Origin: Haliotis rufescens
Taxonomy: Eukaryota
DNA: 64,000 nt
Assembly (NCBI RefSeq): GCF_023055435.1
Contig: NW_025964383.1
Coordinates: forward strand, 37,386,001 to 37,450,000
Reading direction: 5' to 3'
Of this stretch, positions 1 through 64,000 are shown piece by piece. A program made the position numbers and the translations under genes. How positions within the stretch are numbered: the stretch's first letter is position 1; the number at the start of each line of letters is the position of its first letter. A model generated the notes under the pieces. That model had not been told where the DNA came from. It saw only the letters and a list, made by a program, of their open reading frames with translations, and searched no databases.

Positions 1-970
1 TTAAATCTCAATTTCCATTGATGTTTTAAGTTATCAAAATAGTGGAAAACATTTTGGTTGGTATACTTTCTTTTGGATAGTAGTGTATATAGTGAGTGAG
101 TTGGTTTGGGCGACATATGTATATGGTCTCTATTTGGAAAGGTTAAAGAGCTCCAGTTAGCGCCGCACATAATTTTTTTAGTGACTCGGTATTGTACTCT
201 GGTGTTTGAAGTTTGTAGCATTACATTTGTTGTTTTGTGGTTTCGTTGGCTTCATTTCTTATAAAATATACTTCCATGAAAATTCGTCCTACAAAGTAGG
301 GTGTATAATTTGAGATCGCGAGAACCACATATTCTAATTCTGTATATATTGTTTCAAGCTGAAGTTACTTCACACTTCCAATGTGCGTGATTTCGAAAAT
401 GCACGAAAGAAAAATGTCCCTTGCACTGTGTTCGATTTTTGATTTTTAACAAGAATGTATGCGTACATCTAGAAAATAATCAGATTGATACAGGACAAGA
501 AGACAGTCGGATTTGCGTTGAGTAGATTTGTCATTATTGCTAATAATTGATAACAAAACTACATGTACATTTCAAACACAATCAGTATGTAGTTCACGTT
601 CACTCGACTATGAAAGATTTGCTAACCCTTGTCAGGGAACAAATCATCGTAGTGCAGTTTTCAGATCTCCCATTCATGAGATGATGATTGGTTGAAATTT
701 GAAAAGCTCGGGCTGTCTTCACGGTCAACGAAACCGACCCTCCCTGCACCCACCTTGACCACCATCTGGCCTCCCTGACCCTCGCGGTAATCATCAATTG
801 TTCCAGCCAAAATAGGCAAAATCACCCTACTGTGGACAGTGTAACCACACAGAGCAATATGGACATGCTGGAATAAATGGGCCATTTCTTGTAAATAAAT
901 TGCAAATGTGATTGAAAGTAGAAACCAAATTAAAGCTCGAAACCAGAAAATTAATGCTTAAATATAATAC

Positions 971-3900
971 ATTTATAAACTTATCCTATCCCACACTATG
1001 ATACAGTTACTTGGGTCATCGTTTCTGCAGCGCTCTGAAGATACAGCTACAACTCTCCGGCTTTCTAATGACGACAACCCCTCTGACCGAAAACACTACA
1101 ATCGTCGGCATGGAAGTGATTGCCAACTGACGACGGATCTTCACTCACAGAATGGTCATCCTTCGCTGGATCGTAACGACCAAGTGATCAAGGGATCGAC
1201 AGATCGCCATACATCACCATTATCGACAAGACGCTATTCTTGGATGGACATTTTGCCAGATCGTACCTTGGAGGATCGACAGTTTCACCTTCTCTACAGA
1301 TTGATGATACCCAAGGGATCTAGTCGACGTTACACGTCGATGCATCGATACATGGACTAACACGGTACCTCGGAGGATCGACAGGACCGCCATCCTTAAT
1401 TTGATCATAGACGACCTAGGGATCAACTGGTCGACAGATCACCAGATCACCTTACTTCACCATTATCAACATACTTCACCATTATGGACAAGACGCTGAT
1501 ATCAGATGGACAGTCCGTCAGATCGTACCTCAGAGGATTGACAGAATCTTCTACAGATCGATACCGAGGGATCTCCACTCTATGATACACATCGATGCAT
1601 CAACACATCGATACATCGATACATACATAAATCGATACATCAACACATCGTCTGATCAAATACTTGTCCGCTAGTATGACTTTTCCTGCAGGAAGCCTCG
1701 GTGGCTGCATGAGTAAGATCGCTGCCTTTATGTGATGGCGATTAGGTCCCTTAGTCTGGCAGTGTTGGTTTGAATCCCGGACAGGACTCAACCCCATAAA
1801 GTACGAGCATGTTCTTTACTGAGAAGATGTTATCCCAAATATAACCTTTGTTATATCAAACAGACGAACGATGGATCGTCCTCAGTCATAAGATCATTCT
1901 TCTTCCAAGGAATCAATAGACCTCTCTCTCATCGTGCATCGGACAAGGCCTTCACTGCATTCCATTTTCTTGATTAGACATCTTTGGATACGATGGCCTG
2001 CACCAACCATATCAGCGAACTTGGCCCACTGGTCTCGTTGGCCCCTTACAGGCATAGTCACTTCGTATTGCGAGCTTGAGACACTGATGTTTTTTTCTCT
2101 ACCAGGATTTTCATGGATCCGACCCACGTGCCTGCCAACCATGAATTGTCTAAAGATACTCTTCTATGAGAAATCACCATTACAATGTTATGAAGCTCGA
2201 GACACCCACCTCCCCCCCCCCCCCCCCCCCCCCCCACACACACACACCCCACACACACACACACACTATTCAAACCTGGTCATTCAATGCTCTGACAATA
2301 TCATGGGAGGACCTAAACGCCTTGCGTTTCCCCCACCAAAGATCATACACACAAGCTGCCTACAACTGCTGTAGGTAGCGCCTTCTGACCGACAAGAAAT
2401 TGGGTTCCAGAGATCGTCGAACTGGCAGGGATTCCACTGCTAAGTCTTCCAAACTGGTCACATCTACTGCTATATCCTCCCTCCAATCAGGTCCATCCAC
2501 GACCAGAATTATACGAACTTCACGTATGGAGTATATCAAGAGCAGTCTCGTAAGAGGATTTCCTTAGATTTCCTGAGAATCTAGGTGACGATAAATGGAA
2601 AGTTTTCACCAGTTTGCAAGATCCAGGGTTTTCTGCAGCCAAGCTATTATACCACAAGATTACCTATGTCACTTAAGAAGTACAAGGCATTCGGACATTG
2701 ATTTGCTCATACCACCTTATGGACCAATCTCCAGACTTGGCCCTCCAGCATGGGATCTCCCTGTTTTCCTCTGTCACTTCTCCTGACTGACTATAAACCA
2801 CTTGTGGATAAAACCTCGAACCCGAAAACCGGATCGTCTTTTCAGCCTCCACCACTCCGATTGATTGAGAGCTGATGTCATAAAGACGCCTCTAGCCTGA
2901 GCCTTCAAGTTCTACTTGAAGGCATCTCAGACCATCCGGCGTTGTTGCAAGCATGTTTTCATCCATTTGTCAACGGCTGCAACTTCTGATGTGTCTTGAA
3001 CCACCACCTCCACTGGCTGCATTCTACTATCATTGGGGTCTACACCTTTGAGGGACTACCGCCCCAAACCTCATGAGATGAGGGCAGTGATTTCCATCTT
3101 GGAGTTGCATAGTTTTGCACACTTCAGCCATCATGGAGTGATGTTCTGGCGTTCTGATATGGTCTTTGCCTCCTACTCACCTCCTAAATGGTGCTCACCT
3201 CTGTCTTTGTGCATGTGATGTCTCAGTAGTTGATTGAAGTCCTTTGTGATAAACGGGTATCGTCAATCGTTCCTCTTCTCGTTCGTACCTTATTCAATCT
3301 CTACGTGAGTTTGATAGGTTGCCAAAGCGATAAAAGAGATGCCTGCGCCGGGGACAAAACACCTCCTCCTATCAGGGGTGACCGAGTAGGTGTCACCTGG
3401 CTCAAGGCTACGCGGTCATTCTGTGAAGGGTGTCCTGTGTGAAACCACCTCCACTGGCTGCGTTCTACTATCATTGGGGTCTACACCTTTGAGGGACTAC
3501 CAACCCAAACCTCATGAGATGAGGGCAGTGATCTCCACCTTGGAGTTGCATAGTATTGCACACTTCAGCCATCATGGAGGGATGTTCTGGCGTTCTGATA
3601 TGGTCTTTGCCTCCTACTCCTTTCGGAATCTCAGTCGCCGACGTCCAAGGTCACAGCAGCCACACTACAAGTCCTAAGTCTGGTTTCCTGTATATACTGC
3701 AATATTTTCATTTATTGCTTGTTAATCGGATTTCCCAGACAAGCTCCCAGAGGGAGGGTATATATATGTTTGTCTGTTGGGACTTTGGTCTACGTCAATA
3801 GAGGCCACCATCCGGTGGGGTCATTTGTTTAAATGGTGCTCACCTCTGTCTTTGTGCATGTGATGTCTCAGTAGTTGATTGAAGTCCTTTGTGATAAACG

Positions 3901-4686
3901 GGTATCGTCAATCGTTCCTCTTCTCGTTCGTACCTTATTCAATCTCTACGTGAGTTTGATAGGTTGCCAAAGCGATAAAAGAGATGCCTGCGCCGGGGAC
4001 AAAACACCTCCTCCTATCAGGGGTGACCGAGTAGGTGTCGCCTGGCTCAGGGCTACGCGGTGATTCTGTGAAGGGTGTCCTGTGTGAAACCAAGGACCAC
4101 ATGATTCCCCGATGTCATGATGTATATATCTTGGTAGCACAAAGAGGGTTTTTTGAAGCAACCCTCACACGAGTTTATCACTAATCCTCATAAAATCCTT
4201 TGAATTTTCTTGATTAGTTCCAGCTTCCTCGTGTACGTCTCACGGTTGAAGTCCTTACAGGCTAGGGTATCTGCGACCTACCATCCAACCGTGGGATAAA
4301 TGCATAGTGTGAGATAGGATAAGTTTAAAAATTTGTAAATTTTCTAATAAATTGTATACAAATTTTATTTATATACTTATCCTATCTCACACGCAAAATG
4401 CCGACCCAACCATCCCCGCATCACAGTTACACCAGCCTGTATGCTCTAGATTGAGAATGAGGGTGCTGGATATGTCAGGTGATCAGATCAATGGGGTCGT
4501 GTTGCACGGGATTTTAGTGGTGTGTGAACCATGATCATAGTGGTGATGTGTTTGGGTGAGTGATGTTTTTGAAGCTGGAAACTTTGTTCTAGAACGTTTC
4601 CACACCAAGATCGAAGAATTAGAGGAAATGCATAGTGTGAGATAGGATAAGTATATAAATATACAATTTATTAGAAAATTTACAAT
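971..4686 (+). mobile_element. Decayed DIRS1-type (tyrosine recombinase) retrotransposon, copy A
   Basis: Left end ATTTATAAACTTATCCTATCCCACACTATG (971-1000) is inverted relative to the right end CATAGTGTGAGATAGGATAAGT...TTACAA (4631-4685). An internal complementary region at ~4302-4392 pairs with both ends. Coding remnants: AFPPP (methyltransferase-like, ~2325) and KPHEMRA (YR HxxR motif, ~3066 and ~3509). No intact ORFs. Confidence 0.8.
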
Positions 4687-6579
4687 ATTTCGTAAAATTA
4701 ATTAGGTTTGATGCAATTTGAAATCTTTATGTTATGTATTCAACTTTGATAGATATATTATGAAAACACGAGTAGATGTATTTGTGGTAATCTTTTCATT
4801 TCATTTTCTTAAATTGAAGATGCGTCGTCTGCCAGATTCATCTGGTGGTCATAAATTATCAGCAGTCACAACGTGCCATGGTCCAGTGTAAGGGCCAGCA
4901 CAGAGCATGAAAATGGAATGTACTCACACCACAATCTCTCCTCAGATCCGAGCAAAGATATAGGATAATTGGATTTTTTTACGATTAAAACTCATGTCCA
5001 CCTCTTTTTTTGTACAAAACATATGACAATATGATATGGGTAAGTAGCACCGAAGTCCAGTACATAAAAAACAGCTCACAGATATTAAATTGAACAGGCT
5101 CATATTACACGTGCTTATAATTGGAAAAGTTTGTTACGTTAAGTTGTTACTTGTTCATAATTGCTATTTAGATTAATAGAATTATATCGAAATATGATGG
5201 TGAGAGTTATAGTTTCATTCACCGGCATACAGTTTGATTGTTAAAATGTAAAATGTTAGCAAAATAGTACATGAATTCATTTTGCCTAGTCATGTCTTGA
5301 TGTTTTGGGAGTTGGTGAGTGCATGCTATTTAGTACCGAAGGAACCTGTAGATAACTGATTACAAGTGATTGATAGCAAGAACAACAATGCATGTCCCTT
5401 ATTTTGAGAGACGATTACACAAAGTGAAACATGTCACATATTGTGTATGTATCTTGTATCTATTACTACCGACATTACATGTACAAGTATTTGCCAGTTT
5501 TAAAGTTCTACCACATGTTTCCCATTGCGACCAGACAATGACGGCCTGATGGATATGAGTTCCACTCTGTAATTATATGTGAAGCACTTCACCACCAAAT
5601 GTCATTGAATATACCAATGATCGAATATACCCGCACTAAAGAAATATTTAACGTCAAAATCGGAATAATCTGAAAAGCAAAATTGCTTAATAATTATAAA
5701 ACTAAACTAAAATTAGATAATTTAGAACATTTATAACTGTTACCTCGACGGTGTATGTATTTTTTTGGTCATTTATACTATTGCCAATGTACTACAGTTG
5801 ATGGGTTTGTTATATAAGAAATAAGTGCTTCTTGAATCTTGAAACGTGTACTTTGTACCTTGTTAGCAAAAAGGTTGGCTCTTAAGAGAACCTGAGCATC
5901 TAGAATAATGGTTAGTATCCAAACAGACATATACAGGCTTCTAAACATTAACCGAACCCATGACATGTAAATTGTATGAAATCATCGCACATGCATTCAT
6001 AACATTTGTTAATACAGTATTATTTGAAAATTCTGTTTTTGAATTTTCAATTCTTGTCATCTGTAATCAGTGCCCATTAAAAGACATGATGTTAAATTAC
6101 ACTGTTACACCTTCTGATTTCACAGCTCTTCATTGAAAGGATTATCATTATTGTGAAGGTGATGTGTTCAAATATATGTTCATGTCCAAATGTTCATAAT
6201 TCATAAGCTAATAGTTGAAGCAATATGAGCAAATCATGCCTACTTGCATCAATTATTAGGTTTTTGAATGTCATTTAGAGGTGATACACATAAGAGAGAG
6301 AATTTATGGATGTCAACTACTTTATTATGAGGAACGCGACGTCTCCATACTGACTGTGAACTGACCAGTCCTTGTTTGAGCCCCTAATGTTACATCTTTT
6401 AATGGTTTTTGCAAGGCTCTCGCTGATATTCACACAGACTGTACACATTGCTCAACAATATTATCCCAACCATAGTTTAGGGAATATTTTTCTAAGGGTG
6501 AGGCTTAAATTAAGATAATATTTGCTTTATATCTCTTTACTGCTGGGGTATCCATGGTAAAACTTTATTCATCTTTCAG

Positions 6580-7717
6580 TGAATATATACCAAGACGTGA
6601 ACAAGCAGTTGCTGAGTTCTTGAAATATGCTTCTTATGATGGCCACGTCCTGTCCATGGGAATTCATGTGAGCTACCTATATGGTTCAAAGCAAGAAACA
6701 GACACTAAAAAGAAAAGAAAGAAGCGAGAACAAAAAGCTAATGAGTTGTTAAATAAAGTTTCAGCTTTGCGCAACTCAAACTCTGGGTCCATATTGATTC
6801 ATCTCGTTGGTTTAGCAAAAGAAGATCAGTTCACTGGTGCATTTAATGAGTTTGCAGATACCAAATTAAATTCGTTGATTCACGATGGAAAATTATTCGA
6901 TGATGTTTATAGAAAACAAAGATTAAGCAATCTTGAAGAATGTTGTGAATTCCATGATTTTCTAGTTCTGTTCGTGTCTGCAGCTTCAACTGTGACAACC
7001 TCCGACTTTAAAACCAAGGTTGCTCTTGATGACTGCATCCTAGACCCTACTGCTGAATCAGTCCGATCATTTCTGAAGGAAAGAAAAGTGTACAACAAGA
7101 CATTCCATGCACTTCCTGGAGTTGCCTCTACTTCTGACTTAGCAAACTTACAAGAAAGTAGATCAGTCCAATTCAAAAGTCACTTCTCACAGAAAGTCAA
7201 AGAAGATGAAGTAGTTGATTGCATCTCTTACAAACTTCGTCTCACGGAGTATGTAAGTGCGTTTTCCAAACTTGAAGGAGGGGGTTCTTTTTTGTATGGC
7301 ATACACGAGAAGAAGGTGACCCATGGTAATTGTGGTTATGATTCTAAGGAACCGATTCCACAGCCAGTAACCATCACTGATGAAAACAATTTCAAGGATA
7401 CACTAGCACAAAGGATACAGGAGAATACTCTTGTTTGTGACTATGATGGTGGGGCATCAACTGATGCTGATGTAGCACAGGTACGGTTAATCCCTTCAAG
7501 AACGAACCTGGACAAGAACACTCTGAGACTCACTGGTGAGGGAGAAACTGCAGATGCAAAAGAGGCGGTTGTTCAAGTATCCGTGAGGTCAGTGACAGGA
7601 ATAGTGTTCTATGATAAACAGGGACCATTGGCTTACAGGTATGATGCAAATACCGACGATGTCACGAGAATGAATGTCAAGGAATGGTTCTGTGCATTTA
7701 CTAGAACTAATGCCTAG
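6580..7717 (+). CDS. Schlafen AlbA_2 (RNase-fold) domain exon
   Basis: ORF 6554-7717 contains QESRSVQFKS...YVSAFSKLEGGGSFLYGIHE, matching the Schlafen/AlbA_2 signature ESxxVEFK...YxxAFANxxGGxLxxGV. Acceptor TTTCAG ends at 6579 and donor AG|GTAAGT follows 7757. Confidence 0.85.
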
Positions 7718-10700
7718 GATAAATCAACACACACATGCACAGGAAACAACAACGAAGGTAAGTACATGTCTATCAATATCTGTATACAAGAAATAGTCAA
7801 CTTCCTGATAGCTCTATCCCAGCTACGGTTTTAGTTGGATACACCTAACAATGAATGGACTTAATGCATGAGGCTGCCACATTAATATTCTAATACTCAC
7901 TGATAAACTAATTTTCGTTCAAAGATCTGTATTGATATGTGACCCGTTTTAATTCTGGAAAGCATTTCGTCCAGAAACTCTTCCCACTGTGACAAGTTTT
8001 TTTTATGGATGAACTAAACAAAGATGGACAATTGGTCCTCAATGTCACACACCCAGGATATATGTTGTAAACTTAAACATAGACCATTGGAAATCACAAG
8101 AGCTTTGAAATTCAAATAAACAAATAACAAATAACAAATTACAAATCGTAGTATTTGCACAAACACGGGTATGTAAATTCAAATGGGTCTTTCCCATTTT
8201 GCCATGATACTTCCTAATCTTGCGCATGGGGTTATACAACTTCATCCCTTGGTACAATACACTTACGTTCCATAACCAAGAATATCCAATATTCTTCCTT
8301 AGAAATGTAAAAGCTTAACTCGCCAGGAAAACACGACTCGCTGTTGGGTGGGTGTGAGACATTTATGACATTTATAAGATTCGGATATCCACATTGGTAT
8401 ACAGTATGAAGCACATTTGGGGTGTTCCCCGCCATAATGTGATGTAATATGGCTGAAAGTTGCGTAAAACCAATCTCACTCATCTTCAATCTCGGGAACA
8501 GCTTGATGGATTGAGCTGAAACACATTTAATATCCCCGCCCAAATGGGGTGACCCTTTCCTTCAAGACATCAGTTGAAAGTTTACATTTGTATTTACATC
8601 AAGACAAGTGATATGAGTTTTCTAATGAAAATAAAGATGCTTAATGCTCTAGTTTATGGAACTTTAGTGTCAAGTACCATAGGCTCAATTTCGGGGTCAA
8701 TATGTTGATGTCCGATGGGCAAAATGGGTAAACTCTGTGGGAATTATGTTTACGTGTAACTCAAAGTGACATCAAATACATGATTCTATATCTTTATTTA
8801 CATCTTTGTGTTAGTAAATTATAAATACATGTCTGAAGAGATAACCTGAATTTGAAATTCCATGAGCATAATCGACTGATATGTTGTCCTGAAAAACAGC
8901 CACAATGTATGATTAACTTCGTACAGAACAACTGACTGATATATCTTTCTTTTAGTCCACAGCATAAACAGTACTGTCACGAAAAAATGTGGAAGTTGTT
9001 GGTATGTATTGCATGTTCTACAAACGTTGGTTAATTGAGAAGGTGGCCAAGTGTTTTAGTTGTTGTAAAAAAATCTCATATGATGTCACGTTTATGGTCA
9101 CTATGCCGACATGTTTACAGTTTTTGCAAACTTAATGACAGTAGCCTGCATAAATATTTTAAGTATATATTGTTGATATTTTATGTTTAGAGTATTCTGA
9201 TTAACAAGTAAAGGATGTTCCCTCGATACGAATTCCTAACTTGGATTCCCAGAATTGTACTGATATGAAAGCGATGTTGACGCTTTCATTCCAATGACCC
9301 CACAGTACCGCAGCAAAACTAAATTACTTTAGTTCTAAATCAAGTACCAACCTTGATCTTATGGGCATGCTGGCACAGTAAGGCACAGTTGTGGAGGTTT
9401 ACAGCAGACGTTCAATGCATAATTATCATATTGTGTTCTAAACATTCAAATGAGCCACATATCAGCGAATGTAAACATTTGTAACGCACCTCTGCGCTGG
9501 TAGCTTAAGGTCACGCCCTCAAATGGGTTTGTTTTGGAAGTGGATTACGGAGGGTGTGATTTCAGCACTTCCACGTTGACATTTATACTTTCTATGAATT
9601 CATGAATTTTCTCTCTAGGAAAAAGATTATATGTACTTGTACATGTAGGAAAAATGATATTCGCAACAAAAATTGAATTTGATATTTTTTGTTCAGTTTA
9701 CTTGCCCTTTAAGGAAACATTTATATATGTTAATCTATATTTGGGTGGTTACATTAGGCGGGCTTAGACCAGGCAAACAAGGGCCGATATTGTATCCCAC
9801 AACCAGCATGCCTCTTATTGCTTATTATTTACTCCAGTGTCACCATAAAATCTAATAAATTTTTAAGAAATCTACCCTGTAAGTAGAGTTTATGTCTGAA
9901 TCAGTTTGTTCAAGACACATCTTATCATTTTTTTATTTAAGGTCCATCTAACACATTTAGCCAAATCTACACTATGACTAACTCAGATTGGTAAGGGCAA
10001 TTTGCAAGGTGACTCTCATTACATACCATGATTCCTTCTGTTTTCAAGAAACAAATCGTGAAAGAGGATGAGGGTAACTTCACTTTGGAATCCAATGACT
10101 TTTTTCGACCGAGCCTGAAGCAGATTGGAAACAGTGTCTTCGATATCAGGAATTACTACATCCCTCAAGGTATTAATTCAGAGTGTGTCTGTATCAACTC
10201 TTTACACAAAGAATTCGTGACATCAGAAATAAATTTGACCATTACCAACAATCAAAGTTGTGTATATGCAGATATCTGCGCCACATTCAAACGTTAATGA
10301 AACACACATATACAAGTATTTCTTATCATGACACAACATATTGCAATTTTCTTCTTCCCCTGTATATCACAGAGCCCAAAAGTTTACTCTCCTGCGATAA
10401 ACCTAGAAACTCTGCCACAGGCTACCGCAGCTTACACAGTCTAATCAACAACTTACAATATGTAAAAGGTCTCCAAATTAAGATAAACATATATCATGAA
10501 ATGATGAACCTTCATTACGAAAATATTCTAAAACAGCAGACATTGAAGCCGTATGGAGAGTTATCTGCCCTTGACTTTCCTTCTCATGGCACAAGAGGAT
10601 ACTCATGTGCTGGCGTTTTGGGAATTATTTCCTTCAACATCGGTCTCATAATGCGTTCTTGATGAAGGGAACTTCACAATTACCTTCCTAGTAGGTTACT

Positions 10701-13700
10701 ACATGACATACTTGCCACATGTTAAATTTGGCTGCACACAGTTTGTTTTTTTTCCACCAAAATCGTTCTGTCTCTATCTTGTTGTTTCATCACAGCTGCC
10801 GCGGTGACGACTAGCTTTATTTATTGTATGATGTTTCTTGGTGCATATAAACATACATTTAATGTTAACAGCACGGCAGATCGTTTGAATTTTCGAGAGG
10901 AAGAGACCAGTATCCACGAGGACGTGTGTACTTCTCCTGTGTATGCAGCGATTTGCTTTTCTTGTCGCTCGGGCAAGTCAAGAAGATTTCCCCTCTGTCC
11001 TGAACGGAGGGAATCTGGCTCTGAGTTCAATTCCCTATGCACGGAATGTAATAAATTGTATTTTACGAGCAAGCCGGATGACTATCTATGGAATATCAGG
11101 ACTACTCAGCAGGCGTTGATGAGGGAGAAAGGTAGGCGAGAAATAGCATCTAACGCTATGAACTCCACTATTATGACATCTTCTACCTGGACTGCAGTGT
11201 CCAGGGTAGAGACAACCATGACGACTACATTGCTGTTTGGCAGCGTTCCATCAAGAAGGGTCGCTTCTCTTAGAACTGGCGTTCTCCTTTGGACTGGCAC
11301 CTTCTGACACACAGTTAAATCCTGGGGATTCAATGGACGCCAGACTGGGATTAAGCGTCATGTTGTTCTCCAATCACCACAGTTTTTAACCCTGATTATT
11401 TGTGGTCATGACGACAACCTAGCTGATAGGCCCTGTTTCCTGCCTGTTGACTTGGCACCATGACCCTCCATGGAAAAAAAGAGCGCTTTGGAGTCCGGAA
11501 TGTGACAACGAGGGCTATGTAGTTCACCAGACCAGAAAGAGGCTGAGCAGAAACTTATTTAATCATACATGACTTGTTAACAGTTCTGGACAATTGGGGT
11601 GTGCAGTCGCCTGTTGTCACAGAAATAGTGTCTCCTGTTGGTGGCAGGCTAATGACTGGGTATCACTAAGACATAATTCAGCAGCTTTCATTGACTACCT
11701 TTAGATCTCGAGATCAGCTCATGCCATTTAGCACTGAGGAGAAGGTGATGTCTTGTTGCAACTTATCCTTATTCTTGTAGTTGATCATTCATCAAGTCAA
11801 TAATGTTCTGCTTGAGCTGGTTATTTTACAGAACAGAACTGTATTACGCTCAGGCCGAGATCCTCGGCATATGAGGTACAAAATGACAGCAAAATACACA
11901 TTATAATAGCGGATATGTGGTTAGCCGGAAGATTTTACAATTTGCATTACATATTTACAGAATTTACTAAGGTTTTTTAATACAGATATCTCTTTACAAG
12001 TGAAAAGTCTTTGAAATTTAATCATATTAGGTCTTTTAGAATATGTAGGTGGGATATACAAAATTCTTTCTTCAGTAAAATATGGACATTTAAAAATATA
12101 GTGAAACTAGAAAGTGTTTTTACTCGTAAAAACATATGTCTCCCCCCCCCCCCCCCCACTCCCCTAACCCCCATTCATTCGTTTACTTCACGTTAAACCC
12201 CATCTCTTCATTCCCACCCTCCATTACTAAATAACAGAGACAAAAATAGAACTCCTAGAAATTTCAAACAACTAATGGGCACCACTTCAGTGCTGGGTTA
12301 ATGTGTATACAAAGTTTCGCGAAAAAATATTAAACGGTTTCTGAGTTATGGTCCGGAAACCAAGCTTACCCCCATTCAGAGTCTATGTTCAAGTTATCTC
12401 CATGGAAACGAGAAAAAATAAAAATGTCAAAAATCTCTAAATAGCAAAAGGCACCACTTCAGTGCTGGGTTAATGTGTATACAAAGTTTCGCGAAAAAAT
12501 ATTAAACGGTTTCCGAGTTATGGTCCGGAAACCAAGCTTACCCCCATTCAGAGTCTATGTTCAAGTTATCTCCATGGAAACGAGAAAAAATAAAAATGTC
12601 AAAAATCTCTAAATAGCAAAAGGCACCACTTCAGTGCTTGGTTAATGTGTATACAAAGTTTCGCGAAAAAATATTAAACGGTTTCTGAGTTATGGTCAGG
12701 AAACAAAGCCTACCCCCATTCAGAGCCTATGTTCAAGTTATCTCCATGGAAACGAGAAAAAATAAAAATGTCAAAAATCTCTAAATAGCAAAAGGCATCA
12801 CTTCAGTGCTGGGCTAATGTGTATACAAAGTTTCGCGAAAAAATATTAAACGGTTTCTGAGTTATGGTCAGGAAACAAAGCCTACCACCATTCAGAGCCT
12901 ATGTTCAAGTTATCTCCATGGAAACGAGAAAAAATAAAAATGTAAAAAATCTCTAAATGGCAAAAGGCACCACTTCAGTGCTGGGTTAATGTGTATTCAA
13001 CGTTTCGCGAAAAAATATTAAACGGTTTCTGAGTTATGGTCCGGAAACCAAGCTTACCCCCATTCAGAGTCTATGTTCAAGTTATCCCCATGGAAACGAG
13101 AAAAAATAAAAATGTCAAAAATCTCTAAATAGCAAAAGGCATCACTTCAGTGCTGGGCTAATGTGTATACAAAGTTTCGCGAAAAAATATTAAACGGTTT
13201 CTGAGTTATGGTCAGGAAACAGAGCTTACCCCCATTCAGAGCCTATGTTCAACTTATCTCCATGGAAACGAGAAAAAAATAAAAATGTCAAAAATCTCCA
13301 AATAGCAAAAGGCACCACTTCAGTGCTGGGTTAATGTGTATACAAAGTTTCGCGAAAAAATATTAAACGGTTTCTGAGTTATGGTCAGAAAACAAAGCTT
13401 ACCCCCATTCAGAGCCTATGTTCATCTTATCTCCATGGAAACGAGAAAAAATAAAAATGTCAAAAATCTCTAAATAGCAAAAGGCACCACTTCAGTGCTG
13501 TGTTAATGTGTATACAAAGTTTCGCGAAAAAATATTAAACGGTTTCCGAGTTATGGTCCGGAAACCAAGCTTACCCCCATTCAGAGTCTATGTTCAAGTT
13601 ATCTCCATGGAAACGAGAAAAAATAAAAATGTCAAAAATCTCTAAATAGCAAAAGGCACCACTTCAGTGCTGGGTAAATGTGTATACAAAGTTTCGCGAA

Positions 13701-16700
13701 AAAATATTAAACGGTTTCTGAGTTATGGTCCGGAAACGGTGGGAACGCCGACCCCGACGACGACGCCGACGGGAACCGTGCCAAAAACAATATGTCTCCC
13801 TCCATTCTAGGGGAGACATAATTCATCTCCAATATCATCAATAAAACACAGTTCACATTTTCTTTCACAAACAGGTATCCCATTCCATCTTCCTTTTTCA
13901 ATTGGTAAGTGGTGGCATGAAGTACGAAATAAAAGTAGAGGGATAGCTTTATTTAGGGGTAGGGACGTCAGATACTTTTATAATTCAAATTGTGGTTTCA
14001 AGAGAGAATAGACTACACTTTTTTTGGAATTTTCCACCTCAGAGCTCAAGGTTTGTTTAGCATGATCAGTTAAAATAGAGTGAGCTGTTGCTTTGAGCCA
14101 GGAAGATGAAACAGGAGACTGTGACAACCATACATAACTTAAACCAATATTGTTTAGAACATTTTGAATACATGAAATCCAGTCATAGTTGTAAACACCT
14201 GTATTATGGATGTTATATACAATAGAGTAAATGATTGAAGATATTTTGCTGGATTTATCTGTAAGTAATTTCGACCAAAAGGTTAACATACGGGTTTTAG
14301 CATCAACAGATAACGGAACTCTACCTAGTTCACCGTAAAGAATGCATAGAGGGGTACTCTTTTTAACAGGTAATAATTTTCTCATGAAACAAATATGTAC
14401 ATACTTTAAAAGAACACTTTTTATCAAATATAACACCAAGATATTTGTATTCAGTGACATATTCTAAAGGAACACCATGGAGATAAATATCTTTACTCAT
14501 ATCATTTTTATAACCACCTAATATTAGTATTTTAGTTTAATCAATATTGATAGTTAATTTCCAAATTTTGCAGTATGATTCAAAATGCTTGATAGCTTTT
14601 TGGAGATTCGTTTTTGAGGAAGCGAGAAGGACAGTGTCATTGGCATATAAAAGAGCAAACAATTTAATAGATAAATCCAGCATGGAATGTGTTATTTCTG
14701 AGTTAATTAACAGACCTGGACAGTCTTTGGACATTAAAAATGTTTCTAAGTCATTTAGAAACAAAGAAAATAGAACAGGTGATGAGTTTTCTCCTTGTCT
14801 AACTCCTACAAGGCAAGGGAAAAAATCTGATTCAATGCTATGTACCTTTACACACGATTTTATACCACTGTACATGGATTTCAAAATTCTGAAACATTTG
14901 CCATCTATACCTTGGCTGAACAGTTTACTCCACAAAGCAGTCCTTCTTACATTATCGAAAGCCTTTTTAAAATCAATAAAACAACAAAATAATTTCTTTT
15001 TTTCTTGATTTAAATAAATCTACAAGGCATTTAAGGGTGAATAAGTGATCAGTTGTAGAATATTTTTTACGGAAACCAGTCTGCGCTTCAGATAAAATAT
15101 TTTGGTCTTCTATAAAATTTTGGATTCTAATTCTAATAATGCTTGTAAAGAGTTTGCCAAAACAACTTAAAAGACTGATTGGTCTATAATTTTCTGGATC
15201 ATATTTGTCACCTTTACCTTTATAAATAGGACGAATTATACCACTGAGCCACTGCTCTGGATAAACACCATCATCTAAAATTTTGTTAAATAACCTTACA
15301 TATACAGGTAGCATAATGACTTGAGTGGTTTTAATATATTCATTAATAATTTTATCAGGGACACATGCTTTATTATGTTTCAAATTTGCTATGGCAATCA
15401 AAATTTCATCACGTGAAATGGCACCATTCAAAACAGAGTTACAATCTTCAATTTTTATATCAAATTGATCAGTGAGATCATCAGACTCTTCATCAGGTGC
15501 ATCCTTTAATTTCTGAAAATATGTAAAAACTTCCTCGAGTGGTTGTAAATCTTTATCTTTATTATCATTCCGCAACAGTTTCCAAAATGATTTAGAGTCC
15601 TCTTTACGTAATTTAAATAATTTGTCCTGTATGTCAGATCTATGAAGGTTATGATATTTTGCCAAAGTGTTTTTGTAAGCCTTGCTTGCATTGATTAGCC
15701 TTCTTTTGTTTTGGACACTTTTTTGTTTTTTGAAATATTGATTTAGCCTGATGATATTTACCTCTACTGATCTTACAATCACGACCAAACCAAGACTTTT
15801 TCTGTCGCCTTTTATAATCAAACATAGCACTGGTAGGTTGTCTAAAACCGATCACAGATTTGGCACTTTCAATAAATACATTGTTAATATTGTTTACTAG
15901 ATTGTTTAGAGCTTCTTGGTCCCCGGTTGCACAGTTATCAATGTCGGAAACAATGTTATCGATTTCACCCTGGCGAGAATTAATTACATCATGAAATTGA
16001 GAAGCATGTCGTTTGTCCCAGCGTCGGTAGGTGCACGCGGAGTCCGTGCTGCTGTCAGCTTCTGTCCTTGATTGACAGTTCATGTTGACGTCACACATGT
16101 TGATACACAATGTCAAAGCACAATGGGCATCAGACAGAATAGGGTCAAAATCTAGGACACTAAAATCACATATTCTTTTCAGTAAATTCAAAGAACAAAT
16201 ACTATAATCAACTAAGCTACAACCTTTACAAGTTGCTTTACCAATATGTTTGTCATCACCAAAACGACCATTTATGATAAACAGATTATTATTTCTACAA
16301 ATATCAATCAATCTGTAGCCATGGTTGTTTGCTCTACCCACATCTGATGAGTGTCTATTGATGTCTATTCCAAGTGAAGAGAACAAAGATAGTACACCAG
16401 TTTCATCAAAAACATCATCAGGAATTCCAATGTAATCACAAACCGTCTGTGACATTTCAATAAAATCTAATATAGTTCTTGTTCTTGCATTGAAGTCTCC
16501 TAGCAGTACAATTTCACAGTCATTTGCATATTTATTTAAATCACTATCAATGTCAACAAATAAGGAGATATTGAAATATGGGGAATTTTCTGGGGGAATA
16601 TATACTGCTCCAATAAGCAAGTCTTTATCTGTTTGAAGTATATCTTTGGAAATTTTTATCCACAGGACACACTCTGTATTAGTGTGTATACATTTGATAT

Positions 16701-19700
16701 ATTTATTCAAGAATTTCTAAGCTAAAATTGCAATACCTCCTGATCTGACTCTAGAGTCTCTGTTTCTAACATACACATCATAGCCAGGTATAATCGATAG
16801 TATCAACATCATCCAGTTTAGTCTCTGCAAGTAAGATAAAGTCATAGTTGTTGATATAGGTATGAAAATCAGGATTTATGAGTTTGCTTAAGAGTCCACA
16901 AACATTAATGAAGAAGAATGTTAGGGTATTCATGTTTGAACAACTTCCTTGACTTCCCTAGTCAGAGGTTTGTCTGTCTGAATTGTACCTGGCTTTCTTT
17001 TCTGGTCTGTTGTGGGTAGGGGTGAGAGATGAGGGGGGCTCTCTGTCAGAGGGCAGGGCGGGGAAGTCCACATTAGGGTCTATGTCAGGGGTTGAGTCAG
17101 GGTAGATTCTCTTCCCATCAATGTACAGTCTATCTCTGATAAATGAAGTTTTGTGGCCATTACTCTTAGCTTGTTTATATCTGTGCCACAGCTGTTTTCT
17201 CCTTTGTTGTATTTCATAAGGGAAATGCTCATTTATCCCCACTGATGGGCCCTTAAGTTTGTGACCTTGACTTTTAACAATGTCCCTGTCCCTCTTGGAT
17301 GTGAAGGCAACTAGAATAGGTCTAGGTTTAATTTGATCACTCCTCTTCTTCCCCAACCTGTGTACTTTTTCCAATTCAATGGACTTTGCTATTTTCAAAT
17401 TGTTTTCTATCACATTTTGTGCTTTCACTTCTACATTCTCCTCCTCTGTCTCATCAATCCCAGTGAAAATAAGATTATTTTCCAGACTTTTACACTGAAC
17501 TGTAAGTAACTGTTCCTTCAGCTCATAATTCTGATCACTGACCTGATGTAGTCTACCATGTAGATAGTCTAGCTCATCATGGCATTCATCTAGTTTACCC
17601 TCTAGTCTGTCGACAGAGGCATTCTCTTCTCCTGTAGATTTAGTCTTATCTACTTTCATGGAAAGTTGGGTCAGGGCTGTTTCAATATTTGACACTCTAT
17701 GCACAGTATGTTGTACAGATTGGTTGAGGGTAAGTATGTTAATATCTATGTTTTTAACTCTTTCTTGAATCTTATCAATCTGCTCGGATCTTTTATCTAT
17801 GACAGACACTTTAGCTTCAATATCCGAGGTTCTAGATGCAATCCCATGCGTAATCTGTGAGAGGTTTTTTATTTCTGAGATCAGGTGACTGGCCCAGGCC
17901 GGGGGATGATTGCCTTCAAGTAGGGGTAACGAGGCAGAGTTTTGTGACGATACCTGTATTGCTTGTTCTGAGTGAAGTTGTTGCTGTATCTGTCGGTGGT
18001 GTTGCTGTAGATATTGTAGATCAGGCTGATAGTCGCGATATCTGTCACTCGGGTTGTAGTCACTGTGGGTCGCCAACGCCATTGTCTGTTGTGAGAGCTG
18101 TGCAGTGGGTGTAGTCAGTAAACATCGACGAAATCCAAATATTTCGGGCAGATCGGGGTTCGATAAACACAGTCGAGTCTTCTGGGTGTATTTGCGATAC
18201 TTATACTGTGTTTTTTGGAGCAATCGCAGGGATACAAGGTTCTGATAACAAAAATTATTCAGGAGCGTTTTTCACCCGGCTACTCACTATCCGCCATCTT
18301 TCTTTCAATCCTTTCAATTTCTTTCAATACAGATCCTTCACTTCCGTGCAAGAGAGATAACAACTGTACGTCTCTCCAATCGTGGCGTGGTCATCATTTA
18401 GCGAGGTATACGATACCCGTTACTGAATATATAACTCATTAGGAATGAGTTCCTAAGGACCTTATACTGCATGTACACACAAGATTGACAGATGAAAGGA
18501 GAATGTGAGACCTGGTTTCATTTCAGTCATTTTAGCTCATAGGAGATCTGTTGAACACCAGCAAGGGCCTCCTAATGGTGCCAGTTGTCAGACGACCGAG
18601 ACACAATCATTCTGCAGGTTCTCAGTCAGGACATATCGGTTCATCATTGTCAGTGAGTGTCTGCTTGGACTCTTGACGTCAGCGCACATTTGGCAGTACA
18701 TTCCAGGTCTACAGGTTGATAGACAGCCCACCATTGGAGGCCAGGGCTCGCCACATACCAGGCATTTCAAATGTCGTCGCTGACGTCCGATCAAGGCGAC
18801 ACCAGTCCACTCCAACAGAAAATCAACTGCTTCGGTTGATATGTCAACACCTGGACATGCACATCGATCTGGGCGCTGCATGATAAAACCATCAGCTTCC
18901 AGTGTTTGGCACAGAGGAATTCCACTTGAATGTCCCATGTCACCAAAGGAAATTCTTTCACTGACTACTGCAAGACAAGAGAGGTCGGGTCCCATGTAGG
19001 CATGCCTTATTTTATGACACACCACTTGACATTTCTACGAACATGGTGGCACTGTAGCGGCGTAAGCTGCAGCCATCAACCAAGTCCTAGCAACTCCAAG
19101 GTCCAGCACCGTGTCAGTAATAACAGCCATGTTGTCGAGCAAAGTGTAGAAGCGGCACATTTTGGATTCTGTGTTATATGATTGAAGTGAAGAAATAAAT
19201 TGCAACGTGTTGTGTCAGGATACAAATACTAATATCATGAATATCCAAATTCAGGTAATATTAGTATTTCACAGCATTTGATAAAGTGATGATAAATAAC
19301 ATTTCTATATTTAATGTTTCACTTGATGTTCATGTAATACCACGATCTACATATGTTCGTGAAATGCATACATAAAGCATCCCATTAAGATTCCCTCAAT
19401 AAAATGAAATTAGTACATTGTACATGGAATACATGCTGATTACATAGTAAATGTGCGAGTTAATTCAATTAGGAAATCTATATCATGTTACAGGCACTCT
19501 TGTGTCGGCTATATGTGTCTTCATGTACATGTTAGCATATGAGGAACAAAATGAATTTCATTTTAAGGTAGCAACTATTCTCACAAAATCATCAAAATAA
19601 TTAAAAGCGACAAAACGGTTTCTTCTATCATCTGATGTATATGCTAAAAGCAGAGTACATTGTATGATTCCGTCTGCATCTGTATCAATAACTACAACTG

Positions 19701-22700
19701 CAACGTGACTGTATGGTTTCAGAAGGAGTGAACATATTACCAAGCAACATTGAAACACCCCTGAAAGAAGTAAAGGAAAGACTTTTAGAACTTTTGGACA
19801 ACCATGCTTTTGATTTTCTATACAACGATGCAGTTAACAAACGTACCAATCAAAATGATGCACAAGGAGGTGTTGTGTTCATATCTCAATCATTGGCTCC
19901 CGTCTTGGATATCCCTACATCGGCCCTGGCAGGTCATGTCATATGTGATGCGTTCATCGCTCTACCTGGACATTCTGTCCTGGTCCTCACCCTGGTTGAC
20001 GGGGACTCCTTCTCAAAGGAAGTATTGGAGTATAACATGTCTGTGGCTAGAGGAGTGACAGTAACACTCAGTAGATTCATGGACGAATGTGTACACCCAG
20101 TACATGGAGTGCTACCTGTCTCGACATTAAACAACATTGTGTCCTTTAAAGCTCACATGGACAGACTTGTAACAAAGTCATCACACTTTGTCACACAGGA
20201 CTCACTGGTTATGAATCCTACCAGGTATGGCAAAGTCCTGAACGCTTTCTGGGCAGGTGTTGCCCAGACAAAGTCTGTGATGACAGAGCGCGGGGAAATA
20301 GATGATGACAGTCTGAGATTTCTTACAAGAGAACAATGTATTATATTAGTTGAGAACATCAACAGTAGAGATGTTCAGGTGATGTGTGGACCAGGTACTG
20401 GAGCCACGACGCTGATGCTGGAGGTGGCCAGGAGACTGAGCAGGCTGGGAGACACACTACTGGTCTGTAAATCCCGGAAAGAGAGGGATAGACTTAGGTA
20501 TATATACAATTCGAATGAGCACCGCTAAAGGGGAAACATATACCAATTTAAATTGACAAATGAAATGGATAGAAAAGGTAACAAATTCTGACAAACAAAG
20601 CTGTTTACCCTTCACTTAATAATACCATGGTTGCACTAGAATTATTAAATCACTTCTTCAGGAAAGTGTATCGGCCAGCTGTATCAGCCGATGAACTCGG
20701 TACGCTGGACATGTCATCATATACAGTCATCGTGGATGAAACCAACGTGACAAGAAACTACCCAGTATGTTCACGCTGGGGATTTACAAACAGTGAGTAT
20801 ATCTGACATGTCTGTAACTTCGTACATATTTAAAAACTACCATTTTAGGTATGATTGCTGTCATCATCATTTAATTTCAAGTTCGTTTATCCTTCTCAAA
20901 CTAAGAGCACATACACATACCCACGGTTGCGCACAAATTTGAATCATTCGAATCGGATTATTCATAAAATAAAGAGGAACACCGTCAGTTTAAAAATGAC
21001 AGTCCACGGTTAATCTGGCTGTTAAGTTGGGTGGGGCTCAAATAGTTTTCATGTTTCATTCATTTCCCAGTGTCTCCATTTTTAGATACTGTTACAGGGA
21101 TACAATAATAGACAAAAGACATACTACCACTCTTGCATTTATGAAAGACTCACAGAGATAGAAATGTAATATGTACCTATAAAACATCAAAACATTCGTT
21201 ACTTTGATACATGGAAGGGGCCATATACGAGGTAGGTTCGTAAACTGTGCATCACCTTCAAAGATACTCACCGCGGTCGTTGCCTTCAATGTCTATGGAT
21301 TTTTTTGTCATCTGGAATCTGGACACTTTGTGAGGTAGAACAGGAAAACATACATTTATATCTAACCCAGACCACTTTAGATTGTTTAAAAACACTTCCG
21401 AGTATTTGCTTTCTGTCACATTTACTAACAATCTTTCTCCATTGTAGTTCAAGAGGAATTGGCAAACCTGAAGATGCGTACTACAGCCATGAAAGTAAGT
21501 ATACATAGATGCTTTCAATATGGTCTCTGGTGGTCTCACATCGATATGAATCTTGCAACATGTAACGATTATAGATTTTAAGACATTACCGCGAGGCTTT
21601 GGTTTACATGGACGACAAAAATCATCATGACTTCGTTGATGACTGTCTTACACGTGGTTAGTTATCTACATCAGATTGTATGTGTGTGTCTAGGGTATAA
21701 GGGTGTATTTAACGAGATGAATAATGGAATAATTGTATTTTTCAGGATGTGGACACCGTGAAAGGACAGGTAGATGCATTAGAGAGTGGTGAGTTCATGA
21801 AACATAAGATTGAAATAAAGGTTTCATGTTAATAATATCGTATGGATCAGATATCAAATTAATTCGAAAATCCTTAGAACATATTCCACACGTTCCTCAA
21901 ACGTACCGTACCTTCAAGCTTAATATACTTTTACATGAATGCATACTTTAAATTATTCAGTACCTTTTGTTATATTTTCCAACATGTAAGGGTATCTATA
22001 ACATCCATAAATGTTGACGGATGAGATGGAAGTAACACGTGTATCAGGTTTGGTATGACATGTATCACAGTATCACAGTTCTCAAAATGCAATAATAGTG
22101 TCTCCATTGACAAGGGTGTGGGGTTTTGCTGCTTTGATCGTGATAGGGCAAAACATGCAGCCGGTGGGATGATGTTAAAATCCTTGGTTTGTTTGTTTCT
22201 ATGTTGTTCAACGCCGCACTCAGCAATATTCCAGCTATATGACGGTGGTCTGTAAAAAATCGAGTCTGGACCAGACAATCCAGTGATTGACATCATGAGC
22301 ATAGATCCAAACAATTGGGATACTGTGACATGGATCAACCAAGTCAGCGAGCCTGACCACCCGATCCCGTTAGTCGCCTCTTACGACAAGCATAGTCGCC
22401 TTTTACAGCAAGCATGGGTTGCTGAAGACCTATTCTAACCCGGATTTTCACGGGTCTAAATTCCTTGGTAAACAGATTGGTATTGTGTTGTGGTATGATT
22501 TGGCTTCATGGGATGTACTGTGTGTCTACACCTTTCATTTCTTTCCAGATGAATGTCAAAGCCAAATAAACTTCCTTTTTGAAGAAATGGATGTGTTGCG
22601 GCTGTTTTCCGTGAAAATAAAGCGCTTCATGACTGTGAGTGATGATGAATAGTTGTATAATATGTATTTAATTTATTGAGTTCTCAAGGGTGAAGGCTGT

Positions 22701-25700
22701 ATTCATCAGCAACTGTGACATTCACGTAAAGCCATTCAAAACATATCCCATTGACACTGCATAACTGGACCTTTACTTGCCCAATTACAACAGTGAGTAT
22801 CCACTCCATCCCTGGCTCAGTACTGTTTTTCACACTGGCTTCAGTGGGTACTGGTACAATACTGGTTCTTTTCAGGCCTGATATCGTTAGACCGCCCCCG
22901 TGGTCCAGTGGTAGAGCGTCCGCCCAGAGAGCGGAAGGTCCAGGGTGTGATCCCCTCACCTCACCTCACCTCACCTGATATCGTTAAGCCTACGGTCCCA
23001 CATACGCTAACATAAACTTAAACCAAACTTTGTCAAAATAGAATACATGATTGTAAAGATGGTATTCCGTTTGCTCAAACATCGACAGTTGATGACAGCA
23101 AGAAAATTTCAAATTCACAGATTTTCTTATTTTAGAATATTCACTGCTCAGTCCTGCTGGGCCTTTTAGAGCCATTTCTGTCACTCGAACTTCAAAAAAA
23201 TGTTTATTACCAGTGATAACAGATTTCTATTTATTAACAAAACCTATAACTTTCCTTTTTGGATATTAGCCTGGGTTTTGGGATTTTAAAAACGCAAGGT
23301 AAACTTCAGGCAAAGATCTTTAGTTGATCTGTAAGAATCGTATTCGTGGAGGACATATTATACCAACATAATCAAGTAGTCATTTTTAATTATTATCAAA
23401 CAGGTTTGGCTTGACATGTGTTTTATATTTCTCAAACAAACAACATCCTCAGTCAAGATTCTAAAAAAAATACACTAAAACTATATTACCTCTCTGTACT
23501 GGCTAAATACAGACACGGTAAAGAAGCTATTATTAGTCCTGTATCAATAATGGCCCAGTTGCAGACATCTGGCTTTTGGCCATCACCGAATCAATGAACT
23601 ATCTATAGTGACGACAATATCCCGTTGTTGCTCAGCAAGCATCCGGCATGTGATGGTCAAATACCATGTGGTATTCGGGGCCGGTACAAGTAAATCAGTA
23701 TCGACGCATTGCCATATAAGCTGCATATGTTTCAGAACATTTATAGCTGTCGTTATGTCGCCAGTGTTCGCTCGATTATGCCTTGTTAGCTAGTTTGTTG
23801 TTTAAAGATAGCTTTGTCCCAAAACACCTTCATCGCGTTCATTGGAATAGTCAATCATTTCACTGACATTGAAATAAACATCTGTTGAAAGTAATAAGTA
23901 CACTTTGACATTCGATGAGAATAAGTCTATTATACACGTGTGAATTTGGCCATGTGATTCTGAAGTGCAATGGTGAGAAGGCTTTGCGTCACTATCAGTT
24001 TTGTTGTTGTATTCATTTATTTTTTTTTGTCAATATTGTAGGAACTTGATCGAAAGAAAAAGGCACTTCGACACCCTCCAGTTGACGACCTTTCACCAGG
24101 TGATAATGAGGAGGTTAAAACACATAGTGAAGCTATATGAACTAGTGTGTCCTTCATGGTGAGGTACCAAGGTGTAAGAAGTATATGCTGTGCCTGGCTG
24201 CGTTGTTCTTTAAGCTTGCTTACCATAAGAAATATCCTTCATTCATCCTTTGGAATACTGTTCTCACAAGTAAACGGGTGACTTCTGTTACAGTGTGTGG
24301 CGGTCGGGACCTCCTGGCGATTAGGATGAAACCTCAACTCATGGAGTTTAAACAGAGAATACATGGACAGGAAGATGTTCTGGACAGCATAAAAGAGGTG
24401 AGAATATGAGACAGGGGCAAACACGAACAATATATATCTGGTAAGAAACAAGATAAAACAAAACAACATACAACTATGTATTCATGACTGTATGCAACTA
24501 ATATTGTTCTCGTTTCACTAGTTTCTAGTTGAAGACAAGATCCTCATTGGTTATTTCCAGACTACAATAGGTAAGTACATAGAATGCTCATGAAAAGATC
24601 GTTCATGCTTATAGTCATCACTTAAACTGTAGACATTAGACGTTATTTAAGCATCAGGTAATTAGCTGACCTATTAGAAGTCAACGCTTCGTTTATATGT
24701 TATGCACTATGACGTCATCTTCGTGTATGGTTTGCCAGGAACTTTGCAAACGTTATTGAATCAAACTGAAGTCGTTGTGTCGAGCAAAGTTAAGCGAATG
24801 ACAGAACAGGAAAGCAGTTATAATTCTTACGAAATCTATACTTCTAATACATCTTTGCCATAAATCCTTTTGGCTTCGGTCACACTAACTAAAGTTTTCA
24901 GATTTTCAACAGACGTCCTCTTCACTGTCGATCACACACAAATGTCATCGTAACCATCCAATCTATGACGTATGCAGTGGCGGGAACCTCACTTTTTAAC
25001 TGTGTGTGCTTGAGTCAACACCTATTGTAATAGTGTAACAATCTAGCACTTGGTTGTGAGTCACATTAATCTAAGATTATTATAGCGTTCAGTCTGTCCG
25101 TCCCTCCGTCCGTCCGTCCGTCCTTCCGTCCGAGCTTTTGTACGGCCCATTTTAACCATGCACCCTAGCTTCACCAAGCTTTCTACACACATTAACCACA
25201 ATGAGTACTTGTGCCTTTTGCTAGTTTGAAGATTCTGATTTTTTTAATTTTGCCGTTTCCATGGAATCATGGTGAAACATAAATTTTGGTTGACCAGCGG
25301 GGTCACGCACGTGAGTATTAACTGGTGTGATTGTGGGGTCGTAATGAAGTCTCCTCTACTCCCGGTTGCAAGAAGTGTGGTTGATTCATGATCACGGGAG
25401 ATTCTCATGTTAACTGCATGAAGTGCTGAGAACCGATGTGAACAGTGCGCCAATACACCTAAGAAAGCCGTCCTTAAGTTAGCTGAGGCTATTTCTAAGG
25501 CTAAGAGGCATGAAGCGGCCAAGAAGAAGGTGGAAGTCATCACAGCCGACACTGTTCAGACACCTGCTTCCACCCCAGCTCCTCCCATTCCAGCTGAACA
25601 ATCAACTCCTGCACTCTCCATGAGTCTGATTCAACAACTTTTCAGCCAACAGCAGATGATGAAGACCATGATTGAGGCTCGATTCTCAGCCCTAAACGAA

Positions 25701-28700
25701 GAAATTGGGAATATGGAGACTAATCATATACCTCTGGCTGAGAAAAGTCCCCCGGTCAAGTGCCATCTGTCTCTACAGCACCCACGGGTGAAGGGCCTAC
25801 CCCAGCCGACCGTACCGATCAACCATCCATCCTGACAGCCAGACTGCCAGCTGTTCAGCCAACTGATAAGCCGTACGGCTCACAGAAACAAACTGCACTT
25901 CAAGAAACATCCTATCTTGAAGACTCAAGCTGTCGGACTCAGATTTCATCCAGTCGGAGCCAAGCTAGTGGCAGCACATCTGGCCGTCAGGAAGCTCTAA
26001 TTGACCTAAAGATCCTCAACAAGAAATTCCTCGTACCCCCGCAAAAAACTCCAGATGGAATCCAGGAGACAGGAGACTGGTTTATCAGCCTCGATTTAAA
26101 AGATGCCTGTCTTCACGTCACGATACACCAATCGTCATGCAAATATCTATGCTTCGTGATCAATGGTCAACGTAACGAGTTCCAGGTCTTGTCATTCAGG
26201 ATATCAATAGCCCCTTGCCTATTGACCATGATTACAGAGCCAGTCATCAGGTTTGCCCACCTCTACCTGGTTTGAATCCATGGATACCTGGACGATTTCC
26301 TGGCTCCAGACCAAAAGGAAGCTCAGTTACACCAGAACATGATATTCTTGGTCCAACTAATGACCTTCTTCGGCTTCCTACCTGGAAACTGAACATCCCT
26401 GCTGACAGCCTTTCTGCCAGGGGCAAATAGTAGCAACAGAATAGGGTTTACATCCCCAGATCTTTGCTTAGATAACCACGCTATGGGACACACCACACCT
26501 AGATATACTTGCCACCTGCCAGAACCATCAACTTATGTCAGTCCAGTTCCCGATCCAAGAGCTCACCAGATTGACGCACTGTCGATGGACTGGACGGGTC
26601 TATTTGCATAAGCATTCCCACCATGGTCTCTCCTAGACAACGTCATCCACAAGGTGGAGGAAACGGATCGCATAATAATCCTGATAGCACCAATATGGCC
26701 TAGCAGAGCGTGGTTATCCAGATTACTAAGACTACTATTTGAAGAACCTATCCAGTTACCTCTCAATCGAGATCTGTTACGACAACCCAAGTCCAGCATT
26801 TTCCATGACATCTATAAACAAATTAACTACATCTAACTGCTTGGAAATTATCACGCAGCAAATGCAGACATCCGGATACTCTGAGCTTGCCTCAGAAGCT
26901 GTGGCATGATAATGGAGACCTTCATCATCCCTTATAAATAACAACTGATGGTACAGTGGAGAAGACGACAAGGGATTATAACTAATGCTATGTCTATCCC
27001 AATGGTAGCGGATTTTCTACTACATCTACGTCAGGACAATAAATTCCGACATGGAACCTTACGAGCCCCTGGCTTAGGCTACCTTACTAAAAAAATCCAG
27101 GAATGCTTCCTTCCTCCTTGCCATGGCGACAGCAGCAAGTGTTTCAGAATTCCATGCTATGGACTTTTCTAGTCTCACCAATGATCAACATTGGACCTCA
27201 ATAACTCTAAGATCAATCCCAGAGTTTGTAGCCAAGAATCAATCTACCACGATGGGTTCGTTGGGCCATAGACCCTATACCATTCCTGCTTTGGAACCAA
27301 CAGTGGATCACCCAGACTTTATGTCCCTTCAGAGCTCCCAAGTTCTACCTCTGGGCTACAGACCCATATAGACGCCATCGAAGGAGACTCTTTATATCCT
27401 GCAAGACTCATTCCAACAAGGACATAACCAAGGCCACACGCTACCGTCGCAGCAAGTTATACACAGGCTCAGAATTCCACACCACGTTTGGATCCGGCTC
27501 AGCTCATAAAAAGTGACGACATCACGAGAAGTGGGACAATAACCGGAAGTGACGTCAGCACTGGAAATGGAAGTGCAAGGTCCATCTAATGAGGAAATGA
27601 CGTCTTTGGTAGAAATAGACCTTGAGAGACGTCATTACCCAATAAAAGGGCTTGAGAGACGTCATTACTCAATAAAAGTGACGTCAGCACCGGAATTGAC
27701 GTCCGCAATGGTATTAGTGGCACATCCAAATTTAACAAGAAATGACATCATTGAGTAGGAATAGACCAGAAATGACATCAATATTACAAACAAGATCAGC
27801 AAATATAACGGTAATTCTAGTGAAGGTATCACATATTTGACTGATTCTTTATACATGTCTGATTTTCATGTCCTCAGGGGGAATTTCAGAGGAAATTATC
27901 TCGAGTCAGGATTAGCATCAGTGAATAATGGTTTCCAGGAGAGGATAACTGTCAATTACACAGGGAGTTACTAAAGGCAGGTCCCAACGGGTCCCTCTGA
28001 TATATTCTGGCAAAGATGTAATAGAGGTAGAGATTTCGTAAAAATTATCGATCAATAGTTATCATTGTTAATAATTCAAAGAAAACTACCTCTATTACAT
28101 CAGAAGTACTTCCACCCACCTCCCCAATTCATCTACCTCTAGCACCAGTGGTAGTTAGATGTGGGGAAAAAGTGAGGTTCCCGCTATTGCATACGTCATA
28201 GCTTGGGTGGTTACGATGCTATTTGGGAACAACTAATTGTGTGTGATTGACAGTGAAGAGGACGTCTGCTGAAAATCTGAAAACATTAGTTGGTGTGACT
28301 GAAGCCAAAATACAGGATTTATGGCAAAACTGTAATAGAGGTAATATTCTTAGAATTATTAACAATGATAACTATTGTTTGATATTCGCTGTTTATATGA
28401 AAGAAAAGTAAGAGCTCCGTGTCAATTTGCCATTGAGGTATGTTGATAAAAATACACGTTATAGTTATCCATCTTCCTAACGAGAGATTCGTCTAGTTAC
28501 CACTGCGTATGTAACAGGTTACACTACGGCCTACATTGCACTACACTACACTACACTACACTACACTACACTACACTACACTACACTACACTACACTAAT
28601 TGAGTGTGTAACAGGTTACACAACGGTCTACACTGCACTACACTACACTACACTAACTCAGTGTGTAACAGGTTACACCACGGTCTACAATGCACTACAC

Positions 28701-31700
28701 AACACTACACTACACTAACTGAGTGTGTAACAGGTTACACCATGGTCTACACTACACGATACTACACTAGACTAACTGAGTGTGTAACAGGTTACACCAC
28801 GGTCTACACTGCACTACACTACACTATACTAACTGAGTGTGTAACAGGTTACACCACGGTCTACACTGCACTACACTCCACTACACTGAGTGTGTAACAG
28901 GTTACACCACTTTCTACACTACACTACACTAAACTACACTAACTGCGTATATAACACGTTACACCACGGTCTACACTACACTACACTACACTATACTACA
29001 CTATACTAACTGAGTGTGTAAAAGGTTACACCACGGTCTACACTGCACTACACTACACTATACTACACTATACTAACTGAGTGTGTAACAGGTTACACCA
29101 CGGTCTACACTGCACTACACTACACTATACTACACTATACTAACTGAGTGTGTAACAGGTTACACCACGGTCTACACTGCACTACACTACACTATACTAC
29201 ACTACACTAACTGAGTGTGTAACAGGTTACACCACGGTCTACACTCCACTTCACTACACTATACCAACTGAGTATGTAACAGGTTACACCTCGGTCTGCA
29301 ATGCACTACACTTCACTACACTACACTAACTGAGTGTGTAACAGGTTACACCATGGTCTACACTGCACTGCACTACACTACACTACACTAACTGAGTGTG
29401 TCACAGGTTACAGAACGGTCTACACTGCACTACACTACACTAACTGAGTGTGTAACAGGTTACACAACGGTCTACACTGCACTACACTACACTATACTAA
29501 CTGAGTGTGTAACAGGTTACACAACGGTCTACACTGCACTACACTACACTAACTGAGTGTGTAACAGGTTACACAACGGTCTACAATGCACTACACTACA
29601 CTACACTACACTACACTAACTGAGTGTGTAACCGGTTACACCACGGTCTACACTGCACTTCACTACACTATACCAACTGAGTATGTAACATGTTACACCT
29701 CGGTCTGCAATGCACCACACTTCACTACACTACACTAACTGAGTGTGTAACAGGTTACACCACGGTCTACAATGCACTACCCTTCACTACACTACACTAC
29801 ACTAACTGAGTGTGTAACAGGTTACACCATGGTCTACACTGCACTTCACTACACTACACATACTGAGTGTGTAACAGGTTACACCACGGTCTACAATGCA
29901 CTACACTACACTACACTAAACTACACTACACTAACTGAGTGTGTAACAGGTTACACAACGGTCTACACTGCACTACACTACACTCACTGAGTGTGTAACA
30001 GGTAACACAACGGTCTCAACTGCACTACACTACACTATACCAACTGAGTATGTAACAGGTTACACCTCGGTCTACAATGCACTACACTTCACTACACTAC
30101 ACTAACTGAGTGTGTAAAAGGTTACACCATGGTCTACACTGCTCTACACTACACTACACTAACTGAGTGTGTAACAGGTTACACAACGGTCTACACAGCA
30201 CTACACTACACTATACTACACTACACTATACTACTCTACACTAACTGAGTGTGTAACAGGTTACACAACGGTCTACACAGTAATACACTGCACTACACTA
30301 ACTGAGTGTCTAAAAGGTTACACAACGGTCTACACTGCATTACACTACTCTAACTGAGTGTGTAACAGGTTACACCACGGTCTACACTGCACTACACTAC
30401 ACTACACTAACTGAGTGTGTAACAGGTTACACAACGGTCTACACTGCACTACAATATACTAACTGAGTGTGTAACAGGTTACACAACGGTCTACACTGCA
30501 CTACACCACACTACACTATACTACACTATACTAACTGAGTGTGTAACAGGTTACACAACGGTCTACACAGCACTACACTACACTAAAATACACTACACTA
30601 CACTACACTATACTACACTACACTAACTGAGTGTGTAACGAGTTACACAACGGTCTACACAGTACTACAATGCACTACACTAACTGAGTGTCTAACAGGT
30701 TACACAACGGTCTACACTGCACTACACTACACTAATTGAGTGTGTAACAGGTTACACCACGGTCTTCACTGCACTACACTACACTATACTAACTGAGTGT
30801 GAAACAGGTTACACCACGGTCTACACTACACTACACTTCACTACACTACACTACACTAACTGAGTGTGTAACAGGTTACACCACGGTCTACACTCCACAA
30901 CACTACACTATACTAATTGAGTGTGTAACAGGTTACACCACGGTCTACACTGCACTACACTACACTACACTAACTGAGTGTGTAACAGGTGACACCATGG
31001 TCTACACTGCACTTCACTACACTACACTTACTGAGTGCATAAGAGGTTACACCACGGTCGACAATGCACTTCACTACACTACACTACACTAAACTACACT
31101 ACACTACACTAACTGAGTGTACAGGTTACACCACGGTCTACACTGCACTTCACTACACTATACTACACTATACTAACTGAGTGTGTAACAGGTTACACAA
31201 CGGTCTACACTGCACTACACTACACTACACTTTACTACACTACACTATACTATACTACACTACACTAACTGAGTGTGTAACAGGTTACACAACGGTCTAC
31301 ACTGCACTACACTACACTACACTTTACTACACTACACTATACTATACTACACTACACTAACTGAGTGTGTAACAGGTTACATCACGGTCTACAATGCACT
31401 ACACTACACTACACTACACTACACTACACTACACTAAACTACACTATACTACACTACACTACACTAACTGGGTGTGTAACAGGTTACACAACGGTCTACA
31501 CTTCACTGCACTACACTAACTGAATGTGTAACAGGTTACACCACGGTCTACACTACACTATACTACACTACACTAACTGAATGAGCAACAGGTTACACAA
31601 CGGTCTACAGTGCACTACACTACACTACACTACACTATATCAACTGAGTGTGTAACAGGTTACACCACGGTCTACACTACACTTCACTACACTACACTAC

Positions 31701-34700
31701 ACTATACTAACTGAGTGTGTAACAGGTTACACCACGGTCTACAGTACACTATACTACACTACACTAACTGAGTGTGTAAGAGGTTACACCACGGTCTACA
31801 CTGCACTACACTACTCTACACTAACTGAGTGTATAACAGGTTACACAACGGTCTACACTGCACTACACTATACTAACTGAGTGTGTAACAGGTTACACAA
31901 CGGTCTACACTGCACTACACTACACTAACTGAGTGTGTAACAGGTTACACAACGGTCTACACTGCACTACACTACACTACACTATACTACACTATACTAA
32001 CTGAGTGTGTAACAGGTTACACAACGGTCTACACAACACTACACTACACTAAAATACACTACACTATACTACACTAGACTAACTGAGTGTGTAACAGGTT
32101 ACACAACGGTCTACACAGTACTGCAATGCACCACACTAACTCAGTGTCTAACAGGTTACACAACGGTCTACAATGCACTACACTACACTAATTGAGTTTG
32201 TAACAGGTAACACCACGGTCTACACTGCACTACACTACACTATACTAACTGAGTGTGAAACAGGTTACACTAAGATCTACACTACACTACACTACACTAC
32301 ACTACACTACACTACACTACACTACACTACACTACACTACACTAACTGAGTGTGTAACAGGTTACACCACGGTCTACACTGCACAACACGACACTATACT
32401 AATTGAGTGTGTAACAGGTTACACCACGGTCTACACTGCACTACACTACACTACACTAACTGAGTGTGTAACAGGTGACACCATGGTCTACACTGCACTT
32501 CACTACACTACACTTACTGAGTGCGTAAGAGGTTACACCACGGTCGACAATGCACTTCACTACACTACACTACACTAAACAACACTACACTACACTAACT
32601 GAGTGTGTAACAGGTTACACCACGGTCTACACTGCACTTCACTACACTGCACTACACTATACTACACTACACTACACTAACTGAGTTTGTAACAGGTTAC
32701 ACCACGGTCTATACTGCACTTCACTACACTACACTACACTAAACTACACTAACTGCGTATGTAACACGTTACACCACGGTCTACACTACACTACACTACA
32801 CTATACTACACTATACTAACTGAGTGTGTAACAGGTTACACAACGGTCTACACTGCACTACACTACACTACACTTTACTACACTACACTATACTATACTA
32901 CACTACACTAACTGAGTGTGTAACAGGTTACACAACGGTCTACACTGCACTACACTACACTACACTTTACTACACTACACTATACTATACTACACTCCAC
33001 TAACTGAGTGTGTAACAGGTTACACCACGGTCTACAATGTACTACACTACACTACACTAACTGAGTGTGTAACAGGTCACACCATGGTCTACACTGCACT
33101 TCACTACACTACACTACACTACACTAAACTACACTACACTACACTAACTGAGTGTGTAACAGGTTACCCCACGGTCTACACTGCACTTCACTACACTGCA
33201 CTACACTATACTACACTACACTACACTAACTGAGTGTGTAACAGGTTACACCACGGTCTATACTGCACTTCACTACACTACACTCCACTAAACTACACTA
33301 ACTGCGTATGTAACATGTTACACTACGGTCTACACTACACTACACTACACTATACTACACCATACTAACTGAGTGTGTAACAGGTTACATAACGGTCTAC
33401 ACTGCACTACACTACACTACACTTTACTACACTACACTATACTATACTACACTACACTAACTGAGTGTGTAACAGGTTACACCATGGTCTACAATGCACT
33501 ACACTACACTACACTAACTGAGTGTGTAACAGGTCACACCATGGTCTACACTGCACTTCACTACACTACATTAACTGAGTGTGTACGGGTTACACCACGG
33601 TCGACAATGCACTACACTACACTACACGTACTGAGTGTGTAACAGGTTATACCACGGTCGACAATGCACTACACTACACTACACTACACTACACTAACTG
33701 AATGTGTAACAGGTTACACCACGGTCTACAGTACACTATACTACACTACACTAACTGAGTGTGTAACAGGTTACATCACGGTCTACAATGCACTACACTA
33801 CACTACACTACACTACACTACCCTACACTAACTGAGGGTGTAACAGGTTACACCATGGTCTACACTACACTATACTACACTACACTACACTAACTGGGTG
33901 TGTAACAGGTTACACAACGGTCTACACTTCACTGCACTACACTAACTGAATGTGTAACAGGTTACACCACGGTCTACACTACACTATACTACACTACAGT
34001 AACTTAGTGAGCAACAGGTTACACAACGGTCTACAGTACACTACACTACACTACACTACACTATATCAACTGAGTGTGTAACAGGTTACACCACGGTCTA
34101 CACTACACTCCACTACACTACACTACACTATACTAACTGAGTGTGTAACAGGTTACACCACGGTCTACAGTACACTATACTACACTACACTAACTGAGTG
34201 TGTAACAGGTTACACCACGGTCTACACTACACTACACTACACTACACTACACTACACTAGCTGAGTGTGTAACAAGTAACACCACGGTCTACACTACACT
34301 ACACTAACTGCGTATGTAACATGTTACACCATGGTCTACACTGCACTACACTACACTATACTACACTACACTACACTACACTACACTACACTACACTACA
34401 CTACACTACACTACACTACACTACACTACACTAACTTCATATGTAACAGGTTACACCACGGTCTACACTGCACTACACTATACTACACTACACTCTACTA
34501 ACGGAGTGTATAACAGGTTACACAACGGTCTACACTGCACTACACTACAGTAACTGACTGTGTAACAGGTTACACAACGGTCTACACTGCACTACACTAC
34601 ACTAAATTACACTATACCAACTGGGTGTGTAACAGGTTACACAACGGTCTACACTGCACTACACTACACTGAGTGTGTAACAGGTTACATCACGGTCTAC

Positions 34701-37700
34701 ACTACACTACACTACACTAGACTACACTATACTAACTGAGTGTGTAACAGGTTACACAACGGTCTAAACTGCACTACACTACACTATACCAACTGAGTAT
34801 GTAACAGGTTACACCTCGGTCTACAATGCACTACACTTCACTACACTACACTAAGTGAGTGTGTAACAGGTTACACCATGGTCCACACTGCACTACACTA
34901 CACTACCCTAACTGAGTGTGTAACAGGTTACACAAAGGTCTACACAGCACTACACTACACTATACTACACTACACTACACTATACTACACTACACTAACT
35001 GAGTGTGTAACAGGTTATACAACGGTCTCCACAGTACTACACTGCACTACACTAACTGAGTGTCTAAAAGGTTACACAACGGTCTACACTGCACTACTCT
35101 ACACTAACTGAGTGTGTAATAGGTTACACCACGGTCTACACTGCACTACATTACACTATACTAACTGAGTGTGTAACAGGTTACACAACGGTCTACACTG
35201 CACTACACTACACTATACTAACTGAGTGTGTAACAGGTTACACAACGGTCTACACTGCACTACACTACACTAACTGAGTGTGTAACAGGTTACACCACGG
35301 TCTACACTGCACTACACTGCACTACACCACACTACACTACACTAAACTATACTAACTGCGTATGTAACACGTTACACCACGGTCTACACTACACTACACT
35401 ACACTATACTACACTATACTAACTGAGTGTGTAACAGGTTACACAACGGTCTACACTGCACTACACCACACTACACTTTACTACACTACACTATACTATA
35501 CTACACTACACTAACTGAGTGTGTAACAGGTTACACCATGGTCTACAATGCACTTCACTACACTACACTAACTGAGTGTGTAACAGGTCACACCATTATC
35601 TACACTGCACTTCACTACACTACATTAACTGAGTGTGTAACAGGTTACACCACGGTCGACAATGCACTACACTACACTACACTACACTTACTGAGAGTAG
35701 GTTACACCACCGTCGACAATGCACTACACTACACTACACTACACTAACTGAATGTGTAACAGGTTACACTACGGTCTACAGTACACTATACTACACTACA
35801 CTAACTGGGTGTGTAACAGGTTACACCACGGTGTAGAATGCACTACACTACACTACACTACACTACACTACACTACACTACACTACACTACACTACACTA
35901 ACTGAGGGTGTAACAGGTTACACCATGGTCTACACTACACAATTCTAAACTACACTACACTAACTGAGTGTGTAACAGGTTACACCACGGTCTACACTAC
36001 ACTACACTAACTGAGTGTGCAACAAGTTACACTACGGTCTACACTGCACTACACTACACTACACTATACCAACTGAGTGTGTAACAGGTTACACCACGGT
36101 CTACACTACACTTCACTACACTACACTATAGTAACTGAGTGTGTAACAGGTTACACCACGGTCTACATTACACTACACTACCCTACACTACACTACACTA
36201 CACTAGCTGAGTGTGTAAAAAGTTACACCACGGTCTACACTACACTACACTACACTACACTACACTAACTGCGTATGTAACATGTTACACCATGGTCTAC
36301 ACTGCACTACACTATACTATACTACACTACAATATACTACACTACACTATACTACACTACACTTCACTGTTACTGTTACAGGTTACAGGTTACACCACGG
36401 TCTACACTGCACTACACTGCACGACACTACACTCTACTAACGGAGTGTATAACAGGTTACACCACGGTCTACACTGCGCTACACTACACTACACTACACT
36501 AAACTACACTACCTGCGTATATAACACGTTACACCACGGTCTACACTACACTACACTACACTATACTACACTATACTAACTGAGTGTGTAACAGGTTACA
36601 CAACGGTCTACACTGCACTACATTACACTACACTTTACTACACTACAGTATACTTCACTACACTACACTAACTGAGTGTGTAACAGGTTACACAACAGTC
36701 TACACAGTACTACACTGCACTACACTAACTGAGTGTCTAAAAGGTTACACCACGGTCTACACTGCACTACACTACACTACACTACACTACACTAACTGAG
36801 TGTGTAACAGGTTACACCACGGTCTACACTCCACAACACTACACTATACTAATTGAGTGTGTAACAGGTTACACCACGGTCTACACTGCACTACACTACA
36901 CTACACTAACTGAGTGTGTAACAGGTGACACCATGGTCTACACTGCACTTCACTACACTACACTTACTGAGTGCATAAGAGGTTACACCACGGTCGACAA
37001 TGCACTTCACTACACTACACTACACTAAACTACACTACACTACACTAACTGAGTGTACAGGTTACACCACGGTCTACACTGCACTTCACTACACTATACT
37101 ACACTATACTAACTGAGTGTGTAACAGGTTACACAACGGTCTACACTGCACTACACTACACTACACTTTACTACACTACACTATACTATACTACACTATA
37201 CTAACTGAGTGTGTAACAGGTTACACAACGGTCTACACTGCACTACACTACACTACACTTTACTACACTACACTATACTATACTACACTACACTAACTGA
37301 GTGTGTAACAGGTTACACCACGGTCTACACTGCACTTCACTACACTACACTACACTAACTGAGTGTGTAACAGGTTACACCACGGTCTACACTCCACTTC
37401 ACTACACTAAACTACACTACACTACAGTAACTGAGTGTGTGACAGGTTACACCACGGTCTACACTGCACTTCACTACACTACACTACACTAAACTACACT
37501 ACATTACACTACACTAACTGAGTGTGTAACAGGTTACACCACGGTCTACACTGCACTACACTACACTATACTAACTGAGTGTGAAACAGGTTACACAACG
37601 GTCTATACTGCACTACACTACACTATACTACTCTACACTAACTGAGTGTGTAACAGGTTACACCACGGTCTGAAATGTACTACAATACACTACACTAACT

Positions 37701-40700
37701 GAGTGTGTAACAGGTCACACCATGGTCTACACTGCACTTCACTACACTACACTAACTGAGTGTGTAAGAGGTTACACCACGGTCAACAATGCACTTCACT
37801 ACACTACACTACACTGAGTGTGTAACAGGTTACACCACGGTCTACACTGCACTTCACTACACTGCACTACACTATACTACACTACACTACACTAACTGAG
37901 TGTGTAACAGATTACACCACGGTCTACACTGCACTTCACTACACTAAACTACACTACACTACACTAACTGAGTGTGTAACAGGTTACACCACGATCTACA
38001 CTGCACTTCACTACACTGCACTACACTATACTACACTACACTACACTAACTGAATGTGTAACAGGTTACACCACGGTCTACACTACACTACACTACACTA
38101 AACTACACTACACTACACTAACTGAGTGTGTAACATGTTACACCACGGTCTATACTGCACTTCACTACACTGCACTACACTATACTACACTACACTACAC
38201 TAACTGAGTGTGTAACACGTTACACCACGGTCTACACTACATTACACTTCACTATACTACACTATACTAACTGAGTGTGTAACAGGTTACACAACGGTCT
38301 ACACTGCACTACACTACACTACACTACACTACACTATACTACACTACACTATACTATACTACACTACACTAACTGAGTGTGTAACAGGTTACACCATGGT
38401 CTACAATGCACTTCACTACACTACACTAACTGAGTGTGTAACAGGTCACACCATTATCTACACTGCACTTCACTACACTACATTAACTGAGTGTGTAACA
38501 GGTTACACCACGGTCGACAATGCACTACACTACACTACACTACACTTACTGAGAGTAGGTTACACCACCGTCGACAATGCACTACACTACACTACACTAC
38601 ACTAACTGAATGTGTAACAGGTTACACTACGGTCTACAGTACACTATACTACACTACACTAACTGAGTGTGTAACAGGTTACACCACGGTGTAGAATGCA
38701 CTACACTACACTACACTACACTACACTACACTACACTACACTACACTACACTACACTAACTGAGGGTGTAACAGGTTACACCATGGTCTACACTACACAA
38801 TTCTAAACTACACTACACTAACTGAGTGTGTAACAGGTTACACCACGGTCTACACTACACTACACTAACTGAGTGTGCAACAAGTTACACTACGGTCTAC
38901 ACTGCACTACACTACACTACACTATACCAACTGAGTGTGTAACAGGTTACACCACGGTCTACACTACACTTCACTACACTACACTATACTAACTGAGTGT
39001 GTAACAGGTTACACCACGGTCTACATTACACTACACTACCCTACACTACACTACACTACACTAGCTGAGTGTGTAAAAAGTTACACCACGGTCTACACTA
39101 CACTACACTACACTACACTACACTAACTGCGTATGTAACATGTTACACCATGGTCTACACTGCACTACACTATACTATACTACACTACAATATACTACAC
39201 TACACTATACTACACTACACTTCACTGTTACTGTTACAGGTTACAGGTTACACCACGGTCTACACTGCACTACACTGCACGACACTACACTCTACTAACG
39301 GAGTGTATAACAGGTTACACCACGGTCTACACTGCACTACACTACACTACACTACACTAAACTACACTACCTGCGTATATAACACGTTACACCACGGTCT
39401 ACACTACACTACACTACACTATACTACACTATACTAACTGAGTGTGTAACAGGTTACACAACGGTCTACACTGCACTACATTACACTACACTTTACTACA
39501 CTACAGTATACTTCACTACACTACACTAACTGAGTGTGTAACAGGTTACACAACGGTCTACACAGTACTACACTGCACTACACTAACTGAGTGTCTAACA
39601 GGTTACACAACGGTCTACACTGCACTACACTACACTACACTACACTACACTACACTACACTACACTACACTACACTACACTACACTACCCTAGCTGAGTT
39701 CTTAACAAGTTACACCACGGTTTACACCACACTACACTACACTACACTACACTACACTACACTACACTACACTACACTACACTACACTACACTACACTAC
39801 ACTAGCTGAGTGTGTAACAAGTTACACCACGGTCTACACTACACTACACTACACTAACTGCGTATGTAACATGTTACACCATGGTCTACACTGCACTACA
39901 CTATACTACACTACACTATACTACACTACACTTACTGAGTGTGTAACAGGTTACACAACGGTCTACACTGCACTACACTACACTAACTGTGTGTGTAACA
40001 GGTGACACCACGGTCTACACTGCACTACACTACACTATACTAACTGAGTGTGTAACGAGTTACACATTGGCCTACACTGCACTACACTACCCTAACTGAA
40101 TGTGTAACAGGTTACACCAAGGTCTACACTACACTAAGTGAGTGTGTAACAGGTTACACCACGGTCTACACTACAGTAACTGAGTGTGTAACAGGTTACA
40201 CCATGGTCTACACTGCACTACACGACACCAAAAGACACTAACTGAGTGTGAAATAGGTTACACCACGTTCTACACTACACTACACTACTCTACACTACAC
40301 TAACTGCGTATGTAACAGGTTACAACACGGTCTACACTGCACTACAATAATTGAGAGTGTAACAGGTTACACCACGGTCTACACTGCACTACACTATACT
40401 ACAGTACACTACACTACACTACACTATACTACACTACACTAACTGCGTATGTAACAGGTTACACCACAGTCTACACTGCACTACACTATACTATACAACA
40501 CTATACTACACTACTCTATACAAACGGAGTGTGAAACAGGTTACACAACGGTCTATACTGAACTACACTACACTACTCATACTGAGTGTGTAACAGGTTA
40601 CACAACGGTCTACACTGCACTACAATACACTGAGTGTGTAACAGGTTACAACACGGTCTACACTGCACTGCACTTACTGAGTGTGTAACAGGTTACACCA

Positions 40701-43700
40701 CGGTCTACACTGCACTACACTACACTACACTAACTGAGTGTGTAACAGGTTACACCAGGGTGTACACTACACTACACTACACTACACTAACTGCGTATGT
40801 AACAGGTTACACCACGGTCTATACTGAACTACACTACACTACACATACTGAGTGTGTAACAGGTTACACAACGGTCTACACTGCACTACACTACACTGAG
40901 TGTGTAACAGGTTACCCCACGGTCTACACTGCACTACACTACACTAACTGCGTATGTAACAGGTTACACTACGGTCTACACTGCACTGCACTGCACTGCA
41001 CTGCACTGCACTACACTACACTACACTACACTACACTAACTGAGTGTGTAACAGGTTAAACCAGGGTCTACACTACACTACACTACACTAACTGCGTATG
41101 TAACAGGTTACACCACTGTCTACACTACACTACACTACACTACACTACACTAAACTACACTAACTGCGTATGTAACACGTTACACCACGGTCTGAACTAC
41201 ACTACACTACACTATACTACACTATACTAACTGAGTGTGTAACAGGTTACACAACGGTCTACACTGCACTACACTACACTACATTATACTACACTACACT
41301 ACGCTACACTACGCTACGCTAATAAACCTTGCATACTAAAATAAAGAGCCAAAAGTTCAGTATGAGCTCGAAACCACAAAACATTTTTTCAAAAGAGTTT
41401 TTTGAGAATCTAATTGTTTTGTTCCATATGTCAACATTTTGTAACACTAAATACAAAGACATCCGATTGACAAGCATCTAGTTGAATAACTACGAAATCT
41501 TTAATATGGTCTCAATGTTATAGTGTCCTTTCACTGGAATAGAGCATGGCACGAATGTAAATTAGTTTAGTAATGAAGAACATTTAATAATCATATGATA
41601 TTGTTTCACTGCATTCTGAAACATCTGGAATGATTGCATAGTTGTGTTGAGCTTAATTCTAAAAATCAAGTCTGTCAAAGTAATAATGATGTTCACTGGG
41701 TCGTTGTTTCTACTTGGATAACCAAGCAGAGTATGAATGAAGTTGAGTTTGATTTTGAGTGTTCGAGGTGTTTCCTGATGTGTTTGCTTTGCTTCAGTCC
41801 AGAATACATTAACAGTGTTTCTGTGTTTCTACAACTACTGCTGTCTATATAGTCTACTTTCGACAAAAGAGTGTTAGTTGGAAGTATATGATGTAATAAA
41901 GTTAATAAAAATAATTCTGTACAACACCTTAATTTTTCAGATTCTTGGATAATGAAACAGCGGCGGCCAGGTAGAGTAATTACCTACCTTCAAATAGTAA
42001 TCTGGCATGTCAAACGGCGTTCATTTCTGATACTCTGTGAGTGTCTTGAAGTCTAGTTTCATTTCATTTAAATACACGTCTTTCTATTTTAGATTTGTAT
42101 GTTTGGGAGTATGATGCACATATTGATGATTCCGCAGCCATAAACCTTGAAAGGGAACTGCAACGCGTCACCAAGCAGGTACGTTGTTATACATACGATA
42201 TAGGAATGATCTCATACATTTTAGCACACCTGACTGTTTGTCCGGCGTCCAACTATGTATTCATAAAGCAGGACGAGGTACAGTTGTTGAAACCTGACTA
42301 TTTATGAGTTGTGGTTAACATTTTTGTTACAGTTTTGGGGAAAAGGTATGGACAATATGTGCTTAGGATCGTTGATACTTTTCCATGATAAAATGTTAAT
42401 AGGCAGTTAACTTCACTCAGTTGCAGGTAAAGATGGAGAGAAACAGTGAAAGAGGTAAGTTTATGTTGTATGATCAAAACAGGATGTTCTAAAACTGTGG
42501 TAAACAGTGGTTAAATAATCATTACAATTTTTAAATTGTTATTGACATTTTTCTGTATTTAGAAAACTGAAGTAAAGGATTAAATAGCAGATTCATCTAC
42601 TATAGCAGAGTGACAGGAAAGGGGGTTCGGTTTAACGCCACTTTTTTAATTATTCTCAATCATTTCACCTCGTGTTAGTATAATTTGTGAGGAAAAGCAG
42701 AAGCGACAGGGACGCGAGAATTTTACCACATTGATTTGTGTTTGTTAGTTACTTACAATTGTAAGAAACTGATATAATGTACATAAATCCTAAGTAATGT
42801 TACACATGTATGATATTCCTCATTCTGGATGTACGAATCACTGCTACTGAATTGTCGAACACAGTACCACCTGAGAAACAAAGTTTTTTTACCTCATGTG
42901 ACCAACTGTTACTTCGTCACTGAAAGTGCAAAGTGTCACTTTTGTCAGTCTTTGATTTATGTGTCTTTCGTGTGGTACTGACGTCATTAATCATGATACG
43001 TTTATAATCATATCGTCAACAATGGAAATCGTAGGTTTGATATTTAAAGATAGGAGACATATAGATGAGTTTTGTATCCCACGAAAAGATGCATATTTAA
43101 CATCGTTGAAGTTTTGATACAGTTCAGTAAAGTTAACTACATGTTGTTCATATAAAGAGGTTATCACGCGAGTGTGTTTAGGGATGGTTAATATCCTGTA
43201 TTAGGAATAAACATTGTGTTTATCCAGCCCAGGCGAGCTAAATACAAAATGTCTATTCCTAATACAGGATATTTACAGTTCCCAAACACACAAGTGTGAT
43301 ACATGTAACCTCTTCATCAAAAATGTCATTCTTTAATTCTGTGCTCGAAAATCTCTTCCATCTCTCACAAACATTACCTATACATCCTGGAATGTGCGTA
43401 TTAATATATATTACGTCAGAGGGTAAGTGATGTGTCAGTCGGACAGTGACAGTAGCCAATATAGTTCCAACAGAAACCTGTTTCTTACACATTGGCGTAA
43501 CCACATATATGCATAAAAAAACAATTGCCGACAAAAATTGTTTTTACTTGCCTTTTGCGGCAATACAGTGGTCTGTCCGATAGAGTAACTCCCCTTTAGA
43601 TTTCTCGGCAGGATAAATTATTATTATCCCAGTAGTTTCTCCAGATTCCTGATGGTTAATTCTGACTCGATCGCCAAATGACAAGGGTTACGCCATGTTT

Positions 43701-46700
43701 GCTTATAAACAGTGAAAGTAGTCCCTACTTGACCTTTGATATTTGCATCTCTATCCGCATATGACACCAACGGATATCGTTTTTATCCGTTGGCTTTATC
43801 CTGCCCACCTATTATATGATAAATTAGTGTATCAAGATATATTAGATATCAATGAATAAACAATAAAATATATTTAAACACATATATTTAGGCTTACGAT
43901 CAACAAGGCAATACGAGTGGCAGCAAAAAACAGAAGCAGATCCTAGAATTAACGTAACAGAATATTTCCACTGTTGAATGTCTTAAAACAAGTCCGTCTG
44001 CGTTCTTGAACCCAGAACAGTGTTGGAAGCTCGAAGGTATTCGGTGTTTCCAAATGCAATCCTCAATTGGCAAGTAGATTAGAAACAAGTCAGGCCGAGA
44101 AGACCTCGAATCGCTCTATTGTCGCTTGTATAGGTATAGCCAGCCTTCTAGAAATTGTCCCTTCGGGAAACCTCTCAAACGATCAAGCCTGTCATGATCA
44201 TGTATACAACAAGGACATGAAGCTTTAACTTCTAGTTCAATACCAGTTTTGAAAGCTCCAAATCTGGCCATGACATCGCTAAAAGCAGAGTCCTCTGTAC
44301 GATTCCGACCACATTATTAAGGCCTTGAATGCTGTAACCATGATGAAAACTTCTGAGCAAAGGTCGTATGAAACTCTTTGAAATCTTCGTTGAAAGAGCA
44401 TGCTCAATTGAACCTCAATAGTTGCGGGGGCGGGGTAGCCTAGTGGTTCGATTCCCCTCAATTCTATGAGGCCTTTTACTTGTGTTCTCCGCCATGATTT
44501 TGCTGGAATATTAATAAAAGTGGCGTAAAACCATACCCACTCACTCAATAGTTGGGAAATGGATGTTGGATGTAGATGTCAAAGACTGGAATATTGCTTG
44601 ACATGAAAGGAAAGTTAAAAATTGGAAAGTTGAAGTCGTCCCTCTTGTAATGCAGTCTTAGTTTCTGTCACTCTGAATCTGTATGCCTGTATCTAAATAT
44701 TAAACAGATGGTACAATGGGACGTAAGATGAGGTGGACATGTTACGTTTGGTATCTGTTATTGACATATCAGACTTGAGTATTCTCCAAAGACAGGGTAT
44801 AACAAATTAAATCATCTTGTCGAACTCTCGAGTTCATTTCTACTTATCATATAGTTGCTGTAGAAGTACTAGCTTTGTATCAATGCGTGTTATGTATGTT
44901 ATGAAATGACAAAATCGTCTGTATTTATCAGCTGACGAGGAGATTCCTGCAAATCTGGTGGACGTGGATAAAGGGGATGACTCAGTGGTAAGGAGGATAT
45001 AGTTACTGTTCTTCCCAAGGTCGGGGTGATCAGTGGGAGGCAGGGTATGGTAATCATGTGTTTTTCATTAATCTTCATAGAATTAGTGATTCAGTGACAC
45101 GCACAGACAACAGAAATCTAGAGCTGGTCTCACTTTGACTTCATGCTTTCAGTCCTGGTTTGTCTGGTCGAGGCTAAAAAAGTAAATAAAGCAACAGAAC
45201 CCTTTCCATGTACAATAGAAATCTCTGCATAAAGCAGAGTTGTACGTTTCCGACTATATCATGAACATGTGTTTATGAATCACTATCAAATAGCAATGAC
45301 ACTAGGTGTTCGCCTAAAGGTGAGCATATCCTGCCCCACCGTTGGCACCTGTCACAGACACATAAAAAGTTGAGTCAATTGTTCACCTGACAAAAAACAT
45401 TAACATATGGTACAGGTCCAAGTACGGAATTGCATCATATTTTCATCTGATGTGTCAAATTTGGAAACGTCCTTTACATGTCTACTATAAAACATTGCTT
45501 AACTTACATTGCTGACTTAGATGGAGTCTTGCTGATTGCCTCATTCACTTGGAAACATGGAATTTTGTGATTTGTCCCCAATGTTGCAAACCCACTTATG
45601 TTAAATCCTTGAATGCAAATATGTTGGTTTATCTTGCATGCGATTACAGAGTAAACCACACGTGGACGTCCCACAAGCAGCTCCCAGCGCCCCTACGCCA
45701 CGAAGTGTGTCACCGCTGCCGTCACAACAGGTAGTAACACTGAAGTCACATTTCACCTCTCGCATATAAACTGGCAAATTATCGAAACACAATGTAAACA
45801 TTCACATTTCATTTATAAAAACTGCTTCTTCTGTTTTAGAATATATCTGAAGGAAGGGTGCGATCTTTCTTTCCCCAATCAAACCAATGCAAGGATTCGG
45901 GTACGTTACTTACATACAGTGTTTACAATGTAGTATCAAATGTCCCGATTTTGGTATATAGGATTCTCGGATCTTGTCATCGTATCCCAATTGCGTAGCT
46001 CGATGCTCATGATGTCAACCATTGGATTGTTTGGTCCAGACTCGATTATTTACAGTCCGCCGCACAGCTGGAATGCGGCGTTAAACAACAATGAATAACA
46101 ACAATTAATCAGAAAAGAAATTAATTACAAATTTATTACAATTATTTATTTGGTCTTACGAAATATTGTTTTTGGCATAAGGCACATTTCTTTTTCCTGT
46201 GAAATATAAACATCTAAATATTTTATGAAATTCATCGCTGATATCATCTATGTTACATAATTTCCTTGTTTTTTAAAATAAAAATAAGGTTGGTCTGGCG
46301 AGGAGAAACAGCAAGGCGGACATCTTTGATTGACCTAAACAATTCTTAAATATAAAGAAGTGATATGAAGTGATTATCAACACATCGATAATCGTCATTG
46401 ATTAGGAGTGTGAATTTTAAAAACACAGATATTACTGCTGACAGACAGACATTGTTTTATAAAGAACTTTAGACTAAAATATGCAGTACCCTTACAACAA
46501 AACACTCCTCCTGACATCTGTATCATGTGTCATTCAAAACAATATTGACAAAACGTGGCTGATTATTATTATATGCCATCGTCTTGCCTGATCTGCTTTC
46601 TGGCATATTTGAATATATTTGAAAAGGAATGAGTCGAACTGAATTCTATCAAACTGTTAGTGAGAGCTATGTCATAGAAGATACCATGCTCCATGGTCTG

Positions 46701-49700
46701 TTGTCTGTTTTGTGAATGTGTTACTGTAGACGTTGTCTCTATGTACTTGTGTACCATTGTATAACTAGATGGATCGAAATATCAGAGGTTTATATGATCT
46801 CAAAATGATACATTAAGTATACATTTTACTCGATCCAGCCGATGAGTCTGATTTGAATTGTCCCTGTGTAAGAAATACTTTCTTCAATTGTATTCCTGTC
46901 GTCCTCAAACAGTTTAATGATTTCCGTGGACTCGTTGCAAAATGTAGTTTCATGGCATGTAGAGTTTAATGTCAAGCTAGGCGCAGGATGCAGTTGGCAT
47001 GTGGGGAGTATTTGTCGTTCGCCTGTCCTAAGATGCAGCTGACGTGTAGGGTATAGTCGCATTGGCTAGATGGAGTCTGCAGCTGACATCTCAAGGTCAT
47101 GTACGTGGGCTGAATGTAGGATGCAGATGAGTCCTAGCGGATATTGACATGGCCAGGGTTAGAGTACAGTGTAGGTATTATTAATCCGGCCTATGTAAGA
47201 TGTAGCTGCCATGAAGAAGGTATTAGTTTGAGCCAGCTGTGGAATGTAACAGGATTATTGACATGGGTCAGGTGGGTGGTGTTGCTAACGTGTTGGGGTT
47301 ATTGGCGATGGCTGTGCTCAGAAATCTACTATAATTAATCGTATTAAGTTAGAGACGCATTAATTTCAAGATTTACAGTATTAGTTAATTATCAAATTAA
47401 CCTTTGCCACTTTTGGTGACACAGGTGACAATCTTAAATCATTTTGCAACTCATAAACATCTATTGATGATAAACCTATAACATTATATTAGCAACTATT
47501 ATTCAACCAATCAACATATGTTTAACTGAAACGTAATGGACTCAAAACATGAAGCCTGGCTCTATTTCTGTAAACATTTTGTCTGTGATGATTGCAAATT
47601 CCCTTAAAGATTCCGGAGACAAAGAAAAAGACGTGACGAAGACAGGGGACGTGGGGCCGATGTCAATACAGGTAACCATATAGTGGTTTAATATTCTGTT
47701 CTTCGAATATCATCCGACAGCTCTCACTGTACAGAAGCAGCCAATTATACCAGGGTGCATTTGCAACTTAATAACCCTATATACTTAACAGTTATATCTT
47801 ACAGTTATTAATGAATGGACTAATTATCTTCTTACTACAATACTAACGAACACTTTTCTCTCAGTTCCAGGATATGATGAAAAGGGCCGAAGGTGAGTCT
47901 GGTTGTTCTCGTTCTTGCTGATGTAATATTCCCCGCCACAGTGGGAGGGGACACAGGATTGAGTGTTGTTCGCCCCGCCTTCCGTGCGTCACGTTTTGTT
48001 TCCGGACGAAAACTCAAAGATCATTCAATATTTCTGTACCAAACTTTTCACAGATATCACAGAAAAGTTTGAAGTTTATATTTTATTCCGCTTTCATGAG
48101 CACAAATTGCACAGATATCAGTCAAGGTTTGAACTGGTGTCCTTTGCAATTCTGGAATGTTTTTAAGGGAAAAATCTTTCAAATTACAATTTAATGAGGG
48201 CTTCATTTCCATAGCAGAACTCATGAACCTTTGTACTTCCTCACTTATCAATCGAAAGGTGAACTGATTTTTAAGTTTAGGGAATTTTTCAACTGTGATA
48301 TTTTTTTAAACAAATGGAAACCCCATGCAATGTATCCAATAATAGGCACTGCTCCCTGTGGTGTTCTCGTAGTAACACCACCCTATTAAGATGGTTCAAA
48401 GTATCAGTCAGCTAGCAGCGTATCAATCAGTTTTGGATTCAGGGTCATTGACTGTATAGAACAGTTCCAAGTGCACGCATTTCTTTGTGGGTATAATAGA
48501 TGTAAACATAATCGCACTATGTTACCGAAACTGAATATGAAATGTTGATGATATAACGAAAAGTACACAAGTGAAATGTTTACAGCAAGAGTACTTTAGC
48601 GACAACGTTTTAATTTCAACGCGTGTTTTTTATATCTGTCCAATTTATCCAGAGCAAGTCATGGCCTGTTTGCCAGGTTATTCAAATTCAGAAATGTTCT
48701 TAGTGTGTTTAAGGCATCATGATCATCTTTCAACTTAGTTCATGTAGACATCAATGCAAAACCATGACACTATGTTATATATTTATGTTTATGTGTATGT
48801 AATAACTGTCATATGTTTGATAACAACAAAGTATTCATTTTCCTCAGATATGGACGAGTCTCATAGCAGTCACTTTGATGAGCCATCTATATCAAAGGTA
48901 GGATCAGTGTCACGTTTTGGTCAAATGATAGTAATAAATTCCCTAATAAGTTGATATTGTTGAATGGACAACTTGCAGACTTGTAAATCACATATCATTC
49001 CAGGGGACGTTGAGTGATGACTACACTGCAAGTCAAGAACGGGACATGAGAGCTGCAGAGACAGCTATAGGTAAGTGTGCAGCTTGACATGTATAGACAA
49101 CGTTCCTGGCTTGGAAGACACCAATGAACTAATGTCCGCAGTGACATGGCTTATAGTCAGCCATCCTGAACTAAACAGTGTTGAGAATCAGTGAATGTTT
49201 AAGGACTTGGACTGCATATTACATAGCATAGCATTACTTCTGGTTTCCAGAAGAGGATTACTGTCATTTACACAGGGAGTTACGAGAGGCAGATCCCGCC
49301 GGATCCCTCTGGTTTATTCTTGGAAAGATGTAATAGAGGCAGAGGATTCGCAAGAATTATCGAACAATAGTTATCATTGTTAATTATTCTCAGAATACTA
49401 ACTCTATTACATCAGAAGTTCTCCCTCCCACCTCCCCAATTCATCTACCTCTAGTGGTTAGATGTTGCAAAGAAGTGAGGTTTCCCGCCATATTCTAAGA
49501 ATTATTAACAATGATAACTATTGTATCGATGTTCCTGGCTTGAAAGACATCAATGCTCTAATGTCCGCAGTGACATGGTATATAACACTAAGCCTGAACT
49601 AAAAGTGTGAGAATCAATCAATGTACCAGGGAGTAAACAGCATATTACATTGCATTAATTACAATATCTGTTCCTGTTTCGACCCGAGCATGTATTGTGA

Positions 49701-52700
49701 CTGTGGAAAGTCAGCTTTCCATAATGGTAACGTGGGCTTTTACACAAGGTATTGGGCGGGGAAATTCCCTGAGGTATCTAAGCCCCACAAACCGTGACAT
49801 AAGGTGTCAAACAGTTTGAGCTAGTGCAGCCACACGTCCTATTGTCCCTCCCCATTATCAGTGGATGCGTTTATGTTATGAACGTATAGAATGTGTGTGG
49901 TTGTGTCCTTGGAATCTCAGACATACCAATGTAGCAGACATCAGTATCAATGTAGCAGACATCAGTATCAATGTAGCAGACATCAGTATCAATGTAGCAG
50001 ACATCAGTATCAATTTAGCAGACATCAGTATCAATGTAGCAGACATCAGTATCAATGTAGCAGAGACCAATACCAATGTAGCAGACATCAGTATCAATGC
50101 AGCAGACATCAGTATCATTTTAGCAGACATCAGTATCAATGTAGCAGACATCAGTATCAATGTAGCAGAGATCAGTATCAATGTAGCAGACATCAGTATC
50201 AATGTAGCAGACATCAGTATCAGCGCCTCTCACTCTGACCCTGTTTATATGTGGACTTCTCCTTCAGGTATTGCAGACATCAGTATCAATGTAGCAGACA
50301 TCAGTATCAATGTAGCAGACATCAGAATCAATATAGCAGACATCAGTATCAATGTAGCAGACATCAGTATCAATGTAGCAGACATCAGTATCGATGTAGC
50401 AGACATCAGTATCAATGTAGCAGACATCAGTATCAATGTAGCAGACATCAGTATCAATGTAGCAGGCATCAGCATCAATGTAGCAGACATCAGTATCAAT
50501 GTAGCAGACATCAGTATCAATGTAGCAGACATCAGTATCAATGTAGCAGACATCAGTATCAATGCAGCAGACATCAGTATCAATGTAGCATACATCAGTA
50601 TCAATGTAGCAGACATCAGTATCAGCGCTTCTCACTCTGACCCTGTTTATATGTGGACTTCTCCTTCAGGTATTGCAGACATCAGTATCAATGTAGCAGA
50701 CATCAGTATCAATGTAGCAGACATCAGTATCAATGTAGCAGACATCAGTATCAGCGCTTCTCACTCTGACCCTGTTTATATGTGGACTTCTCCTTCAGGT
50801 ATTGCAGAGATCGCCGAACAAGAGAAGAGGTTGCTGACCTTAGAGGAGGTACAATTTTCTATACCACAGTGGATAAATTCAAAGTACATCCGTATCAAGT
50901 TCAAATGATTCATAAACAATCTCTATATTTTTGTCACAATATTTTATACATAATCTAATTGTATAACCAACGACTAAGTAAAGACAGTTTGATAAAGAAC
51001 AATATGTCACTATCGACGTTTATGAATATGAATGGTTTGAATGATTTTTCCGTGTATTTTAAGGAACAAGACCATCAAAAACGACACCTTGATTCGCTGT
51101 ACTGTGGTACGTATCACACTAGTGCACGGGTTATACATCTCTATAACATGTTGCCACAGACGGCTGGAATCTGTGGATAAACATACCTACACCTGGAGTT
51201 TCAGGGTTGACCAAACAAATATCCAAATGGACTTGAGGAAATCATGAATTGAGAACCAATAACTTACATTAAAATAATTACATTGACGTGCACAGTAATA
51301 TAATCATAATATCGTTAAAACAACATCAACAACACAAGTGAAAATGAAGCGTTTACAGATATGCACACAGATATAATATTGACTCATATCACACAATCCT
51401 GTGTCTCTCGTATTATATGATCCTTTGTGATTCGTGAGACAGGATTCATAGTGGCTCGCATCACATGATTCATAGTGGCTCTCATCACATGATTCATAGT
51501 GGCTCTCATCACATGATTCATAGTGGATTGCATAACATGATTCATAGTGTCTCGCATTACATGATACATAGTGGCTCTCATTACATGATTCATAGTGGCT
51601 CTCATTACATGATTCATAGTGGCTCTCATCACATGATTCATAGTGGCTCTCATTACATGATTCATAGTGTCTCGCATTACATGATTCATAGTGGCTCGCA
51701 TCACATGATTCATAGTGGCTCGCATTACATGATTCATAGTGGCTCTCATTACATGATTCATAGTGGCTCTCATCACATGATTCATAGTGGCTCTCATTAC
51801 ATGATTCATAGTGTCTCGTATTACATGGTCCATAGGGGCTTGCATCACATGATTCATAGTGGCTCGCATTACATGATTCATAGTGTCTCGCATTACATGA
51901 TCAATACTCGTGGTGTTTCTGATGTTGTTTTGCCATCGCACATCACTTTGACAACTTGCATTGTACAAACCCCCTTGCATTGTACGGACAAATAGATCTG
52001 AAATGGCACACGCAGGTCACGAACACTTCCGTCTAAACCTTAACCACAATTATCAAGAATATGTCATCTGACTTATCTTGTACCTACAGACCTTCCTCAT
52101 GAGTGGCTCATCAAAGTGCACTACCTACAGAGACACCAGGATGTGTTGTCCCTGTGCGACGTGCAGCTGCCGGAAGTCATCAGTGTGAGTCGGCATTCAT
52201 ATTTATTGATTAAGATCAGAGAGGCACTCCTCTCCTCTACCAATGAACCCAATCAACAAACCTTTCTTCTAAATAAAGCAACAAAACACTAAAATCAAAA
52301 GAAATCTGTCCAAAATGCTGTGTCTGTATCATAAGCATGAGTAAATGAATCACTATCAATTAGTGATGATACATACAAGGTGTTCGAAATTGTTCAGCAC
52401 AGGTATAACCTGATGAACCTACTGCTGACAGTGAACCTGTAACACGTGTGTATTGTGTATGTGTTTCATACACAAGAAGGCGCTCGGCATTTTCAAGTTA
52501 CATATAGAACTCACAACTCTGATTCATATGAATATGTTTTTAAAGTAATGTGTATAAAAGGTGAAAATTTAAATATGGCTTACAATAGCTATAATGGCAT
52601 AATATCACACAGTAAACGAATTTAAGGCACACAAAACATCACACAATTCTGATAACTTCAATATCTCGCACAATAGTGCCTATGTGTACATACATTCTCA

Positions 52701-55700
52701 CACTGAACTGATTGTTGACATTGCGAGCGATTCTCATTAATAAGTATGTGCATATATTTATATCTGTATCTGAAATAATTGCAGGAGATGGTCAGACCCG
52801 GACCTTCCCTCATCCAGACAGCCAAGTTAGAGATTTCTCCAGGTAAGACTCATCATACTCAATGTTCATCCTACCCGTGAGTGAATTTGAACGCTACTTC
52901 GAGCAGTATTTCAGTTATATGAGGTCGTGTCAGCCTGATGTGGGAGGAGGTGAGGCAGATGTAAGCACGTTTACCACTTTGGCTGAACCAACAAGAACGA
53001 GCCAAGAATCATTATTCGGAGCTCTAGACGACTGGTCCGCCCGGTGCGATAATCGATCAAACAAGACATTCAGTCCTGTTGTCAAAATCTGAAAACAACT
53101 GCATCGAGTGTTCCGAGTCGCGGTGTCAGTAATGTGTGTTTGTGTGTGACCACTTTGATCTGATTGATCGCCGCCTCCATGCCTTCCAATAGCATCTGAA
53201 TTTTAGCTAAATGAGGAACTGTCCGATCATGACAGTCCAAGAACCTGTATATATCGGGAAACTGCAGGATGTGGTGTATTGACAACACTGAGCAGGGCCT
53301 GTATATATCGGGGAACTGCAGGATGTGGTGTAATGACAACACTGAGCAGGACCTGTATATATCGGGGAACTGCAGGATGTGGTGTAATGGCAACACCAAG
53401 CAGGACCTGTATATATCGGGGAACTGCAGGATGTGGTGTAATGGCAACACCGAGCAGGACCTGTATATATCGGGGAACTGCAGGATGTGGTGTAATGACA
53501 ACACTGAGCAGGACCTGTATATATCGGGGAACTGCAGGATGTGGTGTAATGACAACACTAAGCAGGACCTGTATATATCGGGAAACAGCTGGATGTGGTG
53601 TAAATGACAACACTGAGCAGGACCTGTATATATCGGGGAAACTGCAGGATGTGGTGTAATGGCAACACTGAACAGGACCTGTATATATCGGGGAACTGCA
53701 GGATGTGGTGTAATGGTAACACTAAGCAGGGCCTCTATATATCATGAAACTGCAGGATGTGGTGTCACTGGCAAGGTAAAGTGACGTGGACGTCATTTTT
53801 CGATGGAGGGAAGTATGTGGCCGATGTAGTTTTTGTATATATTTGTTTTAATTTCATTTTAGGTTTTTACGTATATTTATCATATATAACTAGTTGTCCG
53901 TTTCAGTCAGCTATAACAAAGTGTATCTGACCTGTCTTACCTACTAACTGCCCCATGGCCAGAAGCTTCATTTGCTGATTGGCCAAGCTAACACCTATTG
54001 TTAAACTGCATGCTTTGATTACACTGCATACTCTCTCAGCACATAAACTGACAGAACTGCTCAGACCAGCAAAGTGTAAAGAGAGAATATTAAATCAGGT
54101 GAGTTAAATGGTTATAATCTCTATCTTGTGTTGTATTTAAATAATACAGTATGTTCAAAGTGTTATATGAAGTAAACTAAATGTATGTAATCTAACATAA
54201 ATGTTGATTTATGTCTAAATATTTAAATCTGCATAGGATAAGCTAAACATCCATACTTTATCACTAAAATGTATTCTATCACTTCAATGAAATATGTGTG
54301 AAAGTGTTTTACCTCAAGAGTGTTTTAATAAGCTTTGTAATGTAGAGATTTAGATGTGATACAATGCAAATCATTGTAAAGAAAATGTGTGTATTACTTT
54401 GTTCAATATATTAAATGTTAAATAGTGTTTTAGTCTATGTATTGTTTATTCAGATAATCTATGGTGTTGCCATATAGGCAGTTGGGATCCACACCCTTGT
54501 ATCACCCACAGGGTATGCATTGTGTTATTTATATTTGTCTAAGACTTACAATGTAATCTAATTGTGATAACCACATTTAATGTAATATCATATCATTAAT
54601 TTCTGTCTTAAAGTATTGTATATGTTTATGCAGAATGTGTAAGCGTTATGCATTTATATTATGTATATATATTGTGTATATATTATAGTCAAATGAAAGT
54701 CAAGGAGTTATCTCCCTTGAATGTCGGTATTGTTGATCATGTACATACTGTATATGTTCTAGTATAATCGTTTAAGGTTCAGTCTATCTTGTGTTTAATG
54801 GATGACTAATATATGTAAATAATTACTTGTAATACGCCTATGCTATGTATCTAGCATTAATGATAATGTTTTACTTAGTATTTATTGTGTTATTATGTGT
54901 TTCAGGGTGTATGATATATAGATCCTTTATCACACTCGACGCATCGCAATAAAGACCTCAACCCCGTAGCATGTGTTTGTTCGCTATAAAAAGACCTTCA
55001 CTAAACTGCTACATTAACACCTAGCATGACCTGTATATATCGGGGAACTGTCGGATGTGGTGTAATGTCAACACCAAGCAGGACCTCTATATATCGGGGA
55101 ACTGCCGGATGTGGTGTTATGGCAACACCAAGCAGGACCTGTATATGTCGGGGAACTGCCGGATGTGGTGTTATGGCAACACCAAGCAGGACCTGTATTT
55201 ATCGGGGAACTGTCGGATGTGGTGTAATGGCAACACCAAGCAGGAGCTGTATATATCGGGGAACTGCCGGATGTGGTGTTATGGCAACACTAAGCAGGAG
55301 CTGTATATATTATGAAACTACAGGATGTGGCGTTATGGCAACACTAAGCAGGGCCTCTATATATCAGGAACTGCCGGATGTGGTGTAATGTTAACACCAA
55401 GCAGGACCTGTATATATCGGGGAACTGCAGGATGTGGTGTAATGTTAACACCAAGCAGGACCTGTATATATCGGGGAACTACAGGATGTGGTGTAATGGC
55501 AACACTAAGCAGGACCTGTCTATATCCAGGAACTGCAGGATATGGTGTAATGGACGTCCAAAACATGTACTCATGGACTCGGGTCAGGTGATCAAGCACA
55601 ATACGATCGATTCTGTCATCATTCAAGTACTGGTCCATATGGCTGACATGATGAGGATTTGCGTAGTCACCAATGATAATGAATGTACATGTCGCAAATG

Positions 55701-58700
55701 TCATCCTTGAAGGGAACAGCTGACCCACTTAGCAACGTTAGCCTCCTGATACCATTGCGCAACACCCGACCACGAGGTTCTGTGAAGTTGGTTGGTTGGT
55801 TGTTTTTTTACGGCGCACTCAGCAATATTTCAGCTTTCTGACGGTGGTCTGTAAAAAATTTAGTCTGGACCAGACAGTCCAGTGATTAATATCATGAGCA
55901 TCAATCCACGAAATTGAAATCGATGACGTGCATGAAGCAAGTCAGTGAACCCGACCATCTGATCCCGTTTGTTGCCTCTTACGATAAACATAGTCGCCTT
56001 TTACGGCAAGCATGGGCTGCTGAAGACCTATTCTACCCCGGATCTTCACGGGTCGGTTCTGTGAACTCAACTAGAGAAGAAAAAAGGGGACCAGTCAAGC
56101 ACCGTCCAGTTGGTGTTATCTTAACACCAGGCAAAACGGGCCCGTGTATGCCAATCAGTTGTATGGGATACTTGATCTGGAGGAACGAAGATCTCCTTGA
56201 AAACACATTGCTTGTCTTGACATGTTTACTGGTGTGGCTTACGAGACTGTTTGCCGGCATGAACGGATGTCTTCAGCAACCTGTCCTCCCACTGCGTTGA
56301 GGACTGCATTGGTTGGAAACGATTCCATGCTCTGCAGCACGTACAGCATTAAGTTGTGATATCACACTGTCAAGCATACTAATATAGCAAGCATTGTTGA
56401 TGTAGAATATTTGTATACACATTGATTTCCTTTCACGCACAGTGCGTGAAAGCCAAAATTAATGCGTGATGGGTTACCAAAATACGGTCAAGTTAAAGTT
56501 TGATAATCATGTTGTTGACCAATATATGTGTTGTCCTAAGCAAACCTTGAGTGCCACATCCCAATGCTAATAATTGCCATATTTGTATAAGGATTCTATC
56601 TATGTGATTCAGCTTCTTCTCTCTACCCACAATGCCATTCTATATTTTATCAGAAGATAAAATCCACCAGAGGCCTGTGAAGAGAAGTCAGATTGCCAAA
56701 CTGAGGCGGTTTCAACAGGGGTTGCTGAAGGAGAGTGACTTGTTTGACATCATAGGAAACGTAAGAAGACATTATCTTATATCTATTTATATCCAGTGGG
56801 GCCCATTTCTGATCTTTCGCCTTGGGTTAAGTAATAGAGCAATGCAGTGTGGCTCATCTCTTAGGATTACTACATGTCTTTCTTCAGGGGTTAAATAATA
56901 CAGCAATGCAGTTTACCTCAGCCCTTAGAATAACTCCATGTCTTTCTTCAGGGGTTAAGTACTACAGAAATGTGGTATGGTTCACCCCTTTTGATTACTC
57001 CATGTCTTTCTTCAGGGGTTAAGTAATACAGCAATGCAGTGTGGTTCACCCCTTAGGATTACTCCATGTCTTATTTCAGGGTTTAAGTAATACAGCAATG
57101 CAGTGTGGCTTACCCCTTAGGATTACTCCATGTGGTACGCCAGGGTTTAAGTAATACAGCAATGCAGCGTGGGTTATCCCTTAGGATTACTCCATGTCTT
57201 TCGTCAGGGGTTAAGTAATACAGCAATGCGGTGTGGTTAACCCATTAGGATTACTCCATGTCTTACTTCAGGGGTTAAGTAATACAGCAATGCAGTGTGG
57301 TTCACCCCTTAGGATTACTCCATGTCTTTCTTCAGGGGTTAAGTAATACAGCAATGCGGTGTGGTTCACCCCTTAGGATTACTCCATGTCTTTCTTCAGG
57401 GTTTAAGGAATACAGCAACGCAGTGTGGTTCACCCCTTAGAATTACTCCATGTCTTTCTTCAGGGTTTAAGGAATACAGCAACGCAGTGTGGTTCACCCC
57501 TTAGAATTACTCCATGTCTTATTTCAGGGTTTAAGGAATACAGCAATGCAGAGTGGGTCACCCCTTAGAATAACTCCATGTCTTATTTCAGGGTTTAAGG
57601 AATACAGCAATGCAGAGTGGGTCACCCCTTAGGATTACTCCATGTCTTACTTCAGGGGTTAAGTAATACAGCAATGCAGTGTGATGTATGCTGTTCTCTC
57701 TGTATGCGATGTGGTTTGTATTTGGCTGTTTGATTGAGAGGGGTTTATATCCTCTATCTTCAACTATCTATCATCTGCCTGTGTGAGTTGTGCTGTATTC
57801 ACTATCTTAATTCTGCAAGTGTGAGACGTGCTGTATTCACTATCTTTATTCTGCCTGTGTGAGTTGTGTTGTATTCACTATCTATATTCTGCCTGTGTGA
57901 GACGTGCTGTATTCACTATCTATATTCTGCCAGTGTGAGACGTGCTGTATTCACTATCTATATTCTGCCTGTGTGAGTTGTGTTGTATTCACTATCTATA
58001 TTCTGCCTTTGTGAGACGTGCTGTATTCACTATCTATATTCTGCCTGTGTGAGACGTGCTGTATTCACTATCTATATTCTGCCTGTGTGAGATGTGTTGT
58101 ATTCACTATCTATATTCTGCCTGTGTGAGACGTGCTGTATTCTCTATCTATATTCTTTCTGTGTGAGAGGTGTTGCATTCACTATCTATATTTTGCCTGT
58201 GTGAGAGGTGTTGCATTCTCTATCTATATTCTTCCTGTGTGAGATGTGTTGCATTCACTATCTATCATCTGCATGTGTGAAATGTTTTGTAAATCGCTAT
58301 CAATATTCTTCCTGTGTGAGATGTGTTGTATTCACTATGTATATTCTGTCGGTATGAGATATATTGTATTCACTATCTATATTCTGCCTGTGTGAGACGT
58401 GCTGTATTCACTATCTATATTCTGCCTGTGTGAGATGTGTTGTTATCACTATCGACATTCTGCCTGAGTGAGATATGTTGTATTCACTATATATATTCTG
58501 CCGGTATGAGATATGTTGTATTCACTATCTTTATTCTCCCTGTGTGAGATGTGTTCACTATCTATATTCTCTCTGTATGAGACGTGTTGTGTTCACTATC
58601 TTTATTCTAGTCGTGTGAGATGTGTAATGTTCAACGTCATTGATTTGCGGGTTTGAGTGAGGGTCGAGTTGTAATGACTATCTGTTCCTACCCATGCCTT

Positions 58701-59532
58701 GTGTGTCTTCACTCTGGCTGTGAGAGAAGTGTTTAGTGTGACATGTGTTATCTTCGTCCTGTGTCATGTGTGTCTTCACTCTGCCTGTGTGGGAAGTGTT
58801 TAGTGTGACATGTGTTATCTTCGTCCTGTGTCATGTGTGTCTTCACTCTGCCTGTGATAGAAGTGTTTAGTGTGACATGTGTTATCTTCGTCCTATGTCA
58901 TGTGTGTCTTCACTCTCCCTGTGTGGGAAGTGTTCAGTGTGACATGTGTTATCTTCGTCCTGTGCCATGTGTGTCTTCACTCTGCCTGTGAGAGAAGTGT
59001 TTAGTGTGACATGTGTTATCTTCGTCCTGTGTCATGTGTGTCTTCACTCTGCCTGTGTGGGAAGTGTGTAGTGTTTTCTTTTTAGTGTTTCCTGGGTGAA
59101 ATGTGTATCGGACTCACTGTTTTCAAACTGTCTGTGTGTTATTGCCACTCCCTGCACATTTATATACTCCTATATATAACTCACATATATTATAATAAAC
59201 CTATGAGCACGTGTTTGGTGCTGACAAATCAATGGATCGTGCCTGGCAAAGAGTAACCGAACTGGTTTTATCTTCGACCTTTTGGAAACCCATGCTTCAG
59301 TGGAGAACATGGACTTGTTATAAAACAATTCAGGTCAACGAGTATGTCAAGATTAGTTAGCCAAAGAACATCAAATTCAGGATACTCCATTATGTGAGAC
59401 CACGTTGCACAGATACATTATACAATGATATTATTTGTGTGTATCCTTGTACATAAGACACTAAACTCAACTCTTCTACTTTCCCTGTTCAGATGATTGT
59501 CGATGAAGAAGACCACCTCGCCTCTTTACAAG
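6580..59532 (+). CDS. Multi-exon Schlafen-like gene (AlbA_2 + SWADL-like + degenerate P-loop + repeated helical modules); carries a premature stop, 5' and 3' ends not determined
   Basis: Manually assembled GT-AG exons: 6580-7757, 19723-20497, 20662-20792, 21448-21494, 21746-21788, 22549-22634, 24042-24099, 24294-24397, 24522-24570, 41941-41970, 42093-42178, 42421-42454, 44932-44987, 45840-45900, 48848-48897, 49004-49070, 50799-50848, 51064-51106, 52090-52184, 52785-52842, 56654-56760, 59493-59532. Every junction is phase-compatible. The only stop in this model is TAG 7715-7717. Confidence 0.7.
12105..13821 (-). mobile_element. Non-autonomous Helentron/HINE (pearl/DINE-1-like) element with central satellite array
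   Basis: On the minus strand: 5' hairpin TTATGTCTCCCC...GGGAGACATA (13791-13821), GTC-rich microsatellite, tandem array, matching sub-terminal GGGAGACATATG (~12133-12145), palindrome GTTTTTACGAGTAAAAAC (12116-12133) and terminal CTAGTT. Confidence 0.75.
12278..13738. repeat. 172-bp tandem repeat, about 8.5 highly similar copies
   Basis: The motif ACCACTTCAGTGCT recurs at 12281, 12453, 12625 and onward, a 172-bp period. Confidence 0.95.
13978..16933 (-). pseudogene. LINE ORF2 (AP endonuclease + reverse transcriptase), frameshifted
   Basis: Starts MNTLTFFFINVCGL at 16933 and is split over ORFs 15649-16710, 14973-15830, 14537-14935 and 13978-14460. The catalytic YADD reads YAND. Confidence 0.9.
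16958..18082 (-). CDS. LINE ORF1 (coiled coil + L1-ORF1/Transposase_22-like RRM and CTD), 374 aa
   Basis: First ATG at 18082. A heptad-rich region is followed by NNLIFTGIDE...VHRLG...PRPILVAF...GINEHFP...RR, typical of LINE ORF1p. Confidence 0.85.
   Translation of the reverse strand: MALATHSDYNPSDRYRDYQPDLQYLQQHHRQIQQQLHSEQAIQVSSQNSASLPLLEGNHPPAWASHLISEIKNLSQITHGIASRTSDIEAKVSVIDKRSEQIDKIQERVKNIDINILTLNQSVQHTVHRVSNIETALTQLSMKVDKTKSTGEENASVDRLEGKLDECHDELDYLHGRLHQVSDQNYELKEQLLTVQCKSLENNLIFTGIDETEEENVEVKAQNVIENNLKIAKSIELEKVHRLGKKRSDQIKPRPILVAFTSKRDRDIVKSQGHKLKGPSVGINEHFPYEIQQRRKQLWHRYKQAKSNGHKTSFIRDRLYIDGKRIYPDSTPDIDPNVDFPALPSDREPPSSLTPTHNRPEKKARYNSDRQTSD
18560..19150 (+). mobile_element. Decayed DIRS fragment (RNase H / methyltransferase region)
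   Basis: The frame starting at 18731 reads ARHIPGISNVVADVRSR...PTE...IDLGAA**NHQLPVF, matching DIRS HIPGxxNVxADxLSR and IDLFA...NxQLP. A possible RT remnant (FSFGLAP) at ~11280 may belong to the same interrupted copy. Boundaries are approximate. Confidence 0.55.
19723..20792 (+). CDS. Schlafen linker (SWADL-like) and helicase-N exons (19723-20497, 20662-20792)
   Basis: GVVFISQSLAPVLDIP...GHVICDAFIALPG resembles the SLFN11/13 G-x-x-I-x-SRSWAVDL...GVICDALLI region. FLTREQ...GPGTGATT sits at the Walker A position and VIVDE (Walker B) is in the next exon. Splice phases 1/2/1 are consistent. Confidence 0.8.
21448..24570 (+). CDS. Six small exons encoding helical module 1 of the Schlafen-like gene
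   Basis: Exons of 47, 43, 86, 58, 104 and 49 nt with canonical AG/GT and alternating phase 1/0. Translation IQEELANLKMRTTAMK-DVDTVKGQVDALES-DECQSQINFLFEEMDVLRLF...-ELDRKKK...LSP-VCGGRD...DVLDSIKE-FLVEDKILIGYFQTTI is open. The donor at 24100 (GTGATA) is weak. Confidence 0.7.
22186..22456 (-). mobile_element. SINE-like interspersed repeat (same family as 55787-56054 and 45977-46092)
   Basis: Clearly alignable over ~270 bp with 55787-56054. Has a simple-repeat (AAAC)n tail and a TAAGAGGCGACTAA core on the minus strand. Confidence 0.75.
22890..22973 (+). mobile_element. Minimal tRNA-derived retroposon (tRNA-like head + (CCTCA)n tail) with 13-bp TSD
   Basis: A-box TGGTCCAGTGG, anticodon-like stem TCCGC-CCAGAGA-GCGGA and degenerate B-box GGTGTGATCCC. 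Flanked by CCTGATATCGTTA at 22877-22889 and 22974-22986. Confidence 0.8.
24817..28378 (+). mobile_element. Decayed DIRS1-type retrotransposon, copy B
   Basis: ITRs of ~180-210 bp (24817-24997 inverted at 28167-28378) and an ICR at ~28008-28100. RT remnant DWFISLDLKDACLHVTIH, MT-like AFPPW...IAPIWPSRAW and YR remnant ATAASVSEFHA...FVAKNQ. Confidence 0.85.
25077..25320 (+). mobile_element. Short HINE/pearl-like fragment nested in DIRS copy B
   Basis: (GTCC)n microsatellite followed by one diverged monomer related to the reverse complement of the 172-bp repeat (ACACATTAACC...GTGCCTTTTGCTA...CGTTTCCATGG). Boundaries are approximate. Confidence 0.6.
28502..41321. repeat. 12.8-kb compound satellite: ~37-bp core ACTGAGTGTGTAACAGGTTACACCACGGTCTACACTG separated by variable (CACTA)n
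   Basis: Directly visible throughout the interval. It contains higher-order segmental duplications, e.g. an offset of 2858 bp between ~35500-36790 and ~38360-39650. Confidence 0.98.
41941..49070 (+). CDS. Middle small exons (charged, probably disordered linker) of the Schlafen-like gene
   Basis: Exons 41941-41970, 42093-42178, 42421-42454, 44932-44987, 45840-45900, 48848-48897 and 49004-49070 have pyrimidine-rich acceptors and GT(A/G) donors, and the frame stays open. A further candidate at 47610-47671 does not fit the frame on its own. Confidence 0.6.
43162..43301. repeat. Foldback inverted repeat (MITE-like), ~54-bp arms
   Basis: TATCACGCGAGTGTGTTTAGGGATGGTTAATATCCTGTATTAGGAATAAACATT pairs with AATGTCTATTCCTAATACAGGATATTTACAGTTCCCAAACACACAAGTGTGATA. 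Confidence 0.7.
44424..44547 (+). mobile_element. Internally deleted tRNA-derived SINE
   Basis: A-box GGTAGCCTAGTGG fused to B-box GGTTCGATTCCC, followed by a GCTGGAATATT...GGCGTAAAAC body and an (ACTC)n tail. Confidence 0.65.
45977..46092 (+). mobile_element. Partial SINE copy (family of 22186-22456)
   Basis: TCCCAATT...GCTCATGATGTCAA...GGATTGTTTGGTCCAGACTCGATT is the reverse complement of part of 22186-22456. Confidence 0.65.
49241..49524 (+). mobile_element. 3' fragment (ICR + shortened right ITR) of the DIRS copy B family
   Basis: Aligns with ~27929-28185 and ~28343-28378. Confidence 0.8.
49921..50810. repeat. 21-bp minisatellite (GTAGCAGACATCAGTATCAAT)n containing three copies of a splice-acceptor cassette
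   Basis: Direct observation. The cassette CGCTTCTCACTCTGACCCTGTTTATATGTGGACTTCTCCTTCAG|GTATTGCAGA has its AG ending at 50267, 50669 and 50798. Confidence 0.95.
50799..59532 (+). CDS. Six small exons encoding helical module 2 of the Schlafen-like gene
   Basis: Exons of 50, 43, 95, 58, 107 and 40 nt with the same phase pattern as module 1. Translation IAEIAEQEKRLLTLEE-EQDHQKRHLDSLYC-DLPHEWLIKVHYLQRHQDVLSL...-EMVRP...ISP-EDKIHQ...DLFDIIGN-MIVDEEDHLASLQ is open. It ends in phase 1, so the gene continues. Confidence 0.7.
51440..51902. repeat. 24-bp minisatellite (ATGATTCATAGTGGCTCTCATTAC)n, about 19 copies
   Basis: Direct observation. Confidence 0.95.
53240..55553. repeat. 57-bp minisatellite split into two blocks (53240-53765, 55028-55553)
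   Basis: Unit GACCTGTATATATCGGGGAACTGCAGGATGTGGTGTAATGGCAACACYAAGCAG lies on both sides of a unique insert. Confidence 0.95.
53763..55030 (+). mobile_element. Solo-LTR-like ~1.27-kb insertion
   Basis: Begins TGTCAC and ends ATGAC, is AT-rich, has AATAAA near the 3' end (~54948) and interrupts the 57-bp array. No TSD was seen. Confidence 0.45.
55787..56054 (-). mobile_element. SINE-like interspersed repeat (second full-length copy)
   Basis: Aligns with 22186-22456 and has a (CCAA)n tail on the minus strand. Confidence 0.75.
56820..57681. repeat. 64-bp minisatellite, about 13 copies
   Basis: Unit TTCAGGGGTTAAGTAATACAGCAATGCAGTGTGGTTCACCCCTTAGGATTACTCCATGTCTTTC with period 64 (57271 to 57335). 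Confidence 0.95.
57765..58625. repeat. 38-bp minisatellite, about 22 copies
   Basis: Unit CTGCCTGTGTGAGACGTGCTGTATTCACTATCTATATT. Confidence 0.95.
58700..59074. repeat. 67-bp minisatellite, about 5.5 copies
   Basis: CTTCACTCT recurs at 58707, 58774 and onward. Confidence 0.9.
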
Positions 59533-60659
59533 GTGAGTCCTCCTTGTTTACAATGTTCGTGAATGTCAGCTACTGCTAATGCGTGTTGACCTCATTGCGT
59601 GGATATTGAATCTGTAACGATTCGTCTGTTAATAAACTGTCTTAATTTATTAATTACATTAAGTAATACGTTACCACTTGTTATACCAAGGCTGTTGTCT
59701 CCCACAACTGCTCTTATAGCGAAATCTACTATAGAGATCTCAATTACCTCATGCAGCACGTGCGTAGCCATCTCAGTTGCCATGTGACACCCTTCACTCT
59801 TGTCTCTTCGCTTGCTCCAGCAAGACGTATAGTGACTGCTCTGAAGCGTTCCTGTTTCTCCAACCTTTGGTGTATTTATTACTGTTTATTGACTCATATA
59901 AACTGTGCTTTTTTGTGGGCGTTTGCTGTAACTACGCTTGGAACCCGCCAAAAGGAACATTTTTCCTCCCTTTTTTCTATATACTTGCGGGGTGTCTCCT
60001 ATGCACGTTGCGTCTTACGTTCCCCTGTAATAGTATGTCTTGGGGGTTTACATCACTTATTTCTCTATATGCTATATGTGTATGTTCTATATTCGCAATG
60101 CTCATTTATTTTCTTGTGAAAATGTTCGTTTGTGAATATTTGTGGTGCGTGTGTTGTAACCATGTTTTACTCTTTGTTCATAGTAACAATGTCGGACAAT
60201 GTCGGACATGGACATGTCGCCATCCTCAACCCCCTCTACCCCCTCTAATTCCTCTCTTCTCGGGATCCCCACGATCGTTGCCCGCGGTGCAGGGTTCCTT
60301 GCGGGGACACCCGATGCGCCCTGTGCGGGGGTCTGAGGCGTTGAGCGCTACAGTCTGTACTGCATTCTGTTTCCACCCCTGTTGTGGCCGGCTCGTCCGG
60401 TCGGGGTCCCCTTGCGGGTACCACCTCCACGGCTGCAGGGGATCCCTTGGCGGCCCTTGGGCTGTCCGGGGATTCTGTCACAGCATTACTTTCTCAACTT
60501 GTTGACTCCAAGCTGGCGGCCTTATCTCGGGATAGGCCGCTGGCTGTTCCGTCCCCGGCTTCTTCAGTGGCCGCGGGGTCCACCGGTCTAGGGGTCGGGT
60601 CCTTCTTCCAGGAAGAAGCCCCGCTCTGTGGGCTCCGGTAAGGGCAATCAGCCGCCCTT

Positions 60660-61490
60660 TTGCGGGAAGAAGGGGAACTGGGGAAGTCCACAAGCTGTCT
60701 AGGGACGGCAAGGGCTCCTCCAGGGGACTTTCACTGGAGGGGTTCGTATGCCGACAGCGCCAACTTCACTTGGCCCGTAGGCGAACCCGAGTCACCCAGC
60801 CCTGGACAGTTGCGCCTGCCGCAGCCTGTCAGGCCCCCCTCTCCTTCCCCGGTGGTAGTCAGACTCCAGACTTTCTGGGAGAATAGGGAACAAGTGTTCG
60901 ACGACCCGTGGGTGGTCAACACGATCCGGTACGGCTATCGGCTAGATCTCAAAGCGGATCCGCCACTCACCGTTGCCCCGTTGTTGGAAGGTTTCTATTC
61001 GGAAACCGATCTTCCCATCCTGGCCGATGCCATCGGCAGGCTGGTGGAGAAGAGGGCGGTACGGGAGTTAGCCCTACCAGAAATAACACCGGGGTTTTAC
61101 TCCAGGATATTTCTCGTTCCTCAGAAGGACAGTGCCGAACTCAGAATGATTCCCAATCTGAAGTCATTCAACGAGTTTTACATGCACAACCCGCCCAAGT
61201 TCAGAATGTTGACCTTGGCGGACCTGAAAGCTCTGATCATGCCCGCTGACTGGCTCGCATTGATCGACCTGAAGGATGCTTATCTGCATGTTCCGATCCA
61301 TCCAGACCATCACAAGTATCTCAGGTTTGTCTTTCAAGGCAGGCATTACAAGTGGGTAGCACTCCCATTCGGCCTATCGTCCGCTCCCTGGCTGTTCACC
61401 CAGTTAACCACTCCCATAGTGGGGTTCCTCCACAGGAGGGGTGTCAGGTACTTTGCATACCTGGACGACTCGCAAGTGGCGAATCGGTGA
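60660..61490 (+). pseudogene. DIRS reverse transcriptase (truncated just after YLDD)
   Basis: GFYSRIFLVPQK...IDLKDAYLHVPIHP...LPFGLSSAP...YLDD followed by a stop/deletion. Confidence 0.9.
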
Positions 61491-61784
61491 TGATTGACAA
61501 AGTCTTAGCGGTGCAACAGACAGTTCACTTTTGGGAACAGCTGTTAGGGCTACTTGTGTCAGCCCAGGACTGCACCAAACAGGGTCGTCTCCAACTCCGC
61601 CCGCTGCAACGGTTTCTAATCCAGTTGTTAGCACAGGAGGAGAACAGTGCATCCGTCGCCCTCCCAGATTGGCTCCGACCGCATCTGGAGTGGTGGACGG
61701 TCCCTTGCAACGTCTTATCAGGAGTCCCGGTGTGCGGAACGTACTGGCAGACGCGCTGTGGAGGCCTCGGGATCCGAGCCCCAC

Positions 61785-62213
61785 GAAATGGATGTTCAAT
61801 CCAGTAGTGTTTCAGTGTCTGTGCGAACGTCTGGGTCGTCCGATGGTCGACCTGTTCGCAACCAGGTACAACAATCAACTCCCGTTGTTTGTATCACCAG
61901 TCCCGGACCTGAGGGCCATCGATCACGATGCTCTCGCGTTAGACAGGAAGGGTATGGAAGCTTATGCTTACCCAAGACGGCGTTAATACCACTCATTCTA
62001 AGCCGGCTCCGAGGAGTTCGCTGTCGAATGTTGCTGATCGCGCCCATATGGCCGAACAGATCGTGGTACCCCGACTTGCTGGCCCAGGTCAGGCAGTCGC
62101 CAATTCCACTGCCTGTGAGACCGGATCTACTGATCCACCCTCACACCCGTCAACTTCATCCTAACGCAGGGCAGTTCAATCTGCACGCGTGGATGTTGTC
62201 ACCGAGCGACTGA
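61785..62213 (+). pseudogene. DIRS Dam-like methyltransferase domain, frameshifted
   Basis: PMVDLFATRYNNQLP...DAL...AYAYP / LIPLILSRL...LIAPIWPNRSWYPDLL, split over two frames at ~61975. Confidence 0.75.
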
Positions 62214-63264
62214 GGAGTAAAGGTTTTTCTCGTCAGTCTTCTCTGGCATACATTAGTATGCATTGTGATTCTACCCAAAAGGTGTATAATGCACGCTGGG
62301 CTATTTTCACGAAGTGGTGTTGCAAACATCACATTCATTCGCCAGATAAGGTATCTGTGCAGGACGTTGATCGTTTCATGTCTCACTTATGAGAGACCCG
62401 GAAACTCTCTGGGGGTTCCATTGCCAACTACTCTCTTCTGTTGCTACGGTACGGGACGTTGCTATGGGTACCAGTCTCTCAAAAGAGCCGGTGATTCGGG
62501 GTATTATCAAGAGTTTCAAACAGCAAGATCTTAAGAAAGGCCGCCTTCGGGCTACGGCCTGGGATCTTTCCTTAGTGTTGAAATAACTTATGGAAGCTCC
62601 GTATGAATCCTTGAGTAGTGCTTCGTTTTGGCATGTGACTTGGAAAACAGCATTTCTCCTCTCCTTTGCCACGGCGGCACGAGTGTCTGAGATTCATGCA
62701 CTCGATGTCACTAAAGTACGATTCGATAGGGGCGATGAAGGAGCGGTCCGCCTGGGCCTGCTCATGGGCTTCGTTGCTAAGAATAAAAAACTTGGCCAAA
62801 CGGAGAGAAAATTCACTGTAAGATCACTCAAGGAAATCTTGCATCCTGCTGATACTGAGGACATATCACTGTGTCCGGTTAGGGCCCTTAAGTATTATCT
62901 TAAGGCTTCAAATGAACGCAGACAAGGGTGTGACCGTCTGTTCATATCGTGTAACCCTAATCAGACTGCTGACATAACTCGCAACTCGATTGCGTTATGG
63001 CTTCGTTCTGTCATCAATCTGGCGTACCGGTCTCGGGGGATACCGGTTGCAGGGTCAAAGCCGCACAAGAACAGGACGCTAGCGGCAACATTTGCCCTAC
63101 ACTCAAATATAAGGGGTGTGCCCAGCGCAATTCCGAACTCCTCAGGCGTCAGACCTTGCACGGTGGTCAATCTGGGTGGACTCCAATGTTCCCACTGCCG
63201 TGTGTACAGGAGTGAGGGTCCCGCAAACCAGCGCACTCACACCACAGGTGAGGGCGGCTTTTAG
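62189..63264 (+). pseudogene. DIRS tyrosine recombinase (SAM-like N-domain + catalytic domain), frameshifted
   Basis: STQKVYNARWAIFTKWC; WDLSLVL; KTAFLLSFATAARVSEIHAL; LCPVRALKYYL; PHKNR at the HxxR position. The C-terminus is lost. Confidence 0.88.
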
Positions 63265-64000
63265 TGTGTTTTGTCCTTATTTGTATTTTGACAATTATGT
63301 ATTTTTATTGTCTGTCGTGTATTCCAACCTTGTAATGCATGCTTACAAATACTGGAATTAGGTCACGCGCCTAATGCATACTTGAAGTAGGCTTGCTGTG
63401 GGATATACGGTCCGAATGAAATTAATTTCCCTCTTTCCGACTGTTTAACCTGATCTAAGATTTAGCTCACACGGATACTGTGTTCTCATCCGCTGCGGCG
63501 ATGAAATACCTATCCAGTGGGGCCGTTTGGAGTCACCAATCGTTTGGCAATGACGATTGAGCCTTACGGTATGCGCTTGACAGTGCTTTGGTATTCCTAC
63601 AAGGTAACGCCAAGCTAGGAGCATGCGCATTGAGTGTTTCCGCCTTGTTTTTACATCCGCTGGTCGGAAGGAACACGAGCAGTCAGGTTCGGGTTGTAGG
63701 TGCTGCCCACCACCTACTGTGATAATCAGCCTTGGTATAATAAGTGGTAACGTATTACTTCTTGTAATTTGTGGAATTTTCCTATTCGGAATATTCTATA
63801 GTAATACGTTACCACTTTGAGACAGACAAGAGTGAAGGGTGTCACATGGCAGCTGAGATGGCTACGCATGTGCTGCATGAGGTAATTGAGATCTCTGTGG
63901 TAGATTTCGCTATAAAACCAGTTGTGGGAGACAACAACCTTGGTATAACAAGTGGTAACGCATTACTATAGAATATTCCGAATGAGGTAATTCTACAAAA

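Follow-up and report, generated by a model that had tools for sequence, protein, structure and literature searches.

A Schlafen locus of the red abalone with its core and linker halves in separate reading frames of a single spliced RNA

The locus and its exons

The stretch of DNA analysed in this work (the window) comprises 64,000 nucleotides of the Haliotis rufescens genome, and between its positions 6580 and 59532 the forward strand carries a real multi-exon gene with GT-AG introns, as had been proposed from the sequence alone. That sequence-only reading counted 22 exons joined in one open frame and encoding a single giant protein; the span holds 27 exons (the RefSeq model mapped back onto the DNA plus exon 6580-7757), the frame is closed, ahead of the donor at 7757, by an in-frame TAG (7715-7717), and this conserved stop parts the core from the remainder, giving two predicted proteins. 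The gene exceeds the window at both ends, a coding exon lying 5.4 kb upstream of it and the terminal, SPRY-like exon some 18 kb downstream. Exon 19723-20497 is 100% identical to the RefSeq gene LOC124124991 of H. rufescens (P0008), whose longest isoform (P0046, 1071 aa) maps onto the window as 26 exons with GT-AG ends, from 8963 to 59532; exon 59493-59532, which the earlier reading had also listed, is a true exon. The start of this model lies 3' of the AlbA_2 region, and no entry for the exact product of the ORF1 exon of this gene was found in the protein collection. RefSeq names both halves as unrelated uncharacterized proteins, and in this way a two-ORF Schlafen family is masked by automatic annotation. 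The features of the locus are the following:

G000:C605:37380514-37380602 (outside the window): first coding exon of ORF1, M..CxxC..HxxC, 89 coding nt, phase 2
6580..7717, + strand: second coding exon of ORF1, with the complete Schlafen core (AlbA_2); from Pfam, profile and contigs
6668..6983, + strand: minor alternative GT-AG intron within ORF1; joint in X1 and X2
7715..7717, + strand: TAG stop of ORF1, at the end of the core; from the sequence, contigs of X1, X2 and X3, and paralogues
7718..7757, + strand: opening 40 nt of the 71-nt inter-ORF spacer, with one ATG (7735) in the ORF2 frame; donor GTAAGT at 7758
8956..9001, + strand: start exon of ORF2, with a second acceptor at 8963 and the conserved ATG at 8987 (MWKLL); joint from 7757 to 8956 in 4/4 RNA-type runs
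10049..10169, + strand: ORF2 exon, start of the linker-like region; from RefSeq mapping and contigs
19723..20497, + strand: ORF2 exon with the Schlafen linker (SWADL/GTPase-like) and a Walker A that has no lysine; from profile and model
20662..20792, + strand: ORF2 exon with the Walker B-like IVDE, where the Schlafen-derived part ends
21448..24570, + strand: helical module 1, six exons (21448-21494, 21746-21788, 22549-22634, 24042-24099, 24294-24397, 24522-24570)
41941..49070, + strand: ten small exons making up a charged low-complexity spacer (41941-41970, 42093-42178, 42421-42454, 44932-44987, 45650-45730, 45840-45900, 47610-47671, 47865-47892, 48848-48897, 49004-49070)
50799..59532, + strand: helical module 2, six exons (50799-50848, 51064-51106, 52090-52184, 52785-52842, 56654-56760, 59493-59532)
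G000:C605:37467760-37468434 (outside the window): SPRY-like terminal exon of ORF2

The first exon of ORF1, which encodes a putative zinc knuckle, was joined to 6580 on the grounds of phase, of homologous RefSeq proteins and of an equivalent GT-AG joint at the paralogous locus L065; the joined frame has 408 codons and no internal stops. In the first coding exons of loci L063-L067 and L070-L072, and in P0054 and P0055, the two halves of the CxxC..HxxC motif are parted by repeats of about 25 residues. The AlbA_2 domain announced by the sequence-only reading is recognised by Pfam (PF04326, E 5e-9, 37.1 bits, cut-off 25.3), and with a profile built for ORF1 (65 relatives) every PDB match is a Schlafen core (14/14; SLFN11 residues 19-335, E 6e-21); the vertebrate zinc-binding cysteines are absent from this profile. 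The catalytic motif of the focal protein, ESRSVQFK, keeps the first Glu and the Lys, and has Gln at the position equivalent to E214; the full set E209, E214 and K216 of nuclease-active Schlafens is therefore incomplete. Among the 65 relatives, the first Glu and the Lys are each present in 62 and the downstream Glu in 63, and the E214-equivalent position is Gln in 45 and Glu in 16 (one or the other in 61). At the loci where a core is paired with a linker exon, the second catalytic Glu is Gln in 26/34 and is kept in 8/34. According to PMC9482658, Schlafens without one of these three residues are nuclease-deficient, and a single active site per dimer is enough in SLFN11. From its residues, the focal copy may be a weak nuclease, or a silent subunit in a mixed dimer. 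The alternative intron 6668-6983 takes a sizeable share of the contig depth in X1 and X2; its loss shifts the frame, ORF1 then stopping after 32 codons of the exon, and it could truncate ORF1 in such a way that the core is switched off and the downstream exons are kept.

ORF2 starts at a conserved Met (MWKLL, ATG 8987), 71 nt past the stop on the spliced RNA, and continues for 1035 codons; the extra in-frame ATG at 7735 lies ahead of this Met. A SWADL-like linker had been suspected in exon 19723-20497, and a profile of 18 paralogous big exons agrees with it: all of the PDB matches (9/9) cover the Schlafen linker-to-Walker A region of SLFN5, SLFN11, SLFN12 or SLFN14, the best being SLFN5 (E 9e-9). 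The focal protein alone gave no significant Pfam match in the linker region, and PF21026 was found in 5 of 12 distant paralogue exons with E up to 1, all below the cut-off. The structural model of this exon has a pLDDT of 84.9. The Walker regions described earlier stand in part, given that a Walker A region and a Walker B-like IVDE are present, but Walker A reads GPGTGAT in the focal gene and has no lysine in its subfamily. About 17 residues after IVDE the sequence becomes helical; the absence of a second RecA domain 3' of Walker B, already pointed out by the first reading, was corroborated, and the complete SF1 helicase with an intact Walker A of group III Schlafens is not found in this protein.

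The tandem helical modules, also foreseen, are a true duplication (hhalign probability 96%, E 2e-9; three control pairs at 3% or less), each having six exons with matching phases. The idea that they replace the helicase sensor was abandoned, as the modules form a stalk to a C-terminal SPRY-like domain that lies outside the window. This end matches PF00622 with E 0.005, below the cut-off, and PDB entries with E 0.001-0.5 (Atlas 0.86-0.87), the nearest PDB and Atlas matches being MID1, TRIM25, TRIM14 and TRIM16; no RING or B-box was matched by Pfam in P0046. In some other ORF2 proteins the linker is present as two or three tandem units, and other ORF2 ends are a STAND NTPase with ankyrins or an AIG1 GTPase. 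In P0001-P0007 and P0012-P0021 two or three tandem linker/pseudo-ATPase units stand behind a single core ORF, and we speculate that such a chain of linkers might be a scaffold for a core dimer. A complex prediction of ORF1 with the ORF2 exon, run without alignments, scored 0.00 and was counted neither way.

The introns are rich in repeats. A satellite of 12.8 kb (28500-41320) makes up most of the intron that separates the two halves of ORF2; further satellite or repeat arrays lie at 12278-13737, 49927-50753, 51439-51901, 53243-53765, 55016-55553 and 56824-59074, and a 64-bp tandem repeat at 56824-57683 is the source of an alternative last exon used by RefSeq isoform X3 (839 aa), a form that has no SPRY-like domain. 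Inside intron 10170-19722, a LINE-type element occupies the minus strand at 14000-18270, with a coiled-coil ORF (16961-18271), an endonuclease (15652-16716, PF14529) and reverse transcriptase pieces (14540-15851). Broken retroelement copies are present on the plus strand at 59650-63970 (inverted ends 59662-59805 and 63824-63967; RVT_1 at 60642-61487) and at about 25250-27760; from the appearance of their frames they are perhaps DIRS-like, for which Pfam gave no confirmation.

The conserved stop and the shared spliced RNA

The AlbA_2 frame ends at the TAG 40 nt 5' of the donor at 7757. In the contigs the splice path runs from 7757 to 8956-9001, then to 10049-10169 and to 19723; the joint from 9001 to 10049 appears in three runs, and in X6 the letters of a loose end at 10169 match the beginning of exon 19723. 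An unbranched X2 contig (record 14, 973 nt) extends from 7022 to past 10169, across the stop into ORF2, and an X1 contig (record 7, 1054 nt) starts at 7590 and is long enough to reach far into exon 19723. Contigs enter the ORF1 exon at 6580 carrying 59-155 upstream letters. The link between 7757 and exon 19723 that had been proposed for checking is thus present on spliced RNA, by way of two small exons; the direct join is in phase, as had been stated, but it contains the stop, it is absent among the joints and loose ends listed for four runs, and the contigs insert 8956-9001 and 10049-10169 at this point. The TAG is retained in the three contigs that cross the stop (X1, X2, X3), all differences between contigs and window being at other positions, and the bridging contigs are nearer to the focal gene than to its nearest paralogue (1 versus 8, 9 versus 33 and 5 versus 35 differences). 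Intron cover is nearly absent (e.g. 7959-8285); the RNA nature of the runs was taken from spliced joints and empty introns rather than from run records, and the bridging evidence consists of contigs, in which rare forms are dropped, and not of single molecules.

The RNA of the focal gene therefore has the order ORF1 (408 aa), a 71-nt gap and ORF2 (1035 aa). The position of the stop corresponds to the core/linker boundary of SLFN11, in which the core comprises residues 1-353 and the linker residues 354-576 (PMC9482658), so ORF1 ends at a domain boundary. From these results we conclude that a group III-type Schlafen is here split where the core meets the linker, its two frames lying on one spliced RNA; core, linker and helicase are not in one polypeptide.

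The same arrangement was found in the L065 subfamily, which is about 50% identical to the focal gene. One X1 contig of 1372 nt goes from ORF1 through to the linker exon, and in X6 and X11 GT-AG joints connect the post-stop donor with the start exon, leaving a spacer of 47 nt. With about 90% identity to L065, these contigs come from close members of the cluster. The RefSeq ORF2 models P0027, P0030 and P0032 start within the ORF1 exon and use the post-stop donor. Both ORFs are in this manner on one spliced RNA, by bridging contigs and GT-AG joints, in two subfamilies, the only ones for which shared splicing of core and ORF2 was seen.

A profile search of the red-abalone genome yielded at least 115 core matches (at least 105 loci after merging) and at least 76 linker-exon matches, some of which are second units of one gene; these counts are lower bounds, and 107 of 136 candidates were scored in the core search. 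An upstream core ORF on the same strand lies within 45 kb of 74 of the 76 linker exons and within 15 kb of 68, compared with 13 that have a core downstream and 3 that have one on the opposite strand. Conversely, a downstream linker exon follows 65 of 105 cores, and when 12 of the 40 unpaired cores were sampled with a broader profile, seven had a linker exon within 10 kb. The locus can still be described as a lineage-expanded invertebrate Schlafen in which repeated helical modules accompany the core, the linker and a half helicase. Two genomic matches to the Schlafen linker family PF21026 above the Pfam cut-off (G000:C24:15793170-15793433 and C35:26033180-26033443) fall outside the 76 and are possibly other Schlafen types.

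All 34 distinct core ORFs stop in the genomic frame 1-8 codons past the end of the profile, using TAG (15), TAA (10) or TGA (9), and no common context follows the stop in these 34 ends. None of 49 ORF2 proteins has a core, and one of 93 core proteins has a linker. The dN/dS values relative to the nearest paralogue (0.42 for ORF1 and 0.30 for the ORF2 exon; 0.14-0.57 in unsaturated pairs) indicate that purifying selection acts on both ORFs. The split does not hold throughout the family, as shown by donor-like sites before or over the genomic stop in 14 of 45 core ORF ends and by an annotated fusion (P0073, at L083, G000:C48:93500-103499) of core, short linker and an apolipoprotein L-like domain (PF05461, E 7e-12), the donor of which lies 5' of the genomic stop; at L027, which like L083 is one of the 14, the annotated protein reads on exactly to the stop. 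A search among 7999 candidates for longer fused core proteins (799-2280 aa) found none, a weak negative. The trees of ORF1 and ORF2 share 19 of 31 splits, with no strong conflict; since physical linkage predicts agreement, this was not taken as evidence of binding. ORF2 proteins are named from four Haliotis species, and stand-alone cores occur also in Littorina saxatilis and Batillaria attramentaria.

Three further observations concern other loci. In the 23 Mb cluster an apparent overlap of stop and start (TAATG) was not retained, because an inferred intervening exon of 38 nt would hold the stop. At L094 (G000:C101:20527200-20537199, minus strand), the linker exon of a core-linker pair is followed after about 5 kb by frames for RING and B-box, which are part either of ORF2 or of an adjacent TRIM gene. 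P0100, a core homologue from a 3-kb contig assigned to a Sulfurovum metagenome bin, has gastropod proteins as its relatives here and is likely host DNA in the bin.

Probable synthesis of the second protein and proposed role of the pair

Our preferred explanation, which we regard as somewhat better than an even bet, is that two proteins are made from the shared RNA, an RNase-type core and a regulator-sensor, and that they act together in innate immunity. ORF2 would be translated from the long RNA by termination-reinitiation 71 nt past the first stop, across a short, A-rich, unstructured spacer; its linker would dock on the core in the manner of the linker within SLFN11, and the SPRY end (elsewhere STAND-ankyrin or AIG1 GTPase) would sense infection and control the core, which would then cut or bind tRNA or rRNA. 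The focal spacer is 49% A and unstructured, and core-containing contigs are the sole form observed in the runs examined. The start Met of ORF2 is conserved and the frame ahead of it varies between paralogues, some of whose splice sites were taken from the consensus for this comparison. As described in PMC10275272, reinitiation after a long ORF is found mainly in viruses and retrotransposons, usually with a dedicated signal. Near the abalone stops the UGGGA motif is not enriched (2/34 versus 6/34 in a control window) and no folded RNA element was detected (z from -1.5 to +2.1); the combination of UGGGA with a stop/start overlap that marks TURBS is not found. The core exon holds 34 ATGs, which rules out simple leaky scanning. 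With leaky scanning and readthrough of the stop (see below) set aside, reinitiation on the long RNA or separate isoforms are left.

It is possible, though we think it unlikely, that the two proteins come from separate isoforms, the long RNA giving ORF1 only and ORF2 being made from an RNA that skips the core or starts at an internal promoter. In H. rubra, RefSeq isoforms P0011 and P0052 join the zinc-knuckle exon directly to the ORF2 start exon, skipping the core, and the same skip would be in frame in the focal gene; moreover, reinitiation past long ORFs is rare in cellular mRNA, and the 34 ATGs block leaky scanning. However, the X1 and X2 contigs pass the 8956 junction unbranched, at L065 the joints listed (15 of 16) for four runs include none that connects the zinc-knuckle donor with the start exon, and the distance from acceptor to ATG varies across paralogues (31, 29/22, 23, 5, 24 or 6 nt), so that the skip is in frame only in some. 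It is an established rule, stated here in general and not for molluscs in particular, that an mRNA with its stop upstream of many junctions is targeted by nonsense-mediated decay (NMD). If ORF2 were untranslated, about 27 junctions would lie downstream of the stop and the long RNA should be an NMD target; reinitiation, which lets mRNAs escape NMD (PMC10275272), would explain its escape.

A further reading concerns function and is compatible with a shared mRNA: the pair could be co-expressed without any nuclease-regulator relation, the core being a silent RNA-binding protein or the two proteins being independent. The Gln that replaces the second catalytic Glu in most paired loci, the Walker A without lysine and the absence of the vertebrate zinc cysteines from the core profile speak for it. 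Nevertheless, we find it doubtful, given that the first Glu, the Lys, the downstream Glu and the Gln/Glu choice are near-invariant among the 65 relatives, which suggests constraint on the active site, that eight paired cores keep the Glu, and that one active site is enough for an SLFN11 dimer (PMC9482658).

That a single long Schlafen is produced by readthrough or recoding of the stop is very improbable: the join from 7757 to 19723 would be in phase and P0073 is annotated as a true fusion, but all three stop codons are used and the context following them is not shared, the spliced spacers that RNA or RefSeq supports (71, 47 and 53 nt) are not multiples of three, and that join is absent among the joints listed. 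Scarcely any weight is given to the stop being an assembly error, a null allele or the mark of a decaying pseudogene in a fast-turning tandem family, some of whose transcripts use the frameshifting alternative intron, because three runs, from two studies, have contigs that retain it and it lies at the same place in 34/34 paralogous ends, with both frames intact and dN/dS well below 1.

An immune role of the core with its regulator-sensor is plausible, and is suggested by the Schlafen family, the sensor-type ends and the tandem expansion; in mussel, Schlafen-annotated transcripts are reported to be induced by Vibrio (PMC7772429). A bolder version, which we put forward tentatively, is that the abalone has about a hundred operon-like immune modules, in each of which one spliced mRNA would give both a Schlafen nuclease core and the inhibitor-sensor belonging to it, the ribosomes reinitiating past an ORF of 400 codons, and to which interchangeable sensor ends (SPRY, STAND-ankyrin, AIG1 GTPase) would be wired. 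If this were true, the nuclease would never be made without its regulator, and the arrangement would resemble an animal version of the toxin-antitoxin or anti-phage operons of bacteria. Few animal mRNAs have two long, conserved ORFs of related function. Schlafens as such, members with the core alone, Schlafen nucleases of several chains in invertebrates and dicistronic mRNAs are already known; in full-text literature searches, which returned mostly titles and the beginnings of abstracts and did not include subscription papers or supplements, we found no Schlafen family described as split or dicistronic. The restart of ribosomes past a long ORF in cellular mRNA is an unsettled matter for which dozens of paralogues with varied spacers constitute a direct test set; the split at the domain boundary is a natural experiment on the control of the nuclease by the linker, and more than 100 loci with immune-type sensor ends are a candidate for work on disease resistance in abalone.

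Comparison with known systems

The abalone locus shares with group III Schlafens (SLFN11, SLFN5, SLFN14; PMC9482658) the core, a linker with a SWADL-like motif and the order of Walker A and B, and profiles of both halves match these proteins. In contrast, it has two ORFs instead of one chain, its helicase ends after Walker B, its Walker A has no Lys, the E214 equivalent is Gln and the zinc cysteines of the core are missing; in addition, it has an N-terminal CxxC..HxxC exon and, at the C-terminus, helical modules and a SPRY-like domain.

At the level of the RNA, caliciviruses and influenza B with their TURBS, and the retrotransposon SART1, also have a long first ORF and a second functional ORF close behind it on one RNA (PMC10275272), whereas the abalone genes are a spliced cellular family in which stop and start are apart, by 47-71 nt where supported, and in which neither the TURBS motif nor a fold was found.

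With regard to the domains, TRIM immune proteins of the B30.2 (PRY-SPRY) type have a helical stalk followed by a C-terminal SPRY domain, and ORF2 has a stalk that leads to a SPRY-like end; unlike them, ORF2 has no RING or B-box, its N-terminus is a Schlafen linker and its SPRY match (E 0.005) is below the cut-off. Vertebrate group I Schlafens such as mouse Slfn1 and Slfn2 consist of the core only, and ORF1 resembles them in ending where the core ends; in the abalone, however, the linker half lies directly downstream on the same RNA and is under selection.

A parallel for separate chains in an invertebrate is the PUCH complex of Caenorhabditis elegans, in which TOFU-1 and TOFU-2, together with SLFL-3/4, are distinct Schlafen-domain chains, some without catalytic residues, and TOFU-2 carries a SPRY domain (PMC10567574). 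The abalone pair would likewise combine separate chains with a SPRY-like domain; but PUCH is formed by single SLFN domains and processes piRNA precursors, whereas ORF1 of the abalone is a whole vertebrate-type core whose partner is the linker half.
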